A stretch of 64,000 nt of DNA, taken from a virus (Duplodnaviria > Caudoviricetes). A model generated the notes under the pieces. That model was not told where the DNA came from. It did not search any database and saw only the letters and a list, made by a program, of their open reading frames with translations. Shown piece after piece: positions 1 through 64,000 of this stretch. The translations under genes were made by a program, and so were the position numbers. The first letter of the stretch is position 1; the number at the start of each line of letters is the position of its first letter. Location: the IMG/VR virus record IMGVR_UViG_3300049988_000245, positions 201,896 through 265,895 of that record. One strand, given 5' to 3'.

Positions 1-881
1 GCTGCCTGCTCGGCCGATCGATTCATCTCACTGGTGTCCTTGATCGTCACCAGACGGGCGGGGCGTCCTGCCCAGATGATACGGGTTCCGGTGAAGATCA
101 CCGAGATGTGGTCGCCGTTGTTGTGCAGCCCCTGGGCGACGAAATGCGTATGGTCGTCGTTCGCCTCGACACGCTCAGCCTCGGAGACATCGAAGAGAAT
201 CGCGACGGGGCGATTCATAATCTCTTCCGCATCATAGCCGAATAGCCGGGTCACCGCAGGATTCGCAGCAACGATCCGATCGTTCTGCTCGATCAGGATT
301 CCATCGAACGATGCGTCGAACGCCGACTTGTATCCGCGATTGGCTTTCGAAGATTCCGAAAGGCCGACGATCGGCTCCATATTGCGGATGATCACCAGCA
401 TGGAGGATGACCCGTTGGACCAATCCAGCCGGGTGATCGAGGGTTCGATCCAGAACAAGGCTCCGTTCGGCCGTAGGCCCCTCAGAGGCTTGGGAGAGGT
501 CGGGAGCCACGCGGAGCTTTCCTCGGCCATCCCCCACAGGGTGGAGGCGTCTGGAACCGCATCCGCACCATGCTGGAACAGATCGCAGACGTTAAGCCCG
601 TTGATGTCGGCCCGGCCGAACATCCGTCCTGCTGCGGGATTATACGACTGAACAGTTCCGTCCATCTCGGTCAGGAACAGCGCGTCGTTCATGATCCGCG
701 CGGTATGCTCAAACTGACGGATCGAATCATCGAGACGCGCTTTGAGGCAGATCGTTAGGTCTTGTGCCGCGTTGGCAGTCTCGGTAGCCGCCATCAGTAG
801 AGAATTTTGACTTACCGACATCAAGGCTTCGAGGTGGTCGTCGCGCTTCTGGCGTGTTTTCCGACTACCCCAACCGAACAT
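1..881 (-). CDS. Tandem PAS-domain sensor protein (3' end runs off the window)
   Basis: Manually translated; absent from the ORF track because it is open at the edge. ATG at 881, no stop down to base 1: MFGWGSRK...IMNDALFLTEMDGTVQSYNPAAGRMFG...GLRPNGALFWIE...VIIRN...SFDGILIEQNDRIVAANPAVTRLFGYDAEEIMNRPVAILF...LVTIKD, i.e. two PAS repeats. Confidence 0.85.
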   Translation of the reverse strand, partial: MFGWGSRKTRQKRDDHLEALMSVSQNSLLMAATETANAAQDLTICLKARLDDSIRQFEHTARIMNDALFLTEMDGTVQSYNPAAGRMFGRADINGLNVCDLFQHGADAVPDASTLWGMAEESSAWLPTSPKPLRGLRPNGALFWIEPSITRLDWSNGSSSMLVIIRNMEPIVGLSESSKANRGYKSAFDASFDGILIEQNDRIVAANPAVTRLFGYDAEEIMNRPVAILFDVSEAERVEANDDHTHFVAQGLHNNGDHISVIFTGTRIIWAGRPARLVTIKDTSEMNRSAEQA

Positions 882-1121
882 CAAAATACATCCTTGTACA
901 CAGAACCGCGTCGAATCTTATTTATCGCACTTGCAGTACAATTGAACCGTTTACAAATTGTAGATGCAGCTTCTAGACTTGCGCGAATCTCACGAACTTG
1001 GTCGTCGGTAAGTCGTCGAAGCGTTGGGCGAATGTCGTTTTTGACCAGTGTTTTTAGAAGAACCGAGATACGTATTTCCAGTCTCGATATGAACGATCCG
1101 ATATATTCCAGAGTAATCCAA
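881..1121 (-). pseudogene. Internally deleted GIY-YIG homing endonuclease remnant
   Basis: The frame starting TTG 1121 reads MDYSGIYRIVHIETGNTYLGSSKN (GIY-YIG motif) and stops early. Another frame reads LTDDQVREIRAS...SAINKIRRGSVYKDV (HTH typical of phage endonuclease C-termini). The segment is AT-rich. Confidence 0.7.
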
Positions 1122-1219
1122 AACAAAAGCCCTGTAAAATCGAGCTAACGATCTTACAGAGCTTTACAAAGTAATTAAATATTTTTATCGTAGTTAGTAC
1201 TAATCTCCATTAAAACCAA

Positions 1220-1483
1220 TTACAACTTTGAACGTATCTCAATTAGGACTAATTTCAGCGAAGTCAAAGCTTCGCCGAGCGTCTTATTGCCGGTGTAATA
1301 GTCATCAACGATGCGCTCGATTTTCTCATCCTTGCGCTCGACTTCCTTGAGGATTCGGCGGCGGTCGAGGATGAGAAGGCCGATGATAAGGCAGAGGATG
1401 GCGATCATCGCCTGAGGTCCACCACCGAGAAGCGCGCCGATCAACTTTTCAAAAATAGATTCCAAGGTCGGGGCTCCAGCCAA
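1220..1483 (-). CDS. Small single-TM membrane protein with coiled-coil tail (holin-like?)
   Basis: Hydrophobic AMIAILCLIIGLLIL followed by a charged helical segment; TAAATA upstream at 1500-1505. Confidence 0.7.
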   Translation of the reverse strand: MAGAPTLESIFEKLIGALLGGGPQAMIAILCLIIGLLILDRRRILKEVERKDEKIERIVDDYYTGNKTLGEALTSLKLVLIEIRSKL

Positions 1484-1569
1484 TATTATGGGACTGGAGT
1501 ATTTATGCCCTGACCTTGGATTTGTTGAGTGCGTACTTTGCTGGCACTTACGTCGAAATCATCGCGGGA

Positions 1570-1992
1570 CTAGAGCCCGGAAGCCCATCGGAACTTGAAG
1601 AACACTGCCATATCCTCGTCTGCGAAGGAGAATTTCAGCCCCTTCACATCTCGGGTGACACGGACTCCGAGGTCGGTCCATTCGTAGCGCCCGAAGATCG
1701 AGTACTTTGCCTTGGCGTGTTCTTCGAGCCATTCCCGAATCTCGAACATGACGTCCGAATCTGGAACCTTGATGAGAACGCTGTGCTGGCAGAGATCGGG
1801 TCCAACTATGTGCGAGACGAGCGCGGCCAGCGCTGGAAACGTCTCCCCGCCCTTCTTCTTCGTGTGAACAGTACCGTTCATCAGGTGGGACCATCGAAGT
1901 TTTATGTCCGAGATTCCACCATGCGCAACTGCTGCGGCCATCGTTCCTTTCCCGGTGTGCCCCCACACGTCCAAAAGATTTTGGAGCCGCAA
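1570..1992 (-). CDS. FKLRW-motif family protein
   Basis: Ends FSFADEDMAVFFKFRWASGL; has the EIREWLEEH helix typical of the family. Start uncertain. Confidence 0.75.
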   Translation of the reverse strand: MRLQNLLDVWGHTGKGTMAAAVAHGGISDIKLRWSHLMNGTVHTKKKGGETFPALAALVSHIVGPDLCQHSVLIKVPDSDVMFEIREWLEEHAKAKYSIFGRYEWTDLGVRVTRDVKGLKFSFADEDMAVFFKFRWASGL

Positions 1993-2076
1993 TTTTAGGT
2001 CAACCGAAAGGAAAATGCCACCCGTAAAAATACGGATTGCGCACCAAAATAGGACATTCTGGTGGGACCGTATAGT

Positions 2077-2796
2077 TTAGATACGAACCACGAGTGCTGA
2101 ATCACTGTCGGTGTGCTGCACAACGTACGCACGATCCATCATGTTTACGCTCCAACCTTGACCGAGTAGCACAGCAATGTTTTGGCCAGCAGCAATGTCG
2201 TCCATGGACATCGAAATAGCTGCTTCGTTTAGACCTTGCTGAGACATTAATTCGTTTAATTCGCCGAAGCCAACGAACTCGAATTTATGCACTTCGTGAC
2301 CACCACCCAGGGTTAGTACGCCTCGGCTAAGAGACGCAGAAGTGAGATCGCTTGGGTATAGGAAGGTAAGAACTGCCTCTGAGAGGTTGTCCTCCTCGGG
2401 GTCGATCACTGCTTTACGAACTTCTTCCTCTGAGAACGGAACCAGATCATCATGGCCACGCAGATGCATTTTCCAGTTATCGATGTTCGCCAGCGGAGCG
2501 ACTTCTTCTAATAGAGCGGTCACATTTTCTGGGAGCATGTTGTTCTTGAGAAGTTCGATGAACACCATGTAGTAGCCCTGCGCGTCCGGAGCGGGAGAAA
2601 TCTCCGTATCGATCAATTCCACGGCGGAGCGTTGAAGGAATCGATTCAGGTCTTCGGCCGCGCCATGTTCGGCGACGTAGAAGGCGATGACGATCGCCTC
2701 GTCATCAATTTTTGATTCGTACTCGTCCACGGAAATCAATGGAAGAATCAGGTCTTCGAGGTCGCCCCCTCGCATGCCTTCGTACAGATTAGCCAT
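2077..2796 (-). CDS. Conserved jumbo-phage hypothetical protein
   Basis: Start moved to ATG 2796 (MANLYEGMRGGDLEDL), overlapping the upstream stop; globular acidic ORF. Confidence 0.8.
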   Translation of the reverse strand: MANLYEGMRGGDLEDLILPLISVDEYESKIDDEAIVIAFYVAEHGAAEDLNRFLQRSAVELIDTEISPAPDAQGYYMVFIELLKNNMLPENVTALLEEVAPLANIDNWKMHLRGHDDLVPFSEEEVRKAVIDPEEDNLSEAVLTFLYPSDLTSASLSRGVLTLGGGHEVHKFEFVGFGELNELMSQQGLNEAAISMSMDDIAAGQNIAVLLGQGWSVNMMDRAYVVQHTDSDSALVVRI

Positions 2797-3382
2797 TCGG
2801 AACACCTCCCTTAGCCGGAGGCGCGGCCGGTGCCGCTGGAGGGGTGGCCATCGGGTCCCCGCCTGGAGGCTGGTCCATCGGATCGCCGCCCGGATTATTA
2901 GGATCGCCCTGGCTTTCTTCATCGTAGCCAGACTCGTCGTTCATGCCGCCGTCCTGAGCGTCCTGAACGTCTTCCACGTCCACTTCTTCGTCGTAAAAGT
3001 CCAACTGACCGGCATTGAGTTCAGAAATCAGACGGCGAGGAATCGAGATTCGAACGAGCCAGACCTTCTTGCCCTCTGCATCTACCTCGGCCTCGTCCAA
3101 ATCTTTTGTCTCGCCCTTGGGGTCCTCGTGGGCCTTGGAAAAATCCACGCGAACGCCGTGCTTGAGCAAGCGAAGTCCTGCGCGGGGGTCGGGCATCTTC
3201 TTGTGATCGTACTTGATCGTCATATCGAGCCAATATCGGCGGACCTTAGGTCCCTCGACGATCTCACCGTCAATCCAGTTCTTGAACACGTATACGTCGA
3301 GTGAATCTAGAACATCTTCCATCTGAATAAGAAGATCGAGCAGATGTGGAGAATCTTCAAGTTTTTCGATATCAGCAGGCAT
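2789..3382 (-). CDS. Conserved jumbo-phage hypothetical protein with acidic/Pro-rich tail
   Basis: LLDLLIQMEDVLDSLDVYVFKNWIDGEIVEGPKVRRYW resembles a core gene of large T4-like phages; TAAATA upstream at 3411-3416. Confidence 0.8.
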   Translation of the reverse strand: MPADIEKLEDSPHLLDLLIQMEDVLDSLDVYVFKNWIDGEIVEGPKVRRYWLDMTIKYDHKKMPDPRAGLRLLKHGVRVDFSKAHEDPKGETKDLDEAEVDAEGKKVWLVRISIPRRLISELNAGQLDFYDEEVDVEDVQDAQDGGMNDESGYDEESQGDPNNPGGDPMDQPPGGDPMATPPAAPAAPPAKGGVPNG

Positions 3383-3435
3383 GGATTCACATCAGGTTGA
3401 ATTACCTGAGTATTTAGTTAGATGTGAATGGACAA

Positions 3436-3468
3436 TAAAAAACGCAGCACCCTGGAAGGTGCTGCGTT
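3436..3468 (-). terminator. Rho-independent terminator
   Basis: AACGCAGCAC-CCTGGAAG-GTGCTGCGTT hairpin with an A-run on its left (U-tract on minus), downstream of 3494-4219. Confidence 0.8.
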
Positions 3469-3493
3469 AGATAGATTCGTGTGGGATTGTGTA

Positions 3494-4219
3494 TCAGTGG
3501 GCGTTTTGACCGAACGCACGCTCGCGCTGGCGGCGGAAGATCGATGAGTCTGTCTTCGTCGGTGTTACCACGACGTTCTGCATGACCGGCTTGGTTGCCA
3601 CCATCGCACGGGGCTTGCGGGTTTTCTGGAGGGGAAGCGGATTCTCAGCGAAGTGTTGGAACAGCCTGTCGATAATGCTGCTGGCTTCTCGGGCCGCAGC
3701 AAAAGCACGCTGTGGCGTTTCGCATGAAATTCCCGAAACAGTGCTTTCTAGCATCTGAAGGGTTGAGCGAATCTGCTCGGATGCAGGAAGAGGCTCTTGG
3801 ATCGGGTTTGCGTTGTTCTCGTGGAGATTCAGTTCTTCCACGACGGTGGATTGGGCGGGAATGGTCTCGCGTGGCCAAATCCGGATGTGGGCTTCCCAAC
3901 GCTCTGGGGCATATCCCTTGCCCGCGTGGGGAACTGCTTCCATCCAGCCGCCGGTTCGACGCTGGAGAATGTAATAGGGATTTCCGAGAGGGTTCGTGAG
4001 GAGACTGAGGAGGTGTCCGGCTTGACTGCCTTCGATTGTTGCCTCGGCCCCGCCTCGGCGCTTATCCGTGATTTCGACAACGTCGGAATCATCCCCTCCG
4101 ATTTTGTGCACCGGCTTGAAGAAAACAGCGTTGCCTTCGACCTTGATCCGGATACCCACGGCGTCTTCCCCGAGGAAGAACATCTTCACCGCTGGCTTAT
4201 TGAAGGTCATCTTAAACAT
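3494..4219 (-). CDS. Hypothetical protein
   Basis: 241-aa ORF with upstream SD-like GGAG and a terminator downstream. Confidence 0.75.
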   Translation of the reverse strand: MFKMTFNKPAVKMFFLGEDAVGIRIKVEGNAVFFKPVHKIGGDDSDVVEITDKRRGGAEATIEGSQAGHLLSLLTNPLGNPYYILQRRTGGWMEAVPHAGKGYAPERWEAHIRIWPRETIPAQSTVVEELNLHENNANPIQEPLPASEQIRSTLQMLESTVSGISCETPQRAFAAAREASSIIDRLFQHFAENPLPLQKTRKPRAMVATKPVMQNVVVTPTKTDSSIFRRQRERAFGQNAH

Positions 4220-4343
4220 GGACTCAGGTACCTTTCAGGTGCGCCCCTAGTTGGTTCGGGGTCGCTTTTCCCTGCTGCAATTTCGTCCATATATGACAAA
4301 TAATCGCAATGCAAGCCGATTCCATTTTTTGGTTTACCGAATC

Positions 4344-4532
4344 TTAAAAATTGTGTCGAGGCGGCTCGCCAAACCCTTGAAAGACCACACAAACTTTGAA
4401 CGAATTTCGTATTATCATGCCATTTTTATTCCCAAACCGCCGTATTTCAGGTTTTAATTCCGAAAGTATTTCATCACATTCGTCAGTAATCGAAGCCCAA
4501 AACGGAAGACACAAAAGGCTTCGGTTGACCAT
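4344..4532 (-). CDS. Small hypothetical protein
   Basis: ATG just after the stop of the upstream gene; AT-rich, no motif. Confidence 0.35.
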   Translation of the reverse strand: MVNRSLLCLPFWASITDECDEILSELKPEIRRFGNKNGMIIRNSFKVCVVFQGFGEPPRHNF

Positions 4533-4536
4533 GCGG

Positions 4537-5133
4537 TTAGTTTCCCCCACTGTACCCAAGAGGCCAGCTACCAGTGAAATCATAGGTGGCAATCTCAGGA
4601 ATCGAGCTTAGATTGGCCACAGTAGCCTTGTGGTACCACGATGCCTTGTAAATCATGTTGGCCCAGATGCAGCTACACTGGTAGAACTGTGTGAAGCTTG
4701 CGTTGTCGTAGGGTATATCCGTGTTGTTTTGGGCGCGGAACGAGAATCCTGATGGAAGAATATATCCGGTTCCGATAAGAGTCATGATTCCAGTCATATT
4801 CGACCGAGATACGACATCAGAATCGTAATATACTCCGTTGTATAGCCAGCCACCATTCAACTTAGCGTCTCGGTACGTGTTGATGAAGTCTTGCTTGATT
4901 CGGATCGCGGATGTCACATTAGCCCCCATATAGGGAAGCCACTTATCCACGTCGGCGCGTTCGGATTCGCTTTTTAACGATAGAGTATCGTCGGCATTGA
5001 GAGTCCAATAACAAGAAGGGAATCCCTCGACCTGGGAAAGATCAGGATTGATCAGCCATTCGGCAGGATCAAAATCAGGCGTATTAGCACTTTCGTGATA
5101 TTCAAAAGTATTTTTATTTAAAACGCGGGCCAT
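4537..5133 (-). CDS. Tail-fibre-associated protein (DUF4376-like C-terminus)
   Basis: INTYRDAKLNGG..YNGVYYDSDVVSRSNMTGI pattern; SD GAAGGA before ATG 5133. Confidence 0.7.
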   Translation of the reverse strand: MARVLNKNTFEYHESANTPDFDPAEWLINPDLSQVEGFPSCYWTLNADDTLSLKSESERADVDKWLPYMGANVTSAIRIKQDFINTYRDAKLNGGWLYNGVYYDSDVVSRSNMTGIMTLIGTGYILPSGFSFRAQNNTDIPYDNASFTQFYQCSCIWANMIYKASWYHKATVANLSSIPEIATYDFTGSWPLGYSGGN

Positions 5134-5144
5134 TTTATAATCCT

Positions 5145-5855
5145 TCAAACACTTCGACGTAGTCTGGCTAGAGCATCTCCAAATTTTGGACCAGCAACAA
5201 TATTTGTTGCGTTGAATTTGAACGGGCCAACATCAAGTACGCTAGCGCTTGCAGCTAGAGTAGTTGTTCTCGATCCCTCATACATTCCTAAGTTTATAAT
5301 CAACCCGAATGTTGCGCAGTCTGCTCCACGTGTAACATATTGGGTCTGAATCTCGTTCGACGACAAAGCACGATTGTAGAGACGAACATCTTCCATCATG
5401 CCGTCAAAAAATTCTGTTGCCGTGGAATTGTTGTAGTCCGCGCCGATCGACATCGGTACGGTACCGGTTAGAACCGCTGCGGTTCTTGCGAAAGTACCCA
5501 CAACCGCACCGTTCACGTACACGCGCATATTGGAGCCATCCCAGCTACCCGCGATGTGTGTCCACGTGTTGATTGGCACGCTTCCTCCTGCCACGGTATC
5601 GACCGAGTACGTGGTACCGCCGAGTCCATTAGAGACACCTTTACCCACCATGAGGCGGCAATTGCTCTGATAAACGTCGAGACCGTACACCTCGGTTGCC
5701 GTTGAGGCCGAAGCTACGCGGCTCATGACCCGTTGCATCGTTGCGGTGCTCGATGGATTCACCCAGGCGCAGATGGTCCCGGTTGAGACCACCATAGAGG
5801 CGTTGTAAGGGATTCGTAGATATTGGGACGAGGCACGGGTGAAGAGCAGGGCCAT
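5145..5855 (-). CDS. LamG/concanavalin-A-like lectin domain virion protein
   Basis: TICAWVNP...WTHIAGSWDGSNMRVYVNG...FFDGMMEDVRLYNRALSSNEI is a classic LamG signature. Confidence 0.9.
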   Translation of the reverse strand: MALLFTRASSQYLRIPYNASMVVSTGTICAWVNPSSTATMQRVMSRVASASTATEVYGLDVYQSNCRLMVGKGVSNGLGGTTYSVDTVAGGSVPINTWTHIAGSWDGSNMRVYVNGAVVGTFARTAAVLTGTVPMSIGADYNNSTATEFFDGMMEDVRLYNRALSSNEIQTQYVTRGADCATFGLIINLGMYEGSRTTTLAASASVLDVGPFKFNATNIVAGPKFGDALARLRRSV

Positions 5856-6526
5856 TACGCGAACTCAGCCCCGAGTTCGACCAGATAGAAATCGCCAGAA
5901 GAGGTGTCTGCGGTCGCGCTGCCCTGACGTGTCAATTCGATCTGAGCGAGCGTACCCGTGCTCAAGTTAAGCGAGCTAAGATTGAATGTTTGCGAAAAAT
6001 ACTGATAATTCGTGTTCGCAGGAATCGTTAGCGTATTCATCGTGGTGATCGTCCAAGCACCAATAGCAGAGTTATTGGGGACCGTTCTTGTGTGGAGGCG
6101 CAAGACCACGCCACCTGATGAGGAGGTAGACGCGCCTCGACCCTTCAAGCGGATTGTGATGGTCGAAATCGACGATGGAATTGACATGGCCATGCCAACA
6201 CCTTCTTCTGCGGTGTCGTCGAATGCACGAACCGTCAAGGAGGTATTGGTGGGATCGGTGGTTGCCGGAGCAAGACCATTGACGGACCAGTCCGACGTCA
6301 CGGGGTTGTCGAACTGATCCGCATAGAATAAACGTGTACGAGGAACAAAGTTCGGAATCTGCCACGCACCGAATTGATACATCTCAAACGTGGACAGGTC
6401 GGTGTTGTAGCGCATCATTCCAGCAACCGGCGATGAGGGTCGCTGAGCCGTCGTGCCCGCCGCAAGCTGAAGGTAACCAGTCGAGTACTGCGTGATGTTA
6501 CCTGAGTTCTGATTACCTTCTCTCAT
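5855..6526 (-). CDS. Tail-fibre/adhesin protein
   Basis: QLAAGTTAQRPSSPVAGMMRYNTDLSTFEMY motif; Ser/Thr-rich beta domain; AAGGAG SD before ATG 6526. Confidence 0.75.
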   Translation of the reverse strand: MREGNQNSGNITQYSTGYLQLAAGTTAQRPSSPVAGMMRYNTDLSTFEMYQFGAWQIPNFVPRTRLFYADQFDNPVTSDWSVNGLAPATTDPTNTSLTVRAFDDTAEEGVGMAMSIPSSISTITIRLKGRGASTSSSGGVVLRLHTRTVPNNSAIGAWTITTMNTLTIPANTNYQYFSQTFNLSSLNLSTGTLAQIELTRQGSATADTSSGDFYLVELGAEFA

Positions 6527-6534
6527 TTTGCTCC

Positions 6535-7335
6535 TTAGCCGACAGCAATAATGTTCCAAGTACCCGTGAGGGTACCAAATGAAGTAAGATCGATCGTGCT
6601 TACTGTGGTGCTTGTAGCAGTGATATCATCCGGCTGAATCACCTTATTGTTATTGTCGTAAATCGTGATATCGACAAACTGCTGACCAAGGCCGTGCGTG
6701 AACGTGAGCAGGCCAGACGACAAGGTCGCGCTGGTAAACGTCGTGCGCGCTGCCTTCGTAAACCCGGTTACAGCGGCGGAAATCTGCGCGATCGTTGCGC
6801 GAACGTTGTTCGTGCCGTTGTAGACGAGCACCTGATCGGTCGAGGAAACCGAACCAGCGGCGTTCAGACCGGCAACCGACAGTCCGACGACCGGAGACGC
6901 CGTAACGCCATCACCGTTCGTCAGCGAGATACCCTGCTGGCCTGCTACGGTGGATGCGGTGAACGAGATCGTCTTGTATGTGGCCGCTCCTGAGCGAACG
7001 ACGAGACCAGTGGTGGACAGCGCGTTGATCGAGGCAAGCTCACCCGCCAGGGCAATGTTGATCGTGCCCGAACCCGTGACAGTGGGGTTGCTCACGGATA
7101 GTCCGGTAGATGTCGTCGCCAGGGTAACGCTGGAGACCGTACCGTCGCCAAGTCCGACCGGAAGCCATGCCGGAGTCGAGCCCGAGGTGGCTTCAAATCG
7201 ATTTGTGTCCGTGTTGAAGCGCAGCATACCGGCCACGGCTGTCGGACGTTGGGCAGCGGTGCCCTTTGCAATCTGGAATGAGCCCGTGCTGGTCTGAACC
7301 GCACTGCCCGCAATGATAAGTGAACCAACCTGCAT
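6535..7335 (-). CDS. Tail-fibre/adhesin protein
   Basis: QIAKGTAAQRPTAVAGMLRFNTDTNRFE, GTVSSV and LTFTHGLG motifs; TAAATA upstream. Confidence 0.8.
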   Translation of the reverse strand: MQVGSLIIAGSAVQTSTGSFQIAKGTAAQRPTAVAGMLRFNTDTNRFEATSGSTPAWLPVGLGDGTVSSVTLATTSTGLSVSNPTVTGSGTINIALAGELASINALSTTGLVVRSGAATYKTISFTASTVAGQQGISLTNGDGVTASPVVGLSVAGLNAAGSVSSTDQVLVYNGTNNVRATIAQISAAVTGFTKAARTTFTSATLSSGLLTFTHGLGQQFVDITIYDNNNKVIQPDDITATSTTVSTIDLTSFGTLTGTWNIIAVG

Positions 7336-7373
7336 CGAATCGTACTCCTAAGTCAGAGCCACAAGGCTCTAAT

Positions 7374-7619
7374 TTATTTACCGACTACGATGGTCCAGTT
7401 CCCAACGATGTTTCCAAATGAATTAATGACCAAGTAGATACTATTGCTATCGAGTGATAGAATTCCATCAGGCATAACGAACTCTCGGTCGTTATTGTAT
7501 ATAATTACAACCGGAAAATCTTCGTTCAGGTTGTGCTGGATTGTCAACGCCCCACCGTTCAGATCGGAAGAAGTAATACTTCTACGGTATGTTGTCTTGA
7601 CGGTTGGGAAATAAGACAT
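7374..7619 (-). CDS. Small virion protein, paralog of the C-terminal domain of 6535-7335
   Basis: LTIQHNLNEDFPVVIIYNNDREFVMPD aligns with LTFTHGLGQQFVDITIYDNNNKVIQPD. Confidence 0.75.
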   Translation of the reverse strand: MSYFPTVKTTYRRSITSSDLNGGALTIQHNLNEDFPVVIIYNNDREFVMPDGILSLDSNSIYLVINSFGNIVGNWTIVVGK

Positions 7620-7656
7620 GCTGCACTCCAGTTAGATATATCGTCTTTGTCTTACT

Positions 7657-8136
7657 TCAGATCACGTGCCACTCAACCCCGTATACCAGGGTTACGGACG
7701 AACGAGCGACTTCAAGGACCATCGACGAATTACCATCGATGGTCTGCCCTGAACCTGCCTGAATAGTGATCGGGGTGCTTGAACTAGCGGCGGCGATCTC
7801 ATCCTTAATGATATACTTCTTCCCAAAAGTTCCTTGGGGAAGCTGTACCACGCATGGAGCTTGGCGTAGGCCAAGGTAAAAATCAGAATCCAGCGCATTG
7901 TAGTTGGATGCTGATACAGGTGTACGATGGAAAACTTCACCGGTCAGATCAACCCAATTCGATACACGGAATTGGTATAGCGTGGGAGTCTGTCCGACCT
8001 GAACATACAGGTCGCCGTTCAAACCGATTTGGTTTGAAATGTTTGGATTCGACTTGCCTTGGAAGATGGTCGGACCACGCTTCCCGATGCTGAAGTTATC
8101 AGCCATTGTCCCAGCAATGTTTGAACGCACCGTCAT
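7657..8136 (-). CDS. Tail-fibre-like virion protein
   Basis: GLNGDLYVQ motif and VQLPQG...YIIKDE...ITIQAGSGQTIDG...SVTLVY C-terminal module. Confidence 0.75.
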   Translation of the reverse strand: MTVRSNIAGTMADNFSIGKRGPTIFQGKSNPNISNQIGLNGDLYVQVGQTPTLYQFRVSNWVDLTGEVFHRTPVSASNYNALDSDFYLGLRQAPCVVQLPQGTFGKKYIIKDEIAAASSSTPITIQAGSGQTIDGNSSMVLEVARSSVTLVYGVEWHVI

Positions 8137-8222
8137 TCTCAAAGTCCCATGAAAATCTGTAGTATTTAATATTTGATTGTTTGGTAATAAGAAAGGCTAC
8201 AACCATTTATTCAAGTAACTGT

Positions 8223-8651
8223 TTATTTTTGTTCCGTCTCATTGACAATATCGACGATATTCTTCCGCCCAGGAGCAATACCCCCGAATCGAGCGCCCAG
8301 GTAAAGAATCGTCCGGGTGAACACTCCTGTGCCACAGACGATCATCGCTTCCTTGAAGATCGCATCCGCCTGTTTGCGGGTCGGCGCTTGTGGATGAGGC
8401 TTGCCGATATTCAAACGGTGACACAATAGGTCATGGATCACGGCAGCGCGAGAATAGCTTCCCCAAGCAGGGAACATGGCCCATAGAAGTTGTGGAACGC
8501 TAGCCCCATCTGTCTGAAATCCAGCAGGCACGGTGATGTACTGTCCCGAACCCTTATCACCAACTTCATAGGTGAAGTCCTGTTCGATTCTCCACACACG
8601 CCAGTTCAGTGCAACTTCGGTGATTGTCAATTGTGCGGTAAAAGAACTCAT
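8223..8651 (-). CDS. DUF1353-family protein
   Basis: ITVPAGFQTDGASVP...YSRAAVIHDLLC...RKQADAIFKEAM signature. Confidence 0.9.
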   Translation of the reverse strand: MSSFTAQLTITEVALNWRVWRIEQDFTYEVGDKGSGQYITVPAGFQTDGASVPQLLWAMFPAWGSYSRAAVIHDLLCHRLNIGKPHPQAPTRKQADAIFKEAMIVCGTGVFTRTILYLGARFGGIAPGRKNIVDIVNETEQK

Positions 8652-8762
8652 AATATCTCCATTTGGGCAACTTGATTAACCGACAAGATACTCGCTCGAT
8701 CACGTCTACGTCATTAAAAAACAGACTTAAACACGCGTATAAATAGACCTAGGGAGATTCAT

Positions 8763-10793
8763 ATGACCAATCCAACGATCGACGTGATGACTTTTAACGC
8801 GACCTATGTGACTCCATCGAGCGAGATCGCTCGGGTACGCGAAGAGCAGTCTGTCAACCTGTATATTGACGTATCCGAGGTCGGCACCCAGGTGGGATTT
8901 GTCGGGCAAACAACTATCTTTGTTGGAAATGCAGTTTCTCTCGTCGAATCCGTAACAGTTGATGGAATCAACATTCCGTTTTTTCGGCAGTTGACGGATC
9001 AGCGCATCTATTGGGATATTTCTCACGCTCTAACGCGTAAATCTACTATCGAGGTCACCCTAGGCGATCTGTTGGGTAGCTTCTCTCTCCTCAATGGAAC
9101 TCTTCCACCGGGGCTATCGATCACCCCGAAAGGACTGATCACGGGTCGCGTCACAAATATTATCGCACCACCCGCTCCGTATGCATTCACGGTGCGATAT
9201 AAGAATCCAACCCACACACATGATCGACGGTTTGTCATCTATGCGGAGGGGAAAGACTACCCGGCATTCTTCAACCCTGATCAGCTTCAGCCTCAAGAGC
9301 GCGATGATGAGATGGGGTTTAGTTATCGATCTCTGGGTTCGCTTAGTCGAGGACAAGGCTTCGGTCTTACCCTAGACATTTACGATCCTGACGGGGTCTT
9401 GCCGGGATTCGTTCTACGCAAGGTCACTGGTTTTCGTCCCAACAGTGGTAAGTTTGGGGGCCTTCCGCCTGATCTGGAGATCGTTGGGCAGACTATCCAA
9501 GGTGTAGTCGCCGCCGATGCCTGCCCAGGTAAGTATTTCTTCGAAGTCGTTCTTAATGACTCGGGGCGCGACGGCGCTATCTTCATGATAGAGATTCTAC
9601 AGCCCATCAGTAATACGATCGGGGTAATTCCTCACGTGGTCTGGGATACTCCGGAGGGAGACCTTGGTTCAATCGTAGAGACCGAGCCTTCGCACTTTGA
9701 CGTGGTGGCACATTCTGTGAACGCCCCGGCGATCGTTTACGAGCTTGCCCCGTTCTCGGCTCCGCTCCCCACGGGAGTGACAATCAATCCTTTGACCGGC
9801 CGTCTCTACGGGGTCATGCCGTATGTTGTCTCGGACACCGTATTCAGCTTTCGTCTTCGGGCCTCGGCGGGACAGCTATTTGCCGATCGAATCTTCTCGA
9901 TTACCGTTCTGGCACACTTTGATCTCGATACGATCCACAATCTCCGCCTGCAAATTCGAACGGCCGATGAGGTCGCCCTGGTTCCACAATACGCTGATTC
10001 GATTCCCCAGGAACTGATCTATCGCAGTGAAGACCCAAACTTTGGCTTCATCCGACATCCTTATGTTTATGTAATCAAGGGAATCGATGGCAGTAAAAAC
10101 CTCGAAGAGGCTCTGCGTGGGGATGCAAACGGCCTAGAGATCGTTGGGGGTCAGAAGGACTACCAGAAGCGATTCAAGCTCGTCCTGGGAGAGCATCGTT
10201 TTGCTACGGCCCGAGATTCGACCGGTAAGGCGATTTACGAAGTTCTTTATCGGGACCTCTACGACCCGATGAAAAAAGCTGGTGGTTTTAACATTACCAA
10301 CGGCCTCATCACGTCATCTCCGGTGCGTTGGCCACAGTCTGCATCTACTTCGATGTATTTCTTTCCCCACTCAGTGAAGAATATGCGGTTCGATCTCATC
10401 GAAAATCTTGGATTTGCGATGATCGACCCCGATTCGAGACGAAATGTCGGTACGGACACTGCCGAACTCATGCCATTGTGGATGAGGTCTGAGCAAGTCA
10501 AGGGGGTTGCCTCCTCCGTCCCCGGCTATAAGGCTGCGTTGTTCCTGGCCTATCTAAAGCCAGGGTCGGCCGCAGCGGTGCAGAAAATCCTCAACGCGGT
10601 GACCAAGGTGGGAACACTAATCACTCCGTGGGGACACGTGTACTATTTTGATAAGTATTTTACCACAGAAACCTCAGTTCTTTATCAGACAATGCTTGAT
10701 AATCAGGATGATGAGAGCGCAGAGACCGTCATCGATTCTACGGAAACTGTGTTTGATGAGGTTGACGGTGATGTAGTTAAATATCTGGACTAA
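8763..10793 (+). CDS. Virion structural protein with putative Ig (He_PIG-like) repeats
   Basis: GTLPPGLSITPKGLITG, GLPPDLEI and LPTGVTINPLTGRLYG repeats; TATAAATA and GGAG upstream. Confidence 0.85.
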   Translation: MTNPTIDVMTFNATYVTPSSEIARVREEQSVNLYIDVSEVGTQVGFVGQTTIFVGNAVSLVESVTVDGINIPFFRQLTDQRIYWDISHALTRKSTIEVTLGDLLGSFSLLNGTLPPGLSITPKGLITGRVTNIIAPPAPYAFTVRYKNPTHTHDRRFVIYAEGKDYPAFFNPDQLQPQERDDEMGFSYRSLGSLSRGQGFGLTLDIYDPDGVLPGFVLRKVTGFRPNSGKFGGLPPDLEIVGQTIQGVVAADACPGKYFFEVVLNDSGRDGAIFMIEILQPISNTIGVIPHVVWDTPEGDLGSIVETEPSHFDVVAHSVNAPAIVYELAPFSAPLPTGVTINPLTGRLYGVMPYVVSDTVFSFRLRASAGQLFADRIFSITVLAHFDLDTIHNLRLQIRTADEVALVPQYADSIPQELIYRSEDPNFGFIRHPYVYVIKGIDGSKNLEEALRGDANGLEIVGGQKDYQKRFKLVLGEHRFATARDSTGKAIYEVLYRDLYDPMKKAGGFNITNGLITSSPVRWPQSASTSMYFFPHSVKNMRFDLIENLGFAMIDPDSRRNVGTDTAELMPLWMRSEQVKGVASSVPGYKAALFLAYLKPGSAAAVQKILNAVTKVGTLITPWGHVYYFDKYFTTETSVLYQTMLDNQDDESAETVIDSTETVFDEVDGDVVKYLD

Positions 10794-10809
10794 TTTTTGA
10801 GGAATTTCA

Positions 10810-12993
10810 ATGAGCATCGATTCCGGACAGGCGCCGACCACGTTTAATGAAAACTACCCGGTCCCTGGTCTGAAGCAGTCCAGTCAGCAGTTCCGTGACA
10901 ACTTCAAGATTCTCCGAACTGCGATTGAGAATCTTCAGAACGTTTCACGAGACGAGACGGGAATTCTTGATTTCCAGCTTTACATTTCCCCTGTCACGGG
11001 TCGTGTTACCGCGTCCACCTTCTACGTGGACCCGGCTCAGGTCACGAATCCCGACCGTGGAACGCTAAGCTATCAGAACGATGCGATCTATTACTGGAAC
11101 GGCACCGGCTGGGCTCCTGTGGCCTCAGGAGCCGCATCCCTACCGGGTCCCCAGGGTATCCAGGGTCCGCGCGGCGACAGCGGTCCTGAGGGTCGTCAGG
11201 GTCCGATCGGTCCCCAGGGCGTCAAGGGAAATCAGGGCGATATCGGTCGTGACGGTTATCCGGGTCCGGCGGGTCCCAAGGGTGACGCTGGCCCGGAAGG
11301 GCGTAAGGGCGAGATTGGCGCGCGCGGCCTTCGCGGATTCGAGGGTCCACGCGGGCCGATCGGCCAGACCGGTCCCAAGGGCGACAAGGGTGATCAGGGC
11401 ATCCAGGGTATCCAGGGTGTTCGTGGTGAGCACAATATCCCCTCGGTGCTTGATTTTTTTGATGAGGCCACACGCAACCGCTTCCTCGCGGGAGATTTCT
11501 CCGTCGATGTGACCGCAGGGGTCCAGGCGGCATTGGATTCAGGAAAGAACCTCTTCTTCCCCGCAGGTAAATATCGCCTCACCAGCGGCCTTAAGGCCAC
11601 GCATCCGGGCCAGTATCTCTATGGCTGCGGCGGCCCGACCGTAAACGGCAATGCGACTGAGGCGGGAATCGGTACGTTCTTTATGATCTCGTACGACTAT
11701 GACGTCGGGTACGCCGTGATGACGCTTGTCAATTCCTGCGGAATGTTCGGCTTCACCTGGGACTTTCAGCAGCCGGACGCTGCCCCCAATGGCGGCCCGC
11801 TGGAGCGCAACCACCTCAAGGTGTACCCGCCCGCCCTCGATATCTCGGATGCGCAGAACGTCCTCCTCGATAATATCGAGTTCCGCCGCTCCTCGATCGG
11901 CCTTAAGGCGCACGGCAACTGCGGTGGCCTGCGCATCGGCATGATTCGAGACGGTTCACTTCAAACGGGCCTCGACCTTGAATTCACTAATCCCCAGAGT
12001 GAGCGTCGCTCGGTGATCATCGATACGTGGGAGCATTGGCATTGGGGCATGGCGGATCGCCCGGCCCTCCAGGCGGTTCACGATGATGGTATCACGGATG
12101 CAATTTCGATCGGCCCCTATATCGGCGCGGTTTCGTTTACAAATCTGCTGATCCTGCGCGCTCGATACCGCCATAACTCAGGTGCAAACAACAATCCAAC
12201 ACAGATCGCCAACCTCGATCTGCGCGGTTACCGGGCAACTCTCGACCTAATCTCTGGCTATGTCGATGTCGGCACGTTTACTTGCGTGAATCTACTCAAT
12301 CCGGCATTGTCCAACACGGGTGGTATGATCCGAGTCGATAATGTGAATCTGAATGGCCGCATGAATAATGTGGCGCTTGTGCGCCAGATTGAGGGGTCCA
12401 CTTCGATCACATCTGGTCTTATGAACATTGACGGCAACACCGTAGGCGCGGACCTGACTGGTGGTTACTTGAATCTGAACGGCGTACATTTCCAGTGCGG
12501 CCAGAACAGCCGCAGCGTCGCAATGGTTCGCCAGACGGGTCCGGGCGGTCGTCTCACCATGACGAACTGCTATCCCGACGATCGTGGTTCGGCTGGAGGT
12601 GCGTTCCCCGCGTTCATCCAGATCGAGCGCGACGATCATCACGTCATCATGAATAATCGCTTCCTTTCATGGAGATTCGAAACGCCTCTTCTGGAAAGGT
12701 TTGGAATCTATGGGCCGAACGGGAGCATCAACAATGGTATCGACGATAAGGGTCACTACCACGGTAAAGTGATCAAGCGTTACATGGGCGGTACGTTCAA
12801 CGCAGATGGCTTCGCGGTCCTCTATCCGGAGATTTCCGGTCTCGCGGGTAAGGTCAACAACATTTCGGTGTTCGCCTCTCACCCGGAAGGTGGTCTATAC
12901 CCGGCAAGCATCCGTCGTTTCGATAACGATTACATCTACCTTGAAGGTCCGAAGAGTATCGGATTTGTTTGCTGGATCGAGTACATCGAGTAA
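10810..12993 (+). CDS. Tail fibre/spike: attachment domain, collagen stalk, pectate-lyase-like beta-helix (putative depolymerase)
   Basis: [15 protein letters not shown]-terminus; Gly-X-Y run; [25 protein letters not shown] beta-helix cap. Confidence 0.85.
11146..11433 (+). repeat. Collagen-like (Gly-X-Y)x32 coding repeat
   Basis: 32 uninterrupted GXY triplets, GPQ...GEH. Confidence 0.9.
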
Positions 12994-13059
12994 GAAATTG
13001 AGTTACTGTTAAAATGTAGGGTAAGGTGTTCTCAATTCATTTTGAGGACACCTTATTTT

Positions 13060-13458
13060 ATGTCTAAGACTGCATTTGAGAAGCTTTGGGACTTTCATAC
13101 CGCTTTTGGTCAGGTTCGGACCACCACTCCGGGTCTGCCCAGCGCTGACGTGCGCAAGCTCCGCCGGAATCTGCTTCGCGAGGAGTGGAACGAGTACATG
13201 GATGGGGAAGAGAACGACGATCTCGTCGAGGTCGCGGATGCCCTGATCGACATCATCTACATTGCCTTGGGAACCGGCGTCAGCTACGGCCTGCCCATGG
13301 ATGAGCTTTTCGAGGAAGTTCACCGTTCGAACATGTCGAAGCTCGGCGAGGACGGCAAGCCCGTCTATCGCGAGGACGGTAAGGTCATGAAGGGACCCAA
13401 CTACAGCAAGCCTGATCTGGCCTCTATCGTGGCTCGGCGTATCGCCAACGCTAAATAA
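13060..13458 (+). CDS. MazG-like/PRA-PH-like NTP pyrophosphohydrolase
   Basis: LLREEWNEY...EVADALIDIIY...FEEVHRSNMSKLGEDGKPVYREDGKVMKGPNY; SD GAGGA before ATG 13060. Confidence 0.9.
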   Translation: MSKTAFEKLWDFHTAFGQVRTTTPGLPSADVRKLRRNLLREEWNEYMDGEENDDLVEVADALIDIIYIALGTGVSYGLPMDELFEEVHRSNMSKLGEDGKPVYREDGKVMKGPNYSKPDLASIVARRIANAK

Positions 13459-13486
13459 GGGTGTAGTTTACTATGAGGGCCACCCC

Positions 13487-13837
13487 ATGTTTTCATTTGA
13501 TGGATTCGATCCTGCTCTGATGAGTGACGACGAATTGCTTCATAAGACCACGGACCTGCACGCGAAACTCGTGTTCGCTGGCCGATTCGGTTCTGCCGAC
13601 ATGATTGGTGGCCTTCAGCGACTCCTTGAGGTGGTGGAGTTCGAACGAGCCCAACGGGTCATGCGGACCTTCGCACGGGATCGCGACTTGAGCACGCACG
13701 ACGTGATTGAGAGCGACCCCGATCTGGCCGCAGCCGGACGCGATCAGGCCGAACCGCAGCGCGGCGGTAAGATCATTCCGCAGAAGAAACCCCGCCCGAT
13801 CGTTACGGTCTCCAGCCGCCCTACCTCGGATATTTGA
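13487..13837 (+). CDS. Hypothetical protein
   Basis: 116-aa ORF in operon context. Confidence 0.75.
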   Translation: MFSFDGFDPALMSDDELLHKTTDLHAKLVFAGRFGSADMIGGLQRLLEVVEFERAQRVMRTFARDRDLSTHDVIESDPDLAAAGRDQAEPQRGGKIIPQKKPRPIVTVSSRPTSDI

Positions 13838-13845
13838 GAAGAACC

Positions 13846-14532
13846 ATGTCAGACATCATTGAAGACGACGACGAAGACGCCCTCTACATCTCGTTCACAA
13901 TGGATACGAAGATGATGCGTCTGAACGAAGAGACGTTTGTCCCCTCCAAGATTTCCATTCGAGCGGATGTCAATCCGGAAGAGGAGATGTCGGAATCAGA
14001 AATCACCTTGGCGCTGTCGAAGATTCGCTTTTTCTATGAGAACATCGTCTCCAAGTGCATCGCGTTCTCCTACGACAACGAACATGCGATCGAGATTCTG
14101 ATCAACGAAGAGGGCAAGAATCGCACCGGAAACATCCTCATGATGACGCCGGGCGAGCCGACCGACGAGATGATGGCGACCCTCTTCCAGGCGAAGATGG
14201 AAGCACTGTCCGACCACAAGATCAGCTTCAATCTGGTCGAGGTGAAGTCGGATAACCCGCATGGGCTCTCGTTCGTATTCGTCGGCGATGCAAGCCGAAT
14301 GCTTCCTGATATCGAAAGCTGGATCGGAAAGCGTTCGTTCTTCACGCAGCCGTGGTGGAACCGCGACGACGCCTCGACGCTCGACGTCATCCCGCCGCCG
14401 GACGCTGATCTGACCCAGAAGCCAGCCTGGGCGTTCTCACTCAATCCGATCATGGGTGCGAAGACCGACTCAACTGTGATTCTTCGCCCGAGCTTCAAGC
14501 CGACCGTAATCGAAGGCGGCAAGCCGGTCTAA
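13846..14532 (+). CDS. Conserved phage hypothetical protein
   Basis: Globular ORF ending QPWWNRDDASTLD; adjacent to the DnaE fragment. Confidence 0.8.
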   Translation: MSDIIEDDDEDALYISFTMDTKMMRLNEETFVPSKISIRADVNPEEEMSESEITLALSKIRFFYENIVSKCIAFSYDNEHAIEILINEEGKNRTGNILMMTPGEPTDEMMATLFQAKMEALSDHKISFNLVEVKSDNPHGLSFVFVGDASRMLPDIESWIGKRSFFTQPWWNRDDASTLDVIPPPDADLTQKPAWAFSLNPIMGAKTDSTVILRPSFKPTVIEGGKPV

Positions 14533-14536
14533 AATA

Positions 14537-14566
14537 TTGAACTCCTGCTCATGCCCTCGGTACTAT
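14537..14566 (+). promoter_or_regulatory. Sigma70-like promoter, probably leaderless
   Basis: TTGAAC-18-TACTAT-7 nt-ATG(14574), no SD. Confidence 0.55.
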
Positions 14567-14573
14567 CCAGGGT

Positions 14574-15095
14574 ATGAGCAGAACAGTTGATCCGTGGGGA
14601 CGGGTTGTCCTCGATATCGGTGACCTCACCGAAATTCTCTATTCCGGCCTGAAAACCGATGACGTGTACGTGGCCGAAGGCGACGAGACTGCGCGGTTCA
14701 ATGCGCTTTGTCGGGCCTGGGATCGGCCACAGTACGCTTTGCGGGTCCCGGAGGCCCCAGAGCACTCTCCCGAACAGGAGCACGCCACACGCGCCTCCCA
14801 ATGGCTGGTCTGTGAGGAGCTACGCGGGATGAACGTGCGCGACTTTCTCATCAGCGCGTGTGCGACCGATGCTCAGCGGGAGCGGGTGAACGCGGAAATG
14901 GACCTTTATGAGGAACGCGAACTCGAACCCCTGCTTCAGACGATGATCTGTCTGGTCGAGCATTTCCGGGCGAACAAGGTGGTCTGGGGTGTCGGTCGTG
15001 GTTCGTCCGTGGCCAGCTACGTCCTCTACATGATCGGGATTCACAAAATCGATTCGATGAAGTACGGCCTGGAGATCGGGGAATTCCTGAAATGA
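14574..15095 (+). CDS. dnaE: Stand-alone fragment of DNA polymerase III alpha subunit (split DnaE)
   Basis: WGVGRGSSVASYVLYMIGIHKID is the DnaE palm motif; only 173 aa, lacks the DxD motif. Confidence 0.85.
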   Translation: MSRTVDPWGRVVLDIGDLTEILYSGLKTDDVYVAEGDETARFNALCRAWDRPQYALRVPEAPEHSPEQEHATRASQWLVCEELRGMNVRDFLISACATDAQRERVNAEMDLYEERELEPLLQTMICLVEHFRANKVVWGVGRGSSVASYVLYMIGIHKIDSMKYGLEIGEFLK

Positions 15096-15406
15096 TCACG
15101 CATCGCGAGGTTCGCGTGACCATCACGGAGAAGACATATGATCCCGAGGATGGTGGCCCCGTGTTTATCCTCCGCGTAGGATTGTCCCGCCGCCGGGGGT
15201 TCAGTACGATTCTGTACGAGAATTTAGAGGAACGGGATTCTGCGTCGATCTCCCCCGCGATACGGGATTGGTGCGTCGAACAATGGGCGGGGGAAGAGTT
15301 CTCCTTCAATCCGTTCGATGATGAAGAGGTGTGGGTCCGGAGCTTTGCCCAGGCGATGGCGTTCAAGCTGAGGTGGGACGGGAAACACGCCAGTGCTGGA
15401 ACTTAA
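15092..15406 (+). CDS. FKLRW-motif family protein
   Basis: AIRDWCVEQW...VWVRSFAQAMAFKLRW. Confidence 0.85.
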   Translation: MITHREVRVTITEKTYDPEDGGPVFILRVGLSRRRGFSTILYENLEERDSASISPAIRDWCVEQWAGEEFSFNPFDDEEVWVRSFAQAMAFKLRWDGKHASAGT

Positions 15407-15680
15407 GATCGTTATCCACGAGAAGGTCGCACCCGGATCGTTCCCGATCGAGGTTCGCCTTGATCTGACGGACGAATTCTTTATCAAATCCGGGTGGAGA
15501 AACACCATCCATGCTCAGCAACACATGACCGATTGGTGTCGCGAACGCTGGGGCAAGACCACGGGCGAGACCTATACGCTCGAAGAGGCCCGATGGATGT
15601 TTGTCGGTAAGCGGTTCTACGTCCGCACCGAGGCCCAGGCGATCGAGTTGAAGATGCGGTGGCACGGGGCGACGCCGTGA
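15393..15680 (+). CDS. FKLRW-motif family protein
   Basis: MTDWCRERWG...FYVRTEAQAIELKMRW. Confidence 0.85.
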   Translation: MLELKIVIHEKVAPGSFPIEVRLDLTDEFFIKSGWRNTIHAQQHMTDWCRERWGKTTGETYTLEEARWMFVGKRFYVRTEAQAIELKMRWHGATP

Positions 15681-15931
15681 TCGTCGTTCTTACGATCGAA
15701 CAGCCTGAATCGACCGAGTTGATTTTCAGCCATAGCGGGAGTTTCAAGCATGGCTTGAACGCACAGAACCGCCGTGACATTCAAGATTGGTGCATCCATC
15801 AGTGGGGATTACCAACTCGGGATAGTGGCTGGGAAATCCACTATGCCGATGGGTACATATTTGTGCGTACGTCCGACCGCTCCGCCGGAATTAACGCGAA
15901 GATGCGTTGGCACGGCGTGTTGGACGACTAG
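15677..15931 (+). CDS. FKLRW-motif family protein
   Basis: GTGA overlap start; DIQDWCIHQWG...IFVRTSDRSAGINAKMRW. Confidence 0.8.
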   Translation: MIVVLTIEQPESTELIFSHSGSFKHGLNAQNRRDIQDWCIHQWGLPTRDSGWEIHYADGYIFVRTSDRSAGINAKMRWHGVLDD

Positions 15932-16593
15932 GTCGGCTTGGATACTCCGGCGATCATCTTGATCGTCATCAGCCCGGTCACAGGAACACTCTCCTCGAAC
16001 GAGAGTAGGTCGGCATCCTCGCCTCGGAAGATGATCCAGTTCTTCCCCCGCAGGATCAGGTGGCAGGCTGAGGTCATGCGGGTCCGGTCAACGTACATGA
16101 TCCCGGACCGCTTCGGCATGCTTTCCAGAAGCTCGATGAACTCCTGGCGCAATTCCTCAGTATCAAAATAATACCACGAGCCGCGCTCGGGGAATGCCCC
16201 GATGTCCCCCGGCCGAGCATCGCTTTTAAGCGTGTAGGTCCGACCCTTGTAGACACGATCCTTGCCCTTGTCGGAAACGAACTTCAGGATTCGCTTCTCC
16301 TCGTACGGGCTCATGTAATAGGTCGAGAGACCGACCCACCCTTTGCGGTGGAGCTTCCACGACTTGGTGCGGTTGTGCTCGTCCTCACCCGAGGGTGTGA
16401 TGGTGTGCCAGTCCAGCCAGACCTCGCTGATCCACTTCAGCCGTCCCTTAGGCCCGGTGAAATTGTTCACCTTGGGTTTGGGGATATTAATGCCGATGGT
16501 GTATCTCAAGCCCCAATACTGATGTTCTGGCGGCAGCGTGACCGGCTGGGGCTCGTACCGAAGAGATTCCAACTTTGGTGCACGATATTCCAT
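15928..16593 (-). CDS. Hypothetical protein, divergent FKLRW-like C-terminus
   Basis: 221-aa ORF; WYYFDTEELRQEF and IIFRGEDADL...LMTIKM segments. Confidence 0.75.
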   Translation of the reverse strand: MEYRAPKLESLRYEPQPVTLPPEHQYWGLRYTIGINIPKPKVNNFTGPKGRLKWISEVWLDWHTITPSGEDEHNRTKSWKLHRKGWVGLSTYYMSPYEEKRILKFVSDKGKDRVYKGRTYTLKSDARPGDIGAFPERGSWYYFDTEELRQEFIELLESMPKRSGIMYVDRTRMTSACHLILRGKNWIIFRGEDADLLSFEESVPVTGLMTIKMIAGVSKPT

Positions 16594-16836
16594 TTACCAC
16601 CATCGGAGTTTAAAATTAACCACATCCTGCTCTTCACGAAACAGGATGAAATAGGTCTGATGGCTCACGTCCCAATAGGGTGTCGCGCGATCAACCAGAA
16701 ACTCGCGACACCATACGTGAATCTCTGGGTAAAAATCAACCTCCTGCGAGAGAATCGTTCGACCAGAATTTTGGAACTTGGGGATACCAAAGAATCTTGC
16801 CGCCTGCTCACGTGTGAGTTTAAGCTTTATGATCAC
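16594..16836 (-). CDS. FKLRW-motif family protein
   Basis: EIHVWCREF...ILFREEQDVVNFKLRWW. Confidence 0.85.
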   Translation of the reverse strand: MIIKLKLTREQAARFFGIPKFQNSGRTILSQEVDFYPEIHVWCREFLVDRATPYWDVSHQTYFILFREEQDVVNFKLRWW

Positions 16837-16913
16837 CGAGATATGTCCTCTAAATATTGAATTGCGCCTAACATCGTCTATTATCTACGCATATTATTTA
16901 GCGGACAATTTTC

Positions 16914-17213
16914 ATGGCCGAAGTCATTCGATTCAAATCCAAGAGCCATGCTCGGGACCTCGCGCTTCAGAAGCTCGCCCACCGTGTGCTGATCCACCTG
17001 ATCGTTTCGTTCTATGATCGCGGGATCATGGACGTGCCGATCCAGGCGTACGTGAAAGAAATGACCAGCGCGCTGATCGCGGACGGGCACGCCTATGATC
17101 CGGTGGTGCTGGATTCTCTCGGGACCGACATCAACATTCTGAAGCGTCTCGAAGCCATGCTGATCAAGACGCTGGTCGAGCGCGGCCAGCTTCCGCCAGA
17201 TTTCAAGGCTTGA
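16914..17213 (+). CDS. Hypothetical protein
   Basis: 99-aa helical ORF; TAAATA upstream at 16851. Confidence 0.7.
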   Translation: MAEVIRFKSKSHARDLALQKLAHRVLIHLIVSFYDRGIMDVPIQAYVKEMTSALIADGHAYDPVVLDSLGTDINILKRLEAMLIKTLVERGQLPPDFKA

Positions 17214-17237
17214 CTATCTAACGTTTAGCTGTACATT
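17210..17237 (+). promoter_or_regulatory. Early promoter, TTGACN-16-TAYATT class (leaderless)
   Basis: TTGACT-16-TACATT with TG extension; ATG 17244 lies 6 nt downstream. Confidence 0.7.
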
Positions 17238-17243
17238 GAGGGG

Positions 17244-17561
17244 ATGGCGAACCCGTATAAGCGCACCTCCACCCCGACGATCACCTACGTGGGCGAGTAC
17301 GGCCACGAGTCGTGCTTTCGTATTCACCTGCTGAAGGAAGAGGGGCTGAACGCGCTCCTGTTCCGGGGCGAGATCGCCGAGCATCTTCTGAAAGAGATGG
17401 TCGCCCACCGCCTGGGTAATTCGATCCGTGGGGTAGAGCTACCCGACAATCCAAAGAAGGCCGACTTCTTCCTGATGATCGACCGGTCTGAGATTCGGAC
17501 ATTCACCAGTCGGTTCGAGGTGTCCGGGTACAGCCCCGATCTGGCCGGGGAGAGCGTCTGA
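17244..17561 (+). CDS. Hypothetical protein
   Basis: 105-aa ORF, TGATG-coupled to the next gene. Confidence 0.75.
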   Translation: MANPYKRTSTPTITYVGEYGHESCFRIHLLKEEGLNALLFRGEIAEHLLKEMVAHRLGNSIRGVELPDNPKKADFFLMIDRSEIRTFTSRFEVSGYSPDLAGESV

Positions 17562-17887
17562 TGGCACCATGGATAAAGCCGCTACCGAGGAAAGTACCTG
17601 ATCCGATTCAACAATACGATCTCGTCTACGATTTCTATGAAACGCGTAGTCTCGATCAGAGGTCAGATGTCGTCCGGGCGTTTCTTGACTACGAATACAT
17701 GTTCATGCCAACACGACACGACGGATATTATTGGTCTCTCAGGATTTATCAGAGAGGTGTGCTGCTCAATCCAGCAATCCTATGGTGCAACGAACGCCTC
17801 GAAGGGACCAATTGGGTCCGGAAAGGCGAATGGATTTTCGTCCGTAACGAGATATCGGCGTTCGAGTTCAGGATGCGTTGGTGCTGA
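17561..17887 (+). CDS. FKLRW-motif family protein
   Basis: AILWCNERL...WIFVRNEISAFEFRMRWC. Confidence 0.85.
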   Translation: MAPWIKPLPRKVPDPIQQYDLVYDFYETRSLDQRSDVVRAFLDYEYMFMPTRHDGYYWSLRIYQRGVLLNPAILWCNERLEGTNWVRKGEWIFVRNEISAFEFRMRWC

Positions 17888-18341
17888 CCGGGGTGACACT
17901 GAACTCTAGCTCGCCATCCCCCTGCTTGTACGCGGTCTGGTAGCCTACGGCGGCGGCGCGCCCACTGAGGGCCTGTGCCATGCGCACGTACAGTGCACCC
18001 TTGCCGAGAACGTCCGATCCAACGAATGTCAGTAGGTCTGGGCGCTTTTGCTTCAGGAACTCTTCGATCCCCTGGACGACCACGGACAGCACCTTGACCG
18101 CCGAGTTGCGGGAAATCCCGGTGTTGCCGCAGATGGAAAGCTTCTTCTCCGTCGCATACGCTTGGGTGACGGAGAAGAACACTTCCCAATGGGTTGGATC
18201 GTTCTCGGCGTCCACGGTCTCGTTATCGAAGACCAGCCGGAATGGAATCCCCTCTAGGGTGAAGTGCGCTTCCATGCGGGCGCGATTTGATACGACCCAG
18301 GCCAGCTTAGCATTCGAGTCAAAGAGTTCGAGCAGGATCAT
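17868..18341 (-). CDS. Conserved phage hypothetical protein
   Basis: MILLELFD start; KVLSVVVQGIEEFLKQKRPDLLTF...ALYVRM pattern seen in T4-like phages. Confidence 0.75.
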   Translation of the reverse strand: MILLELFDSNAKLAWVVSNRARMEAHFTLEGIPFRLVFDNETVDAENDPTHWEVFFSVTQAYATEKKLSICGNTGISRNSAVKVLSVVVQGIEEFLKQKRPDLLTFVGSDVLGKGALYVRMAQALSGRAAAVGYQTAYKQGDGELEFSVTPVSTNAS

Positions 18342-18919
18342 AGTCCGCTCCCACTTTGGTCGCGGCCACGCTGAGCCTTGATCATGCTGGCCATATCACC
18401 AAGGTGGAACGGCAGCACCTTGAGCGTGCGGATCAGATGCTTGCAGGCGATCCCCTTAAGCTGGGGGTTGCGGATGTGCGGGTAGCGATCCTCGTGGTAG
18501 ATTGAGGCGTCCATCTGGTCGAGGATGTAATTGAATCCCCAGAACGTGAACGATGGGCAGTGGCAGTGAAGCTTGATGTCGCCGCCCCAGAGGAGCAGGC
18601 GCGCAGCTTCGTTCGCGTTGATCGACGGATCGTTGACCTGCTCGTCCCAATTGTTCCACTGAACGTACGTCTCCCAACCATTGTACTTGTTGGGGACGAA
18701 GAACTTCATGATGTTCGCCTTCGTGGTCACGTACTTGACGTGGGGAATCAGTGGTGCCCAATCGCGGAACGGGAGCTTGGCGTTCGTCGCACCTGCGACG
18801 CCGTTCGGCACGATTTCCTGCATCAGGTCTTTATAGTGAAGTTCGTCGAGGCGAGCGGGGACCTCGTCGCAGAAATAGCGCGCGGTGCTGCAATGAGCGT
18901 GTTCTGGGTGGCTGCACAT
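18338..18919 (-). CDS. SWIM zinc-finger protein
   Basis: LHCHCPSF...IACKHL (CxC-xn-CxH); start set at ATG 18919, 5 nt after TAAATA. Confidence 0.8.
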   Translation of the reverse strand: MCSHPEHAHCSTARYFCDEVPARLDELHYKDLMQEIVPNGVAGATNAKLPFRDWAPLIPHVKYVTTKANIMKFFVPNKYNGWETYVQWNNWDEQVNDPSINANEAARLLLWGGDIKLHCHCPSFTFWGFNYILDQMDASIYHEDRYPHIRNPQLKGIACKHLIRTLKVLPFHLGDMASMIKAQRGRDQSGSGL

Positions 18920-19352
18920 GAGCTTATTTAGGAAAAAGGGCAAGACGATTCCCGGATTGTTCAACCGGTATCGCCGCAAGCAAGGAAAAGGCACGCCGCT
19001 GTTCTGGACCTGCGATAAGAAACTGTTCCACTACAGTGGAATCGACCAGTTCGATCATCACCTGTTCGACGCCTTTATCACGTATAAAGCGCCTCATTGC
19101 TTCGAGTGGGGAGCAGATTCTCCGAGCACCCTTTACATGCCGGTTCTCGATTGGATTCGAGAACACATGCAAGGCCGGGCGCTGTTCTCGTACGATCCAA
19201 TGATCCTCAGCGGGTACATCCTGCTGGAACATCCCGACGACGCGTTTGACTTCCGGATGCGATTCTCTGAACCTCAAAGGGTCCTGCCGGACAAGAACGT
19301 GCAGGTGGAGGCGAAGCGGATCGTTGAGAAGTACGGGCTTGACGTACTATAG
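18918..19352 (+). CDS. FKLRW-motif family protein
   Basis: VLDWIREHM...ILLEHPDDAFDFRMRF. Confidence 0.75.
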   Translation: MSLFRKKGKTIPGLFNRYRRKQGKGTPLFWTCDKKLFHYSGIDQFDHHLFDAFITYKAPHCFEWGADSPSTLYMPVLDWIREHMQGRALFSYDPMILSGYILLEHPDDAFDFRMRFSEPQRVLPDKNVQVEAKRIVEKYGLDVL

Positions 19353-19366
19353 ATTTGGTGTACATT
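19339..19366 (+). promoter_or_regulatory. Early promoter, TTGACN-16-TAYATT class
   Basis: TTGACG-16-TACATT with GGTG just before the -10; SD GAGGAG then ATG 19395. Confidence 0.75.
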
Positions 19367-19394
19367 GAGGAAATCAGCGACGAGGAGATACGAG

Positions 19395-20618
19395 ATGCAC
19401 GAGTTCCGCACCCTCTTCCAGATTCCCGCCGATAACCTCGCCGTTTTCGAGGACAAGCTGGCCAAGCTGTCCAAACGTTCGGTCAAGATGGGCTGCGGCG
19501 AAATCCTCCCCTTCATCGCCTCGAACGAACTCAAGGATTTCGGCGACCACGGTAAGGTCCGGGTGTACAACGTCCACCTGCTCTGCGATCAGCCGAAGCT
19601 CGACGGCTGGGTGTTTGCCGCCCGCCTCGACCACTCCCAGGAGACCGGCACGATCGTTCGCTCGGTCCCGAACTTCGACCGTGAGATTCCGGCGAAGTAC
19701 CGTGATGCCGCTCCGCACTGCGATCACTGCAAGGTCCGTCGTTACCGCCGCGACAGCTACATCGTCTGCAACGAGGTGACCGGCGATTTCGCTCAGGTCG
19801 GCTCCACCTGCCTCGCCGATTTCATGGGCCACGATGCGTACAAGGTCGCTCGGCTGGCCGAGTACCTGACCTGCGCTGGCGAGTATGCCCGCCTGGGTGA
19901 GCAGTTCATCGGTGGCGACCGCCGCTTCATCGACATGGAGGATTTCCTCAACAGCGCGGCCGGTGCCGTGCGGATGTACGGCTGGGTTTCGACCAAGTTC
20001 GCCCGCGAGTATGGGAATGTTGCTACACGTGACCACGCCGAGGGCAACACCTTCCGGGTTCCGGGCAAGGGTGGCTACTTCACCTGCAACGGTCAGTACG
20101 CGTTCTACGAGCCCACAGACGAGGACAAGGCGTTCGCCGCCGCTGCCGTGGCCTACGTGATGGCGTTCAACGAGAAGACCACCCTGAGCGAGTACGAGAG
20201 CAACGTGCTGGTTCTCGCCCGGTCGGTCTCGATCGAGTACCGCCACGCCGGTTTGGCCGCCTCGATCGTCGGCATCTACTGGCTCCACCTCAACCGCGAG
20301 GCCCTTCGCAAGGCCAAGCAGGGCAAGGGCGAGAGCGCCCATGTGGGTCAGCCGGGCGACAAGGTCGATTTCGGGGCCGCCCGCGTGACCTCGGCCCGCC
20401 CGACCGAGACCGACTTTGGCATGACCTACATCTACCGGTTCGTTACCGAGGAGGGCAACATCGTGGTGTGGTTCGCCTCGAAGAGCCAGCAGATGGCTCA
20501 GGGTGACACTGTGATGCTCACCGCGAAGGTGAAGAAGCACGACGCCTACAACGGCACAAAGCAGACCGTGGTCACCCACGCGAAGTTCACCCTGGTCGCG
20601 CAGCAGCAGGCTGCGTGA
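19395..20618 (+). CDS. Conserved phage protein with Zn-binding CxxC motifs and C-terminal OB-fold-like domain
   Basis: CDHCKVRRYR...QVGSTCLADF; C-terminal GDTVMLTAKVKKHDAYNGTKQTVV. Confidence 0.85.
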   Translation: MHEFRTLFQIPADNLAVFEDKLAKLSKRSVKMGCGEILPFIASNELKDFGDHGKVRVYNVHLLCDQPKLDGWVFAARLDHSQETGTIVRSVPNFDREIPAKYRDAAPHCDHCKVRRYRRDSYIVCNEVTGDFAQVGSTCLADFMGHDAYKVARLAEYLTCAGEYARLGEQFIGGDRRFIDMEDFLNSAAGAVRMYGWVSTKFAREYGNVATRDHAEGNTFRVPGKGGYFTCNGQYAFYEPTDEDKAFAAAAVAYVMAFNEKTTLSEYESNVLVLARSVSIEYRHAGLAASIVGIYWLHLNREALRKAKQGKGESAHVGQPGDKVDFGAARVTSARPTETDFGMTYIYRFVTEEGNIVVWFASKSQQMAQGDTVMLTAKVKKHDAYNGTKQTVVTHAKFTLVAQQQAA

Positions 20619-20649
20619 CCCCAATCCACCTAAGCGTGCGGAGAGACCC

Positions 20650-20817
20650 ATGGCAGTGACCCAGCGTGACAAAGACGATTTCGCCGGATATCTCCGGAAC
20701 TGCACGGACCGTCAGGTTCAGGGCGTGTACGATAAGGAACGGGCCGCAAACCGCCGCGCCTACGCGAACCTTGCGGTCGCCGAAGCGAGCCGTCGCGGCA
20801 TTCAGTTGGACCGCTGA
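20650..20817 (+). CDS. Small hypothetical protein (55 aa, below ORF-track cutoff)
   Basis: GGAGAG SD; MAVTQRDKDDFAGYLRNCTDRQVQGVYDKE...; TGATG-coupled to the next gene. Confidence 0.7.
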   Translation: MAVTQRDKDDFAGYLRNCTDRQVQGVYDKERAANRRAYANLAVAEASRRGIQLDR

Positions 20818-21221
20818 TGCGCATCGACTTCAGCGATCTCGGCAACATCTGCACGCATATCTGCCAGAAAGCGAACTACCAGACGATCGGGGGCACACAG
20901 CAATGGGTCTCTTCGATCGAGGGTTTCGCCGTCCGTATCTCGTTCGGTAACCGTCAGGATCGGTGGATGCTGGCACTGGACGATGTCGCGATTGCGTTCA
21001 CGCTCGATGTGGTCGTAACCCCCGAGGGCAACCCAGCCGAACGTGGTCTCGTGCGGTTCGGGGTGACATGGGGTGAGGCACGCGATTGCGTTTATTGGGG
21101 TGATCCGACTAAGGTTCAGGCGACCTTAGTTATGATGAAGATGCTCACCCCGAACGCGAGCGCGAATGAACACACCTACGCAGACTTCGCCGAAGCACGT
21201 GATCACCCCAACGTTGAATGA
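20817..21221 (+). CDS. Hypothetical protein, divergent FKLRW-like (GD..LVMMKM subtype)
   Basis: YWGDPTKVQATLVMMKML. Confidence 0.7.
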   Translation: MRIDFSDLGNICTHICQKANYQTIGGTQQWVSSIEGFAVRISFGNRQDRWMLALDDVAIAFTLDVVVTPEGNPAERGLVRFGVTWGEARDCVYWGDPTKVQATLVMMKMLTPNASANEHTYADFAEARDHPNVE

Positions 21222-21567
21222 GATCAGGGAACTGACGCGCGAGCACTTCGACTACCGAATCAACCTGCATCGAGAGATGAATGTGGATTACCACTCCCAG
21301 AAACAACTCTGGGCCGAACTACGCAGCGAAATTCTACGCTGGTGTCGAGACAGATTCGGACCCGGTGCGCTCGGAATTGCGGTGAATCGTGATGAACCGG
21401 GCTTCCTGAAGTATCAGACGCAGTTCGTGAATCCGGAGATTGCCCGGTTCGAGTACGACATGGATGCGGGCTGGATATCGCGCGGATGGATGTTTTGGTT
21501 CAAGGACGAAAACGCCGCGTTCGAGTTCAAGATGCGCTGGAAAGGCATGCGGGTCCTACCGGGGTAG
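21166..21567 (+). CDS. FKLRW-motif family protein
   Basis: EILRWCRDRFGPG...WMFWFKDENAAFEFKMRW. Confidence 0.85.
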   Translation: MNTPTQTSPKHVITPTLNEIRELTREHFDYRINLHREMNVDYHSQKQLWAELRSEILRWCRDRFGPGALGIAVNRDEPGFLKYQTQFVNPEIARFEYDMDAGWISRGWMFWFKDENAAFEFKMRWKGMRVLPG

Positions 21568-21876
21568 CCGCATCATTCGACTGCGCAGGTAGCGGTCCCG
21601 CTCCGGGCCGGTGTTGCGGACGAATCCGTGGCGCTCATAGAACACGCTCAGGCGCTCCGTGGGCGGCGTCAGCACGATCCGGTATCCGAACTCGTCCGCG
21701 AGCCCACACAGGGCTCTCAGGGCCTCTGAGCCGCGTCCCTGACCCTCCTGGCCCCGATAGACCGACATCATTTGGAGGTGGAGGTCGCCGTCTACGAGCG
21801 CGAGGGTGAGCACGAACAGCCCCAGGCGCTCGCATGTCTCGTCGCACCATTCGTCGATCCGCAGTGGGGTTAGCAT
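21556..21876 (-). CDS. GNAT-family acetyltransferase
   Basis: SVYRGQEGQGRGSEALRAL (acetyl-CoA motif A) and LSVFYERHGF (motif B); ATG 21876 overlaps the upstream stop. Confidence 0.85.
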   Translation of the reverse strand: MLTPLRIDEWCDETCERLGLFVLTLALVDGDLHLQMMSVYRGQEGQGRGSEALRALCGLADEFGYRIVLTPPTERLSVFYERHGFVRNTGPERDRYLRSRMMRLPR

Positions 21877-22559
21877 GCGTCGTAAAGGGTCCAGAACTTC
21901 AGTGGGGATACGCCGTGCTTCTTGCTCACGTAAGCAAATACGGGCGCAAGCTCTTTTTTCGTCATCAGATGAATTCTCTGGGGGCATGCTGCGATTTTAC
22001 GATGGTCGTTATCGGTCAGAAATCCTTTGATTTCAACGATTCCGAATTCGGTTTGAAAATCTGGGTAGTAACGCCTCAATTTTCCTGAAGAATCGTGATA
22101 CTCAAACCATCCGTCGTAGCGAGATACTTGGATGCCATGGTCAAAGCAATAGATTAGATACGCAAGCTCATACGTGCTATCACACCATATTCCGCGATAT
22201 CGACCTTTCTTTCCTCGGCCCGACCCATGTCTCTTCCCTCCCAGGCCCTTACAGGTTCGAAGTGAATTCTTGACTCGAAGTTGGTGCAGACAATCCACTG
22301 AACATGTTTTCACACGGTTATGACCAACACCTCTATATCTGGGTACCGGAGTATCGCATATAACGCATCGGCGCGGATTCGCGTCATATTCTTCCTGAGT
22401 CTTCGTACCTGCGATGGCACCCTTACGGTGTTTTAGTTGCCATTCCCGAGCTTTAGATTTAAAAGATTCGTCACGAGGGCCACGTGAATTTGCACAAACT
22501 CTTGAGCAAAACGTTCCAGGCTTCTTATGTGATGATGAACACTTAGGGCAATACTTCAT
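21870..22559 (-). mobile_element. Free-standing PD-(D/E)xK (TnsA-like) homing endonuclease with Zn-finger N-terminus
   Basis: CPKC..FCSRVCAN, CVIC..TCSVDC; DSTYELAY...YYPDF...IVEIKG; AT-rich insert beside the tRNA. Confidence 0.8.
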
Positions 22560-22643
22560 TACCCTATTTATGAATCAACCCGTAAACCTGGGTTCGATTT
22601 TATCTTGCGTCTTCTCTGTAAAATTGGTAGACCATTTTTTAAC

Positions 22644-22719
22644 GCTCCCTTCGTCTAGCGGTTAGGACATTCCCCTTTCACGGGAAAGATCAGGGGTTCG
22701 AATCCCCTAGGGAGCGCCA
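22644..22719 (+). tRNA. trnE: tRNA-Glu (anticodon TTC)
   Basis: GCTCCCT/AGGGAGC acceptor stem, GTC/GAC D-stem, TTCCC-CTTTCAC-GGGAA anticodon arm, GGTTCGAATCC T-loop, encoded CCA; 76 nt. Confidence 0.97.
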
Positions 22720-22722
22720 ATT

Positions 22723-23013
22723 ATGACTAGAGTTCCCGGCGGTGCTTTTCTGATGTTCCCCTACCAGTCATCGGTCGTGCACTCAGTAGTGGGGGCGGAG
22801 ACCCGTAGGGAAATCAAGCTCCATCTTCCCCACACCGTGAACAGCATGGCCGAGTACCGCTACGCTTCCGCTTGGTGCGTAGAACACCTGGGTCCGGGCG
22901 TCCTTTACGGCGATCAACCCTACGATTACACCCGCCGTTGGGCCAGGGTGGGGACGACCATGCATTTCCGCTGCCCCGATGATGCGTTCGCGTATAAGAT
23001 GCGCTGGGGTTGA
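22723..23013 (+). CDS. FKLRW-motif family protein
   Basis: ASAWCVEHLGPG...MHFRCPDDAFAYKMRWG; start may be 22753. Confidence 0.85.
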   Translation: MTRVPGGAFLMFPYQSSVVHSVVGAETRREIKLHLPHTVNSMAEYRYASAWCVEHLGPGVLYGDQPYDYTRRWARVGTTMHFRCPDDAFAYKMRWG

Positions 23014-23023
23014 GGGAACGGAC

Positions 23024-23536
23024 ATGTACGGATTGACGCCAGGGGTGTTCCGCTTTCGCGACGACACGCTGGACGCGTTCGAGGTCTACGAGACCATCGA
23101 AGGGGCGTGGCTGGCAGCGTTCTACGAGTACCACGCGGAGCGGGTGGACCGCGACGGCATCATTCTCGATGTGACCAAAGGCGGGTTGTCCACAGGTCAT
23201 TTGTTCATGTCGGAGAGCATGGCCGATCGAAGAGATCGGTACAGGCGCTGGGACGAAAGCTCGCTCTTCGACAAAGCCGCGCTCGACCTCTGCCGGACGA
23301 TTGACGCGGAAATTCTGCGCGATCTTGTCAATCACGTCCTGCAAGAGAGACGGTCGAACGCAGGTGATCCGGCTCACAACAAGATCATCGAGACCACCGC
23401 GATCCCCATGGGGATGCTCTCCAGTTTCGACAGGACGACCCCTGACGGGCTTCTCGCACATGAGCAGATGCTGCGCACGTTCAACGCCCCAGGGCCTCAG
23501 GCGGCCCGCTTGCGCGGCCTTGGGCTGATCCTGTGA
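23024..23536 (+). CDS. Hypothetical protein
   Basis: GAGGGA SD before ATG 23024. Confidence 0.75.
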   Translation: MYGLTPGVFRFRDDTLDAFEVYETIEGAWLAAFYEYHAERVDRDGIILDVTKGGLSTGHLFMSESMADRRDRYRRWDESSLFDKAALDLCRTIDAEILRDLVNHVLQERRSNAGDPAHNKIIETTAIPMGMLSSFDRTTPDGLLAHEQMLRTFNAPGPQAARLRGLGLIL

Positions 23537-23772
23537 GGACGCACTTCCATAGCGACGCCGTGGTCCTCGACGGCGATTGGGAAGGTCAATCTTTCCCGCA
23601 CCGCTTCATCATGCTTGGACTTGCTCAGCGTCGTGGATGGTCGAAGGGCGTAGAGGCGTGGCTTTCCGAGCATGTCGGCGCGCACGAGGATCAATGGGTC
23701 ACCAACAGCATGGGTGACGTGTTTATCAAGGACGATGCGGCGGCCTTCGCCTTCAAAATGCGGTGGTGCTGA
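23533..23772 (+). CDS. FKLRW-motif family protein
   Basis: VEAWLSEHVG...VFIKDDAAAFAFKMRWC. Confidence 0.85.
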   Translation: MRTHFHSDAVVLDGDWEGQSFPHRFIMLGLAQRRGWSKGVEAWLSEHVGAHEDQWVTNSMGDVFIKDDAAAFAFKMRWC

Positions 23773-23773
23773 A

Positions 23774-24004
23774 ATGCGCCGGGCTTACGCTCATGCGCCC
23801 AGCTTAAGCAAACCGGGCGAAATTCTATTCCTCTACGTCGCCGCCGATACGTCGAGGCTCGAAATTGAGGCACGGATTTGGTGCGCCGAGAACATCGGTG
23901 AGAACGGCGTGAAGTGGACGTTCAACGACCTCGGCGACATCATCATCTACATGGAGGACGGCTTCAGCGATGCCGCCTTCGCGTTCAAGCTCCGCTGGTG
24001 CTGA
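23774..24004 (+). CDS. FKLRW-motif family protein
   Basis: ARIWCAENIG...DGFSDAAFAFKLRWC. Confidence 0.85.
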   Translation: MRRAYAHAPSLSKPGEILFLYVAADTSRLEIEARIWCAENIGENGVKWTFNDLGDIIIYMEDGFSDAAFAFKLRWC

Positions 24005-24107
24005 GACGGATTTTCAAAGCGAGCGCCCTTGACAGACCTGTTGTTAACCACTCTTTTAGAGTGAACCCGATAAGCGGCAGAGACCGTAGGGAAACAGGAG
24101 AAGTCAG

Positions 24108-25061
24108 ATGCAAACCAATACCGCTCAAACCGGAACGCTCCCGCTGGTTTCGCCCGCCAGCGAGCCGATGGTTCGTCAGCGCAATCGCCCGACCACGATG
24201 GACCTGAGCCCGGCCGCGAGCTTGCGGAAGATCGAAGCCTCGATCGCGACCCCGCCCTCCACATCGATCGTCTTCACGATCCATCCGGAGAATGCGAAGC
24301 ATATCTTGGAGACCTACAACAAGGGCAATCGCTCCAAGAAGCCGGTCAAGATCAAGCAGTACGCCCAGGCGCTGATCAATGGGGAATGGGAACTGACCGG
24401 CGAGACGATCAAGTTCTCCGATCTCGGTCGTCTCCTCGACGGCCAGAACCGTTTGTTCGCATGTGTCGAGGCGAACGTGCCGTTCACCACCCATGTGGTC
24501 TTCGGCGTGGCCGACCGGGCGTTCTCAAAGATGGATCAGGGCCGTATCCGCTCAGGCGGCGACGTGCTACAGATCGCCGGTTACAACGACACGAACAACC
24601 TCTCGGCGGCCTGTCGGTGGCTCTACCTGATCGACACCGGCCGTCCGAAGTCGCGTGAGAGCCTGGAGCCCACCCAGGTTCTGAAGCTACTCGACACCAA
24701 GTACGGAGACCTGCCGGAATTCCTGAAGGTCGCCGGGCGCATCTATGCGACCCATCGCCAGCCCAAGGGTCTGATGGCCGCCCTGTTCTATCTGTTCGAC
24801 AAGGCCAACCCGACGAAGGCCGCCGAATGGGCCATGCTGTGGGAGAACGGTACGGTGAACGCGAAGTCCCGTTCGATCACGGCGGTGAACAAGCGGCTCG
24901 CCGACATCAAGTCGTACTCATCCGGTCGGGTCCACGACACCGCACGGGCGGCCATGTTGGTGATTGCCTGGAACGCCTTCGTGACCAAGAAGGGCGCGGT
25001 GACCAGAGAAGAACTGCTCTGGGATATCCAGAACGATGACTTCCCGGTGATCCAGGGTTGA
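24108..25061 (+). CDS. ParB/Srx-like N-terminal domain protein (DGQxR motif)
   Basis: YAQALINGEWELTGETIKF...LLDGQNRLFAC; SD AGGAG; TTGACA upstream. Confidence 0.8.
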   Translation: MQTNTAQTGTLPLVSPASEPMVRQRNRPTTMDLSPAASLRKIEASIATPPSTSIVFTIHPENAKHILETYNKGNRSKKPVKIKQYAQALINGEWELTGETIKFSDLGRLLDGQNRLFACVEANVPFTTHVVFGVADRAFSKMDQGRIRSGGDVLQIAGYNDTNNLSAACRWLYLIDTGRPKSRESLEPTQVLKLLDTKYGDLPEFLKVAGRIYATHRQPKGLMAALFYLFDKANPTKAAEWAMLWENGTVNAKSRSITAVNKRLADIKSYSSGRVHDTARAAMLVIAWNAFVTKKGAVTREELLWDIQNDDFPVIQG

Positions 25062-25068
25062 ACCATTC

Positions 25069-25090
25069 GAAGGGGCCGAAAGGCCCCTTC
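25069..25090. terminator. Hairpin between convergent genes (probable terminator)
   Basis: GAAGGGGCC-GAAA-GGCCCCTTC. Confidence 0.8.
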
Positions 25091-25091
25091 T

Positions 25092-25442
25092 TCACATCAT
25101 GGCGAGGCGGGCCACCAAAAGGTCATTGCGGAAATCATCCTCGCTTCCTTTGAGGAGCGCATAGATGTCGCTTCCAAAGTAAACGTCCTTGAAGAATACC
25201 GTCCATGTCGGGCCGATCATGCGCGTAGTTTTCCAGAACATCTGAATCTTGAACTGGCTGTTCAAGATGGATACTTCTATGATCTTCTGCGGTATACAAC
25301 CGGATGAATAAGATTCGCGATTATTCCATAAGAGATTGGTGACCGTCAGGAGTTCGACTCGCGACAGCGTAATGCTCTCGTACTCGCCGGATTGCTCAGC
25401 GGAATCCCAGCTTGAGCATGACGAGATCGGATCGGAAAGCAT
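25092..25442 (-). CDS. Hypothetical protein, paralog of 25396-25698 (start uncertain)
   Basis: ITLSRVELL and LKGSEDDFRNDLLVARL align with the neighbouring gene. Confidence 0.65.
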   Translation of the reverse strand: MLSDPISSCSSWDSAEQSGEYESITLSRVELLTVTNLLWNNRESYSSGCIPQKIIEVSILNSQFKIQMFWKTTRMIGPTWTVFFKDVYFGSDIYALLKGSEDDFRNDLLVARLAMM

Positions 25443-25698
25443 CTTCGTCACCCTCAAACCGCAGTTTCGCGATTCCTTCGATGATGTCCGGATAGGCCGG
25501 GTCCTCACGGAACCGCCACACGCCATCGACGCGGGTAAACGTGTATCCGACTTTGGCAACCCCTTCCACGTCGATGTCCATACCCATGACGGTCACGCGA
25601 CGCATAGCGGTTACCAGTGGTATTTCCGTCGCACAGAGCATTGTGCCGAGCGTTTTCAGTTCGTCCATAGTCAGGTCGATCAGTCGCATCAGAGCCAC
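25396..25698 (-). CDS. Hypothetical protein, divergent FKLRW-like subtype
   Basis: LRFEGDEDAFRSDLVMLKLGFR. Confidence 0.75.
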   Translation of the reverse strand: MALMRLIDLTMDELKTLGTMLCATEIPLVTAMRRVTVMGMDIDVEGVAKVGYTFTRVDGVWRFREDPAYPDIIEGIAKLRFEGDEDAFRSDLVMLKLGFR

Positions 25699-26063
25699 CT
25701 CAGTTTGAACGCCATATAGTCGGCCTCCGATCGAAACCCATAGGATACGTCGGACGGCGTCTGCGTATCATGAAGGGATTTCTCGATCCATTCGATGACC
25801 TCGGAATCAGACATCTCACCGGCCTCGAACATCTCAACAACTTTTTGGCGGAAGCTTGGGTGATCGTTGAAGAACTCGACCATCTCGAATTCGTTCAGGT
25901 TGAGCCAATCGACAAACTCAGGGCGATACGCCTTTAGGGATTGTTCCCGCAGATTCAGCGTATGGTGGACGGGAAACTCCGGGACCCCACCCGTACGAAC
26001 GCGGCGGATCGGATGGGGTTCGACCACGTCCAGCGCCATAGGATTGGCAGTGACGAAGATCAT
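25689..26063 (-). CDS. FKLRW-motif family protein
   Basis: EVIEWIEKSL...YGFRSEADYMAFKLRWL. Confidence 0.85.
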   Translation of the reverse strand: MIFVTANPMALDVVEPHPIRRVRTGGVPEFPVHHTLNLREQSLKAYRPEFVDWLNLNEFEMVEFFNDHPSFRQKVVEMFEAGEMSDSEVIEWIEKSLHDTQTPSDVSYGFRSEADYMAFKLRWL

Positions 26064-26081
26064 GGTCGGGTCCCGCGCAAG

Positions 26082-26675
26082 TTACTCGGTTTCGTCCGGG
26101 GTGTCCCTGCGGGCTTCGTTGGGGTCAGTGCCGATATACTTCTTGTAGCCGTCGATCCAGTTTTCCATGAAAATCGCCTGAGCATCGACAAGACCGACCT
26201 GATCCGCGCAGACGAGGCGCTTCATACGGACCTCCAGGCGGTCCTTATGATGAGCGTTCCACAGCCCCTGATAGGCTTGCGGAAATAGATTCTGCGGATC
26301 GTTAGCGCCCCCGAGGAGAAGCGGAACAAGATGGTCGATCTCACAGCCCTGTTCGGTGTTGCACCAGAGATCACGCTTGCTCGTCATCCCATAGAACCGG
26401 CGTACCGCTTCCTTCGTCGAATCAGGCACATTGCGGACGCGACCTGTGCGGAAATTCTTGTCGCACAGTTCAGCCTTGGTCACTCCGGGGCGCACCATTC
26501 CAGGGGTGATGGTGCGATCCGGCAGTGCGCCTGGATTGACCGTGGGTGCGGTGATTTCCTTGCTCCGGCGGTACTCATTGTTAAAATGCAACGCGAAATA
26601 TGTCCCGGCGGCGACGGCGGAACAAAATAGCAGGAGCAAAATCAGAGGGAGGTAATCGTCGATTTTACGCTTCAT
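26082..26675 (-). CDS. Membrane-anchored HNH-fold protein
   Basis: N-terminal TM helix; CEIDHLVPLLLGGANDPQNLFPQ...HHKDRLE. Confidence 0.8.
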   Translation of the reverse strand: MKRKIDDYLPLILLLLFCSAVAAGTYFALHFNNEYRRSKEITAPTVNPGALPDRTITPGMVRPGVTKAELCDKNFRTGRVRNVPDSTKEAVRRFYGMTSKRDLWCNTEQGCEIDHLVPLLLGGANDPQNLFPQAYQGLWNAHHKDRLEVRMKRLVCADQVGLVDAQAIFMENWIDGYKKYIGTDPNEARRDTPDETE

Positions 26676-26713
26676 GGGGTATGATATTCATTCAATGAGA
26701 GCTAAGCAAATTA

Positions 26714-27079
26714 CTAATTTTCTGAATCATCTGACGAGCAATCTGAATCATCGTCTAGAGCAGTGCTGACTAAGATCGTTGATGAACCCTGTTGAACCAC
26801 GTTCATATGGCGCTCATGCATCCTATGATGCTTGCAGCCGGGTGCGGTTCTCTGAATCCTACGCATGTCTTTCTTAATCATCGTGTTTCTGGCGCGACGT
26901 CGAAGGCCATCCTGATCGATGTCCTCGATCAACATGACTTGGTCAATAGAGGTCTCTATGAGACCTTCGTGGAGAAGCGCCTTCAGCGTATCCTCTGCAA
27001 TATTGCGGGGCGTCGCTGGTCCAAGATGGTCCTGAACCCAATTGATCGCTTCCCACTTCGAAGTTCCAATTTTAATCAT
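26714..27079 (-). CDS. Hypothetical protein
   Basis: ATG 5 nt downstream of TAAATA. Confidence 0.65.
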   Translation of the reverse strand: MIKIGTSKWEAINWVQDHLGPATPRNIAEDTLKALLHEGLIETSIDQVMLIEDIDQDGLRRRARNTMIKKDMRRIQRTAPGCKHHRMHERHMNVVQQGSSTILVSTALDDDSDCSSDDSEN

Positions 27080-27081
27080 GA

Positions 27082-27417
27082 ATGTATTTATTGTATAAGA
27101 AATTTGCTTACAAGTATGATCAAGATATGTTTATCAGATATCTTGTGGATCATCCCTTAGCCAGTCATGCCGTACTTGGTGGGACTTATGCGTTGGTTCT
27201 GACGCCCATCGTTGGGCCGGTCACCGCCGCGCTAATCGTCTCGGTTCTGTTTTTCGGCCGTGAGGCCGGTCAACGCGAGCACCAGTTGAAGCGTACCCTC
27301 TCGCCCATCCGGGCCTGGATCGGCGCGTCCTTCTGCGTCGGCTGGACCCGGATGAATTGGCTCGAATGGCTGACCCCGACGTTATCCGCCATCGGAATCG
27401 CCCTCCTACTCCGTTAG
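27082..27417 (+). CDS. Small multi-TM membrane protein
   Basis: Hydrophobic segments; FFGREAGQ motif. Confidence 0.7.
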   Translation: MYLLYKKFAYKYDQDMFIRYLVDHPLASHAVLGGTYALVLTPIVGPVTAALIVSVLFFGREAGQREHQLKRTLSPIRAWIGASFCVGWTRMNWLEWLTPTLSAIGIALLLR

Positions 27418-27881
27418 AGCTTCGGGAACACACTGCAAACGGCTTCCACGAACTCGTCGTGGTCCGTGTACACGGGAATACCCTTGCGCTTGCAGACGAT
27501 GTGAACGTTTCCTGATCGCCAATACTCCTTCGGGCAGAATACGATCGCCTTTTGCGGGGTCCCATAGAGGCCGAGTTCCAGCAGGGTGATCGGTGCCTCC
27601 GAATCTGCCGGAAAATAGAACACGATGGTCTCGGCCGTTTCGAGGTAGTCGAGTTCCCACTTCACCTGATCGGCGAACGACGGGTGGTCCGGGCTTTGGT
27701 CCCAGGTGGCGTCCCAATCGTCGCGACGTGGGTTCAGCACGGTGACCTTGCGGTCTTCGAGGGCGTCCTCGATCCGCTTCTGCCAGGGGATGGCGCGGCC
27801 CTGGTCGATCGCCCCGGCCAGGAACAGCGACGTGGTCACCTGGGAGATGTCGGGACGTTGGGGTGGCTTGAACGATTTCAT
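27414..27881 (-). CDS. Nucleoside 2-deoxyribosyltransferase-like protein
   Basis: LFLAGAI...WQKRI...VLNPRRDDW...QVKWELDYLETAETIVFYF...SEAPITLLELG. Confidence 0.9.
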   Translation of the reverse strand: MKSFKPPQRPDISQVTTSLFLAGAIDQGRAIPWQKRIEDALEDRKVTVLNPRRDDWDATWDQSPDHPSFADQVKWELDYLETAETIVFYFPADSEAPITLLELGLYGTPQKAIVFCPKEYWRSGNVHIVCKRKGIPVYTDHDEFVEAVCSVFPKL

Positions 27882-27888
27882 GATGTAC

Positions 27889-27910
27889 GCCGGGGCACTA
27901 AGGCCCCGGC
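27889..27910 (-). promoter_or_regulatory. Hairpin inserted between SD and start codon of the NDT-like gene
   Basis: AGAGGA-[GCCGGGGC-CTTAGT-GCCCCGGC]-GTACATC-ATG on minus. Confidence 0.6.
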
Positions 27911-27926
27911 TCCTCTATGAGAGTGA

Positions 27927-29567
27927 TTAGGCGGCGAGCGGGAGGTTGCGAGCGAGGTACTTCACCGAGGGCTCACGCACCTCGTCGAAGGTGTACTCGC
28001 GCTTCAGGTCACCATTCCGGAAGGTCTCGACGAGCGAGTTCCGCCAGTGGTTGCCGTCGAGCGGCAGGGTTTCCCAACCACCCTCGTGCACCAGGGCGAG
28101 CTTGCCCCGCTTGGAGCGCTTGCCCGGATCGGTCTTCGGGTCCTTGAAGACTTCTCTCCATTCCCCGTTGATCTTGATCGCGGAGCACTTCATCGCGAAC
28201 TTCATGTCATCGCGATTAACCTTCTGGAGCAGACCCCCGCCCATACCGAACGCGATATTGTCGGTGGCGAAACCAGCGTCGGTGAGATTCTGGAGAATCT
28301 TCTCGATCACCTTCTCGTCGTCGATGCCATCGCCCTGGATCACCCGGACGTGGTTGAGCACCTTGTACCCCTTGGAGTTGATCGTGTAGCCGAACTTCTC
28401 GGCCAACCGCTCAACCGTCTCCACGGGGATCGTGTAGACGTTGCCGGAGTCGGGGCGAATGATGACGGTCGCGCCCGAATCGATCACGTGCTGGCGAAGC
28501 TCGGTCCCCCAGATGTTATCGACTGCGTTAAAAAGGTCGTACGAGTCGGACACCACCGCCACGTATGAGCCCGGACGGGCGAACTGCCGGAGCATGTTCC
28601 GGTAGGCGTCCACCTCGGCTTCCTTGCCCCACGAGGTGATCGTGGAGTGTTCGGCCGCCGGGATCGAGAACCCCGGCATGATCGCCGAGTAGTACTTACG
28701 CGCCGCGCGGATCGCGCTGAGCGTATCGGTGCCCTCGAAATTGATCATGTGGGCGATGCCACCGATCGCGGCCGACTCTTCCGACGACGTCCCACGGGCG
28801 CCGAAGTCGTGCAGGCGCGAGGGAAGCAGAACCTCGGGGATGTCCGAAGTCAGGTCGAGGAACCGCTTGATGACCTTCTTGGCGGCGAACGACTTGCTGG
28901 CCACCGTGGTGGGGAACCAGATCGCACGCAGCAGGGCGGTCTCCAAGAACGAGGTGAGCCAGAAGCAGTTCGGATCGGTGTTGACGATCGTCAACAGGAC
29001 GTTCTTCACGGTGATGACCGAACCCTCGGGGGCCGAGTGGATCGAGATCGGCAGCTTGCCGCCGAGCTTATCGACGATGTACTGCCAGCCCGCCCGGTTG
29101 AACGGAACCCTGTGCTTCTCGTAGACCTCGGCGGCCTCCTCGATCATCTCCTGGGTGACGCGAACGGTGAGGTATTCTTTCGCGAACATCTGGAAGCCCG
29201 CATACACGGCCACGTCGTAGAGGCCGCCACGAGATTCGATGTACGAGTACACTTCGGTCGTACCCGGCGGGTACTGGAGGAAGTGGCTGGCCTTGTACGA
29301 ATCACCATTGAGGATGATGTTGTGCCGACCCTTGGCCTGCTTGATGTACCGCTTCCGGGCGGCCTTCACCTGCTCGCGCGCCATCAGGGCGAACATCTCG
29401 GCGAAGTTGGTACACTCCCACACTTCCTTGGAGAAGATGCCGTCGCGGCGACCGCCAGTGGTCTGTGCTTCGAGCCACTGACGGGTCGAGGAGTATAGAA
29501 TCCCGTTATCGAGGAACTGATTCGGGGGGAACTGCGAAAACGCGTTGGTCTGTGCTTCGTTTGACAT
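27927..29567 (-). CDS. nadV: Nicotinamide phosphoribosyltransferase (NAMPT) with N-terminal extension
   Basis: DSYKASHFLQYPP, LHDFGARG, PAAEHS, VVSDSYD, IIRPDSG, VIQGDG, AFGMGGGLLQKVNRD motifs. Confidence 0.95.
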   Translation of the reverse strand: MSNEAQTNAFSQFPPNQFLDNGILYSSTRQWLEAQTTGGRRDGIFSKEVWECTNFAEMFALMAREQVKAARKRYIKQAKGRHNIILNGDSYKASHFLQYPPGTTEVYSYIESRGGLYDVAVYAGFQMFAKEYLTVRVTQEMIEEAAEVYEKHRVPFNRAGWQYIVDKLGGKLPISIHSAPEGSVITVKNVLLTIVNTDPNCFWLTSFLETALLRAIWFPTTVASKSFAAKKVIKRFLDLTSDIPEVLLPSRLHDFGARGTSSEESAAIGGIAHMINFEGTDTLSAIRAARKYYSAIMPGFSIPAAEHSTITSWGKEAEVDAYRNMLRQFARPGSYVAVVSDSYDLFNAVDNIWGTELRQHVIDSGATVIIRPDSGNVYTIPVETVERLAEKFGYTINSKGYKVLNHVRVIQGDGIDDEKVIEKILQNLTDAGFATDNIAFGMGGGLLQKVNRDDMKFAMKCSAIKINGEWREVFKDPKTDPGKRSKRGKLALVHEGGWETLPLDGNHWRNSLVETFRNGDLKREYTFDEVREPSVKYLARNLPLAA

Positions 29568-29617
29568 GATCAAAGCTCCTTTGATCGTTGTACTGTGGCC
29601 GGTCTATCCAGCCACAG
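29568..29617 (-). ncRNA. Structured leader: AUAGA-loop hairpin plus SD-sequestering hairpin
   Basis: CUGUGGCUGG-AUAGA-CCGGCCACAG, 6 nt, GAUCAAAG-GAG-CUUUGAUC, then AUG. Confidence 0.7.
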
Positions 29618-29635
29618 GGAGAAAAGTCGATTTGT

Positions 29636-30859
29636 TTATTCGTCGTTCGGGTTGGCGGTGAGCGCCTGGATGATCGAGTAGTGATCCTCGAACATGAACT
29701 CCGGCGAGATCGCACCAGGGCCTTTGAGGGGCCACCACTTCACGCGATGGACTTCCGATTCCTGGCCCTTGATCCGGGGAAGGCGTACGCGCTCACCGGA
29801 CTTGCGGGGAGGGGTCTTGAGGTTGATCAGCGCGCAGTGCGTGATCGTCCGACCGCGACTGGAGCGGTGTACCGAGTCGAAGTAGCGAATCTTCCGAGTG
29901 CGGCCCCGGAGAATCCCTTCGGGAACCTCGATCGAGGTCTCTTCCTTGAGTTCCCGGTAGATCGCATCTTCGATGCGCTCGTGGTCTTCGAGGAAGCCGC
30001 CGGGAAGCGCCCAAAGGCCCTCGCCGGGCATCGACTTGCGCTGAACCAGCAGAACATGCCCGGCCTGGATCACGCAGGCATCGACGGTCTGGAAGATCGG
30101 CGGATACTGAGGCTTGGCCCGAAGCCAACCCAGAAGCTTCTGCACCCAGCGGTGCTTCAGCCAGGACGCCGGGACCAGCGACGTGTCGATGATCGCGTAG
30201 CCCTGCTTGTACTTCTGCACGTGCAGGTATTCGGCTTTGACCTTCTCGTACGCCTTCGGCTGATCGATCTCGAATCTCTCCAGCCAGTTGATGATCGGCT
30301 CTGGCAGAATCGACGTGTCCAGCGGGTCGGAGGTGAGGAAGTACTTCTCGCGCAGCGGGGTCGCTGACAGATTCGTCGTATTGACCACCGCAACTTCTTC
30401 CCAAAGCGGAAACATGTTGAGGTAGAACGACGTGCCGTCCTTCTTATGACCGACGAGACCAATCTGAGCGTCTTCGTCGAGGCCGAAGTGCAGTCGGGCT
30501 TCCTCGGCCTGTTCCTGAACGTTCAGAATCCAGGCGTCGTTGTTGTAAGTGGAATCTTCCAGCGGAAGGCAGATCACCCGGCTGCGGAGGTTTTCCGGCA
30601 GGGCCGACATGATCATTTCGGCGCGTTCTTCCCAGGAGAATGGGTTGAAGTACGTCCGGGGCTGATTGGCCGAGCCGAGAAGGACGGCGAGGAATTCGCA
30701 GGACTTCAAGCCCTGGATAATCGCGTCGAGGTGGCCGAAGTGGAAGAACTGGAAACGCCCGATAAAAATCCCGAGGGCGACGGATGCAGGTTTGATAGAT
30801 GCAGGTTTGATAATAGAGGGCGTGCCTGTGAGGCGCCCCTTCAGGGTCGTGGTAGACAT
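29636..30859 (-). CDS. nadM: Bifunctional NMN adenylyltransferase / Nudix ADP-ribose pyrophosphatase
   Basis: GRFQFFHFGH (HxGH), NPFSWEERAEMI, PLEDSTYNNDAW, GHKKDGTSFYL; YPPIFQTVDA...LPGGFLE...RELKEET Nudix box. Confidence 0.95.
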   Translation of the reverse strand: MSTTTLKGRLTGTPSIIKPASIKPASVALGIFIGRFQFFHFGHLDAIIQGLKSCEFLAVLLGSANQPRTYFNPFSWEERAEMIMSALPENLRSRVICLPLEDSTYNNDAWILNVQEQAEEARLHFGLDEDAQIGLVGHKKDGTSFYLNMFPLWEEVAVVNTTNLSATPLREKYFLTSDPLDTSILPEPIINWLERFEIDQPKAYEKVKAEYLHVQKYKQGYAIIDTSLVPASWLKHRWVQKLLGWLRAKPQYPPIFQTVDACVIQAGHVLLVQRKSMPGEGLWALPGGFLEDHERIEDAIYRELKEETSIEVPEGILRGRTRKIRYFDSVHRSSRGRTITHCALINLKTPPRKSGERVRLPRIKGQESEVHRVKWWPLKGPGAISPEFMFEDHYSIIQALTANPNDE

Positions 30860-30860
30860 T

Positions 30861-30911
30861 GCGACTAGCTCCTAGTTCGCGGCTGGCACCTTGGGGTCTG
30901 TCCCCTCGGCG
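30861..30911 (-). ncRNA. Structured leader: ACAGA-loop hairpin plus SD-sequestering hairpin
   Basis: CGCCGAGGGG-ACAGA-CCCCAAGGUG, 6 nt, GCGAACUAG-GAG-CUAGUCGC, A, AUG. Confidence 0.7.
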
Positions 30912-30917
30912 TATGTC

Positions 30918-30923
30918 TATTTA
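30918..30923 (-). promoter_or_regulatory. T4-type late promoter core TAAATA for the NAD operon
   Basis: TAAATA about 6 nt upstream of the first leader hairpin. Confidence 0.55.
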
Positions 30924-31049
30924 CTCACAACGAGCATAATCGGTCCATTAAAAAATGACGATTCGTCAAAAATCTTTTCGTCACACGAATTTCGTGTGGC
31001 CAAGGGAGGAATTTAACCGTACGAATCGGTTTCACGCTGGGGCACCCCG

Positions 31050-31499
31050 ATGAACACTGATCCGTTGAACGTTCTGCCGAGCGAACTCGGCGAAAACCTA
31101 TTTCTGGTTTTCATCGTCGGTCCGGTCATGCACGGCGTGGTCGGGCTCGATCGGAACCAGCTATCCATCGCGATGAAGCAGGTGGAAAAGTACATCGCCG
31201 ATAACCGCCAGCCCGGATCAGAGCCTCAGGACGTTGCGCTCACCTCGATGTTTCAGACCCTCGTGTCCTCACCGGGCAACCAAGGGGCAATGGCGCATGC
31301 GGCGATCGTCGCGACGTGGCTGGTCCTTAACCATCCGGCACCCGAGACCCACGTGACCCCAGAGACGTTAAAGTGGGTCACTTTCGGGGCGAAAGAAGAC
31401 GCCTACGTGTATGACGGGGGCGAGGACGATGCGGCGTTCGAACTCTCGCGGGTGTCAATCATGGCGGACTGCGTCGGTATCCAGCCGGTTCGCCACTAG
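31050..31499 (+). CDS. Hypothetical protein
   Basis: 149-aa ORF. Confidence 0.7.
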   Translation: MNTDPLNVLPSELGENLFLVFIVGPVMHGVVGLDRNQLSIAMKQVEKYIADNRQPGSEPQDVALTSMFQTLVSSPGNQGAMAHAAIVATWLVLNHPAPETHVTPETLKWVTFGAKEDAYVYDGGEDDAAFELSRVSIMADCVGIQPVRH

Positions 31500-31504
31500 G
31501 GTAG

Positions 31505-31532
31505 TTGCTTTCCTATTAATTCGGTGTATATT
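31505..31532 (+). promoter_or_regulatory. Early promoter, TTG-16-TAYATT class
   Basis: TTGCTT-16-TATATT preceded by CGGTG. Confidence 0.65.
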
Positions 31533-31574
31533 CACGTTATAGGCCGCCTCGGGCCGCAACGGAGTGTGCACCGC

Positions 31575-32246
31575 ATGTCTCAGGATCGTTTCCTCACTGT
31601 CGATGCCACCCAGGCGGATGCTCTCGTGGCTCGCGCTAACGCCGCGATGAAGGTTCTGCCGCCCAAGGATCAGTCCTTCATCGCAAGCATGCTGACCCAG
31701 CACGAGAAACACCTCAACCGCAAGAACCCTATGCAGCGTCTCTCGGGTTCGCAGTGGTGGTGGATGAACCACAAGGCGGAGACCGCCGAGACCCGCAACG
31801 AGGTGATCCCGGAGCGTGAGCGCGTCGATATCGGAGACATGAAGGGCATCATCCGAATGTTCGACAAGGCCCGCCAGCACCTCAAGAAGCCCGGCGTGAC
31901 CTACGCGATGATGGTGGCCGAGCAGGTCTCCTCCATCCGCCTGAAGCCCGCCTCCCCGAACGGCCGGGTTCCGGACTCGATCGACGTGGTCAAGGATGGC
32001 TTCTGGCTCGGCCGCATCCTGAAGAGTGGCGCGTTCGAGATTTCGCCCCGCGCTCGGGAAGAGGCCCGCGAGGTCGTCCCGGTGCTGCGCGATTTCGCTG
32101 CCAACCCGGAGACGGGCGCGAAGAAGTCGGCGCGCCTCACCGGTCGGTGCTGCTTCTGCTCGCTTCCCCTGAAGGACGAGCGCTCCACCGATGCCGGATA
32201 CGGCAAAACCTGCGCGTCTCACTTCGGTCTGGCTTGGGGTAAGTGA
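31575..32246 (+). CDS. Protein with C-terminal DUF6011-like Zn finger
   Basis: GRCCFCSLPLKDERSTDAGYGKTCASH; SD GGAG before ATG 31575. Confidence 0.85.
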   Translation: MSQDRFLTVDATQADALVARANAAMKVLPPKDQSFIASMLTQHEKHLNRKNPMQRLSGSQWWWMNHKAETAETRNEVIPERERVDIGDMKGIIRMFDKARQHLKKPGVTYAMMVAEQVSSIRLKPASPNGRVPDSIDVVKDGFWLGRILKSGAFEISPRAREEAREVVPVLRDFAANPETGAKKSARLTGRCCFCSLPLKDERSTDAGYGKTCASHFGLAWGK

Positions 32247-32662
32247 TGAGCGAGCAGCAGATCGCCGAAATCACCGAGAAGATGATGCAAATCTTCAGAG
32301 CCCAGACGGGCTCCCGACTCCCTGCCGAACAAGTATCGAAGCTCACCGCGATGATGGTGGCTTCGAACGCAAAGTTGAATCAGGCCCAGCAGGCACCCGT
32401 CAGACCAACCACGCCGGAGAAGCCGAAGCCGCTGGAATTTGACTACAAGAAACGTCGTAACCGGACCGTGTTGAAGCGCTTTCCGTTCCTGCTCACCGTG
32501 AAGCATGCCAGCACGGCCGTTCGCGACGAGATCGACGCGTATCTGAATATGATGCTCGGCCCGAGCGGACAGGATTGGACCCGTACGGGTTATTCCGAAT
32601 ACATTTTCACCAAGAAAGAATACACCGTCCAACTGATCGTGCGCTTCCGTGGGACCCAATGA
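32246..32662 (+). CDS. Hypothetical protein, divergent FKLRW-like
   Basis: EIDAYLNMMLGPSGQDW...YIFTKKEYTVQLIVRF. Confidence 0.75.
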   Translation: MSEQQIAEITEKMMQIFRAQTGSRLPAEQVSKLTAMMVASNAKLNQAQQAPVRPTTPEKPKPLEFDYKKRRNRTVLKRFPFLLTVKHASTAVRDEIDAYLNMMLGPSGQDWTRTGYSEYIFTKKEYTVQLIVRFRGTQ

Positions 32663-32910
32663 TGCAAGGAACCAAGTCTCTTCCCTACGATGTTCGGGTT
32701 ATCAACTGTCCCGTGGCGTCACTCGAACGCACACCCTGCAAGACCCTGGCGGACGCCGAGGCCCGCGCCCGGTGGGTCGCCTCGTTCCTTCTGCGCACCC
32801 AAGGGTCGAAGCACAATTACGTAATCGAAATTCACCACGAAGGCGTCGATCCGGCGACCGATTTGGTCGTCCAGTCCCGCGCAACCAACGAATGGTTAGG
32901 AACCGTCTAA
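32659..32910 (+). CDS. Hypothetical protein
   Basis: ATGA and TAATG overlaps on both sides. Confidence 0.7.
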   Translation: MMQGTKSLPYDVRVINCPVASLERTPCKTLADAEARARWVASFLLRTQGSKHNYVIEIHHEGVDPATDLVVQSRATNEWLGTV

Positions 32911-33590
32911 TGCGTACGACCGAAGAACCCGTAAAGGGCGAGAGCCTGTTCGATGGTGAGACCTTCACGCACCCCGCGTTTGGACAGATCAGCGTAAGCC
33001 GAGTCAGCGGAGACGTGCACCTGTATGGGTCGGACTTTGTCCATCATAGTTATGTGGTCGTTCGTATCTATCGGAGCAAACTCGATCGCAGCCTGTCGCG
33101 GGATTCGCATTTCGCGTCGAGCGTTCCGGCGATCGAAGTCGCCATGTCGGAGTCGCAGTGGGCGACGTTCGTCTCGTCGTTCAATAACGGCTCCGGTGTC
33201 CCCTGCACGCTCCAGCAGATCGATGGGAAGATGATTCCGGGTATCCCGTTCCGAGATTCTAAGGACGAGTACAAGCGCGAAGCCCAGGAGACGCTGGAAG
33301 ATTCTGTGCGTGACCTGATGAAAACCCGTAAGCTGATCTCCGATAACACGGCCGGGCTGTCGAAGAAGAAGCAGGATGAGATGCTGGCGGGTATCGACTC
33401 GGCGATCCAGCAGCTTTCCTCGAACTTTCCGTTCGTGATGGATTCCATGGCCAAGTTCATGGAGAAGCGCGTCGAGAAGGCCAAGGTCGAGGTGAACGCG
33501 TACATGAACGGCGCGATCCACAAGGCCGGGCTGTCCGCGATCCAGCAGGGGCAGTCGAATGCGCCCCTGTCGATCGACCATACCCCATGA
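32910..33590 (+). CDS. Conserved phage hypothetical protein
   Basis: HPAFGQISVSRVSG...LYGSDF...EVAMSESQWATFVSSFNNGSGVPCTL. Confidence 0.85.
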   Translation: MRTTEEPVKGESLFDGETFTHPAFGQISVSRVSGDVHLYGSDFVHHSYVVVRIYRSKLDRSLSRDSHFASSVPAIEVAMSESQWATFVSSFNNGSGVPCTLQQIDGKMIPGIPFRDSKDEYKREAQETLEDSVRDLMKTRKLISDNTAGLSKKKQDEMLAGIDSAIQQLSSNFPFVMDSMAKFMEKRVEKAKVEVNAYMNGAIHKAGLSAIQQGQSNAPLSIDHTP

Positions 33591-33868
33591 TGAACCGATA
33601 CGGGCGCAGGCGCTACGCCCGGAGCCCGGAGAACGGTATCGCGACGTTCTACCGGGAGCCGGAGGAGGAGGATTACCCAAATTGGGTGATCCGCTGCCGC
33701 TACGTGATCTATCCGGCAACCGATGGCGGGCGGGACGAGCCAAGCTGTCCGGTGAGCGTGGAGATCGAGTGGCCCGATAATGTTGGGGAGTCCGTTCAGG
33801 AAACTTTGGACTTCGCTGATCGGATCATCGAACAGCACGAGTGGTATGAAGGCCCCGATGACGACTGA
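33587..33868 (+). CDS. Hypothetical protein
   Basis: Translationally coupled ORF. Confidence 0.7.
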   Translation: MMNRYGRRRYARSPENGIATFYREPEEEDYPNWVIRCRYVIYPATDGGRDEPSCPVSVEIEWPDNVGESVQETLDFADRIIEQHEWYEGPDDD

Positions 33869-34130
33869 GCGAACAATCTATCTGAAACTTGATCCGCTCC
33901 CCCCAGGTTCAGCGCGCGGTGCGGCGCAATCCAAGATACTGCAATTTGTCTTCGACCTGGGTGTGTACGCGGAGCGAACCCCGTTCACGGTTCTCCGGGT
34001 GGAGCAGGTTGATTGGTGGGTCACTGCGATTATAATCAACGCGGATGACAACATAGCGTATCTCGCACTTCGATTGAAGTACGGTGAGATGATGATCGAC
34101 TTCCTTCAAGCTGAGAACGAGATTTTCTGA
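33858..34130 (+). CDS. Hypothetical protein, divergent FKLRW-like
   Basis: AIIINADDNIAYLALRLKYG. Confidence 0.7.
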   Translation: MTTERTIYLKLDPLPPGSARGAAQSKILQFVFDLGVYAERTPFTVLRVEQVDWWVTAIIINADDNIAYLALRLKYGEMMIDFLQAENEIF

Positions 34131-34651
34131 TGAAGATCGAATACAAGACCGGCGACCTCCTGGCCGGACCCGAGCGGTTCATCTGCCACGGTTGCAACGC
34201 TCAAGGGGTGATGCGTTCGGGAATCGCCGCTCTAATTCGAGACATCTACCCGAACGCCTACACGACATATCGGGCGCATTATGACGAGCACGGCCTCGCG
34301 TTGGGGCACACGATCTTCGTCGAATGCAAGCCCACGGATTCCCGTTACCGCGCTCGCACGGTGATCGACGCGATCACGCAGGAGCACTATGGGCGCGATC
34401 CCAACCGGGTCTACGTCAGCTACGAGGCGATCGAGAAGGCCATCAAGAAGATCGACGACGAGGCGCGCCTTCGCCAGGAGACGCCGTCCCGCGCGCGCAG
34501 CCATGGCCTGATCGAAAGCGTTGGTTTTCCGCTGATCGGTGCCGGACTGGCCAATGGGTCGTGGAAAATCATCTCATCAATCATCGAAGAGCATTCCACC
34601 GACTTCCAGCCGGTCGTCTACCTGTTCGACGGAGTCATGCCGACAACATGA
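34130..34651 (+). CDS. Macro domain protein (Poa1p/DarG-like ADP-ribose processing)
   Basis: IEYKTGDLL...HGCNAQGVMRSGIA...GFPLIGAGLANGSWKII. Confidence 0.92.
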   Translation: MKIEYKTGDLLAGPERFICHGCNAQGVMRSGIAALIRDIYPNAYTTYRAHYDEHGLALGHTIFVECKPTDSRYRARTVIDAITQEHYGRDPNRVYVSYEAIEKAIKKIDDEARLRQETPSRARSHGLIESVGFPLIGAGLANGSWKIISSIIEEHSTDFQPVVYLFDGVMPTT

Positions 34652-34654
34652 TTC

Positions 34655-34720
34655 ATGTTGGCGGAGATTGTTTTCTTCGACCCGAACGAAGAGTTGGAGT
34701 TCAAGCTCAGATGGGGATGA
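34655..34720 (+). CDS. 21-aa micro-ORF consisting only of the FKLRW motif
   Basis: MLAEIVFFDPNEELEFKLRWG*; same frame as the macro gene (TGA TTC ATG); ATGA overlap with the next gene. Confidence 0.65.
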   Translation: MLAEIVFFDPNEELEFKLRWG

Positions 34721-35019
34721 CGTTCAATCTAAGCGTGAATCACGCTGCAATGATCCTGCCGGACTTGCCCATTAAGGGTGGAGCCGACATTTCTCCAAAA
34801 ACAAATATTATCCTGACCGTTCTGGTAACAGCCGCTCGACGCAGTGGCGACTTCGATCTAAGGCGGGATTTCGAATCGATCCAGGGTTCGGCTACCATCC
34901 TGAACGAGGATATCGCGACGTGGCTGGCCGAGCGGGGGATCACCTATATTCTGGGAAAGATGGACATCACCATCCACGACGATGATCAGGCGATGGAGTT
35001 CAAGTTGCGGTGGCTTTGA
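34717..35019 (+). CDS. FKLRW-motif family protein
   Basis: DIATWLAERG...ITIHDDDQAMEFKLRWL; start at the ATGA overlap with the micro-ORF. Confidence 0.85.
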   Translation: MTFNLSVNHAAMILPDLPIKGGADISPKTNIILTVLVTAARRSGDFDLRRDFESIQGSATILNEDIATWLAERGITYILGKMDITIHDDDQAMEFKLRWL

Positions 35020-35221
35020 TCGCCTTGTTGGCGATCAGCAGCGCGGCGGCGGCCTTCCGAGTGCTCTCGGTGCCATAATAGTTGCCGCCCAGGGTAGCGC
35101 GCCACTGAATGCGGGTGCCACGAACGGTCCACTTCTCTTCCTTGGTGACGAAGCCCATCACGGCGTCACCGTTCATGACGAGATAGCGGCCGATCTTCAC
35201 CTGGGACGGAACGAAGGTCAT
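35000..35221 (-). CDS. Small hypothetical protein
   Basis: AGGAG SD and its own promoter upstream. Confidence 0.7.
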   Translation of the reverse strand: MTFVPSQVKIGRYLVMNGDAVMGFVTKEEKWTVRGTRIQWRATLGGNYYGTESTRKAAAALLIANKAIKATAT

Positions 35222-35246
35222 GGGAATCTCCTGGGCTGATAGAACT

Positions 35247-35274
35247 AATATACACCGATACGAGAGGATGTCAA
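35247..35274 (-). promoter_or_regulatory. Early promoter, TTGACN-16-TAYATT class
   Basis: TTGACA-16-TATATT preceded by CGGTG on minus. Confidence 0.75.
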
Positions 35275-35275
35275 T

Positions 35276-35575
35276 ATGAGTTGGGCGACCCACTACATCG
35301 CCAAGCTTCAGCAGGGTGAGACCGTACAATTTCGGCCCCGTGGGGGCTCGATGAAGGGAAAGGTCGCCTCGGGTGCCCTCTGCACGGTCGAACCCCTCCA
35401 GGGGCCGCCCCAGGTGGATGACGTGGTGCTCTGCCGGGTCAAGGGGGCGCAGTACCTCCATCTGGTCAAGGCCATCCAGGGGGAGCGCTTTCAGATCGGC
35501 AACAACATCGGCGGGATCAACGGTTGGATCGGGATCAATGCGATCTACGGACGGCTAATCCGCGTCGAAGCCTGA
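35276..35575 (+). CDS. Stand-alone S24/S26-like peptidase domain
   Basis: FRPRGGSMKG...VDDVVLC...YLHLVKA...GNN. Confidence 0.75.
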   Translation: MSWATHYIAKLQQGETVQFRPRGGSMKGKVASGALCTVEPLQGPPQVDDVVLCRVKGAQYLHLVKAIQGERFQIGNNIGGINGWIGINAIYGRLIRVEA

Positions 35576-35576
35576 C

Positions 35577-35604
35577 TTGACTTACTCCCTAATTGGTGTA
35601 CATT
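35577..35604 (+). promoter_or_regulatory. Early promoter, TTGACN-16-TAYATT class
   Basis: TTGACT-16-TACATT preceded by TTGGTG. Confidence 0.75.
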
Positions 35605-35630
35605 GGTGACATCAATGCAGGAGAGCAACC

Positions 35631-36008
35631 ATGTCGGACACCCTCATCAGCAAGATCATGAACACGAGCCCCCGCCGGATCGATACCACGGTCGGCCAGA
35701 CGATCTGGCAGCAGCTTGGTGGTCGTCGCTTCTCCATCATGACTGGTGCGAAGGACATCGCTTTCCACGATAACGGTATCTCGTTCAAAATCGGCCGTAA
35801 CAGCACGGCGACCAACCGGGTGTCGATCACCCTCGATCCCTCCGACACCTACATAGTCGAGTTCCAGAAGGTCTCGTTCCCTCGGGTGAATACGAAGGGC
35901 GAGTTCGTCGATGGCAAGGTGAAGGTGCTTCACAAGGCCGAGGACATCTACTGCGACATGCTGCGTGACTGCTTCACCAACTTCACCGGGCTGTACACGA
36001 GCTTCTGA
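35631..36008 (+). CDS. Conserved phage hypothetical protein
   Basis: TIWQQLGGRRFSIMTGAK...ITLDPSDTY...IYCDML; SD AGGAG. Confidence 0.85.
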   Translation: MSDTLISKIMNTSPRRIDTTVGQTIWQQLGGRRFSIMTGAKDIAFHDNGISFKIGRNSTATNRVSITLDPSDTYIVEFQKVSFPRVNTKGEFVDGKVKVLHKAEDIYCDMLRDCFTNFTGLYTSF

Positions 36009-36039
36009 ACGTCGGTTATTCACTCAGGGGGAGCGTAGC

Positions 36040-36312
36040 ATGCCGGATTGGTTCTCGACCCAGGAAGAGTTGGACGAAGCCATCCGCGATATCAAGGCGC
36101 TCTCCCCGGCCACGCGCAAGGTTCTGGCCAAGGCAATCGAGACCCAGGGGTATCAGGTCTCCAGAATCTCACCCGGTGCAAGAATATTGGAAGACTTAGG
36201 TTTCATCTTTATAAAAGACCTCAGCAGCTTTGGCAGTGAATGCACGTTAACCCCATCATTGTGGGGTGAAGAAGCCTACGGTGCGTTTGAGGACTTGAAA
36301 GGAAAAAAGTAA
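36040..36312 (+). CDS. Hypothetical protein
   Basis: GGGGAG SD before ATG 36040. Confidence 0.7.
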   Translation: MPDWFSTQEELDEAIRDIKALSPATRKVLAKAIETQGYQVSRISPGARILEDLGFIFIKDLSSFGSECTLTPSLWGEEAYGAFEDLKGKK

Positions 36313-36313
36313 A

Positions 36314-36685
36314 ATGGCCTATTTGGGATGGGAATTAAATGAGTCAGACCGGAATCGTCTGCTCGCGCTATTTCCGCCGAAATACCCGGACGTGGTGGCC
36401 CATCACATCACGGGTCAGTTCGGCGTTTCCGAGGACACTCCGCCGCCTGAGCCCGCGACGTTCGTCGTTGTTGGGATAACCGAGGATCGCGGCCTTCTCC
36501 AGACCCTGGTGGTGTCCGTGAACGGCAACACGACCCGTCCGGACGGCGAGACCTATCACGTCACGTGGTCGCTCGACCGTGCCGCTGGTGCGAAGCCGAA
36601 GGATTCGAAGACGGCAATCAAGCGCCTCGGCTATACCGTAACCGAGCGCGTCCCGTTCCAGGCGGAGCCGAAGACTTTCTCGTAA
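36314..36685 (+). CDS. 2H phosphoesterase-family protein
   Basis: Two HxT motifs: AHHITGQF and TYHVTWS. Confidence 0.8.
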   Translation: MAYLGWELNESDRNRLLALFPPKYPDVVAHHITGQFGVSEDTPPPEPATFVVVGITEDRGLLQTLVVSVNGNTTRPDGETYHVTWSLDRAAGAKPKDSKTAIKRLGYTVTERVPFQAEPKTFS

Positions 36686-36721
36686 GGCTCAACGCCTCGC
36701 GCCTCGTCCTGCTCGGGGCGC

Positions 36722-36934
36722 TCATCTGGGGTCACCGCATACGCGCGCGGTCATCCTTGGACCCGACCCAAGGATGACCGGGACAACCCCGCGCTTTGAA
36801 TACGCCTTAATCGCACGGTTGACCGAATGGAGTTCGTCCATAGTCCCGGCGAGAAGCTGTTGCTGTTCGATCGCAAGCGACCGCAGGTCCGCACGCCGCT
36901 GCTGCAACTCTGCGAGAACATTCTGATCGGTCAT
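36722..36934 (-). CDS. Small coiled-coil protein
   Basis: Heptad-rich 70-aa ORF. Confidence 0.55.
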   Translation of the reverse strand: MTDQNVLAELQQRRADLRSLAIEQQQLLAGTMDELHSVNRAIKAYSKRGVVPVILGSGPRMTARVCGDPR

Positions 36935-37002
36935 GGCCGCATCAACCCTGGTGGATCACTTTAGGTCGCGAATCTGCGCCAAAAAGTCAACCACGGAAAG
37001 GG

Positions 37003-37344
37003 TTAAGATTTTCTTCCATTCGGATGAAAGCTGTCGCATAGCCGCGTCATGACGAAGCGTTGCTCAAACGCGTCAATGAATCCCCCCTCGCTATAGCGTT
37101 CCAGTTCCTCGATCGTCGTTTCTCGATAGCCCTCGTCCTGCTTGGTCGCGACCAAGCGGTTCCATCCCCGCCGATCTTTTTCCGGGGGCTTCTTGAACGT
37201 CAGCATGGGTCCGTTCGAGGTCTCGCGCCTACCCCAGAACGTGTACTTCACGTCCGGATTGCTGCGCAGGTGGAAGTACCCCCAAACCTTGTCTGAGTTG
37301 CCATCCGTACAGTGACCAACAAAATCGATCGAATAATCCGCCAT
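37003..37344 (-). CDS. WGR-like domain protein
   Basis: CTDGNSDKVWGYF...YTFWGRR...KQDEGY. Confidence 0.7.
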   Translation of the reverse strand: MADYSIDFVGHCTDGNSDKVWGYFHLRSNPDVKYTFWGRRETSNGPMLTFKKPPEKDRRGWNRLVATKQDEGYRETTIEELERYSEGGFIDAFEQRFVMTRLCDSFHPNGRKS

Positions 37345-37369
37345 CGAAAGCTCCAGAAATAACGCCCGG

Positions 37370-37398
37370 ATTATGCGCTATTTTCGACGATTTGTCAA
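37370..37398 (-). promoter_or_regulatory. Sigma70-like promoter with palindrome over the -35
   Basis: TTGACA-17-CATAAT; CGATTTG-T-CAAATCG at 37388-37402. Confidence 0.7.
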
Positions 37399-37479
37399 AT
37401 CGCGATAGATCGGATTGTTTAATTAAGGTGGGATTTATAGTCGGACTAAATATGAGGAGATATTTAAGGAAATCATTTC

Positions 37480-37866
37480 ATGGCTGTTCCAACAACATAC
37501 AAGGGCTTTAGCACGCAGGGTGCGGAACGCACTCGCCGCTGGACCCGGTTTGATGTTGAATTGGTCAAGACTGATCTTCTTAACCACTTCCATACGCGTA
37601 TCGGTGAGCGCGTAATGCGGCCGGAATTCGGTTGCCGCATCTGGGACTACATGAATGAGCCGTTGACTCCGGCTCTTCGTCAAATGGTTATCGACGACGC
37701 GGTCAGAATCATTCAGAGTGATCCTCGTGTGTCTCTACGTACTGTCAACCTATTTGATTTCGAAAACGGCTTGAGAATCGAAATTCTAGTGGATTTTGTA
37801 GGTCTCGCCGAAAATCAATCTTTTTACATCGATTTTGAGAATCGTCAGAACGGCGGCGCGCTATGA
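37480..37866 (+). CDS. Baseplate wedge subunit, gp25-like
   Basis: ELVKTDLLNHFHTRIGERVMRPEFGCRIWDY..EPLT...IIQSDPRV; TAAATA upstream. Confidence 0.92.
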   Translation: MAVPTTYKGFSTQGAERTRRWTRFDVELVKTDLLNHFHTRIGERVMRPEFGCRIWDYMNEPLTPALRQMVIDDAVRIIQSDPRVSLRTVNLFDFENGLRIEILVDFVGLAENQSFYIDFENRQNGGAL

Positions 37867-38543
37867 TGTTCCATGTCTATGAATTAGCTGACCCTACTGA
37901 TGGGTCAGTGTTCTATGTCGGAAAAGGAAACGCTCGAAGAAAGCGTCTCAACGACCATATTCGACAGGGAGAACGTTTGATCGAAGGTAAATCTGTAAAG
38001 AATAGGATTTTAGCCGGTACGATCCGAGGCATCTTGGAGAAGGGTCTAGCGCCACTTTTCAATGTAATTTTTGAGTCAGAGGACGAAAACTTAATTCTGG
38101 CAATCGAAGTAGAATTAATCGCGAAATATGGTAGAATAAACACTGGTACCGGATGTCTTTCGAATCTTACTAATGGCGCTGAGGGCGCATGCGGCCTTAG
38201 GCATACTGAAGAAAGCAAGTTAGCGATCGGTCGCGCAAGTAAAAGCAGAAAAATGTCAGATGCTGCAAGAGAGAAAATCCGAGTAGCGGCTACAGGCCGA
38301 TCTCACACTTTCGAATCGAAGCAGAAAATTGGCGAAAGATCGAAGTCACGAATTGTTAGTGAAGAAACTAAACTGAAGATATCTATAGCTGGTAAGGGGC
38401 GAGTGCTTAGCGAAGTAACTCGTTCCCGTATATCAGAAAGCAAAAAGGGTTCTAAGAACCCCCGATTCGGCAACTCTGAAAAGCTTAGTCAAAGTCACAG
38501 AGATGCAATTAAAATTTCTTGGATTGCTCGGAGAACAAAATGA
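37863..38543 (+). mobile_element. Free-standing GIY-YIG homing endonuclease with NUMOD3 repeats
   Basis: HVYELADPTDGSVFYVGKG...LSNLTNGAEG, then repeated HTEESKLAI/SDAAREKI/HTFESKQKI/SEETKLKI; AT-rich. Confidence 0.9.
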
Positions 38544-41500
38544 GTCAGAGTGTGCGGCAGTCGGAGCTTTTTGCCGGTCAGGATTGGCAGGTGCTCTATA
38601 GAGCATTCACCCAGATCAACTTCAATGCGTCTGACCCGGCTTCGATCAACGAAGCCCTGCGTAATTACATTCGTTCAAACTATGCGGAAGATTTCTCCGA
38701 CTGGATCGAATCGTCTGAGTTTATTGCGATCGTTGATCTGCTCTCGTACCTCGCTGGTACTCTGGCATTCAAGACCGACATCAACGCGCGCGAGAACTTT
38801 CTTGAGTCTGCTGAGGCTCGTGAGTCGATCCTGCGTTTGGCCCGCTTTCTCTCGTACAATCCGCGCCGCAATTATCCCGCCCGTGGCCTACTCAAGATTC
38901 AGGGCATCCGCACGGATGACGACGTGTACGATTCGTCTGGTAACAACCTCCAGAATCGTCTCCTTACGTGGAACAACTCCGATGATCCGGATTGGTTCGA
39001 GCGCTTCGCTCTCGTCTTGAATTCGGCGTTCGTTTCCTCGCACCAGTTTGGCGCGCCGCTGAAGTCGGCCATCCTTGGTAGCGTCCGGACGCAGCTTTAC
39101 CGGCTGAACGCACGATTCGGTGACTGTAACCTCGGATTCAACGCGAACGTCTCCGGCACCAATATGCCGTTCGAAATCTACAATCTCGATTTCGACGAGA
39201 CCACCGGGTTCAACGAGCGTGCGCCGAATCTCGATTCGGCCATGCACTGCCTCTACCGTGCGGATGGTAATGGCGCAGATTCACCCAATACGGGCTTCTT
39301 CATGGGTTTCCGCCAGGGCACGCTTGCCTATGCGGAGACTACGATCTCACAGCCAACCGAGAATCAGGTGATTGACCTGAGCGTGGACAATATTAACGAG
39401 ACCGACGTATGGGTTCAGACGCTCAACGCGGACAACTCCCTACGTATCGATTGGACCAAGGTCCCGGCGATCTTCTCCGATAACATCACATTTAACTCGA
39501 TCTCCCCGGACATCCGCTCGATCTACTCCGTGGTGACCCGAGACCGTGATCAGGTTAGCTTGCGCTTCTCCGATGGTCGATTCGGCGCCGCGCCGGTTGG
39601 TAAAATGCGCTTCTGGTACCGTACTTCAAACGGTTACCAGTATCAGATTCGTACCTCCGACATGCAGGGGGTCACCGTTGCGATCCCATATCTGAATCGT
39701 CGCGGCATCCGTAAGACGATCACCCTCGTGTTGAGCCTGGAAGAGGCTGTGGCGAATGCCGCGACCCGTGAGACGGAAGAGCAGATTCGTCTTCGTGCGC
39801 CCCAGCTTTACGCGACCCAGGGTCGTATGGTCTCGGGCGAGGACTACAACACGTTCGCGCTCAAATCGAATCAGGCGACTAAGATCAAGGCGGTCAACCG
39901 CATCTATTCGGGTCACTCCCGCTTCCTCGATCTAAACGATCCGACCGGCTCGTATCAGGACGTGAGTATGTTCTCCGACGACGGCCTATTCTACAAGGAA
40001 CGGGTTAAGAATTATGCGGAAGTTCCGCTCACCGAGAACAAAACTCCCTCGGAGTTGACCACACTGTTCGTTCAGCCTGCGATGAAGCTGGTCGAAACCT
40101 ACAACGTGATTCAGGACTACATGATGCGTCAGGCCCGTTCGGGTCAGATTTCCATCCCGGCGGGTCTTGCTTGGATCAAGGCAACGGATAGCCTGTTTTC
40201 ATCCACCGGATGGTTCAACCAGGGCACACCGTTCCTGCGTGTCGGCTCAACCCTTCTGGTTCGGACCGGTCAGACCCAGCGTTGGGTCACGATCACGGCT
40301 GTTCGCGATGATCCCACACAGAGCGTCGAAGAGGGCGTCGAGGGACCCGTCACGTTGGCCGAGCCGATCGATTCTGGTTCGATCATCGTCGGCTGCGTCC
40401 CGTCGTTTTCCTCAACGATCCCGTCCGCCGTGATCGAGCAAATTCAGTCCCGAATCCTGACGTCAATCGGCTTCACGCTGTGGTACGATTACAACCCGCT
40501 GGATCAGCGTAGCTTCTGGTCGCTCCGCAACGCTGAGAACATCGACACGCAGCCCCAGGTGGTCGGTTCGGCCATCAAGGTATTCTCGTGCGAGTATCTG
40601 GCCGATGCGATCTGGCGCTTCACCTCGCCGGGCCTGCGCTACACGTTCGAATCGATCAAGAACGTGCGCTTCTACTTCGATGGCGCCAAGGCGGTGGACT
40701 ACTCGACCGGCCAGACCCACTTTGACCGGATCAAGATTCTCAAGTACAACACTGACCTTCTCTCGGGTCTTGGTCTCGGCCGCGATTACGAACTCGCGGT
40801 CACCAAAACGATCACTTATTCGGACGGTTACGCCGATCCCCGCCGCGTCGCGGTGGAGTTCATCGACACCGATGGCGATGGGGTGCCGGATGATCCGGAT
40901 ACCTACTACCGCGTAGTCGATCACTTTGCCCAGAACACCCTCCTGTTCTGGCAGCAGGACGCCGAAGGTCTGTACGCACCGTTCAACAACATGTGGGTGT
41001 ATGAGCAGGAGACCGATCGGGTTAACTCCGGTGCCCCGCTGGGTACTGCCGCGTTTCAGATCAGTGGCGTCTCCCCAGAGACGTTCTGGTACAAGGGCGC
41101 CCAGGGTTGGGTTCAGCAGTTCCGCCTGTTCCGGTTTGCCCGTGGCCGTGGCTCGAATACCGCCGCGAAGTGGTTCGCAGGTGGCGGCACGGGTATCCCG
41201 ACCCCAAAGGGCTCCTTGGTGAATTTCCAATGGAAGCATTACGCGCCGTCTGATCATCGTGTGGACCCGTCGAAGACAAACATCATCGACATGTTCATCC
41301 TCACGACGGAGTACGATTTTCTTGTTCGCGAGTGGATCAGACAGGGTGCGGACCCGCTCAACCTGCCTGTAGCGCCGACTGAGCTTGAGCTTCGCACGAC
41401 CTTCGGTCAGTACGAATCATTCAAGATGTTCTCTGACGAGATCGTTTGGCGCCCGGTTAAATACAAGTACCTATTCGGTACTGGTGCAGAGGACGCATTG

Positions 41501-41833
41501 AAGGCAACCTTCAAGGTGGTCAAGCTCCCGAACTCAAATATTTCGGACGGTGAGATTAAGGCGTACGTTGCCCGTGCGATCAACGCCTATTTTGCATCTG
41601 ACTTCTGGGACTTTGGCGAAACCTTCTACTTTACCGAATTGGCCGCATACGTTCATCAGCAGCTATCCACCTCGATCGCCTCGATAGTCATCGTGCCGCG
41701 TGTCCAGAATGGATCGTTCGGTGATGGAATTGAAATCCGCTGCCGCCCTGATGAGATTTTCATTTCGACCGCTCAGGTCAACGATGTTACGATCATCGAC
41801 TCTAACACTCCGACGAATTTGAGAATGCGATAA
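38540..41833 (+). CDS. Baseplate wedge protein (gp6-like, large)
   Basis: EDFSDWIESSEFIAIVDLLSY...ARENFLESAEARESILRLARFLSYNPRR; ETEEQIRLRAPQLYATQGRMVSGEDY. Confidence 0.9.
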   Translation: MSQSVRQSELFAGQDWQVLYRAFTQINFNASDPASINEALRNYIRSNYAEDFSDWIESSEFIAIVDLLSYLAGTLAFKTDINARENFLESAEARESILRLARFLSYNPRRNYPARGLLKIQGIRTDDDVYDSSGNNLQNRLLTWNNSDDPDWFERFALVLNSAFVSSHQFGAPLKSAILGSVRTQLYRLNARFGDCNLGFNANVSGTNMPFEIYNLDFDETTGFNERAPNLDSAMHCLYRADGNGADSPNTGFFMGFRQGTLAYAETTISQPTENQVIDLSVDNINETDVWVQTLNADNSLRIDWTKVPAIFSDNITFNSISPDIRSIYSVVTRDRDQVSLRFSDGRFGAAPVGKMRFWYRTSNGYQYQIRTSDMQGVTVAIPYLNRRGIRKTITLVLSLEEAVANAATRETEEQIRLRAPQLYATQGRMVSGEDYNTFALKSNQATKIKAVNRIYSGHSRFLDLNDPTGSYQDVSMFSDDGLFYKERVKNYAEVPLTENKTPSELTTLFVQPAMKLVETYNVIQDYMMRQARSGQISIPAGLAWIKATDSLFSSTGWFNQGTPFLRVGSTLLVRTGQTQRWVTITAVRDDPTQSVEEGVEGPVTLAEPIDSGSIIVGCVPSFSSTIPSAVIEQIQSRILTSIGFTLWYDYNPLDQRSFWSLRNAENIDTQPQVVGSAIKVFSCEYLADAIWRFTSPGLRYTFESIKNVRFYFDGAKAVDYSTGQTHFDRIKILKYNTDLLSGLGLGRDYELAVTKTITYSDGYADPRRVAVEFIDTDGDGVPDDPDTYYRVVDHFAQNTLLFWQQDAEGLYAPFNNMWVYEQETDRVNSGAPLGTAAFQISGVSPETFWYKGAQGWVQQFRLFRFARGRGSNTAAKWFAGGGTGIPTPKGSLVNFQWKHYAPSDHRVDPSKTNIIDMFILTTEYDFLVREWIRQGADPLNLPVAPTELELRTTFGQYESFKMFSDEIVWRPVKYKYLFGTGAEDALKATFKVVKLPNSNISDGEIKAYVARAINAYFASDFWDFGETFYFTELAAYVHQQLSTSIASIVIVPRVQNGSFGDGIEIRCRPDEIFISTAQVNDVTIIDSNTPTNLRMR

Positions 41834-41834
41834 T

Positions 41835-44800
41835 ATGGACAAGCGTCGTTTTATTCAGCAGCTTCCTGAAGTACACAACACCGAGACTCTGAAGAAGTTC
41901 TTCGGGGCCACGGTGGACCAGATTTTCCAGCCGGGTTCTTCGGAGCAGCTTAGCGGATACATCGGTTCGAAGCCTGCATACTTTGATTCGGAGAAGGATT
42001 TTTACCTGACCGAGCCAACAGCGATTCGTGCCGCGTATCAGTTCGATCCTGCCATGGTGTCCCAGGCGGAAAACGGCGACGTTACGAACATTCTCACGTA
42101 CGACGACTTTATGGCGTATCTCCGGGCTGAGAACGCGATCACCGTCGATCACGACCGCATGTTCGGCGACACCTCCTACGGATGGGTGCCACCGGTCGAT
42201 CTGGATAAGCTCGGAAACTATCGGCAGTATTACTGGTTCGGTGATCAGCCAAACCTCCTACCTCCGGTGGTGCTCAGCGTGAGCAACACCACGTATACCG
42301 CTGACGGCCAGACCCACATCTTCGAGATGCCCTCCGCGATCGATGGCGTGTCGGCCGATCGCGAGACCCCGGCGGTGTTCGTCGATGGCCTTCCCGTGGA
42401 GATGCAGGTTGTCGGCCAGTCGGTCGCGCTCGTCGAGACCCCTGGTGCGGGCGCGTCCATCTGCGTGTTCCGTTACGCCGATCTTACGGCGGTGCTCGAC
42501 GGGCAGGTAAACATCGATCCGCGCCTGTTTAATCCGGCCCTACCGATGGATCGTCTAACCTCGAACATGCGCCTACGACTGGAGGACGGTATCGCGTTCT
42601 TCCAGGGCTTCGGGCGCATGCCGTACGAGACCGTCTTCATCAAGATTCCCCGCCTGTGCCAGGAACGCTTCCAAGTGCCCTGGGACGAGTACACACGCCC
42701 GTCTGACTTCTTCGTGGAAGGTGTTGGCTCGCGCATCGTCGTGGCGCCCTACCCCGCGCGTATGACGTACAAGGAGCATGACGCAACCTACACGGTGATC
42801 AACCGCCGTGACATCGCCCGTTCGCCCTGGGTGGTGAACAACTTCTGGGTCCACGAATCCGCATTTCGTTGGGCCGAGAAGAGCTTCCCGTCGCGTCGCG
42901 CCAAGCGCCCGATCGTGGAATTCCTGCCCAACCTCGAACTCATGAACTACGGGCTCCGTCCACTGGAGACCATCACTGGCACCCTCACGGGTGATCCCAT
43001 GTACGTGCCGATCCTGCTCGACAAAGTCGATGCGACGAAGGGCATTTCCGATTGGGACGTGTACCCGTTCGACACCGAGACGTACGAGTCCAGCGGCATT
43101 CGCCCGATCCCGCTGATACAGACCAACGGCAAACTCGTCGGCCAGCTTTTCGTCGATGGCGGCAAGATGCTGAACTTCGGCGACCGTATCCTCGTGATTC
43201 AGAACAGCTACCCCGAGCTTAGCGGGTCGATCCTGCGCGTCCGTCTCGGTACGCAGCCGATCACCGTAACCCTGCCCGATGGGACCACTCAGACGCAGAC
43301 GCAAAGCGTGCTTGTGCTGGTTCCGGAGAAGGCCGCGATCCCCGGCGATACCGTTCGTCTGGAGCGCGGGCGCCTCGTCCCCTGGGATAAGGCCGCAGGC
43401 ACGGAAAACTGGTTCATCTCTCACAACGGCAGCGACCGCCTGCCTTGGGAATTTCTGTCCGAGGCCGTCGAGTACCATTTTGATGGCACCGAAGGCGGAG
43501 ACGGGTCCCTGTGGCGTGAGTCCCAGGCGCCGCATGCAGACCGTCGCGAGCCGCAGTTCGCTCTCTACACAGACGAGAAAGTGCGTTTGGACCGCCTACC
43601 CAATGGATCGTTCCTCGGCAACCGTCTGTTTGGCTACACCCCGGCGAACGAAGAGACGGGCCGTCTCGACGCCGCCCTTGGTCAGTACGTGATCTATGAT
43701 TCGAAGGATGCGATTCAGTTCCGCTTCGATCAGGCAACCGAGCGCTACACCGCGAACGGTCAGCCCGTTGTGGGCTTCCAGTACTATCGCGTGTACGGAC
43801 AGAACGGTCAGCCTGATACCTACTCGAACTCCTGGCACGTCACGGGGGAGCGTTCGCACCAGACCCTCACCAACGGGCTATTTTCGACCCCTCAGAATCT
43901 CGTGGCCAACCCGAACAACGAAGAGGTCTCTACCGTATCGCGTCGCGACTGGCTTGAGAACTTCGCCAACGTGTTCATCCGCCAGGAGGGCTTTACCGGC
44001 TCCCCCTACAACATCAACAACTGGCGCGATTCCGCCCAGACCCCCGGCCTCGGCTTCAACGGCCCGGTCTGGCAGATGGGCCACGACTACGCGGTGGGTG
44101 ATACCTGTAAGCACCTCAACAAGGTCTATCGCTGCACGCAAGCGCACACATCTAGTATTAGCTTCGACGTGCGCTATTGGGCGATTCGCCCGACCCACCA
44201 GATCGTGCAGAACAAGTCACCGCTTCTACGCACGATGCTGCTCGCCTCGGACAAGCGTTTCGACTACCTCGACGCGGTTCGCTACCTCGATGCCGAATAT
44301 GCTCGATTCCGCAACAAGTTCCGTGCTCAGACGATCGAAGTCCGTCGTACCGGCCAGTTGACCGATGCGAACGACCACGATGTATGGGTTGAGACGATTC
44401 TCAACAATCTCAAGTTCACCAAGACGAACGACTTCCCGTTCTCGCTCTCCAGCATGGCGGGCGGTCAGTACTTCATTCCGCCAACTGCCGCTCAGATGGG
44501 CCTGCTCAACACATACGAGCCCACCTACGAGTACGATGACACCTATACTCCGGCGGCCCTGTTCCTGCGCGGCCATGACGGTTCACGCACGCCCGTGGTG
44601 GGCTCGTTCGAGGACGACATCCTGCTTGCCCTTGAGCGCCGTATCTGGGTGAACATCGTGCCGCAGTTCAAGTCCGAAGCCAAGCGCCCGTTCGACTTCT
44701 TTGGCCTGATCGACGGGCGAAACCGTGGTGACGGGAACGGCGACGAGACCAGTGCGGGTGATCCGAACCCGTGTGATAACGATCCGAATCCAATTGAAAC

Positions 44801-47800
44801 CGGCCGCACTACCTATTCTCTGGCCGAAGTTGTGCGCGTCTACACGCCAGTCTTCCTGCGCTACGCTCAATTGAACGGGATCGATTACCGTTCGCACAAG
44901 GACTACGTTGGCACTGATCCGTTTACGTTCAACTACCGGGACGAGAAGGATCGCGACGGAACCAAGATGCCGGGCAACTGGCGTGCAATCTACCGCTACT
45001 ATTACGACACCGATCGTCCTCATGCCTGCCCTTGGGAGATGCTTGGGTTTGGCCAGAAGCCGGTTTGGTGGGATGTGGAGTACGGTGTTGCCCCCTACAC
45101 GAGCGGCAACGTCGCGATGTGGGAAGACCTCCGCGATGGGCGTATCCGCCAGGGCGTCCGCGCGGGCATCGACCCGCTATTCGTCCGCCCCGATCTGTTC
45201 GACGTCCTTCCGGTGACCGAGGATGGTCGCCTGCGTGATCCGTTGCAGATCGGTATCTTCGCCCAGGCCCCGTCCCCGGAGCTTGCCGCGCGTGATTGGC
45301 TCGTCGGTGATGGCGGCCCCGGTGAGCAGTTTTGGATGAACTCTGCGAGCTACCCGTTCGCGAAGTCTCAGATCGGCTACCTCCTACGCCCGGCCGAGTG
45401 GATCGAGGTAAATTGGGATTCGGAGTACTTCCGCTTCCTCGAAGATGGGCAGGCCATCAATACGCGTTCACACAACCGCACTCGTGCGGCCGAGAACGTC
45501 GTTCACGGCGAGACCATCGACGCCCGCGCGGGAACGCGCTTTGCCATCCTCGGCGTGCAGCAGTGGGTCTCCGACCTTATGGCGTCGCGCGCGCAGTCAC
45601 CGTCCCTGCTGGGTTCGGCCCTGCGTCGCATGCGCGTCCAGATGATGCACAAGATGGCTGGATTCACCAAGGCGGATAACCTGCGCGTGTTTGCGGACAA
45701 CTTCGGGATCATCCCGGAGGAGGACGTGAGCGTGATCCTGCATAATTCTCCGCCAATCCGCGAATCCGTCTACTCCGGTGTGATCATCGAATGGACCGGT
45801 GACGGCTATCAGGTGATCGGCTACGACACGGTCAAGGAAGGCTTCTGCATCAATAAGGGCGACGAGACCTCGAAGCCCATCACGATCTCCCTTGGCGATG
45901 AGCCACAGGTTTACGAGTGGCATTCGGGAATCTACTATGCGCTCAACACGCTGGTGGATTATCGCGGCTCGACCTACCGGGCGATTCTCGCGCATACCGC
46001 CTCGGCCGTGTTCGACGAGGAGTTCTGGACCCCCGAGCCGATCCGCCGGACCCGTTTTCCCAAGGTAACGGTATTCTCGCGCGGCGAAGGCACACTCACG
46101 TACGTACCCTACTCGACCGTGTTTAAGACCTTGCAGGACGTGGCCTCGTTCCTGTGGGACTATGGTCGCGCGCTCGAAGACGACGGATTCGTGTTCGACT
46201 ACATCGATCCGAAGACCGGCGATGTGGTCAATTGGGAACAGGCGATTCGCGAATTCCTGGCGTGGGCACAGACCGATTGGCAACCCGGAAACTTCATCGC
46301 ACTCTCACCGGGTGCGAGCCAGTTGAAGTACATCACCAAGCACGGTGTGGTGTACAATGTCGAAGAGACCTCCAACGGCATCTATGGGCTGCTGAACCGC
46401 ACAGGTACGCCGCTCCCGACCCGTCAGACCTTCGTTTCGCGTCTCGACGAAGAGACCAAGGTGATCACGATCTCGAACGATCTGTTCTGTGCGCGTCTGC
46501 GCGTGGGTGAGATCGAGCACATCGTGTTGTTCTCGAACAAGACTATCTTTGGCGATGTCATCTATGCGCCGCTTCTGAATCTGCGTCAGTCTCGCCTGCG
46601 CCTCCTGGGTATGCGGACGAAGAATTGGACCGGTCGTCTCGATGCGCCCGGCTACATGGTCGAAGGAAACACGACGCAGCCGAACTTCTGGCGCGCGGCC
46701 GAAAACCTTCGAACGATGTTCGACGTGGAAGGCTCGGAGGATCGTGACCTTCGTGACTTCTCCCGCCACCTCCTGGGATACCAGAAGCGCCCGTATCTGG
46801 ACAACCTGCTGGTCTCCGAGACTGAGCAGTTCGAGTTCTACCAGGGCATGATCAAGCAGAAGGGCACGCCCGGTTCGTTTGAGAAGCTGACCCGTTCGCA
46901 GTTGATCGACCGTCAGTCGGACCTCGCATTCCTTGAGGAATGGGGATTCAACGTCGGTCGCTTCGGTGCGGTAGACAAGAGCCGCCGCGTATCGTTCATG
47001 CTCACCAGAACGGATATGCGCTCGAATCCACAGTTGATCGAGTTCGGTCGTGACAACCAGTTCGACGCGATCGTTGGTCTCCCCGATGATTCGTCCCGTT
47101 GGGTGGAGAAGCCCGCAAACGTAAATCAGGTGTTCCCAGAGCGTCAGCTTATCGTTGACGTGTCCGGTTCGGGCTCGCCCATCACCCGTCCGTACGCGCG
47201 CGATCTCCACACGTCCGGTCCCGTGCGGATCAGCGAAATCACCCACACGATTGCGAACCCGGCACTCGCCGACAAGCTGTTCACCGATGTGACCGCGCGA
47301 GGCGACGAATTCTCTCCGAACGATCGCATCTGGGTGTATGAACTCGGGTTGTCCGAGCGTCGCTGGAGTGTTTTCCGGTTCGATCTCGTGGGCAAGAACG
47401 AGGCAACCCCGCTGGTGGCCGTCGAGGCAATGGACGCGGGTGACGACAACACGCCGTTCTCCGGCCTGACCCGTTTGACCTTCCTCCAGTTCCACGGCCT
47501 CGACGAGGGCGATATCGGAAGCCTACTCCTGATTCCAAACTCCATCAGTGGAGATTCGGATGTGGAAGGATTCCATCAGATCATCGCGATCGAAGACGCC
47601 TACTCGATTGTCATCCCGTATGCGATTGATCCGAATTACAACTACAAGCAGCCATTCTGCATGGTTCTGCGCTCAGTTCGATTCCGCACGATTGCGGATC
47701 GGAATCTGTTCGATACCAAGTACGGTTTCGTCGCGGGCGAACTCGCCTACGTCGATCATGTGCCGGGCTTCGCCGGTTGGGTGGTGTTCCGCTACGACGG

Positions 47801-50800
47801 TTCGGCATTCAACCTGTACCGGCAGCAGCCCCCGCGCATCGACTCCGATCGCCTGCGCAACACCCTGATCTATGACCTCAACACGAAGGTCACCGATGCG
47901 TCCCTTCAGGCGCAGCCGCTGAGCTATGACGAATTCACCGTCGTTGATCCAATCTCCGGTAACGTCTCGGGTGAGGCTGAGCGGGAAATCACCTTCCGGG
48001 TGGATTACGACCCGGCACAGTACATCGAGCTTTCTGAACAGTGGGGCGCATCGCACGTCGGTGAACTCTGGTGGGACACGCTGACCTCCATCTTCCTCGA
48101 TACCAGCACGGATATCGTGACGACCACGGATGATCCGCGTCGCCTTGAGCGCGAGATGACCTACCGCTCGCAGAATTGGGGCAAGGTCGCTCCGGGTTGC
48201 TCCGTCGATGTCTACGAGTGGACCCGTTCGTTCGACCCGCCCACGGCCGAGCAACTGGTTCGTAACCGCACGACTGATTTCACGTTTTTCAACGAGTTCG
48301 ATCCGGCTCTGAACAAGATCGTCGTGGCCTACTACTTCTGGGTCCGTAATCCCACGGTGACCCCGAACGTGAAGGGTCGTTCGCTCTCGGCCGCCCAGGT
48401 GGCCAAGATGATCGAGGACCCGCGCGCGGCGGATGTCGCCTGGATCGCCCCGATCGCCCCCAACGCGATGCTCCTTTGCAACGCGGAGGAATTCCTCAAC
48501 GACACCGGCACGGTAGTGCAGTTCGAACTCACTGATGACGCCTATGATGGCGTTAACCATGAGCAGTTCGCGCTCGTCCGCAAGGGCGACCCGGATAGCC
48601 TGCCGCCGAAGCCGCTCCTCACGACGCTGCGCAACTCCATCACGGAGTTCGACGACTTCATTCGTCCGGTGCCGGAAGGTGGCCTCGGTGCGTTCGGTTC
48701 GGTTGGGGCAACCCGTCGTTCGCGTCGCACGATGATCGCCAATGGTCGCTCGGGTGTGCTCGCTGCGCGCCAGTCGTTCATCACCAAGCTGAATGAAATT
48801 CTTGGGCGTTCTCCGCTGCTCGTGGATCAGCCGTCCGCGCTGGAAGAGCTTACCCTGGAATCCCCCGTGTACGAGAAGCTGATCTGGAATCAGCCGCCCG
48901 GCACGGATTGGATCGACGTGCCGCCGCGCGGCTCGTATGACTTCGTCGTCAACGGCCTCGAAGAGCGCCGCGTCCTCCTTACGACGGCGGAATACCTTGC
49001 CGCGTGCGGATTCTCCGGATGGGATACGTTCAAGTACGACACCACCGGCTGGGATTACGACTTCGGCGTGACCGTGGCGGACCTCGCCAAGAACCGCCTG
49101 CCGCGCGTGCTCATGACCAATTACACGGCCGAGCAGCCCGGTTGGAGCATCTGGGAGGGCAAGGTCTCGGTTCGCGGCCCAACCCCGCAGACGGTTATCA
49201 CGATCACCGATACGCCGCTGTCCAACATCGGTCCGATTGCCCGCGACGACGCGTTCTCGGTCACCTCGGGCCAGTCGTGGACCCTAACGGCTGCGTCGCT
49301 GTCGAACAACGATACCGATCAAGACAACGACATCCTCACGGTGGTCAGCGTTGGACCGGCCCCAGAAGGCTCAGGCGTGGTCACTCAGGTGGCGCCCGGC
49401 ACGTGGCTGTACCAGAGCGCCCCCGATGTGATCGGACGCGTCCTGATCCCCTACGTGGTCGCTGACGGCAAGGGTGGCGTGGCAAGCGCATACGCGATCT
49501 TCACCCTGACTCCGCCGGAGGTGATCAAGGCGGTCCAAGACACCTACTCAGCCGAAGTGAACACTCCTCTGGTGATTCGCGTTTCCGACCTGCTTGCGAA
49601 CGATATCGGTGATGACATCGTAGTGGTGTCGGTGACCCAGCCGTTGAACGGTGGATTCGTGACGTTCGAGAACAGTGCGGTTGTCTACAATCCTCCGGTC
49701 AATTCGCCGGAAACGGATGACCTATTCACCTACACGATTCGGTCCGCCTCCGGCCGTCTCTCGAACACCACGGTTCTCGTCACCTTGGCGGCGTCTCGGA
49801 TCGCTGCGGCAGATGACTACACCGCGACCAACTACGGCGCGACCCTCACGATTCCCTACACGACCATCCTCGCCAACGATTCCGGCGAAGGTATCGTGGT
49901 GGATTCGATCGGGGTGCCCCTGTATGGCGCCGCCGTCATGCGCGATGATGGAATTCGCTATACCGCTCCGGCGGTGAAGACTACGGGTGATCGAATCAAC
50001 CCGGTAGCCGATGCGATCCCCTACACGATTCGTGACAAGTTCAACCAGACGACCTCCGCCAAGGTGGTGATCAGCTTTATCAGGCCGCGCATCGAAGCGT
50101 TCAAGGATGAGACCTCGGTCAATTATGGGGCCAAGACCAATGTGGGGTTCTCCACAATCCTGTCGAACGACGTGGGCCAAAACATCATCGTAACCGGTAT
50201 CTCGAAGGCTCCCGCGTATGGGACAGCCCGGATGACACCGGTCGGCATCGAGTATATCGCTCCGGCGTACTCGATCAAGGATGGGTTTACACCTGTAAGT
50301 GACGTGCTCAAGTATACAATCGTCGATCCTTTCGGTCAGACTTCTGAGGCTGAGATTCGTTTCAACTTCACTTCGCCCCCACGGATCAATGCGGCTGACG
50401 ACGAGTACACGATCAATTACGGTGCCTCGCTCAACCTCCCCGCAAATTCCGTCATGGCAAACGACGCAGGGCGCGACATCCGTATCACCGCGATCGGTCA
50501 AGCCCGCTATGGCGTGGCTACGCTGACGGATACGGGAATCTCATACGTGGCTCCAGCATTCAGTCCAGCCGGTAATCCCCCAAGCGACACCTTCACCTAT
50601 TCGATCGCCGACACGTTCGGTCAGACCGCTCAGGCGTCAATTGTCGTGAACTTCCTGCGCCCGGCTGGTATCAAGGCAAACGACGACTACTTCAGCGTAG
50701 TTCGCAAAAGTCGAAGTGTTATTCAAGCAAACGATGACGTTCTCATCCTCGGAAACGTAGTTGGGCAGGGTCGTCGTGGCACGAAGGTGGTTCACGGCAG

Positions 50801-51326
50801 CGATACAGCTTCCAGTGTAATTAGCGGGAACACGCTAACGGTGCTCGGTGTAACTTGTGAGTTTAATCCAGAGTCTAACCTTAGTTCTGCACTGAGTGCG
50901 TTTAATAGTAGCTTTGATGCGATTCAGGAAGGTCTATTCATGCTGATCACTAACGATCAGGACTTGGAGATTTTTGATCCGTCGCTTCCTGGCTCTGTTA
51001 GCCTTGTGATTCGAGCCCCGGTTCCGCCTACTGGATCATTGCCTGCGGACCTATTCGGAGCTACCGTGACCACAACGGAAACTTCTTTGCCAAGCTCAGT
51101 CGAGTTTACGTATGATCAGTTAATGGAGAACGATACGCATACATTGCCAATCGAAGTAATCTCGGTAGGTGTCGAGGGCTTGCGAATGTTCCCCTTGCCT
51201 AACGGGCGTGGTTACCGCTATGTTGGACTTGGATATCAAGAGGCGTTTACCTTCCCGTATACGATTCGCGATACGTCCGGAGCAACATCTACGGCGAACG
51301 TTACGATCTATCCCGGTCTAGGTTAA
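41835..51326 (+). CDS. Giant baseplate/virion protein (3163 aa) with carbohydrate-binding-like modules and C-terminal cadherin/Ig-like repeats
   Basis: Uninterrupted ORF; PPVDLDKLGNYRQYYW N-terminus; two W-x4-Y...YRC/AxxAHT modules; six AxDD-type Ig repeats. Confidence 0.9.
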   Translation: MDKRRFIQQLPEVHNTETLKKFFGATVDQIFQPGSSEQLSGYIGSKPAYFDSEKDFYLTEPTAIRAAYQFDPAMVSQAENGDVTNILTYDDFMAYLRAENAITVDHDRMFGDTSYGWVPPVDLDKLGNYRQYYWFGDQPNLLPPVVLSVSNTTYTADGQTHIFEMPSAIDGVSADRETPAVFVDGLPVEMQVVGQSVALVETPGAGASICVFRYADLTAVLDGQVNIDPRLFNPALPMDRLTSNMRLRLEDGIAFFQGFGRMPYETVFIKIPRLCQERFQVPWDEYTRPSDFFVEGVGSRIVVAPYPARMTYKEHDATYTVINRRDIARSPWVVNNFWVHESAFRWAEKSFPSRRAKRPIVEFLPNLELMNYGLRPLETITGTLTGDPMYVPILLDKVDATKGISDWDVYPFDTETYESSGIRPIPLIQTNGKLVGQLFVDGGKMLNFGDRILVIQNSYPELSGSILRVRLGTQPITVTLPDGTTQTQTQSVLVLVPEKAAIPGDTVRLERGRLVPWDKAAGTENWFISHNGSDRLPWEFLSEAVEYHFDGTEGGDGSLWRESQAPHADRREPQFALYTDEKVRLDRLPNGSFLGNRLFGYTPANEETGRLDAALGQYVIYDSKDAIQFRFDQATERYTANGQPVVGFQYYRVYGQNGQPDTYSNSWHVTGERSHQTLTNGLFSTPQNLVANPNNEEVSTVSRRDWLENFANVFIRQEGFTGSPYNINNWRDSAQTPGLGFNGPVWQMGHDYAVGDTCKHLNKVYRCTQAHTSSISFDVRYWAIRPTHQIVQNKSPLLRTMLLASDKRFDYLDAVRYLDAEYARFRNKFRAQTIEVRRTGQLTDANDHDVWVETILNNLKFTKTNDFPFSLSSMAGGQYFIPPTAAQMGLLNTYEPTYEYDDTYTPAALFLRGHDGSRTPVVGSFEDDILLALERRIWVNIVPQFKSEAKRPFDFFGLIDGRNRGDGNGDETSAGDPNPCDNDPNPIETGRTTYSLAEVVRVYTPVFLRYAQLNGIDYRSHKDYVGTDPFTFNYRDEKDRDGTKMPGNWRAIYRYYYDTDRPHACPWEMLGFGQKPVWWDVEYGVAPYTSGNVAMWEDLRDGRIRQGVRAGIDPLFVRPDLFDVLPVTEDGRLRDPLQIGIFAQAPSPELAARDWLVGDGGPGEQFWMNSASYPFAKSQIGYLLRPAEWIEVNWDSEYFRFLEDGQAINTRSHNRTRAAENVVHGETIDARAGTRFAILGVQQWVSDLMASRAQSPSLLGSALRRMRVQMMHKMAGFTKADNLRVFADNFGIIPEEDVSVILHNSPPIRESVYSGVIIEWTGDGYQVIGYDTVKEGFCINKGDETSKPITISLGDEPQVYEWHSGIYYALNTLVDYRGSTYRAILAHTASAVFDEEFWTPEPIRRTRFPKVTVFSRGEGTLTYVPYSTVFKTLQDVASFLWDYGRALEDDGFVFDYIDPKTGDVVNWEQAIREFLAWAQTDWQPGNFIALSPGASQLKYITKHGVVYNVEETSNGIYGLLNRTGTPLPTRQTFVSRLDEETKVITISNDLFCARLRVGEIEHIVLFSNKTIFGDVIYAPLLNLRQSRLRLLGMRTKNWTGRLDAPGYMVEGNTTQPNFWRAAENLRTMFDVEGSEDRDLRDFSRHLLGYQKRPYLDNLLVSETEQFEFYQGMIKQKGTPGSFEKLTRSQLIDRQSDLAFLEEWGFNVGRFGAVDKSRRVSFMLTRTDMRSNPQLIEFGRDNQFDAIVGLPDDSSRWVEKPANVNQVFPERQLIVDVSGSGSPITRPYARDLHTSGPVRISEITHTIANPALADKLFTDVTARGDEFSPNDRIWVYELGLSERRWSVFRFDLVGKNEATPLVAVEAMDAGDDNTPFSGLTRLTFLQFHGLDEGDIGSLLLIPNSISGDSDVEGFHQIIAIEDAYSIVIPYAIDPNYNYKQPFCMVLRSVRFRTIADRNLFDTKYGFVAGELAYVDHVPGFAGWVVFRYDGSAFNLYRQQPPRIDSDRLRNTLIYDLNTKVTDASLQAQPLSYDEFTVVDPISGNVSGEAEREITFRVDYDPAQYIELSEQWGASHVGELWWDTLTSIFLDTSTDIVTTTDDPRRLEREMTYRSQNWGKVAPGCSVDVYEWTRSFDPPTAEQLVRNRTTDFTFFNEFDPALNKIVVAYYFWVRNPTVTPNVKGRSLSAAQVAKMIEDPRAADVAWIAPIAPNAMLLCNAEEFLNDTGTVVQFELTDDAYDGVNHEQFALVRKGDPDSLPPKPLLTTLRNSITEFDDFIRPVPEGGLGAFGSVGATRRSRRTMIANGRSGVLAARQSFITKLNEILGRSPLLVDQPSALEELTLESPVYEKLIWNQPPGTDWIDVPPRGSYDFVVNGLEERRVLLTTAEYLAACGFSGWDTFKYDTTGWDYDFGVTVADLAKNRLPRVLMTNYTAEQPGWSIWEGKVSVRGPTPQTVITITDTPLSNIGPIARDDAFSVTSGQSWTLTAASLSNNDTDQDNDILTVVSVGPAPEGSGVVTQVAPGTWLYQSAPDVIGRVLIPYVVADGKGGVASAYAIFTLTPPEVIKAVQDTYSAEVNTPLVIRVSDLLANDIGDDIVVVSVTQPLNGGFVTFENSAVVYNPPVNSPETDDLFTYTIRSASGRLSNTTVLVTLAASRIAAADDYTATNYGATLTIPYTTILANDSGEGIVVDSIGVPLYGAAVMRDDGIRYTAPAVKTTGDRINPVADAIPYTIRDKFNQTTSAKVVISFIRPRIEAFKDETSVNYGAKTNVGFSTILSNDVGQNIIVTGISKAPAYGTARMTPVGIEYIAPAYSIKDGFTPVSDVLKYTIVDPFGQTSEAEIRFNFTSPPRINAADDEYTINYGASLNLPANSVMANDAGRDIRITAIGQARYGVATLTDTGISYVAPAFSPAGNPPSDTFTYSIADTFGQTAQASIVVNFLRPAGIKANDDYFSVVRKSRSVIQANDDVLILGNVVGQGRRGTKVVHGSDTASSVISGNTLTVLGVTCEFNPESNLSSALSAFNSSFDAIQEGLFMLITNDQDLEIFDPSLPGSVSLVIRAPVPPTGSLPADLFGATVTTTETSLPSSVEFTYDQLMENDTHTLPIEVISVGVEGLRMFPLPNGRGYRYVGLGYQEAFTFPYTIRDTSGATSTANVTIYPGLG
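49230..51323 (+). repeat. Six tandem cadherin/Big-like coding repeats
   Basis: PIARDD, IKAVQD, IAAADD, IEAFKD, INAADD, IKANDD, each followed by LxND...YTI/V. Confidence 0.85.
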
Positions 51327-51331
51327 AAGAA

Positions 51332-51357
51332 AACTGGTGGGTTTGGCCCCACCAGTT
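51332..51357. terminator. Intergenic hairpin
   Basis: AACTGGTGGG-TTTGGC-CCCACCAGTT; the A-run lies on the left, so the U-tract is better on minus. Confidence 0.6.
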
Positions 51358-51440
51358 ATATGATTCCGCAGTCAATCATAGTATTTTAGATGGGCTTAAA
51401 TCCCATCATAAATACTATGATTACTGTTTCGGAGTTATAA

Positions 51441-54400
51441 ATGGCTACGTACGACCCGTCGAATGCTGTGGTTCAGGCTGTGGCGCTCAATGGAAATAAT
51501 ATTTCATTGACGGCGACCTCCGTGTCTGCGGCAACGCAGTCCGTCAAAAACACCACGGCGAACGTGATTCTACCTTATACGACCACGGTGGTGTCGGACG
51601 AGGAGTTGCGAATCTCCCAGCAGTATGACGTAGAGGTTCCGGATCGGGCGTCTCTTATCCTCAAAGCAGCGGATAAAACCTACAATATTGGTCAGCGTAT
51701 TCTTGTTCGAAACGATGAGCGCCTGAATGGTTTCTGGTCTATTTGGGTCTACGCGCCCGATGCCGAGACGGCGGATTCAAACGGCCTCGTGTTTGAGGAT
51801 GTGCAGACCTTTCGGACCTCGGACTTCTTCGACGTAGTTGATTGGTATGCGGAAGGTTACAGCGCGGCCCAGCCGCCAGCATTGTCTTATCAGACCGTAG
51901 AATCTCGAAATCTTAGTGAAGGACCAAACCCGGTTAACACGTGGGTGCAAGTCAACGACGACGCTGGTGCCTGGGCTTGGTATGCGTTTGAGAACGGCGC
52001 TTGGATTCTTGTCGCGCGCGAAAAAAGTACAATTCAGTTCAAGAAAGATTTCTATGATCCAGACCGCGTTGTATACGGGGTCGAAACACGTGATGTCTCA
52101 ACGATTAACAACCGAGACGGCTCTTGGGAGCTTCGTGCACTATTCAATGCACTAAAGACGACCGTGCTGAGTACGTCGCAGATCAACGAGTTGTTCTTCT
52201 CGATGCTGCACTTCATCCACTCGCAGCAGGATCAGGTCGATTGGGCGTTCAAGACCAGCTTCCTGTCGGTGATCGGCTACAACGAACACCTCGCACAGAC
52301 GCCGATCCAGGCTTACGACACGACTCAGAACCTGCTCGACTACATCGACGAGGTCAAGCCGTACCGGGTGAAGACGCGTGACTTCAAGCGCATTCTGACG
52401 CCTCCAACGGATCAGCTAAATGCCCACGCTACGGACTTCGATCGCCCGCAGTACCTTGATCCAGCAACGAACGCATATCGTCGTCTTTCTTTCCTAAATC
52501 AAGACCTGCCGCTAGTACGAAGCACCTCTCCGTGGAAGGACTGGTTTGCCAACTATACAAAGACGGATCACGACAACCCGGCCTCGACCAATTTCAACCC
52601 GGTTCGAAATTTCCGGATTAAGATTCTTTTCGATCGTATCGACCCTGAGTCGATCCCGTTCAATTCAGGCGGCGGCTGGGATATCCCGCCGTGGGATGTG
52701 CTCGGCTGGGATGGCGACGAAAGCAATTTTGAGACTGGCGGTGGTGCCCAGGCACGTATTCTGGCCTATTATGAGCCAACCCTCGGGATGATCGGGAAAG
52801 AGCCCGAGGAACTTATGGCGGGCATGGGATTCCGTGGCGTGTCCACGGATGGTCTAGACCTACTTGTATATCCGGACGATGCTAGTGAATGGGATGTTCG
52901 CCCGTACGATACGGTCGGCACGGACCTTCGAATTACAAAGGATAAGGACAATACAATCGACGGCTACCAAGGCTCTAAAATCGAAGTCACGATGAATGAT
53001 GACTCCGAATATTATGGCCTGCGCGATCCTTATCACGAGAAGGGTCATCCGGAAGAATTAATCCCCGTCCAAGGAAACGAGGCAGTCACCTTAGTCGTCC
53101 ACACGGAATGGTCTATTGGTGCACCCAACCACTTTGTCACCCATCTTGCGACGAAGAAGGTTCGCCGCAACACTGTTCGGATTCCATTCCATGGAATTGC
53201 CTCTACTGCCTCGGCCGTGATGGTTTTCATCGACGGGCGCTGCGGAGTCGAAGGCCCGGACTACTCGGTAAATCTCTCCGATGGGTACGTGGATGTGGTT
53301 CTCCCTCGTCAGCGTCCAGAATACGTCATGGTGCACGCGTTTGGCGCGGGCGGTAACGCTCGGATCATCGAGCAGGTTTTTACCCAGGCGGACGGTTTGA
53401 CGGGGACGTACGAACTCGCCAGAGACCCCGTAGGATCGGTAGAATTGACCCTGGACGGCAAAGTCCTCGATCGCGGGCAGTTCGACGTGTCCGGGCGTGC
53501 CGTGACGCTCCACGAGCTTCCTGCGAAGGGCGTGCCTGTTCTGATTCTTTCGTTCGACGCACCGGTCGGTCAAACCCCGGCAACCCATGTCATCCATGAG
53601 GTGCTGGCATACGATCCGGGCCAGTCCTGGGCTCTTGCCCATCTTACCCAAGTGGGCAGTCCAGTCGATCACATGGGAACGATCGTCAATGTGGACGGAT
53701 ACCGACTGGCGCCACCGATCACCAGCCAAAATATCATCGTATCTCAGCGTCAGTTCGTAAGTTTCCACCTGATAAGCGACGTGCAGAATCTTTCAATTTG
53801 GCTTGACGGTGTTCCGTATAATCAGACGATCACCACGATCGATCGTTCAGTTCTTGATCCACAGGATACCACACTTCCTGTCGGTATCTATGTGGTGGAC
53901 GACGAATTGTTCGTAAACGATCCGGATGCGGTGGGAAAGATTATGCTTTCCGTACTGTTTGAGAATCATGACTACGAGATCGTCAATAGCATTTTGCAGA
54001 TCACAAAGCCGCTTAAATCAACGGCAAGGATCGTGACAACATCTTTCCAGAATGCCGAGTATATGGGTGTTGAGACGTACGTTTTCTCGGGTAACGGTCG
54101 AGGAATCTACAGGGTACCCGTCCACCTCGAATCACCCGATATGTGCTTGATCTCCGTCAACGGAACCTACCTGATCGAAGGTGTACATTTTAGCATCGAT
54201 CGTTACCGCGATATCGGCTGGGATATTCCTGACTTCGACAATCTTGAGTGGGGAGGCAACAAGGAGGCGTTCTTCAACATCTCCGCACTCACCATTCCGG
54301 GCGGCCAACAGCCGGGAGATAAGATTGTCGCCGTCGTGTTCAGGGGTCGTCCGGCGGATCAACCCGCGACTTGGGCGATGGTCTCGGCCAAACCGAGCCT

Positions 54401-55163
54401 ATCCATGATGGGAGACCCTAAGCTGATCATGGAATGGGGCATTGCTCCGTTCGGTAGCTCCCCGGTGGAGGCCGTAGTTCCCTCTGTCTCGCACAGCCCG
54501 CTTGGTGACCGAAACGTCTACAGGCTCAATGAGTCTTGGCAGACGTTCGAGTGGGAGCCCAACGAACCGAACGCACAGAAGCCCGTCCAGGGATTCGTCG
54601 CCAACGAGATCACACAGGATTCCGACGTGATCACGGTGAAGATTCCCGCATATGTTGCGGACAACGATGCCCTGTATTCCCCTCCGAAGCCCGATACGTC
54701 GGAGCCCGGTGTGATTATGATCAACGGGGAGCGGATCGAGTACTTCCAGATGACCTACTTCGATCGGACGTTCACGTTCAGCGAATTGCGCCGTAGTACC
54801 CGTGGGACGCGCCCTGCCCGTGAGCAGCGCCTTGTTGCGATCGGCACCAGCCAGACCACCCGGCTCGCCGGGGTTACCGTTACCCCCGAGGTTCGCGTGC
54901 TGAACCCGGATGGTTCGCACACGGATATGCAGCTTGGTCAGCAGTTCACCACAAAGGCGGACGATGGCGGGATCGATGTAACCCTGTTGAAGCCCCTGGC
55001 GCCGGGCTCGTCCGTAATCGTCTCGCATTCCAACCCGGCCGTACACCGTGTTGGCGATCTTGTTCGCGATGTTTCACAGACCGTCTACCGCCGTGGATGT
55101 CCGTTCCGGGTCCGCAACGATCTCACAAATGTTCAGATCACCAGCGCGGGTTACGCAGCATAA
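51441..55163 (+). CDS. Large baseplate/virion protein (1240 aa)
   Basis: DWAFKTSF...LLDYIDEVKPYRVKTRDF; IMINGERIEY...LRRSTRGT; GGAG SD and TAAATA upstream. Confidence 0.9.
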   Translation: MATYDPSNAVVQAVALNGNNISLTATSVSAATQSVKNTTANVILPYTTTVVSDEELRISQQYDVEVPDRASLILKAADKTYNIGQRILVRNDERLNGFWSIWVYAPDAETADSNGLVFEDVQTFRTSDFFDVVDWYAEGYSAAQPPALSYQTVESRNLSEGPNPVNTWVQVNDDAGAWAWYAFENGAWILVAREKSTIQFKKDFYDPDRVVYGVETRDVSTINNRDGSWELRALFNALKTTVLSTSQINELFFSMLHFIHSQQDQVDWAFKTSFLSVIGYNEHLAQTPIQAYDTTQNLLDYIDEVKPYRVKTRDFKRILTPPTDQLNAHATDFDRPQYLDPATNAYRRLSFLNQDLPLVRSTSPWKDWFANYTKTDHDNPASTNFNPVRNFRIKILFDRIDPESIPFNSGGGWDIPPWDVLGWDGDESNFETGGGAQARILAYYEPTLGMIGKEPEELMAGMGFRGVSTDGLDLLVYPDDASEWDVRPYDTVGTDLRITKDKDNTIDGYQGSKIEVTMNDDSEYYGLRDPYHEKGHPEELIPVQGNEAVTLVVHTEWSIGAPNHFVTHLATKKVRRNTVRIPFHGIASTASAVMVFIDGRCGVEGPDYSVNLSDGYVDVVLPRQRPEYVMVHAFGAGGNARIIEQVFTQADGLTGTYELARDPVGSVELTLDGKVLDRGQFDVSGRAVTLHELPAKGVPVLILSFDAPVGQTPATHVIHEVLAYDPGQSWALAHLTQVGSPVDHMGTIVNVDGYRLAPPITSQNIIVSQRQFVSFHLISDVQNLSIWLDGVPYNQTITTIDRSVLDPQDTTLPVGIYVVDDELFVNDPDAVGKIMLSVLFENHDYEIVNSILQITKPLKSTARIVTTSFQNAEYMGVETYVFSGNGRGIYRVPVHLESPDMCLISVNGTYLIEGVHFSIDRYRDIGWDIPDFDNLEWGGNKEAFFNISALTIPGGQQPGDKIVAVVFRGRPADQPATWAMVSAKPSLSMMGDPKLIMEWGIAPFGSSPVEAVVPSVSHSPLGDRNVYRLNESWQTFEWEPNEPNAQKPVQGFVANEITQDSDVITVKIPAYVADNDALYSPPKPDTSEPGVIMINGERIEYFQMTYFDRTFTFSELRRSTRGTRPAREQRLVAIGTSQTTRLAGVTVTPEVRVLNPDGSHTDMQLGQQFTTKADDGGIDVTLLKPLAPGSSVIVSHSNPAVHRVGDLVRDVSQTVYRRGCPFRVRNDLTNVQITSAGYAA

Positions 55164-55167
55164 ACAA

Positions 55168-55192
55168 CTTGCCCGGATCAGTCCGGGCGAGT
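55168..55192 (+). terminator. Hairpin after 51441-55163
   Basis: CTTGCCCGGA-TCAG-TCCGGGCGAG. Confidence 0.55.
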
Positions 55193-55231
55193 AAAATATG
55201 CCTTTAATAAATAGTTAAATAATTGGGTACC

Positions 55232-55411
55232 ATGGATACGAAGCCTATTTCAGACGATGCCGATGATTTGGCCAACACCAAGATTATTGAACATCTTCTC
55301 ATTCGCGATGGCAAAACCGGCCTCGTGCTTGTGAATCGGCAAGGTTCTGTGGTCGCTCCACTCATTGCAGAGAAGCCACAGAATGAAGACCACCGTAAAG
55401 CCAATGATTGA
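55232..55411 (+). CDS. Small virion protein, paralog of the N-terminus of the next gene
   Basis: IEHLLIRDGKTGLVLVNRQG vs IEGFVLIRDAETGEVLVNKKN. Confidence 0.7.
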   Translation: MDTKPISDDADDLANTKIIEHLLIRDGKTGLVLVNRQGSVVAPLIAEKPQNEDHRKAND

Positions 55412-55970
55412 AGGATTCGTTCTGATCCGTGATGCGGAAACCGGCGAAGTCCTCGTTAACAAGAAGAACGCCGTTCACTTCGAGAATATGAGCGAGGCCA
55501 TCGCGTTGTCCCTGGCGAATCGTTCATCCGGTCACGTGCACGAGATGGTCTTTGGAAACGGCGCCTCGACCGTATCTGGTACAGGAGCGATCACCTACTT
55601 CCCGCCGAACGTCACCGGGTCGGATGCGCGCCTGTACAATCAGACGTTCTCGAAGATCATCGACGATTCGAGCCCGCTCAATGTGGATCGCTCGGCCAAC
55701 AACCTTCGGGTCCAGCACAAGCTCAATGCGACGTACGCGGATATCGTCGCGACCTGCTATCTCGGCTATGCTGAACCAGCGGGCCAGGAGGCGTTCGACG
55801 ACGCAACCGACAATGACGGTAATTTTGTGTTCGATGAGATTGGAATCAAGGGCTTTGATCCGACGCCGAACAATGGAAAGCTCCTGACCCACGTGATCTT
55901 CCATCCGGTTCAGAAATCTTTGAATCGAACCATCGAAGTCGTTTATACGCTTCGAATCTATATGAACTGA
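55383..55970 (+). CDS. Conserved baseplate/tail structural protein
   Basis: VNKKNAVHFENMS...FVFDEIGI...LLTHVIFHPVQKSLNRTIEVVYTLRI. Confidence 0.88.
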   Translation: MKTTVKPMIEGFVLIRDAETGEVLVNKKNAVHFENMSEAIALSLANRSSGHVHEMVFGNGASTVSGTGAITYFPPNVTGSDARLYNQTFSKIIDDSSPLNVDRSANNLRVQHKLNATYADIVATCYLGYAEPAGQEAFDDATDNDGNFVFDEIGIKGFDPTPNNGKLLTHVIFHPVQKSLNRTIEVVYTLRIYMN

Positions 55971-56163
55971 GGATTCATGTCAGAAATCGATACGATCAAG
56001 ACGGAATACAATAGTACTCTCGACCCGAGCCTCTTAGAGGTGATTGCGGTTCTTGAAAATTCAAAATCGACACCCTGCGCGAACTCGATTACGGTCGCCG
56101 AAGCTTCAACCAACAAGTCGTAATTTTATCGCGACTCTGATTATTTTTAGGAGATTTTAGTCT

Positions 56164-56721
56164 ATGTCTTTCACCGTAAGACTGACCACCGGCACGGCAT
56201 TGGCTGAGGTCGCAGATCAGACCATCGTTACCACGGAATGCCCGTTGTCGCTTGTCGGCCGTGGCGCGGTCAACTACGCACAGGCACACAGCGAGAACTT
56301 CGTCCACCTTCTGGAGAATTTCGCCAACACTTCTGCCCCCGCGAATCCGGTTGTTGGTCAGCAGTGGTACGACACCGTTGCGGGCCAGATGAAGTTCTGG
56401 AACGGCTCGTCCTGGCTCCCGGTGGGCGGCGGCGGTACCGGTGCTACCGGCATGATCGCCCAGGGTAGCCGTCTGGCTGGCTTCACGGGCGCCGTGCTCG
56501 CAACTGCCACCGGCACGGTGACGGTCGGTGTAATGCTCTCCGAGGGCGTTATCGTGGGTATCGTCTCGAACCAGACCCTCCCGGTGGACGTCCTACCCCC
56601 GACCGTGGTCCTCGACGGCGTCTCCTACAACGTGGCTTCACGCTTCACCGATGGCGTCAAGGCAGGCATGACCTTCGCCGTCTCCGGCTCGACCCCGTTT
56701 CAGGTTTACGTGACGCAGTAA
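56164..56721 (+). CDS. Virion structural (tail-fibre-associated) protein
   Basis: LSLVGRGAVNYAQAHSENFVHLLENFA..APANPVVGQQWYD. Confidence 0.85.
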   Translation: MSFTVRLTTGTALAEVADQTIVTTECPLSLVGRGAVNYAQAHSENFVHLLENFANTSAPANPVVGQQWYDTVAGQMKFWNGSSWLPVGGGGTGATGMIAQGSRLAGFTGAVLATATGTVTVGVMLSEGVIVGIVSNQTLPVDVLPPTVVLDGVSYNVASRFTDGVKAGMTFAVSGSTPFQVYVTQ

Positions 56722-56729
56722 GGTGATTC

Positions 56730-56762
56730 GGCGCTACGCGGTAAGATTCATCGTGTAGCGCC
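56730..56762 (+). terminator. Probable terminator
   Basis: GGCGCTACGCG-11 nt-CGTGTAGCGCC followed by CTTGTAATTT. Confidence 0.6.
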
Positions 56763-56822
56763 CTTGTAATTTCGTAAAACGAATGTCAGAACCACTGATA
56801 TTGCGAGTACGAGATTTTCATT

Positions 56823-57098
56823 ATGAATCAAATTTTTCAAGTTAGCCTTGGCCATCATGAGATGGCCATGAATGCGATCTATGAGCGCTATCCGAATCGC
56901 CGTGCTGCGCGCGCCGCCTGGGGCGAGGCCGAGTACGTCTTCGTCATCCCCCGGTCCCACGACACGGACCTTGGTGAGATCGAATCCTGGCTCAATGAAA
57001 TTGGGATCGACTTCTGGAAAGAGGCTACCGGTCCGTTCACGTTCCTTGAATTCCGCTCCGATCTCGACGCAGTTGCGTTCAAGCTTCGCTGGCTCTGA
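56823..57098 (+). CDS. FKLRW-motif family protein
   Basis: EIESWLNEIG...FLEFRSDLDAVAFKLRWL. Confidence 0.85.
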   Translation: MNQIFQVSLGHHEMAMNAIYERYPNRRAARAAWGEAEYVFVIPRSHDTDLGEIESWLNEIGIDFWKEATGPFTFLEFRSDLDAVAFKLRWL

Positions 57099-57102
57099 CA
57101 TG

Positions 57103-57128
57103 AAAAGGCCCGCTCAAAGCGGGCCTTT
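57103..57128. terminator. Bidirectional terminator
   Basis: AAAGGCCCGC-TCAAA-GCGGGCCTTT between convergent genes. Confidence 0.85.
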
Positions 57129-57131
57129 CGT

Positions 57132-58502
57132 TTATCCGGGCTTTCCTGCTGCGCCCTCGGCCATACCTGGGTCGCCGCGCGGAGGAAGCTTGTTCTTCAT
57201 CTGGTTGAAGTTGCGAAGCATTTGCTGGCGCTTGGCGACCTGTTGGTCTTTATTTGCAGGCTTCTCGTATTGACGCACCATGACATCTACGGTTCCGTCA
57301 GCATCTTTACCCTGTAGATTCCTAAAAACAGAGCCACCGCTGTATGACTTAATGTCTTTTGCCATATAGTCGATCTGATTATCTAGGTTTGCGGCTCCAC
57401 CAGGGGCAGAGGCCATATAATTTTTGTACTGAGTATATCGTCCACCACTCGTGTACGTTTCGTCATGCCACTGAACGATACCCGATGAAGGTCCGGCGAC
57501 ACCCTTTGAGTTTTTGTCGTTTGTGATCTTCGTCCAATCGCCGTTCAAGCCCTCACCGGTCACGTTCGCTGTAATACCGGCGGCCTGGGCCGGGGTGAAT
57601 CCGTGCTTGTCGATGAGGCGATTGTACACCCGCATTTGATTCTCAGCCAGAGTACCAGTGGTGGCCTTACCACCTGCGGCTCCGCTGCTCTGCGTATCGC
57701 CACCGCCGCTATTGCTTCCTGGCGTGGACGTGCCACCTCCTGCTGAACCGGAGCTACCACCGGACCCGCCACCACTCGACCCATCCACGGCTTGTCTCGG
57801 GCCTTCTCCGGACTTCGGATGCCCGTCCCAGGGCTCATGAGTGGGAAGTATTCCGGAAATCGTTCGAGTCTGTTCCTTCTTATACTCTCCCGGCGCCCCC
57901 TTGATGTCGTTCTTATCGTTTTTTGGCGGAACGCCAGCGGTACTACCGTCTGATTTCTTTGCCTCTCCATTGGTCTTGCTGGTGGGTGGCGGACCATCAC
58001 TCATCGGCTTGCTGGGATCGAGCGGCGTCGAGAATCCAGACTTTTGATTGTACTTCGACAGCTTTGCCGTATCTTCTGGGCCATTCCACTGACCAACGCT
58101 CTTCACAGACGACCCAGGGGCTCCCGGAACCTCAAAGTGCATCGCATCGGGGTTGCCGAACTTGTCCGCCCCGCCCCAGACGAGGCCGTTCTTTGCCGCG
58201 ATATCACCGACATCTGACGGAAGGTTCGTCCGACCACTGGAGTTGTTTGGATTGTCGAGCGGATTGATATCAATGGCCAGACCAGACGAGTGTGCGGACA
58301 CACCACCGCGCGCGGTCGTGCGATCGGAGAATCCACCGGCTCCACCTGCGGTGGAAAACTGGTACCCACGCGCATCAAGGTCGTTGATGAGGCCCTGGAA
58401 ACGATCCTGATACTGTGAATCAACTTGGAAACGCGTACCATTCTTGCTGACGGCAAATCCAGATTCGAAGGAATTACCGTTTCTAGGATTGATCGTAGCC
58501 AT
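57132..58502 (-). CDS. Tail-associated lysin: M15 peptidase + Gly/Ser linker + phage tail lysozyme-like domain
   Basis: SAHSSGLAIDIN...WGG...DAMHFE; FTPAQAAGITANVTGE...GIVQW...QIDYM...YEKPA. Confidence 0.88.
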   Translation of the reverse strand: MATINPRNGNSFESGFAVSKNGTRFQVDSQYQDRFQGLINDLDARGYQFSTAGGAGGFSDRTTARGGVSAHSSGLAIDINPLDNPNNSSGRTNLPSDVGDIAAKNGLVWGGADKFGNPDAMHFEVPGAPGSSVKSVGQWNGPEDTAKLSKYNQKSGFSTPLDPSKPMSDGPPPTSKTNGEAKKSDGSTAGVPPKNDKNDIKGAPGEYKKEQTRTISGILPTHEPWDGHPKSGEGPRQAVDGSSGGGSGGSSGSAGGGTSTPGSNSGGGDTQSSGAAGGKATTGTLAENQMRVYNRLIDKHGFTPAQAAGITANVTGEGLNGDWTKITNDKNSKGVAGPSSGIVQWHDETYTSGGRYTQYKNYMASAPGGAANLDNQIDYMAKDIKSYSGGSVFRNLQGKDADGTVDVMVRQYEKPANKDQQVAKRQQMLRNFNQMKNKLPPRGDPGMAEGAAGKPG

Positions 58503-59953
58503 TATCCACCGGTCCTTCCGCGCACGTTCCCGGCACCTCTATAAGAAATATGCAAATGGTCACTTTCGATTAGAGCCCATCCACCGGGCTGAGAATTTAC
58601 ATAATTCGCAATATTTCGAACTTCACCCGAACTCATATTTCTAGTTCTGAGATCGACTGCGTCCGATGGCGCATTGATATTCCAATTGTGATCGGAATTC
58701 TGGCCATGCTTCTGTTGGTCGGAGTTGCCAGATGTGACAAACTGTGGTCCGAACTTGCCCTCGACCTTATTGAGCAGACCCGACATACCGTTCGAAAGCC
58801 CATTACGATCGTTTCGGCGATCGCCTGCCTTGGTCGGTGCGTTTGCTGTTGTTTTAGTTTGTTCTTGAGACTTTTCTTTCGACAACGAGGACTGCTGCGG
58901 ACCCTTGGCGTCGGTGATCTTGTCGGAGTTTCGAGTGTGCTCCTTGGCGTTCTTCGAATCCGTACCGTCCGTGGTGGTCGTGCGATTCCCCTTGGTCTCG
59001 TGCGTGTGATCGCCCTCGGTCGCATGGGTGCTGTTCGAGGTCGCACGGGTATGGTGGTTCTCGGCCTGCGAGCGATGCTCCTTCTCGGTGTGTGAGTTAA
59101 TGCCGCCCTCGGCACGCATGTTGATGGTGCCCTTGGAGTACATGTTGATTCCCTCATCGGAAATCTCCATCCAAGAATTGCCCTTCTTGGAGATCATGTA
59201 GATGTATCCGGTGGTCTCATGGAGGAGTAGCTGCACACCGCTGCGCGTGCGCAAGCGGATGAACTCGTTCTTCTCTTCCTCGTCGATATGGATATTATGG
59301 CCACGTGGGGTGGACAGACCATAGACCTTCGACGGCGCTTCACGGCGCGCACTTGACGTACCTGGGCCGCGCTCCGCGTCCGTGAATAGGCCCTGCTCAC
59401 GAAGGCCCTCGTACAGGGGCTCGAAGATCGGGCGCTTCGGGTCCCAATATTTCGATGCGTTCTCGTCGTCCTTTCGGTTGTACTCGCACACCGGAGGCAG
59501 GTTGAGCTTGTTCACGGAATCGTCCGTGGACAGGTTCAGCGCAACGCCCGGCACCATGTGGTTCATGAACTGCTGATACAGACAGCCGAACCAGAATCCG
59601 CGCGTCGTGTCACCGTTGGCAAAGCACACGAGCACTTCATTGTTCAGGTCTGGCGGGACCGCCCAGAATCCATAGGAAATCTGCGTCCCCGACATTTTCT
59701 TTGCTTCTTCGCCTGACTCCTTGTTGTTATCAAGGTTTGTTGCGCCTGCGAACGGAGAAGCGTACGAAACGACGTACCAAGACTGCTCGCTCTCGGGATC
59801 ACCGCCGAACTCCGGGATGTACACGGACAGGCGGCCCATACGCTGGGGATCGACATTGCCCTTGACGATGCCCACAAAGATTCCGGTTTCTCGAATACGA
59901 CCACCAGCCGAATCCGATTTAACCGTATCCGGAGTGCGGTTAATAGAAGCCAT
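58502..59953 (-). CDS. Baseplate spike/hub, gp5/VgrG-like, with C-terminal Zn-peptidase-like domain
   Basis: VGIVKGNVDPQRMGRLSVYIP OB-fold; PPDLNNEVLVCF; beta-helix repeats; SDH...DAVDLR...HLHISY. Confidence 0.88.
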   Translation of the reverse strand: MASINRTPDTVKSDSAGGRIRETGIFVGIVKGNVDPQRMGRLSVYIPEFGGDPESEQSWYVVSYASPFAGATNLDNNKESGEEAKKMSGTQISYGFWAVPPDLNNEVLVCFANGDTTRGFWFGCLYQQFMNHMVPGVALNLSTDDSVNKLNLPPVCEYNRKDDENASKYWDPKRPIFEPLYEGLREQGLFTDAERGPGTSSARREAPSKVYGLSTPRGHNIHIDEEEKNEFIRLRTRSGVQLLLHETTGYIYMISKKGNSWMEISDEGINMYSKGTINMRAEGGINSHTEKEHRSQAENHHTRATSNSTHATEGDHTHETKGNRTTTTDGTDSKNAKEHTRNSDKITDAKGPQQSSLSKEKSQEQTKTTANAPTKAGDRRNDRNGLSNGMSGLLNKVEGKFGPQFVTSGNSDQQKHGQNSDHNWNINAPSDAVDLRTRNMSSGEVRNIANYVNSQPGGWALIESDHLHISYRGAGNVRGRTGG

Positions 59954-59992
59954 AGTATTCCTCAAAAATAATATGAAACAGTAGCAATAAAG

Positions 59993-62602
59993 TTAACCGC
60001 CGCCAATATTCAGGACATTGCCTAATTGTGGGAAGCTACTTCCGGACTGTGTAAAGTTGGGTAGACCTGACGTAAGTCCACCGAAGCCCTGGGTGAACGT
60101 TCCCGCAAGCGGCCCGCCGATCTGGTTGGCGACGCCGTTGACCCCATTGAGGTTGAAGGCGTTCGTCGGGTTGACCGAGCCGTTCGTCGTGCCCGTGGCG
60201 GCGGTCGATCCAGTGCCGGAGGCTTGTCCGGACGGACCACCACCGAGACTGAGCGCGCCGTCTGCGTCCACCTTAGGCAGGCGTGTGGCATGCAGGATTT
60301 GCGTGAACATGCCGTCTTGGAAGATGCTCTCGATCGTCGCCATCCGGTAGATTCCCGTATAGGTCTGATCGTTGCGGAACTGGACGGTGCCGGAATCCTC
60401 GTGCACCCCGTTGGGGTACTTGAAGATGAGCGAGAAATACGTGTCGCCTGCGGTCCAGTCGGGTGCGTCCTTGCCCGGAGGGGCGTCGGTGAACATCTGC
60501 TCGTACGCGTCGCCGAGCCAGAACGGATCGCCACGGATAGTGAGGTCGATCACCTGAAACATGCTCGGGTCGTATAGCTGCTCCAACAGGGAGCCGTAGA
60601 CGGATCGGCCACGGCTACCATGGGGGCCGGACATACCGGCACCTGCGGCACGGCGGGCGCCCTCGGCGGACTGCGCGAACGAGATGAACGTCTCGACGCC
60701 CTGGCCATATGAGAGATCGTCCTCGACGAAGTTCGATCCATTCGCACCAAGCTGCCCGTATCTGGCATTGTTAGCGTCCTGAACCTGCTTCATCTCGGCA
60801 AGCTGCTTCGTGTTCTCTCCACTCAAAGTGTTCTGATCGAACCCCTTGAAGTTGTTGAGTACTCCACTGAGGCGAGCATCACCCGTGATGTTGAGTTGCT
60901 TTCCATCGACGCTGAGCGCGCTTGTATCCAGGGCCTTATCGATCTGACCGATATTGGACGCGGCGTTCTGCGCCGTGCTCACCGACTGCTTGAATGCCTT
61001 GACAGCCTCGGCGCCTTTCTTGTCGTACATCGCATGGGTCTGGGCCATGTCGTTGAAGTACTCGAACCCGCCGAATCGCGGCAATGCGGCCTGCCACGCA
61101 GTGTTGAACTTGATGTCGAAATTGATCACGTCCGTGTTCAGGCCGGTGAAGATGTAGTCGTAGCGCTTGCGCGTCACAGGCTTTGCCTGCTCCACGGCCT
61201 TAGCGACGTTCTGCTTGCCACTCTCCTTCGGGTGAAGCTGCGTGGCCATGCTGCGGAACGGCTTGATATGGAATGTCACTTCACGCTTGTAATTGCCTGT
61301 GGCGACATGGAAATCTCCATGCTTGACCTCCGGATAGGCGCGATAGAACACACCCGTGCGGAAATCTCCCTCGGGTGGCTTGTTGTCGTCGCCTTCCTGC
61401 TTGCCGAAGATCGCGAGGTTGCGGCCCTGCTTGGAGACGCCGCAAATTTGCTCGCAGAGTTCGGTGATGTTCTGGCCACGGATGATGTTGGCCAACCACA
61501 TGTCGCGGTCGCCCTCGGCCATCGCACGGCTCCGGTAGGTATCGTTGCGATTCTGCTCCGTCTCGATGAGTTCGAAATTCTCAGGATTCGGCATACCCGC
61601 GTAGCTATGTAGCTTGAACGTGTATTTGGTCAATTGCTCCTTGTAATTTCGAACGATCGATTTGTTCAACGCTTCAGACAGCTTGGTAAAGAACTCTCCA
61701 ACCTTCTTCGCCTTGATCGCGTATGGTTCGCTCGTCTTAAGCCACTCCTGATTCAACGCTTCATCGTGAATGATCGTGCACTGCAACGTATAGGTGGCAC
61801 CACCCTCGTTGAGATGCGTATCGATGTTTGCGATAACAATTTTCCATTTCCACTTTCCGCTCGAAGGAAGTCCTTCGACGATTGGATTTACAATCTCGCC
61901 GGTTTCTTTGTAGCCTAGAAAGTAGAGTTCGAGGAAATAGAATGCTTTCTGATAATTCGTCGTACCAACGCGTTGGTGTGCCACTACGAGACCATCGAGA
62001 AAGCTCGATCCCATGGTCTCCACCACGGTGATGCTAAGAGAGGTCTGGTTCGTATTACGGGTGGTTGGGTTTGGCCCGTAGTAGCCCGAAATTTTCACAT
62101 CCTTGATGTTGAACCCTGTCTTCCCGGTTTCTGCGATAGTCACCTCGGAGCCACCCCCAGGACCACTGACGAACAGGCGAAAATGATAGGTCGGTGCCGC
62201 ATAGGGGTTTAAGGGGTTGTCAAGGATACCGCCTCCACTCGGCGCGGACGTGGTAACGGCGCCCGCTCCAGAATCACCGCCGATTTGCGGAATCAAGCTT
62301 GGTGCCGAGGCACCACCCGTAGCGGCATCGCTGCTGGGCGCGCCTTCACTGCTTGTAGGCTTGATCCCACGTACCACCAAGGCATTGTCCGCGCCAACTT
62401 GATTCTCGGGGCTCGTTGAAGCTACCGTACCTCCGCCGGTTGCCCAATTTCCACCGACCGCAGGGACGGCTGAGGGCTGAGTGAACGTCGGAGTGACAGG
62501 TGTATTCGTGGAAAATCGATCTGGCGCCGGAGCAAGGGTCAGGTTACCGCCGCTCGGCGTCGTTCCCTGACCACCGGTCAAACCAAAGGTACCGCTGGAC
62601 AT
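59993..62602 (-). CDS. Baseplate hub / tail-associated protein
   Basis: NPLNPYAAPTYHFRL; YDYIFTGLNTDVINFDIKFN; IDLTIRGDPFWL; SIFQDGMFTQIL. Confidence 0.82.
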   Translation of the reverse strand: MSSGTFGLTGGQGTTPSGGNLTLAPAPDRFSTNTPVTPTFTQPSAVPAVGGNWATGGGTVASTSPENQVGADNALVVRGIKPTSSEGAPSSDAATGGASAPSLIPQIGGDSGAGAVTTSAPSGGGILDNPLNPYAAPTYHFRLFVSGPGGGSEVTIAETGKTGFNIKDVKISGYYGPNPTTRNTNQTSLSITVVETMGSSFLDGLVVAHQRVGTTNYQKAFYFLELYFLGYKETGEIVNPIVEGLPSSGKWKWKIVIANIDTHLNEGGATYTLQCTIIHDEALNQEWLKTSEPYAIKAKKVGEFFTKLSEALNKSIVRNYKEQLTKYTFKLHSYAGMPNPENFELIETEQNRNDTYRSRAMAEGDRDMWLANIIRGQNITELCEQICGVSKQGRNLAIFGKQEGDDNKPPEGDFRTGVFYRAYPEVKHGDFHVATGNYKREVTFHIKPFRSMATQLHPKESGKQNVAKAVEQAKPVTRKRYDYIFTGLNTDVINFDIKFNTAWQAALPRFGGFEYFNDMAQTHAMYDKKGAEAVKAFKQSVSTAQNAASNIGQIDKALDTSALSVDGKQLNITGDARLSGVLNNFKGFDQNTLSGENTKQLAEMKQVQDANNARYGQLGANGSNFVEDDLSYGQGVETFISFAQSAEGARRAAGAGMSGPHGSRGRSVYGSLLEQLYDPSMFQVIDLTIRGDPFWLGDAYEQMFTDAPPGKDAPDWTAGDTYFSLIFKYPNGVHEDSGTVQFRNDQTYTGIYRMATIESIFQDGMFTQILHATRLPKVDADGALSLGGGPSGQASGTGSTAATGTTNGSVNPTNAFNLNGVNGVANQIGGPLAGTFTQGFGGLTSGLPNFTQSGSSFPQLGNVLNIGGG

Positions 62603-62901
62603 TACTTAATATTCACTACTGTGTCTGAAGCTGGAACGATGATCGTCATGCCCTGGACGAGGTCATAGATCGGGTCGCGAATCGCATTCATGTTGCGAGC
62701 CATGAAAACCCAATAGTAAAGCGGCGACCCGTAGAGGTCATAGGCAAGACGATCGGGTCGGTTGTGGTACTTCGGTGTGATTACCATCGCCCTATCTGTT
62801 GGGGCAGGAGGAACCTGCCGATGAACGTATCTACCAATGCGCCAATCAAGCTGAGGAGTCGTATAGTAGACAGAGGATGCTGGATATTTTACATTAGACA
62901 T
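62602..62901 (-). CDS. LysM-like baseplate wedge protein (gp53-like)
   Basis: YHNRPDRLAYDLYGSPLYYWVFMARN..IRDPIYD. Confidence 0.88.
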   Translation of the reverse strand: MSNVKYPASSVYYTTPQLDWRIGRYVHRQVPPAPTDRAMVITPKYHNRPDRLAYDLYGSPLYYWVFMARNMNAIRDPIYDLVQGMTIIVPASDTVVNIK

Positions 62902-63731
62902 TAGAAGAAGCCCTTTCCATCGGAGAGGAGCTTTCCAGAACGGTAATCCTCCAGTGAGAAATCTTTACGCATCATCTTGACGGTCGGCTGGGTGATCAGA
63001 GATACCGTTAGGGTGAACATCGCCGGGAGACGAACCGATCCAGACGCGCCACCACCAGTCGTCGTATTGGTTGTACCCGAGCTAGAAAGATTCACCTTCA
63101 CAGTATCCATATTCTCATCGTAATTATATGAATGAGTTTTCACAAACACTCGAATGCTTTTAAACATGTAATCTCCGTAACCCGTTAGGGTTAGAATCGG
63201 AGGCGGAAGGCCAGCATTCTTGTCAGCCTGTCCGAAATTCATCTTAGAGACCGAGCGAAGAAATTGAATCGCCGCAATCGCATATGCGCCTTCGGTTTGA
63301 TTCTGGACAGTAAATTTTCCTGTGATATTGATCTGCGCATTTGGGGAGCGAGAATAGTAGTAGTAATTTGTGTTCGAATGGGTCATCTGCATGTTTCCGT
63401 AGTCAACCTCCTGGCTGACTTGAATGCTTGGTGTATAAGGAAACATCAGACCTTGAGTCTGCTTAAGCGGAGCCATGATTCCCGGATAGGCTTCACCACC
63501 GCCTGTGTAGTTGGGCAGGTAAGCGATGCGCACGCGATCGTCCGAAGCAGAAGTGCTCGATGACGCGCTCGGGTTAACCGCTGTGGCGGAACTGTTGACC
63601 GACGAAATCGCGTTTTGAAGTCCACTGGTAAGTGTCTGATTGACGCCGGTTGTCGATGTGTTGCCGGGAATGACCGTATTGATGCTATTGATCTGTTGAA
63701 GATACTGTCCAAGATCAGTAAAAATAGTCAT
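62901..63731 (-). CDS. Baseplate/tail-tube initiator-like protein
   Basis: GLMFPYTPSI...HFLRS-like QFLRSVSKM.FG...PPPILTLTGYGDYMF...V.VKTHSY. Confidence 0.8.
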   Translation of the reverse strand: MTIFTDLGQYLQQINSINTVIPGNTSTTGVNQTLTSGLQNAISSVNSSATAVNPSASSSTSASDDRVRIAYLPNYTGGGEAYPGIMAPLKQTQGLMFPYTPSIQVSQEVDYGNMQMTHSNTNYYYYSRSPNAQINITGKFTVQNQTEGAYAIAAIQFLRSVSKMNFGQADKNAGLPPPILTLTGYGDYMFKSIRVFVKTHSYNYDENMDTVKVNLSSSGTTNTTTGGGASGSVRLPAMFTLTVSLITQPTVKMMRKDFSLEDYRSGKLLSDGKGFF

Positions 63732-63913
63732 TACGCTCCCAATAGCACTTGAAAATCTGTTCGAAACTATTTATTCGTTCGTAAAGTATAGACATAACCG
63801 TGTTTCTCAACATTATGTAATGTTTTTATGTTATTACAAAACTAAATAAATAAGTACTCTTTTATACTACTATCAGTAGTATACATTGCATCACCCCGAA
63901 CTTGACCGAGGAC

Positions 63914-64000
63914 ATGCAGAAACCCAAGTATATCACTAATAAGGATTTGCTTCGAGAAATTCATCGCAGCAAGGTCACTTTCTGCGTTTTCACGCAGCCC
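63914..64000 (+). CDS. Late-transcription sigma factor, gp55-like (5' end only)
   Basis: [20 protein letters not shown] matches the T4 gp55-type N-terminus pattern YxxNKxLL; SD GAGGA; tandem TAAATA upstream. Only 29 codons are visible. Confidence 0.6.

Follow-up and report, generated by a model that had tools for sequence, protein, structure and literature searches.

A multiplied small protein domain in the coupled operons of a T4-related jumbo phage

A set of ORFs in a 64,000-nucleotide stretch of phage DNA (the window) are paralogues of one small protein domain that has not previously been described. The family is real and is widespread in large uncultured phages. The genome is that of a T4-related jumbo phage known from leaf and silage samples, with a contig of 265,895 bases that is 57% complete according to CheckV; within its variable regions, the members occupy translationally coupled operons. 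An HMM built from the family finds 90 frames at E<1e-3 across the whole contig, with a combined footprint of 29.2 kb, or 11% of the bases; as the contig covers 57% of the genome, 90 copies is a lower bound for the genome. To our knowledge, this count, reached in 57% of a genome, places the family among the largest single-family expansions in any bacterial virus.

Members in the window, the contig and other phages

The window contains 14 full members, one 21-residue fragment and one borderline case (Table 1). Among ORFs of at least 40 aa, 14 match a regular expression for the C-terminal motif at or near their C-terminus. In 13 of these it lies no more than 9 residues from the end, the exception being the 28-residue tail of the ORF at 18918. 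Only about 3 or 4 other matches occur in all 528 ORFs, so about 0.5 would be expected at ORF ends by chance. With the family HMM, all 14 members have E-values between 1e-7 and 1e-18. A first-pass annotation had listed 15 ORFs with the motif; the regular expression and the HMM agree on 14, and the remaining one, at 34655, is just the mini-ORF. It had also listed six divergent versions. One of these, at 32243-32662, is the borderline case (E 0.16), and the other five are unsupported: 15928, 20817 and 33858 have HMM E-values of 6.6 to 94, and 25092 and 25396 have no in-frame match at E up to 100. The expansion is real, and the proposed count of about 20 members is an underestimate genome-wide. 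Members do lie on both strands, arrayed and solitary; across the contig they are spread over 47 loci, of which 28 are single genes. A Pfam scan of the neighboring non-family ORFs gave just a DnaE fragment.

Table 1. Positions of family members, the fragment and the borderline case in the 64-kb window
Feature	Position	Strand	Evidence	Context
Member, ~123 aa, ends KFRW + 4 residues	1570..1941	-	HMM E 3.9e-9; motif	
Member, 104 aa	15092..15406	+	HMM E 7.4e-11	Opens 3-gene overlapping array; start overlaps stop of DnaE-fragment ORF
Member, 95 aa, GTG start	15393..15680	+	HMM E 2.1e-14	14-nt overlap with preceding gene
Member, 90 aa, diverged (NAKMRW)	15659..15931	+	HMM E 1e-7	22-nt overlap with preceding gene
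Member, 80 aa, ends FKLRWW	16594..16836	-	HMM E 1.5e-12	
Member, 108 aa, ends FRMRWC	17561..17887	+	HMM E 1.6e-10	
Member, 144 aa, FRMRF then 28-residue tail	18918..19352	+	HMM E 1.3e-9; motif	
Member, 133 aa	21166..21567	+	HMM E 1.5e-18	Top HMM score in the genome
Member, 96 aa	22723..23013	+	HMM E 1.2e-14	Directly after tRNA-Glu (22644-22719)
Member, 70-79 aa	23533..23772	+	HMM E 1.2e-15; AlphaFold pLDDT 83.5, pTM 0.71	Identical 70-aa gene call on another contig
Member, 76 aa	23774..24004	+	HMM E 3.6e-13	2 nt after preceding stop; 76-aa gene call at same position on L014
Member, 124 aa, ends FKLRWL	25689..26063	-	HMM E 5.3e-10	Stop overlaps next ATG (TGATG)
Borderline, possibly very diverged member	32243..32662	+	HMM E 0.16	
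Mini-ORF, 21 residues, last strand + helix only, ends EFKLRWG	34655..34720	+	Translation	3 nt after Macro gene stop, same frame; contains start codon of following member
Member, ~102 aa, ends FKLRWL	34711..35019	+	HMM E 2.7e-10	
Member, 91 aa	56823..57098	+	HMM E 4.6e-10	Alone among tail/baseplate genes

Where else is the family found? The first-pass annotation could not assign it to a characterised family, and no such family matches it. An hmmscan of more than 40 proteins (window members, long members and metagenomic relatives) against Pfam-A, PHROGs v4 and NCBIfam 20 gave no shared match at E<=0.1-1, a sequence-profile search of the PDB gave nothing below E 0.28, and searches of PDB sequences and folds, BFVD, AFDB and Swiss-Prot models gave no named match. 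When pieces of the window and member sequences were compared with 50,697 phage records by megablast and tblastn, the sole match was a weak one to Sinorhizobium phage Phosso, and a word-indexed protein search returned only the query protein itself and one 64% relative. No description of the family was found in literature on the motif strings, Phosso or jumbo-phage paralogues, and the papers on AP-J-162 and PA5oct do not mention it. A profile search of public metagenomes retrieves 5054 unnamed protein clusters at E<=1e-3, and 38 at E<=1e-10. All cluster members whose source was examined come from large phages, and related contigs have the same coupled arrays adjoining the same NAD-salvage genes. 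Phosso has 46 copies (XYS97803.1 and ~45 others), Agrobacterium phage Atu_ph07 has 4 (AUZ95034.1 and AUZ95037.1 among them) and Pseudomonas phage PA5oct has 3 (including gp274 and gp275), compared with at least 90 in the genome described here; in Serratia phage BF, a related jumbo phage, the family profile finds no match. The homologues in Phosso, PA5oct and Atu_ph07 are similar in size to the members here and have the same signature near the stop codon, W-C/L-x-E ... W ... F-x-F-x-D ... A-x-x-F-K-L-x-[WF]. They add no function because all are deposited as “hypothetical protein.”

To judge from their sequences, the paralogues are old and have diverged strongly: median identity to the nearest paralogue is 36%, and there are no recent duplicates. 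Members differ in their loops, charge and N-terminal extensions, and their isoelectric points run from 4.05 to 11.3. Multigene expansions are already known from jumbo phages, and this family is a new instance of them. Coliphage 121Q and Bacillus phage G, for example, have more than 30 genes in tandem arrays (Hua et al. 2017, PMC5646251). Other jumbo-phage expansions likewise consist of dozens of very diverged small genes that take up about a tenth of the genome, arranged head-to-tail in the variable regions of phages of the broad RaK2/PA5oct/Atu_ph07 group. The family described here differs from them in protein family, motif and predicted fold, and instead of forming a single block it is dispersed across 47 loci on both strands. 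Its 81-column consensus, built from 231 sequences, lacks the acidic-[FY]-F-Q-x-S-[TL]-[IV] helix of the RaK2-type paralogue family. A second point of comparison is the small, non-essential early genes of T4-type phages, which lie in variable regions between core gene blocks and, in T4, are mostly unrelated to one another. The members resemble these genes in being short ORFs in coupled operons between the conserved modules of a T4-related myovirus, in lacking late promoters, and in not being known as virion parts, but here a single domain has been multiplied ~90 times.

Domain signature and predicted fold

The domain is ~65-80 residues long, and its conserved residues are nearly all hydrophobic, being aromatic or aliphatic. 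In the family alignment (231 sequences, 81-column consensus), the conserved columns are W, C, F, G, W, F, A, F, M/L and W. Strand 1, with the signature [FY]-P-[YH]-x-F, precedes helix 1, with the signature E-x3-W-C-x-E-x-F-G; strand 2 has R-W, strand 3 has [FI]-x-F-[RK]-[DN], and helix 2 has D-A-F-x-F-[KR]-[ML]-R-W, usually followed by one residue and the stop codon. The W-[CL]-x-E helix that had been noticed upstream of the motif is real (W 97%, C 77%, E 63% and G 82% in the alignment). The N-termini had been described as unrelated; this is true of the short extension, which is genuinely variable, but not of the first strand, which is conserved. T4-type packaged internal proteins bear a capsid-targeting sequence at the N-terminus that the prohead protease cleaves; the family members have no N-terminal sequence in common. 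A modular architecture applies to some members, which carry foreign N-terminal pieces that include capsid-protein fragments; a Pfam search of the N-terminal extensions of long members matched nothing except such fragments (Gp23), in two members.

Basic residues are conserved at positions 56, 69, 78 and 80, and in this lineage K/R78 is conserved in 97% of members and R80 in 94%. Moreover, 81% of members stop exactly one residue after the motif Trp, with ~19% having C-terminal tails of 2-28 residues. The last residue itself varies (C, G, L, V, A, S or T). The residue following the last W co-varies with residue 46 in helix 1: it is Cys in 38% of members with Cys46 vs 13% of those without. The conservation of K/R78, R80 and the one-residue tail goes beyond what a hydrophobic core by itself would account for and could reflect a shared functional site. 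In Phosso members the motif Arg is often T, A, S or Q, and in natural tandem two-domain proteins the motif is internal.

Two independent AlphaFold models agree on a strand-helix-strand-strand-helix arrangement. The first, of the window protein at 23533..23772, adds short N-terminal strands and has a pLDDT of 92-95 over the C-terminal half, motif helix included. The predicted fold is a truncated ferredoxin-like two-layer sandwich, in which the motif would be the last third (last strand, turn and helix) of one compact domain, together with the W-C-x-E helix. The earlier picture of a fixed C-terminal helix docking from unrelated bodies is at odds with these models, which put the motif inside one globular domain. 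The model of a natural tandem protein has a pTM of only 0.50, meaning that no defined packing between the tandem domains is predicted.

The order of elements is the same as in ferredoxin-like sandwiches such as HMA, ACT, RRM and acylphosphatase, and both helices likewise lie on one face of an antiparallel sheet. Compared with the full beta-alpha-beta-beta-alpha-beta fold, the models lack the fourth strand or have N-terminal strands in its place, and no metal, ligand or catalytic motifs occur in the family. The best structural matches have Z-scores of 4.5-5.0 over 55-70 residues at 4-11% sequence identity, which is within the chance band; the best VIA-align Z, 5.0, is inside the tool's own stated noise band, and Foldseek E-values against the PDB are above 0.8. 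Foldseek searches of the PDB, BFVD, AFDB clusters and Swiss-Prot, a wide VIA-align search and the ESM Atlas brought up nothing beyond generic alpha-beta matches and uncharacterised phage proteins, with no solved anti-defence proteins among the structural matches. The topology of the first model is compatible with the beta-beta-alpha-beta-beta-alpha order of DCoH/pterin-4a-carbinolamine dehydratase (Z 4.5-4.9 to 1uso, 4low and 2ebb). A DCoH-type enzyme is nonetheless unlikely because the family alignment has no conserved His columns that could correspond to the catalytic His triad. The match of the models to ferredoxin-like and DCoH proteins is a resemblance in shape, not evidence of kinship.

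Motif codons, coupling and promoters

The motif codons vary synonymously, with six Arg codons, five Leu codons and both AAG and AAA in use. The first-pass view that selection acts on the peptide holds, although in arrays the codons are additionally shaped as a ribosome-binding site. Translational coupling occurs in 38 of 74 scored members. The motif Arg is encoded by AGR (AGG or AGA) in 23 of the 38 coupled members (61%) vs 5 of the 36 others (Fisher 4e-5), against a genome-wide background of 6.7% AGR in long ORFs. The one-residue tail is found in 36 of the 38 coupled members vs 24 of the 36 others. In coupled genes, AGG or AGA at the motif Arg creates a GAGG 8 nt before the next ATG. Array motif codons, A-AUG-AGG-UGG, double as the Shine-Dalgarno site of the next gene, and this explains both the choice of AGG/AGA and the one-residue tail. 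The dual coding is a side effect of life in arrays.

The contig has 9 copies of the T4-type late promoter TATAAATA; a fibre-like gene is preceded by it, but no member has one within 300 nt upstream. With 9 sites, this is a weak argument for non-late expression. A scan for sigma-70 promoters and terminators showed no enrichment, and an 8-mer search found no promoter motif.

Possible functions of the expansion

What could so many copies of one domain be for? There is an even chance that the family is a diversified scaffold of non-virion binders that serve host takeover or counter-defence, and a host-directed role is plausible. The conserved positions would form a hydrophobic core, with burial inferred from residue type and predicted secondary structure; because of such a core, the domain could serve as a stable scaffold, with a variable surface on which many binding specificities have evolved. 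Members would be made in the cytoplasm and would be neither late-stage products nor virion parts. Every member would have its own host or defence component to bind or block, and some copies would bear an added N-terminal piece, such as the capsid-protein fragments. PA5oct gp274 and gp275 lack the ESI-MS/MS virion note that their neighbor gp272 has, a non-virion argument that rests on very distant homologues in another phage. The same pair lends no support to the earlier suggestion of a packaging signal. It is also conceivable, but quite unlikely, that some 100-150 copies per genome would make up a combinatorial counter-defence library of surfaces or capsid decoys for host immune sensors. Each copy of one stable mini-scaffold would then bind or mislead a different sensor, the fused decoys would be fragments derived from a conserved protein of the phage (the major capsid protein, for example), and the shared K-M-R-W-x end would let the phage's own Clp machinery clear the set on schedule.

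The K-M-R-W-x-COOH end could instead be a shared recognition element, with the rest of each protein engaging different targets. It might be read by the phage Clp protease/unfoldase for timed removal, or by a common partner or oligomer. This sharpens the first-pass idea of a single docking partner. It is doubtful, although conservation reaches 94-97% at the K/R, R and W, the chain ends exactly one residue past the W in 81% of members, and members are found close to Clp genes. ClpP lies at contig 174001-174543, between members at 173572-173877 and 175996-176719; two of the three PA5oct members (gp274 and gp275) are within 1.2 kb of ClpP gp272, with a rough chance estimate of ~0.01; and Phosso has a second ClpP-like gene with members on either side. 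However, with 47 loci in 266 kb, adjacency to ClpP in this genome is expected about one time in four by our estimate, and Atu_ph07 has no member near ClpP. AlphaFold packs the helix into the domain with a pLDDT above 90, and the last residue is variable. A free-end tag is further argued against by the internal motif of tandem proteins, the tolerance of tails of 2-28 residues in ~19% of members, and the frequent replacement of the Arg by T, A, S or Q in Phosso. Coupled genes keep more strictly to the one-residue tail, which is thus partly explained by the spacing of the ribosome-binding site. A degradation tag of the ssrA type, an unstructured tail whose free end is a fixed tripeptide, was rejected in silico on the predicted helical C-terminal end (pLDDT above 90), the variable last residue, the 19% of longer tails and the internal motif of tandem proteins.

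Many small ferredoxin-like domains serve as dimerisation units. The domain might act in this way, with coupled neighbors as equimolar partners in homo- or hetero-oligomers that form combinatorial dimers or a larger assembly. The coupling of 38 of 74 scored members, the natural tandem two-domain fusions in several lineages and the exposed edge left by a three-stranded sheet all favor oligomers, but 28 of the 47 loci are single genes, inter-domain packing is undefined in the tandem-protein model (pTM only 0.50), and in a Rosetta-stone test the tandem protein P0003 proved not to be two neighboring genes of this genome fused together, making this reading unlikely. Very unlikely is a role in nucleic-acid binding, in which Lys/Arg on the last helix of a small alpha-beta domain would contact RNA or DNA and the members would be regulators or RNA chaperones. 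Its appeal lies in the conserved basic positions 56, 69, 78 and 80 and in weak structural neighbors that include RRM, KH, aIF1/SUI1 and aIF2-beta (Z 4.0-4.9). Nevertheless, every structural match is inside the stated noise band (best Z 5.0), 58 of 91 members are acidic (pI below 7), the median net charge of the members is -1, and no known nucleic-acid-binding motif is present. Finally, the repeated 3′ sequence might be selected mainly as a coupling or recombination signal in DNA or RNA, with peptide conservation secondary. The strong enrichment of AGG/AGA that places GAGG 8 nt before the next ATG fits such an element, as does the 21-residue mini-ORF, which keeps only the motif part and holds the start codon of the next gene. 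Yet uncoupled members and singletons retain the peptide with CGN codons; the Leu, Lys and Phe codons vary freely; and conservation of the protein extends over 60 residues, including sites far from the 3′ end; and a protein profile detects the family at ~20% identity. As the main explanation, a nucleic-acid element fails on the codon data and is highly improbable.

What does the expansion mean for jumbo-phage biology? The family has no entry in curated libraries despite more than 5000 sequence clusters in public metagenomes, and its overlapping genes illustrate cleanly how a protein motif and a ribosome-binding site can be shaped jointly. Its function is directly testable because Phosso, with 46 copies, is a cultured and tractable carrier that grows on S. 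meliloti. If the members do act as binders directed at the host or its defences, they would open up a large new supply of small inhibitors and go some way towards explaining the “dark” genes of jumbo phages.

Size, spread and setting of the family

The proteins that share the C-terminal F-x2-E-x-D-A-x2-F-K-(L/M)-R-W motif and an upstream W-(C/L)-x-E helix form a protein family that is real, very large and undescribed. When an HMM of the last 70 residues is run iteratively against every open frame in a six-frame translation of the contig, the search settles on 90 frames at E<1e-3, 14 of them in the window (E 1e-7 to 1e-18), which supplies the genome-wide count proposed by the first-pass annotation. 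With simple start-codon choices, the median member is 96 aa long and the whole set totals 29.2 kb, or 11% of the contig; the members occupy 47 loci, 28 of them single genes and the remainder arrays of up to nine genes. A regular-expression search of the window finds the motif at or near the C-terminus of 14 ORFs of at least 40 aa, with about four chance matches elsewhere. Fourteen of the 15 motif-bearing ORFs listed earlier are thus full ORFs, but the fifteenth is a mini-ORF that lies one codon past the TGA of the Macro-domain gene, with the frame unchanged; the next member's ATG lies inside it. The mini-ORF may be what is left of a member that the Macro gene interrupted; alternatively, it may serve as a read-through extension or for coupling. 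Six further ORFs had been counted as divergent members; with the family HMM, three score at E 6.6 to 94, two have no match in frame, and one alone is borderline. Two adjoining ORFs from this group have mutually similar ends without family HMM support; they may belong to a small family of their own, or be members that have diverged extremely far.

Coordinates of the features discussed
Feature	Position	Description	Match
Late-promoter site	window 8738-8745	25 nt upstream of fibre-like gene at window 8763 (676 aa, Ig-domain He_PIG)	
DnaE-fragment ORF, 173 aa	window 14574-15095	C-terminal part is a piece of the DNA polymerase III alpha NTPase domain	Pfam positions 19-94 of 260, E 4.6e-10
tRNA-Glu (UUC) gene	window 22644-22719	immediately upstream of the family member at 22723	
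Modelled member, 79 aa	window 23533-23769		
Adjoining ORF pair	window 25092-25698, minus strand	ends E-D-A-F-R-S-D-L-V-M-L-K-L-G-F and D-D-F-R-N-D-L-L-V-A-R-L-A-M-M	
NAMPT (548 aa) and fused NMNAT-NUDIX (407 aa)	window 27927-30859	adjoining genes	
Borderline ORF	window 32243-32662		family HMM, E 0.16
Macro-domain gene	window 34130-34651	ends TGA	
Mini-ORF, 21 residues	window 34655-34720	encodes the domain's final strand and helix alone, end EFKLRWG	
ClpP gene	contig 174001-174543		
Capsid-fragment member	contig 175996-176457 (outside the window; sequence piece L012, 4996-5454)	N-terminal piece of T4-type major capsid protein	Pfam Gp23 positions 4-46, E 3.5e-12

How widely is the family distributed? 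Of 1.84 billion cluster representatives, 5054 match a profile from A1, an alignment of 89 family domains, at E<=1e-3 (38 at E<=1e-10), and the majority of the top 150 matches terminate in the same motif. The annotation of ten matches consists of "hypothetical protein" for three and no name for seven. On related contigs of 77-122 kb, eight to nine small genes form a translationally coupled run beside the same NAMPT and NMNAT-NUDIX genes, and the 20-kb piece examined holds 18 members; a 27.7-kb contig has three coupled members, with a fourth alongside, adjoining a family-B DNA polymerase. The profile finds 46 matches in Sinorhizobium phage Phosso (469 kb), 4 in Atu_ph07, 3 in PA5oct and none in Serratia phage BF, and the signature can be seen by eye in PA5oct gp274 and gp275 and in two Atu_ph07 proteins. 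All of the cultured-phage homologues are deposited as hypothetical proteins, and papers on PA5oct and on the related AP-J-162 make no mention of such a family. Pfam, PHROGs and NCBIfam return nothing for window members, long members or consensus-like metagenomic relatives, in agreement with the earlier statement that no characterised family could be assigned.

The contig itself (265,895 bases, IMG/VR, with the window as its terminal 64 kb) is 57% complete by CheckV. Its structural proteins are ~24% identical to those of the RaK2/PA5oct/Atu_ph07 jumbo myovirus group, making these distant kin, and metagenomes of leaves and silage from several studies contain the same DNA. Beside the family, the window encodes fibre-like genes, a tail lysozyme, a gp5-type hub, three giant ORFs (1104, 3163 and 1240 aa), NAMPT, an NMNAT-NUDIX gene and a Macro-domain gene. 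The NAD-salvage pair, which resembles the NARP2 type of phage NAD-reconstitution pathway, is also retained beside family arrays in the related contigs L015-L017. Other organisms' contigs stack up on the tRNA-Glu gene in metagenome runs. The DnaE-fragment ORF is a cut-down copy of a conserved protein, and the contig has no other DnaE-like piece; the first gene of a family array has its start overlapping the stop of this ORF.

One predicted domain

The signature, drawn from A1 and a larger alignment of 231 sequences, comprises strand 1 ([FY]-P-[YH]-x-F), helix 1 (E-x3-W-C-x-E-[QRN]-F-G), strand 2 (R-W), and strand 3 with helix 2 ([FI]-x-F-[RK]-[DN]-[EP]-x-D-A-F-x-F-[KR]-[ML]-R-W). An AlphaFold2 model of the 79-aa member, computed on A1 (mean pLDDT 83.5, pTM 0.71), begins with short N-terminal strands, followed by a first helix (36-47), two strands (55-57, 62-65) and a second helix (68-78); its C-terminal half reaches pLDDT 92-95. 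An independent model of a natural two-domain relative contains the strand-helix-strand-strand-helix unit twice. Because both models give this same unit, the two conserved elements are predicted to be helix 1 and helix 2 of a single small globular domain, and the fixed C-terminal helix, earlier proposed as a separate docking module, is placed inside it. Aromatic and aliphatic residues make up the great majority of the conserved positions, which would suit a buried core. The residue that follows the last Trp varies together with helix-1 position 46, which would fit a contact between the two helices.

The predicted overall shape is a truncated ferredoxin-like sandwich, for which kinship cannot be claimed. 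The best match is at E 0.28 in a sequence-profile search of the PDB and at E 0.86 with Foldseek against the PDB, with Swiss-Prot models no better. Among 48,161 chains, VIA-align reaches a top Z of 5.0, within the tool's stated chance band, and its matches are a mix of HMA, ACT, RRM, DCoH and aIF1 domains. BFVD, AFDB clusters and the ESM Atlas yield only uncharacterised phage proteins.

The motif in coupled genes, and whether it is a tag

Does selection act on the peptide or on the DNA? Synonymous variation of the motif codons, from which selection on the peptide alone had been argued, is borne out. In uncoupled members the peptide persists with CGN codons; selection therefore bears primarily on the peptide, and it is highly improbable that the motif is chiefly a signal in the DNA. 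The arrays nevertheless add a second layer. Among 38 coupled members (stop overlapping the next ATG as ATGA, TGATG or TAATG), 23 use AGG or AGA for the motif Arg, as compared with 5 of the 36 others (Fisher 4e-5); in long ORFs these two account for 6.7% of Arg codons (binomial 7e-18 for the coupled-member excess), and their choice creates GAGG ~8 nt ahead of the next start. A one-residue tail after Trp is likewise found in 36/38 coupled versus 24/36 other members (p 0.003). In arrays, therefore, the sequence encoding the last helix has also been shaped to serve the following gene as its ribosome-binding site.

The main rival to a role for the domain as a binding scaffold is that the C-terminus is a shared handle or tag, which we consider unlikely. 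The Lys/Arg, Arg and Trp are very highly conserved, and 81% of members have W-x-stop geometry, but the end of the motif is predicted to be a packed helix, the last residue is variable, tails of 2-28 residues occur in ~19% of members, the motif is internal in natural tandem proteins, and the Arg is often replaced in Phosso. A link to ClpP is possible: members flank the phage ClpP gene on both sides, and two of the three PA5oct members (gp274 and gp275; region 180349-182187) adjoin ClpP gp272. However, Atu_ph07 has no such link, and we estimate that adjacency in this contig would be expected by chance about one time in four. That the domain is the unit of an oligomer seems improbable, and nucleic-acid binding rather doubtful, at somewhat lower probability again.

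Extensions, timing and likely role

The majority of members are the bare domain plus a short extension. The idea of a constant module joined to variable parts is partly borne out by capsid fragments at the N-terminus of one member and of a metagenomic relative. About 15 members have 60-120 extra N-terminal residues, and a Pfam scan of ten such extensions finds nothing other than Gp23 fragments. The piece in the capsid-fragment member resembles the conserved N-terminal region of T4 gp23, which includes the Gol peptide. P0111, the metagenomic relative, begins with a different capsid piece (Gp23 positions 312-338, E 4e-4, below the curated cut-off), and in an Atlas cluster near the family 13% of members have Gp23 matches.

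The T4-type late promoter TATAAATA occurs at nine sites in the contig, against about three expected, and no family gene has one of the nine in the 300 nt upstream of it. The PA5oct homologues are without a virion mass-spectrometry note, and a neighbouring protein has one. Both points weakly fit proteins that would be neither late nor part of the virion.

What might such a family do? Jumbo phages with giant paralogue families have been described before (Hua et al. 2017, PMC5646251). Here, the pattern is that of an old, lineage-wise birth-and-divergence family with varied surfaces, because nearest paralogues have a median of 36% identity over partial alignments (the best pair scoring only 57 bits), there are no recent duplicates among them, best matches fall within the same genome for 61/91 in this contig and 29/42 in Phosso, with no clear one-to-one orthologues between the two phages, and isoelectric points run from 4.05 to 11.3. 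The likeliest role, in which we would place about half of our confidence, is that of a small scaffold, diversified to bind targets in host takeover or counter-defence.

What the first reader, a model, noticed from the sequence alone, without database searches (positions are those of the whole stretch)
29568..30911. Duplicated two-hairpin RNA leader in front of both NAD-salvage genes: candidate new riboswitch or translational operator
Seen: both leaders have hairpin 1 closed by GG-AYAGA-CC (CUGUGGCUGG-AUAGA-CCGGCCACAG; CGCCGAGGGG-ACAGA-CCCCAAGGUG), a 6-nt linker, then hairpin 2 that buries the SD with AG-GAG-CU at its apex (GAUCAAAG-GAG-CUUUGAUC; GCGAACUAG-GAG-CUAGUCGC), directly followed by AUG. 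Stem sequences differ completely while pairing, loops and spacing are kept, which is the pattern expected of a selected RNA structure. In the nadM leader hairpin 1 begins right at the predicted late start site. Inference: translation of both enzymes is off by default and is switched on by a ligand (NAD+, NMN, ADP-ribose, PRPP) or by a protein reading the AYAGA loop, so the counter-defence responds to NAD depletion. I do not recognise it as the NAD+-I or NAD+-II riboswitch class.
Basis: partly seen in the sequence, partly recalled or inferred. Interest (0 to 1): 0.85.

Follow-up and report, generated by a model that had tools for sequence, protein, structure and literature searches.

The report
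Conserved leader RNA of NAD-salvage genes
Both NAD-rebuilding genes of this jumbo phage are preceded by the same small two-hairpin RNA, which turns out to be a widespread, uncatalogued control element found almost only in front of nadM, nadV and a few neighbouring NAD genes in many phages and some bacteria; what reads it is still unknown.

Summary
Both leaders exist as described: nadV leader at 29565-29617 and nadM leader at 30857-30911, minus strand.

They belong to a real, selected RNA structure. A covariance model trained only on nadV leaders finds the nadM leaders. Across 101 sequences 92% of cells pair, and 15 of 16 pairs show changes on both sides.

The core is a hairpin whose G-A(U/C)AGA-C cap is nearly invariant while its stem varies freely. 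An A/C-rich linker and a short hairpin carrying the Shine-Dalgarno sequence follow, then AUG. The cap sits 35-44 nt before the AUG.

The motif is absent from Rfam 15 and I found no paper describing it.

It occurs only at nadM and nadV in this 266-kb phage record and in five whole bacterial genomes. In a complete 518-kb phage it lies only in the NAD gene cluster. Elsewhere it also precedes pnuC and small unknown ORFs.

It spans phages with local G+C (the motif itself) of 23-74%, several proteobacterial lineages and a cyanobacterium.

The effector is not established. I favour a protein operator read by the operon's own enzyme, PyrR-like (about 0.4), over a minimal riboswitch (about 0.3). "Off by default" holds only moderately here and weakly family-wide.

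This scan has already noted the same motif on other DNA (e1-5231886, e1-5345379 and several first-reader notes).

The parts
30887..30911 (-). nadM leader hairpin 1: 4-bp outer stem, 2x2 purine internal loop (GA/AA), 4-bp inner stem GGGG/CCCC, pentaloop ACAGA closed by G-C
   Evidence: Sequence and fold. Model hits. Natural variants keep the structure: the loop changes C>U, one G-C becomes G.U, and the internal loop changes A>G.
30881..30886 (-). nadM leader linker CCAGCC; in the family this linker is G-poor and A/C-rich
   Evidence: A natural 1-nt deletion is tolerated at 30882.
30861..30880 (-). nadM leader hairpin 2: 8 bp with a bulged A and a GAG triloop, carrying the AGGAG Shine-Dalgarno; -6.7 kcal/mol
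   Evidence: Covariation of the HP2 pairs.
29636..30859 (-). nadM-Nudix gene: bifunctional NMN adenylyltransferase / ADP-ribose pyrophosphatase, 407 aa
   Evidence: Pfam PF01467 and PF00293. PDB 2qjo and 2qjt. Homologues.
29593..29617 (-). nadV leader hairpin 1: continuous 10-bp stem, pentaloop AUAGA closed by G-C; -17.4 kcal/mol; no U-tract follows, so it is not a terminator
   Evidence: Model hits.
29587..29592 (-). nadV leader linker UACAAC
29568..29586 (-). nadV leader hairpin 2: 8 bp, GAG triloop, AGGAG Shine-Dalgarno, with AUG directly after it; -6.5 kcal/mol
27927..29567 (-). nadV gene: nicotinamide phosphoribosyltransferase, 546 aa, with a clade-specific N-terminal extension of about 65-75 aa
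   Evidence: Pfam PF18127 and PF04095. PDB alignment starts at residue 78-82. The extension is absent from distant motif-bearing NadV proteins.
30918..30947 (-). Promoter-like region of nadM: TGGACC, 18 nt, TAAATA. It contains the palindrome TATGCTC-N5-GAGTAAA (30920-30938), a likely DNA operator and so a separate control layer.
   Evidence: Alignment with relatives shows the arms conserved in sequence. The palindrome is unique in the record. The sigma-70 scan does not call it.
27414..27881 (-). Third gene of the cluster: nucleoside 2-deoxyribosyltransferase-like, with no leader motif in front
   Evidence: Pfam PF15891. No model hit.

Best explanation
The two leaders are copies of a conserved cis-acting RNA, here called the nadM/nadV leader motif, that controls translation initiation of NAD-salvage genes.

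Shown:
- The structure is real.
- It is specific to NAD genes.
- The HP1 cap G-A(U/C)AGA-C is nearly invariant and sits 35-44 nt upstream of the AUG.
- HP2 carries the Shine-Dalgarno sequence and ends at the AUG.
- Neither the sequences nor the covariation show an alternative pairing or a pseudoknot linking HP1 to HP2.

Inferred:
- HP1 is the docking site for a trans-acting factor.
- That factor must be present wherever the operon travels.
- It is most likely one of the operon's own enzymes. I favour NadM-Nudix, whose Nudix domain is the same fold that senses ADP-ribose in NrtR. NadV is the alternative.
- When not occupied by substrate or product, the factor binds the cap. Together with HP2 it keeps the 30S subunit off the start site.
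- The NAD-pathway metabolite bound by the enzyme sets how much of it is free to bind RNA.

This is the logic of PyrR, a phosphoribosyltransferase that binds a capped hairpin with a purine-rich bulge before three successive pyr genes. It is also the logic of ThrRS on thrS. In the phage it would limit the PRPP and ATP cost of the NAD reconstitution pathway NARP2.
For: The structure is real:
- A model built from nadV leaders alone recovers the nadM leaders of all eight relatives as the best non-self hits.
- On 17 sequences, 95.9% of cells pair and the covariation score is 0.726 against 0.203 in shuffles (0 of 500 reach it). Sliding the partners gives 28-40% paired.
- On 101 sequences, 92.3% of cells pair and 15 of 16 pairs change on both sides.

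The cap is nearly invariant over 101 sequences: G 98 of 99 lettered, A 97, Y 92, A 100, G 100, A 99, C 98 of 99 lettered.

The motif is NAD-specific:
- Two hits only in the own 266-kb record.
- Only the nadM and nadV leaders in five whole bacterial genomes of 2.7-8.8 Mb.
- Only the NAD cluster (nadM, a 50-aa ORF, pnuC; the nadV copy falls below the whole-genome threshold) in a complete 518-kb phage.
- In 151 sampled genomes the only hits are one nadM leader and one nadV leader.
- The downstream genes of 236 hits are 111 nadM, 98 nadV and 27 others. The others are pnuC, recurring small ORFs and cut ends.

Features typical of a protein site:
- Only about 7 conserved unpaired or closing nucleotides outside the Shine-Dalgarno sequence.
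- The purine-rich internal loop is optional: 64 sequences unpaired, 25 fully paired.
- The cap-to-AUG distance is tight. The variance of the total is 8.1 against 23.6 for the sum of its components.

The factor must travel with the operon. The motif is kept in phages whose motif G+C runs from 23 to 74% and in distant bacteria.

Co-occurrence with NadM:
- Every motif-bearing record that could be checked also has NadM.
- Three complete NadV-only phages lack the motif: FADO and K, with no NadM match, and ICP1, with only a marginal 15-bit match.
- Among 80 nadV loci the motif tracks one NadM clade. With NadM at 35% identity or more, 57 have it and 2 lack it. With NadM at about 31%, 2 have it and 16 lack it.

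Precedents and context:
- The PyrR precedent is described in PMC7430163.
- NARP2 overproduces NAD and consumes PRPP (bioRxiv 10.1101/2024.02.11.579819).
Against: - No RNA-binding activity is known for NadM or NadV, and nothing here tests binding.
- The association with one NadM clade can be explained by common descent of operon plus leader.
- Motif-positive NadM proteins are not notably basic. They differ from motif-negative ones mainly by a roughly 20-aa inter-domain segment.
- Autoregulation of metabolic enzymes through RNA is rare in bacteria, whereas riboswitches are common before metabolic genes.
- HP2 is weak in most members, so simple occlusion by the hairpin is not enough on its own.
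- In some genomes only nadV carries the motif (G006 and RsoM2USA).
Confidence: 0.4

Rival explanations
1. It is a minimal riboswitch. The RNA itself binds an NAD-pathway metabolite (NAD+, NMN, ADP-ribose, nicotinamide or PRPP) at the AYAGA cap. The cap may dock onto HP2, which would stabilise or loosen the Shine-Dalgarno hairpin.
For: - The motif stands only before genes of one metabolic pathway, across several proteobacterial lineages, a cyanobacterium and many unrelated phages.
- It also precedes pnuC, which gives it the regulon shape typical of riboswitches.
- A metabolite is the simplest factor that is present in every host.
- Guanidine-II shows that hairpin loops alone can sense a ligand (my own knowledge).
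- The motif matches no Rfam family.
- No paper was found.
Against: - Very few conserved nucleotides are available for a binding pocket.
- The internal loop is dispensable.
- No alternative pairing, pseudoknot or loop-loop complementarity couples HP1 to HP2. I inspected the 17 close sequences by eye, and the positional composition shows nothing either.
- The linker varies from 0 to 12 nt.
- The motif was not found before prs-nadV in three NadV-only phages.
Confidence: 0.3
2. It is a ligand-independent structural leader. HP1 protects the mRNA or insulates the start region. HP2 presents the Shine-Dalgarno sequence in its loop. The element would tune expression constitutively and was simply inherited together with the operon.
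For: - In most members the GGAG/GGAU lies in the HP2 loop and HP2 is weak.
- In the nadM leader HP1 lies close to the likely 5' end.
- The region after the AUG is G-poor, as in well-translated starts.
Against: - A stabilising hairpin does not need an invariant 7-nt cap kept across the bacterial lineages sampled while every stem position changes.
- The element is not used before any other gene of these large phages.
- It has been placed before additional NAD genes.
Confidence: 0.12
3. HP1 is read by a conserved host component, such as a host RNA-binding protein, an RNase or the ribosome itself, rather than by an operon product or a metabolite.
For: - The fixed 35-44 nt distance from the cap to the AUG places the cap at the 5' edge of the 30S footprint (the footprint size is my own knowledge).
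- The R-N-A-G-A pentaloop resembles the GNRA-like boxB loops bound by arginine-rich peptides (my own knowledge).
Against: - A general host factor does not explain restriction to NAD genes.
- The cap lacks the GGA that CsrA needs, so CsrA is excluded.
- The host range, from a cyanobacterium to Burkholderia to hosts of AT-rich phages, leaves few shared specific RNA binders.
Confidence: 0.1
4. It is a DNA-level element: an operator palindrome for NrtR or another repressor, or a hairpin promoter.
For: NrtR operators are known before nadM-nadV (PMC2330246). The hairpins are inverted repeats in the DNA.
Against: - The arms vary while complementarity is kept, and the non-palindromic centre is what is conserved. 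This is the opposite of a dimeric DNA site.
- G.U pairs are frequent on the sense strand only.
- All hits lie on the coding strand directly before start codons.
- The NrtR core GT-N7-AC in a 21-bp palindrome does not fit.
Confidence: 0.02

Closest known systems
PyrR binding loops of the Bacillus pyr operon (Rfam RF00515)
   Same: [quoted passage not shown]
- It is repeated before successive genes of one operon.
- It is read by a phosphoribosyltransferase-family enzyme whose RNA binding is set by pathway nucleotides (PMC7430163).
- Some members here even have an AGAGA cap, which also occurs inside the PyrR consensus ARUCCAGAGAGGYU.
   Different: - No match to the Rfam model.
- A different cap consensus.
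- No anti-terminator or terminator arrangement; the motif acts at the ribosome binding site.
- NadV is a type II phosphoribosyltransferase, unrelated in fold to PyrR.
- Binding has not been tested.
E. coli thrS translational operator (ThrRS autoregulation)
   Same: Hairpins upstream of the Shine-Dalgarno sequence have a conserved loop and are read by the enzyme that the mRNA encodes, so that 30S binding is blocked.
   Different: The thrS loops mimic a tRNA anticodon arm, a natural substrate of the enzyme. No such mimicry is evident here, and the motif is shared by several different genes.
NAD+-I (nadA motif) and NAD+-II (pnuC motif) riboswitches
   Same: They are cis-regulatory RNAs before NAD biosynthesis or transport genes. 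Class II also controls a Shine-Dalgarno sequence, and one copy here precedes pnuC.
   Different: - No match to any Rfam model, even at E up to 10 in the window and up to 1 in ten loci.
- No bulged tandem domains and no pseudoknot.
- Different target genes (nadM, nadV) and different taxa.
Guanidine-II (mini-ykkC) riboswitch
   Same: Two small hairpins lie before a start codon. Conservation is concentrated in the loop and closing pair, and the stems covary freely.
   Different: In guanidine-II the two loops are identical ACGR tetraloops that kiss each other. Here the loops differ (AYAGA and GAG/GGAGU) and are not complementary.
Lambdoid boxB hairpins (N antitermination)
   Same: A G/C-closed hairpin carries a purine-rich pentaloop of the form R-N-A-G-A (boxB-left is GAAGA).
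   Different: There is no boxA and no antitermination setting. Position 1 is A, not G, in 97% of members. The motif lies at a fixed distance from a start codon, and no N-like protein is known here.
NrtR operators before nadM-nadV (Rodionov et al. 2008, PMC2330246)
   Same: The same target operon and the same physiological aim: control of NAD salvage, with ADP-ribose as the signal.
   Different: NrtR sites are 21-bp DNA palindromes with conserved arms. This element is an RNA structure with variable arms.

Membership tests
NAD+-I riboswitch (nadA motif) | Match to the Rfam covariance model; two tandem bulged stem-loop domains with conserved internal-loop nucleotides | tested here: not met
   cmscan of the window at gathering score, of 29400-31100 at E up to 10, and of 20 related loci found no hit. 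The internal loop here is variable or absent.
NAD+-II riboswitch (pnuC motif) | Match to the Rfam covariance model; a pseudoknot that engages the Shine-Dalgarno region | tested here: not met
   No Rfam hit. I saw no conserved complementarity between the HP1 loop and downstream sequence when inspecting the 17 close sequences, and the positional composition shows none.
PyrR binding site | Match to the Rfam model with consensus ARUCCAGAGAGGYU; a PyrR protein in the genome; a terminator/antiterminator or Shine-Dalgarno-occluding alternative fold | tested here: not met
   No Rfam hit. The cap consensus is G-AYAGA-C. I did not search for PyrR in the phage record. The resemblance is one of architecture only.
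Guanidine-II riboswitch | Two hairpins that both carry ACGR tetraloops | tested here: not met
   The loops are AYAGA pentaloops and GAG/GGAGU. No Rfam hit.
CsrA/RsmA translational operator | A GGA motif in the loop of the upstream hairpin as well as at the Shine-Dalgarno sequence | tested here: not met
   The HP1 loop has no GGA in any of 101 aligned members. Only the HP2/Shine-Dalgarno region contains GGA.
NrtR DNA operator | A 21-bp palindrome with arms conserved in sequence and the core GT-N7-AC | tested here: not met
   The arms vary with compensatory changes and sense-strand G.U pairs, and the centre is conserved and non-palindromic.
Intrinsic terminator / attenuator | A G+C-rich hairpin followed by a U-tract | tested here: not met
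   UACAACG and CCAGCCG follow HP1. The terminator scan reports neither hairpin.
Riboswitch (generic) | Direct, selective binding of a small molecule by the RNA, with a change in expression | not testable with these tools
   This needs in-line probing, ITC and reporters. Only the distribution and anatomy could be assessed.
Autogenous protein operator (PyrR/ThrRS type) | Specific binding of the operon-encoded protein to the leader, with repression in trans | not testable with these tools
   There is only indirect support. The motif co-occurs with NadM and with one NadM clade, and it is absent from NadV-only phages.

The most novel reading that the evidence does not exclude
The motif is a third, minimal class of NAD-pathway riboswitch. 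A hairpin cap of seven nucleotides senses NAD+, NMN, ADP-ribose or nicotinamide directly. Phages carry it together with NARP2, so that their anti-defence NAD rebuilding is throttled by the very metabolite pool that host immunity attacks.
Probability: 0.28. Interest if true: 0.92.

Novelty: new variant of a known kind. Interest (0 to 1): 0.78.

Why it matters
**Link to phage counter-defence.** NadV plus NadM-Nudix is the phage NAD reconstitution pathway 2 (NARP2). It defeats NAD-depleting defence systems but overproduces NAD and drains PRPP (bioRxiv 10.1101/2024.02.11.579819).

**What a dedicated leader implies.** A conserved leader on exactly these genes means the pathway is regulated after transcription, in phages and in bacteria alike. 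The element is small enough to test in days.

**Payoff under each reading.** If it is NadM or NadV, it is a new moonlighting RNA-binding enzyme, a second PyrR-like case.

**Practical use.** In either case the motif is a compact marker for NAD-salvage regulons. It flags unannotated small ORFs as candidate members of the NAD and anti-defence toolkit.

Tried and rejected
1. A single-protein scan of IMG/VR for close NadM relatives found none. Relatives had to be taken from Logan, ENA and JGI contigs through the search for homologous proteins.
2. Exact-pattern scans of IMG/VR for the two HP2 sequences gave four unrelated places without HP1 or NAD genes. These were chance Shine-Dalgarno palindromes.
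3. MAFFT misaligned HP2 between the two leader types, so I used model-guided alignments instead. Pair counts on those lean towards the model. The cross-detection by the nadV-only model is the independent check.
4. The N-terminal extension of the window's NadV looked like a possible RNA-binding add-on. I rejected this because distant motif-bearing NadV proteins lack it.
5. I looked for a pseudoknot between the cap and sequence around the AUG. A GUCU after the AUG in the window's nadM pairs with AGAC, but it is not conserved: only 31% of members have U at +3.
6. The negative correlation between HP1 arm length and linker length (r = -0.63) is partly built in by how the fold assigns the stem end. 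Only the small variance of the total distance is used.
7. I searched for a record with the motif but without NadM and found none. The one candidate, L292, has NadM 23 kb away. The other two candidates are fragments of 4-9 kb.
8. The comparison of motif-positive and motif-negative NadM clades showed only a roughly 20-aa inter-domain segment and no basic patch, so it is inconclusive.
9. No RNA sequencing run holds the phage, so transcription starts and processing could not be read.
10. I first suspected an N4-like virion RNA polymerase hairpin promoter because of the 3163-aa ORF. I rejected this because that ORF is a virion structural protein with Ig-like and cadherin-like domains.
Full report
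**Setting.** The window is the last 64 kb of a 265,895-bp IMG/VR virus record. CheckV rates the record 57% complete, and its G+C is 56%. It is a jumbo phage. Its near-identical DNA turns up in leaf and silage metagenomes from 15 studies.

On the minus strand lie three genes:
- nadM-Nudix at 29636-30859, 407 aa.
- nadV at 27927-29567, 546 aa.
- A nucleoside-deoxyribosyltransferase-like gene at 27414-27881.

NadV plus NadM-Nudix is the pathway called NARP2 in phages.

For nadV, HP1 is a 10-bp stem with an AUAGA loop at 29593-29617. The linker is UACAAC. HP2 is an 8-bp stem with a GAG triloop at 29568-29586, and the AUG follows directly.

For nadM, HP1 is 4 bp, a 2x2 GA/AA internal loop, 4 bp and an ACAGA loop, at 30887-30911. 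The linker is CCAGCC. HP2 is 8 bp with a bulged A and a GAG triloop at 30861-30880. One A and then the AUG follow.

The predicted minimum-energy folds are these hairpins, with z = -5.3 for nadV and z = -2.7 for nadM. The separate hairpin energies are -17.4 and -6.5 kcal/mol for nadV, and -12.3 and -6.7 kcal/mol for nadM.

**Is it selected?** The closest NadM relatives are 57-71% identical. They sit on eight metagenome contigs with the same gene order. Seven of these contigs keep both leaders, and the eighth keeps the nadV leader. Different stem sequences still pair.

A covariance model built from the nine nadV leaders alone finds the eight nadM leaders as the best non-self hits, at E 5e-6 to 0.02. 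This is an independent demonstration that the two leader types are one motif.

On the resulting 17-sequence alignment:
- 95.9% of cells pair, against 64.6% in shuffles.
- 13 of 16 pairs change on both sides.
- Sliding the partners by 1-3 columns drops pairing to 28-40%.

Natural variants of this very phage in other metagenomes behave the same way in the nadM leader. The loop changes C to U (ACAGA becomes AUAGA). One G-C becomes G.U. The internal loop changes A to G. One linker base is lost. The nadV leader is unchanged.

G.U pairs on the sense strand, together with variable arms around a conserved non-palindromic centre, rule out a double-stranded DNA operator.

**How far does it reach?** I collected nadM loci at 36-44% protein identity:
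- 80 from metagenomes.
- 80 from IMG/VR.
- 80 from one-per-species bacterial genomes.

I also collected 80 nadV loci from IMG/VR.

The model hits most of them. Every hit with E of 1 or less lies on the coding strand, and the hits end at the start codon of nadM or nadV. The G+C of the motif itself runs from 23% to 74%.

Bacterial carriers include:
- Burkholderia and Ralstonia.
- Oceanobacter, Microbulbifer, Marinobacter and Neptuniibacter.
- Pseudoalteromonas, Moraxella, Psychrobacter and Budvicia.
- Acetobacteraceae MAGs and a Gloeomargaritaceae cyanobacterium.

On 101 sequences, 92.3% of cells pair and 15 of 16 pairs show double changes.

The consensus is as follows:
- The closing pair is G-C in 96 of 97 sequences with letters at both positions.
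- The loop is A(97) Y(92) A(100) G(100) A(99).
- The stem positions vary freely.
- The 2x2 internal loop is purine-rich, but it is fully paired in a quarter of members.
- The linker is G-poor.
- HP2 is built on AAGGAG or AAGGAU.

The first loop base lies 35-44 nt before the A of the AUG in nearly all of the 175 non-redundant copies in which the loop could be placed, with a mode of 38.

**Specificity.** The motif occurs only twice in the own record. Whole-genome searches gave the following:
- Five bacterial genomes give only the nadM and nadV leaders.
- A complete 518-kb phage gives hits only in its NAD cluster: before nadM, a 50-aa ORF and pnuC in the whole-genome search. The nadV copy is seen only in the locus search.
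- An even sample of 151 genomes of the class gives two hits. One is the known nadV leader of Burkholderia. The other is a nadM leader in a genome whose nadV lies just downstream.

Of the 236 aligned hits in the two large alignments:
- 111 precede nadM.
- 98 precede nadV.
- 27 precede something else: pnuC, three recurring families of unannotated 105-125-aa ORFs inside NAD clusters, and cut or doubtful cases.

Not every nadM-nadV operon has the motif. Among cultured phages:
- RpAliso has it before both genes.
- RsoM2USA has it before nadV.
- Mendera has it only weakly.
- KVP40, PG07, Ccr2, Domovoi, Cp1R7A-A1 and Asfd_1 lack it.
- The prs-nadV phages FADO, K and ICP1 also lack it.

**Known or new?** Rfam 15 has no match at gathering score or at permissive E-values. 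This holds in the window and in 20 related loci. Full-text searches for a riboswitch or RNA motif tied to nadV or NAMPT in phages found nothing. The NARP paper and a survey of viral NAD systems do not mention one.

Earlier notes of this scan describe the same motif in other genomes. I treat them as leads. My own tests agree with them on structure and distribution.

**Mechanism.** What is shown is a structured leader in cis, at a fixed distance from the start codon, restricted to NAD-salvage genes. The effector is inferred.

It must be available in hosts as different as a cyanobacterium, Burkholderia and the hosts of AT-rich phages. That leaves three possibilities: a metabolite, a product of the operon, or a universal host component.

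In favour of a protein:
- The information sits in about seven nucleotides of a hairpin cap.
- The internal loop is optional.
- The linker varies.
- Nothing couples HP1 to HP2 by alternative pairing.
- The cap keeps a fixed distance to the ribosome site. This is the anatomy of PyrR, ThrRS, coat-protein or boxB sites.

PyrR is the closest analogue. It is a phosphoribosyltransferase that binds a capped hairpin with a purine-rich bulge before three successive genes, under nucleotide control.

In favour of NadM in particular:
- The motif was never found without it.
- NadV-only phages lack the motif.
- The motif tracks one NadM clade.

All three of these points could also come from common descent.

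In favour of a riboswitch:
- The regulon has a pathway-specific shape.
- Its spread crosses several bacterial lineages and many phages.
- Riboswitches are common before metabolic genes, whereas enzyme-RNA autoregulation is rare.

My estimates are:
- An operon-encoded protein reader: 0.4.
- A minimal riboswitch: 0.3.
- A constitutive structural leader: about 0.12.
- A host factor: about 0.1.
- A DNA element: 0.02.

The window's HP2 hairpins, at about -6.6 kcal/mol, would lower initiation moderately. Family-wide, HP2 averages -4.2 kcal/mol and usually shows GGAG or GGAU in its loop. The direction of regulation is therefore open.

**A second layer.** The nadM promoter region carries a palindrome, TATGCTC-N5-GAGTAAA. 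Its arms are conserved in sequence in relatives, and it is unique in the record. It looks like a DNA operator for a clade-specific repressor, separate from the RNA motif.

Noticed in passing
window 30920-30938 (-), within promoter-like 30918-30947: A 19-bp palindrome, TATGCTC-N5-GAGTAAA, lies between a TTGAC-like -35 and a TAAATA/TATAAA -10 in front of the nadM leader. Its arms are conserved in sequence in relatives L002-L006, and it is unique in the 266-kb record. It is a likely DNA operator for an unknown repressor. Two relatives have an HTH_31 gene nearby, but the window does not.
   Followed up: partly
window 30956-30968 and 30982-30998: The divergent intergenic region holds two further perfect palindromes, TGACGAATCGTCA (flanked by T/A runs, terminator-like in both directions) and CACACGAAATTCGTGTG. 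Their function is unknown.
   Followed up: no
window 27414-27881 (-): A nucleoside 2-deoxyribosyltransferase-like gene (PF15891) follows nadV without a leader motif. Homologues sit inside the NAD clusters of several unrelated phages (L301, L305, L306, L312, L320), so it is a recurrent but unexplained member of NARP2 neighbourhoods.
   Followed up: partly
window 27927-29567 (-), residues 1-80: NadV has an N-terminal extension of about 65-75 aa compared with solved NAMPT structures. The extension occurs only in the window's close relatives and has no family match.
   Followed up: partly
window 34130-34651 (+): A macro-domain ORF (PF01661) lies 3 kb from the NAD operon. This is further ADP-ribose-related content in the neighbourhood.
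   Followed up: no
L350:3622-3948, L161:2103-2477, L307:3665-4021, L294:5684-5929, L295:3569-4036: In AT-rich phages, unannotated small ORFs inside NAD clusters carry the same leader motif. Three families of 105-125 aa recur: one Cys/His-rich, one with a GEDPNCDFGGHHY...WGAGGDI core plus a coiled coil, and one starting MSKATTFTIKK. Two single ORFs of 81 and 155 aa carry it too. None has a Pfam match. They are candidate new NAD or anti-defence genes.
   Followed up: partly
L348:12574-13236: A pnuC gene (NMN_transporter, PF04973) in a complete 518-kb phage is preceded by the motif, which extends the regulon to uptake.
   Followed up: yes
L005:1780-2358: In one relative a GIY-YIG (SegE-like) homing-endonuclease gene is inserted on the opposite strand between nadM and nadV. 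The nadV leader is retained intact after it.
   Followed up: no
window 41835-51326 (+): A 3163-aa virion structural protein has bacterial Ig-like, cadherin-like and CBM_5_12 domains. Beside it lie a 1104-aa baseplate wedge protein and a 1240-aa paralogous structural protein.
   Followed up: no

What the first reader, a model, noticed from the sequence alone, without database searches (positions are those of the whole stretch)
34649..34720. 21-aa motif-only micro-ORF in frame behind the macro-domain stop codon
Seen: ...ACA TGA TTC ATG TTG GCG...TTC AAG CTC AGA TGG GGA TGA encodes MLAEIVFFDPNEELEFKLRWG, exactly the family's terminal strand-helix and nothing else. It is in the macro gene frame and ATGA-coupled to a full FKLRW gene. 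Inference: it is a minimal functional peptide (showing the motif acts autonomously, for example as a competitor), or a readthrough tag appended to a fraction of macro protein, or a truncated relic. The first two would identify the motif as a portable targeting signal.
Basis: partly seen in the sequence, partly recalled or inferred. Interest (0 to 1): 0.7.

Follow-up and report, generated by a model that had tools for sequence, protein, structure and literature searches.

The report
Leftover tail of a deleted phage gene
The 21-codon reading frame behind the macro gene is the leftover end of a 90-codon gene that lost its middle in a 200-base deletion; it is an ordinary gene remnant, with no sign that it is a free-acting peptide or a tag added to the macro protein.

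Summary
The macro gene (34130-34651) ends in TGA. After one codon (TTC), ATG 34655 opens a 21-codon frame (to 34720) that spells only the family's terminal strand-helix. It is in the macro frame and overlaps the next paralogue.

Comparison with relatives explains it. A relative (L018) has a complete macro 3' end whose stop overlaps (ATGA) the start of an intact 90-aa family gene. The last 21 residues of that gene are the orthologue of the micro-ORF (15/21 identical, same junction to the next gene). The window equals L018 minus 200 nt, which is codons 3-69. The old start ATG (34648) survives.

Because 200 is not a multiple of 3, the tail slid into the macro frame, and the old start is now in frame with the downstream gene. 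A structure model puts the 21 residues as the last strand and helix of a beta-alpha-beta-beta-alpha domain.

Of the listed macro homologues, none of the 11 whose sequences I read carries the tail. No opal suppressor tRNA is present.

Of 93 family hits in the 266-kb phage contig, only two are tail-only; the other has no ATG. The last 24 nt, which hold the next gene's GGAG and start codons, are conserved; the first 42 nt are not.

Verdict: truncated relic. Earlier notes of this scan had already described the family on other windows of the same genome.

The parts
34130..34651 (+). Macro-domain gene, 173 aa, complete; stop TGA at 34649-34651
   Evidence: Pfam PF01661 E 1.4e-5 and phrog_335 E 2.5e-35. 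There are 1054 homologues; the listed ones are mostly 146-181 aa, and those read end at the same C-terminal ...FQPVVYLFDG.MP...
34648..34654 (+). ATGATTC: the surviving start codon and first 7 nt of the ancestral 90-codon family gene. It overlaps the macro stop (ATGA). It is now in frame with the downstream gene.
   Evidence: L018 has ATGATCC at the same place as the start of its intact 90-aa gene. The frame from 34648 is open to 35019.
34654..34655 (+). Deletion junction: 200 nt of the ancestral gene (L018 131-330, codons 3-69) are missing here; 2-nt microhomology (TC).
   Evidence: Window 34526-34654 aligns to L018 2-130, and window 34655 onward to L018 331 onward.
34655..34720 (+). The micro-ORF: codons 70-90 of the ancestral gene (internal Met70 to stop), which form beta3 and alpha2 of the family domain.
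   Evidence: 15/21 residues are identical to the L018/L016 tail. HMM positions 88-105 only. The model of the intact orthologue has E73-76 and H79-89.
34696..34699 (+). GGAG, the likely Shine-Dalgarno of the downstream gene, 11 nt before ATG 34711; it lies inside the micro-ORF.
   Evidence: Read from the sequence. It is identical in L018/L016, and the last 24 nt of the relic differ at 1 position against 17 of 42 before them. Its role as a ribosome-binding site is inferred.
34711..35019 (+). Downstream intact family paralogue, 102 aa (alternative start ATG 34717, 100 aa).
   Evidence: Called with this start on three identical contigs. Orthologues start MGM in L016 and L018. Family HMM E 1.8e-13.
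34648..35019 (+). Possible 123-aa N-terminally extended form of the downstream gene, created by the deletion (old start + 19 frame-shifted codons + downstream gene).
   Evidence: The frame is open. Whether it is used is not known; being in frame and open has a chance probability of roughly one in six (my estimate).

Best explanation
The micro-ORF is the 3' remnant of a full-length member (about 90 codons) of the phage's F[KR][LM]RW small-protein family. That gene once lay between the macro gene and the next paralogue. A 200-bp internal deletion removed codons 3-69. The old start codon, which overlaps the macro stop, remained. Because 200 is not divisible by 3, the old start was put in frame with the downstream gene and the surviving tail was shifted into the macro frame. 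The tail begins with what used to be an internal methionine (Met70), so it reads as a 21-codon ORF. The peptide is only the last strand and helix of a five-element domain and has no job of its own. The 3' third of the remnant is kept because it carries the ribosome-binding site and start codons of the downstream gene. Ribosomes leaving the macro stop may well run over it, but that is incidental. Shown: the origin by deletion, the position in the fold, and the absence of fused or free-standing counterparts. Inferred: the lack of peptide function and the reason for retention.
For: (1) L018 has the intact arrangement: the macro C-terminus ...DGKMPTT stop is overlapped by ATG of a 90-aa gene ending ...YQLMLCEIIFANPNDEMEFKLRWG, followed by the 103-aa orthologue of the downstream gene with the same overlap. 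(2) Window 34526-34654 aligns to L018 2-130 and window 34655 onward to L018 331 onward, so a 200-nt gap separates them; ATGATTC in the window matches ATGATCC at the ancestral start. (3) The AlphaFold model of the intact orthologue with 68 paralogues gives E40-43, H50-62, E67-70, E73-76, H79-89, with pLDDT 84-89 over the last 40 residues; the relic is residues 70-90. (4) The HMM search of all frames of the contig gives 93 hits. All but two cover at least about 40 residues of the domain. The two tail-only hits are this one and G000 92322-92399(-), which has no ATG and lies in intergenic DNA. (5) In a 1.84-billion-protein library the family profile finds 3120 representatives; in the best 150 the match always spans at least profile positions 48-90. 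(6) Divergence from L018 is 17/42 nt in relic codons 1-14, against 104/413 in flanking coding DNA (binomial p 0.02) and 1/24 in the last 24 nt. The same 21-residue segment of the neighbouring intact paralogue differs at 1 residue, against 6 in the relic. (7) No SD-like sequence lies within 5-13 nt of ATG 34655; the nearest GGAG is 20 nt away.
Against: The relic is still open, keeps an ATG and sits 3 nt after a translated gene's stop, so it is probably translated at some level. Its non-synonymous divergence from L018 (pN 0.19) is far below the saturated synonymous divergence (pS 0.76). It is close to that of the intact neighbour (0.155). This means either that the deletion is recent relative to the split or that some constraint remains. 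With 21 codons and one informative relative the test has little power. No closer relatives were found, so the age of the deletion is unknown. All four assemblies of this lineage are identical.
Confidence: 0.8

Rival explanations
1. Relay ORF. The remnant is kept because translating it matters in cis. Ribosomes that finish the macro gene restart at ATG 34655 (3 nt on) or ATG 34648 (overlapping) and are carried to the downstream gene's start, preserving the translational coupling the array had before the deletion. On this reading the peptide itself is irrelevant.
For: About half of the family genes in the contig end in TGATG or ATGA overlaps with the next gene, so coupling is the normal layout of these arrays. 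The micro-ORF stop overlaps ATG 34717 and lies 7 nt after ATG 34711. Both possible restart codons sit at or 3 nt after the macro stop.
Against: The downstream gene has its own GGAG at a usable distance. The local hairpin over GGAG and the ATGs is weak (-10.8 kcal/mol, z -0.9) and is not kept in L018, so nothing indicates that the site needs unmasking. Relic codons 1-14 diverge faster than the flanks, but a relay needs only an open frame, so this does not discriminate.
Confidence: 0.12
2. The deletion created a new proteoform. The old start ATG 34648, still coupled to the macro stop, now reads through 19 frame-shifted codons straight into the downstream paralogue and gives a 123-aa protein. The micro-ORF is then just the other frame of that leader.
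For: The frame from 34648 is open to 35019. ATG 34648 has the same ATGA overlap with macro that serves the intact gene in L018. GGAG 34631-34634 lies 13 nt upstream.
Against: Being in frame (1 in 3) and free of stops over 19 codons is expected by chance about one time in six (my estimate). Orthologues start at MGM. The leader has no counterpart elsewhere. Nothing shows that it is made.
Confidence: 0.15
3. Functional free micropeptide. The 21-mer is made and acts on its own, for example by docking onto paralogues or their partner as a competitor.
For: The frame is intact with an ATG, placed where re-initiation is plausible. It keeps the most conserved family residues, F-K-L-R-W. pN is below pS against L018.
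Against: It is one strand and one helix out of a packed domain. No free-standing counterpart was found: the only other tail-only copy has no ATG, though proteins this short may be absent from the libraries searched. The orthologous position in relatives holds a full gene (L018), an unrelated 65-aa ORF (L015) or other genes (L017, L019). Its variable part diverges faster than the flanks. It has no ribosome-binding site of its own.
Confidence: 0.05
4. Readthrough tag. A fraction of ribosomes read the macro TGA as sense and append F-MLAEIV...RWG to the macro protein.
For: The tail is in the macro frame with one codon between, and the stop is TGA, the leakiest stop in bacteria (established knowledge).
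Against: The shared frame is a by-product of the deletion length (200 = 2 mod 3); in the intact arrangement the tail is in another frame. The base after the stop is T, which in E. coli gives efficient termination (established knowledge of tetranucleotide stop signals; not tested here). The contig carries two tRNAs with anticodon CUA but none for UGA. TGA ends 65 of 95 family frames, so it is a normal stop. The listed macro homologues are mostly 146-181 aa, and none of the 11 read has the tail.
Confidence: 0.02

Closest known systems
Gene remnants left by internal deletions in tandem arrays of phage multigene families (lineage-specific expansions in jumbo phages, e.g. the ~35 zinc-ribbon copies of Bacillus phage G; PMC7824862)
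   Same: A large, fast-turning paralogue family in a giant phage, with copies gained and lost locally. This element is the dead end of one copy.
   Different: The family here (ending F[KR][LM]RW) matches no Pfam or PHROG model. The remnant happens to keep a start and a stop, so it mimics a gene.
Translational coupling by overlapping stop/start (ATGA, TGATG), as in E. coli trpB-trpA and many phage operons (established knowledge)
   Same: The micro-ORF starts 3 nt after one stop and ends in an ATGA overlap with the next start. The whole family uses such junctions.
   Different: Here the short frame was not built as a coupler. It is what a deletion left, and coupling through it is untested.
Programmed UGA readthrough of the Q-beta coat gene giving the A1 protein (established knowledge)
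   Same: A phage gene ending in UGA is followed by an in-frame open stretch.
   Different: In Q-beta the extension is long, conserved and essential. Here it is 22 codons, is in frame only because of the deletion length, is absent from the macro homologues read, and follows a TGA-T stop.
Macro-domain proteins of jumbo phages (ADP-ribose derivative hydrolases; PMC7824862)
   Same: The upstream gene is a standard stand-alone macro domain of the size and C-terminus of its 1054 homologues.
   Different: There is no functional link to the tail. In relatives the gene after macro varies: a family gene, an unrelated small ORF, a membrane-like ORF, or a ClpP-like ORF.

Membership tests
F[KR][LM]RW small-protein family of this phage (undescribed; about 93 copies) | C-terminal motif F-x-F-[KR]-[LM]-R-[WF] within 1-2 residues of the stop | tested here: met
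   The peptide ends ...LEFKLRWG then stop; HMM positions 88-105, 18.4 bits.
F[KR][LM]RW small-protein family of this phage (undescribed; about 93 copies) | Whole domain present: first strand, W[LC]xE helix, hairpin strands, terminal helix (about 50 residues) | tested here: not met
   Only residues equivalent to 70-90 of the 90-aa orthologue are present. The first strand (E40-43) and the helix (H50-62) are missing, and of strand E67-70 only its last residue remains. The other reading frames upstream show no family match.
F[KR][LM]RW small-protein family of this phage (undescribed; about 93 copies) | Descent from a family gene (orthology to an intact member at the same locus) | tested here: met
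   L018 124-396 is an intact 90-aa gene at the same position, with the same flanks; its tail is 15/21 identical.
Programmed stop-codon readthrough extension | The extension is present, fused or in frame, in homologues of the upstream gene | tested here: not met
   The best 120 macro homologues are 146-181 aa (one is 269). None of the 11 whose sequences were read ends in the motif. In L018 the tail is in a different frame from macro.
Programmed stop-codon readthrough extension | A leaky stop context or a cognate suppressor tRNA | tested here: not met
   The stop is TGA followed by T. ARAGORN finds tRNAs with anticodon CUA but none with UCA. Actual readthrough frequency is not testable here.
Conserved functional small ORF (micropeptide gene) | Kept as an independent short ORF in relatives, with purifying selection | tested here: not met
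   No relative has it as a short ORF. L018 and L016 have a longer gene, and L015, L017 and L019 have other genes. Codons 1-14 are 40% diverged against 25% in the flanks.
Conserved functional small ORF (micropeptide gene) | Own ribosome-binding site, or evidence of translation | tested here: inconclusive
   No SD-like sequence lies 5-13 nt upstream of ATG 34655, but re-initiation 3 nt after the macro stop is possible. No RNA run holds the stretch, so there are no expression data.

The most novel reading that the evidence does not exclude
The remnant is translated by re-initiation after the macro stop. The free strand-helix peptide then inserts into, or competes with, the roughly 93 full-length paralogues (or their common partner), acting as a dominant-negative regulator of the whole family. 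This would show that the F[KR][LM]RW end is the family's interaction surface.
Probability: 0.04. Interest if true: 0.6.

Novelty: already known. Interest (0 to 1): 0.13.

Why it matters
For the micro-ORF itself it matters little: it should be annotated as a gene remnant, not as a gene, and should not be used to argue that the family motif is a portable signal. Two by-products are of modest use. First, the locus gives a dated-by-comparison example of how copies of this very large, undescribed family are lost: a short internal deletion that spares the 3' end carrying the next gene's start signals. Second, the model places the conserved motif as the closing helix of a compact domain, which bears on any future guess about what the family does.

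Tried and rejected
(1) Close relatives in IMG/VR. The macro protein, the downstream protein, a degenerate pattern for the tail and junction, and a degenerate pattern for the macro C-terminus gave nothing or only one distant megaphage.

(2) The tail/junction pattern in JGI metagenome contigs gave no match.

(3) Phage GenBank records: blastn of 2.1 kb gave only a 42-nt chance-like hit, and tblastn of the downstream protein gave nothing.

(4) Homologues of the intact 90-aa gene and of the downstream gene in the 5.8-billion set: only the proteins themselves and one 82-aa relative, which led to L018.

(5) Sequencing runs: no RNA holder is listed, so nothing can be said on expression. Four DNA runs laid as contigs showed only the same allele across the junction and no intact allele.

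(6) RNA structure hiding the downstream start. A hairpin over 34694-34727 appears in the window fold but is weak (z -0.9 for the 51-nt piece, -1.7 for 131 nt) and is not kept in L018, so it was dropped as evidence.

(7) The idea that the 65-aa ORF after macro in L015 is the matching 5' remnant of a family gene: no HMM or BLAST support.

(8) Foldseek of the domain model against the PDB: no match at E <= 0.001; the best partial match was the UreE C-terminal domain at E 0.36.

(9) Known domains fused to the family domain in ten longer members: none in Pfam.

(10) Literature search for the motif strings found only unrelated papers.

(11) Codon-based selection test: synonymous sites between the window and L018 are saturated (dS about 1 or undefined), so dN/dS on 21 codons is not interpretable.

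Full report
**What is there.**
- The window is the last 64 kb of a 265,895-bp IMG/VR virus contig, G000:C1:201896-265895.
- At 34130-34651 lies a 173-aa macro-domain gene (Pfam PF01661; phrog_335, E 2.5e-35).
- Its stop, TGA 34649-34651, is followed by TTC. Then ATG 34655 opens a 21-codon frame that ends at TGA 34718-34720 and reads MLAEIVFFDPNEELEFKLRWG.
- This frame is the macro frame.
- Its stop overlaps ATG 34717. Seven bases upstream lies ATG 34711, which is the start that gene callers chose for the next gene on three identical contigs, and which its orthologues conserve.
- Three contigs from other samples are 100% identical over 3.4-4.2 kb. A contig of a further leaf-metagenome run crosses 34562-34712 without a difference. 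The stop and the short frame are therefore not assembly errors.

**The family.**
- A motif scan and then an HMM built from 68 paralogues find 93 hits in the contig. This agrees with earlier notes of this scan on other windows of the same genome.
- Members are mostly 75-140 aa, lie in tandem arrays, and about half end in TGATG or ATGA overlaps with the next gene.
- Neither Pfam nor PHROGs has a model for the family. Ten longer members carry no known domain.
- A profile search of 1.84 billion representative proteins finds 3120 members at E <= 0.001. The best 150 are almost all stand-alone proteins of 63-120 aa in which the match runs from at least profile position 48 to the end.
- An AlphaFold model of the intact orthologue (see below), built with the paralogue alignment, gives a disordered N-terminus and then a compact strand-helix-strand-strand-helix unit: E40-43, H50-62, E67-70, E73-76, H79-89. 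pLDDT is 84-89 over the last 40 residues.
- Foldseek finds no significant match in the PDB.

**The decisive comparison.** The macro protein has 1054 homologues. The best 120 are 146-181 aa (one is 269), and the 11 I read end at ...FQPVVY..DG.MP.. like the window's protein; none has the family tail. I fetched the DNA around the nearest ones.
- **L018** is a 906-bp Logan contig found through the downstream gene's only relative. Its macro 3' end is complete (...DGKMPTT, stop). The stop is overlapped (ATGA) by the start of an intact 90-aa family gene at 124-396. The last 21 residues of that gene, MLCEIIFANPNDEMEFKLRWG, are the counterpart of the micro-ORF (15 of 21 identical). That gene is followed, with the same 10-nt overlap, by the 103-aa orthologue of the window's downstream gene, and then by the same S24-like gene.
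- **Window against L018.** Window 34526-34654 aligns to L018 2-130, and window 34655 onward to L018 331 onward. The window therefore lacks 200 nt, codons 3-69 of the ancestral gene. The junction shares only 2 nt (TC).
- **The old start survives.** ATGATTC at 34648-34654 corresponds to ATGATCC in L018.
- **Why the frames look as they do.** Because 200 is 2 mod 3, the surviving tail moved from the -1 frame into the macro frame. The old start moved into the frame of the downstream gene, giving an open 123-codon frame from 34648 to 35019.
- **Why it reads as an ORF.** The ATG of the micro-ORF is simply Met70 of the ancestral protein, which L018 and L016 also have.

**Other relatives.**
- **L016** is a contig of an NCBI MAG labelled Verrucomicrobiaceae. 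It is 100% identical to L018 over 755 nt but lacks about 150 nt: the last 40 macro codons plus the first 28 nt of the 90-aa gene. It may be a second, independent deletion at the same junction, or an assembly fault in the same data set. I could not tell which.
- **L015** (macro 72% identical, same upstream synteny) has a complete macro, then an unrelated 65-aa ORF with no family signal, then the orthologue of the downstream gene.
- **L017** and **L019** (63% and about 52% identical) have other genes after macro.
- The slot after macro is therefore variable. The tail is never fused to macro and never stands as a short ORF elsewhere.

**Is the remnant decaying or kept?**
- Synonymous sites between the window and L018 are saturated: dS is about 1.0-1.2 in the two flanking genes (0.37 in the S24-like gene further on) and undefined for the relic, where pS is 0.76. 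A codon test on 21 codons is therefore weak.
- Relic pN is 0.19, against 0.155 for the intact neighbour and 0.11 for the macro end.
- Split by position, codons 1-14 differ at 17 of 42 nt, against 104 of 413 in flanking coding DNA (binomial p 0.02, Fisher p 0.04). The last 24 nt differ at 1 position.
- Those last 24 nt, together with the GGAG at 34696-34699, hold the presumed ribosome-binding site and both candidate start codons of the downstream gene.
- The same 21-residue segment of the neighbouring intact paralogue differs at 1 residue, against 6 in the relic.
- This pattern fits relaxed constraint on the peptide and retained constraint on the start signals of the next gene. With one informative relative it is suggestive only.
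- A second tail-only fragment exists at G000 92322-92399 on the minus strand. It has no ATG and lies in intergenic DNA. This shows that such remnants arise in this genome.

**Translation.**
- ATG 34655 has no SD-like sequence at 5-13 nt; the nearest GGAG is 20 nt upstream.
- It lies 3 nt after a translated gene's stop, so re-initiation is plausible.
- So is re-initiation at the overlapping old start, ATG 34648, which would bypass the micro-ORF and give the extended downstream protein.
- No RNA run holds the stretch.
- A hairpin over the downstream start seen in one fold is weak and not conserved, so I do not use it.

**Readthrough.**
- The contig encodes two tRNAs with anticodon CUA but none for UGA.
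- TGA ends 65 of 95 family frames.
- The base after the stop is T, a strong termination context in E. coli (established knowledge, not tested here).

**Verdict.** Its origin by a 200-nt deletion is shown by comparison. That the peptide has no function is inferred from four things: its place in the fold, the absence of counterparts, the lack of its own ribosome-binding site, and the divergence pattern. I put 0.8 on this reading. The lower-ranked alternatives are a cis relay role for its translation (0.12), use of the old start to make an extended downstream protein (0.15; compatible with the relic reading), a functional free peptide (0.05) and a readthrough tag (0.02). Interest is low.

Noticed in passing
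L004:2598-2752 (G000 59598-59752), minus strand: Two tandem tRNA genes with anticodon CUA (amber-suppressor type; ARAGORN labels them tRNA-Pyl). TAG still ends 8 of 95 family frames, so any TAG recoding would be partial or stage-specific.
   Followed up: partly
G000 91133-91526, minus strand (L005 about 15133-15526): ARAGORN reports a permuted tmRNA-like gene with tag peptide VNDNVAMEVRLAA. It was not checked against Rfam.
   Followed up: no
L005:16322-16399 (G000 92322-92399), minus strand: A second tail-only remnant of the family (...LDHPNLAFEFKIRFG, stop TAA). It has 25 open codons, no ATG, and lies in intergenic DNA between a 187-aa ORF and a 738-aa ORF, neither with a Pfam match.
   Followed up: partly
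L016:1-3795 (NCBI SEGU01000120.1, MAG labelled Verrucomicrobiaceae): This MAG contig is phage DNA (gp25-like baseplate gene, same gene order as the window). It is 100% identical to L018 except for a ~150-nt gap that truncates the macro gene and the start of the 90-aa gene. It is either a real variant or an assembly or binning artefact.
   Followed up: partly
window 33852-34130; L015:2621-3004; L016:5-388; L019:1585-1830 (minus): The gene just upstream of macro is conserved in all four relatives and carries a ...(A/G)LxLKYG-like segment followed by a variable extension. The family HMM does not match the two copies tested (window and L015), so it is a separate or very remote family that travels with macro.
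   Followed up: partly
L015:3665-3715: In L015 the ATGA junction between the 65-aa ORF and the family gene sits in a strong hairpin (-20.9 kcal/mol, z -3.9), a candidate translational-coupling structure.
   Followed up: no
P0180 (library protein, 1822 aa): The family profile matches six stretches in one 1822-aa protein. Several proteins of 140-230 aa have two stretches, so the domain also occurs as internal repeats outside this phage.
   Followed up: no
window 34009-34036, plus strand: A promoter-like site (TTGATT, 16 nt, TATAAT; 10 of 12) lies inside the gene upstream of macro, about 95 nt before the macro start.
   Followed up: no
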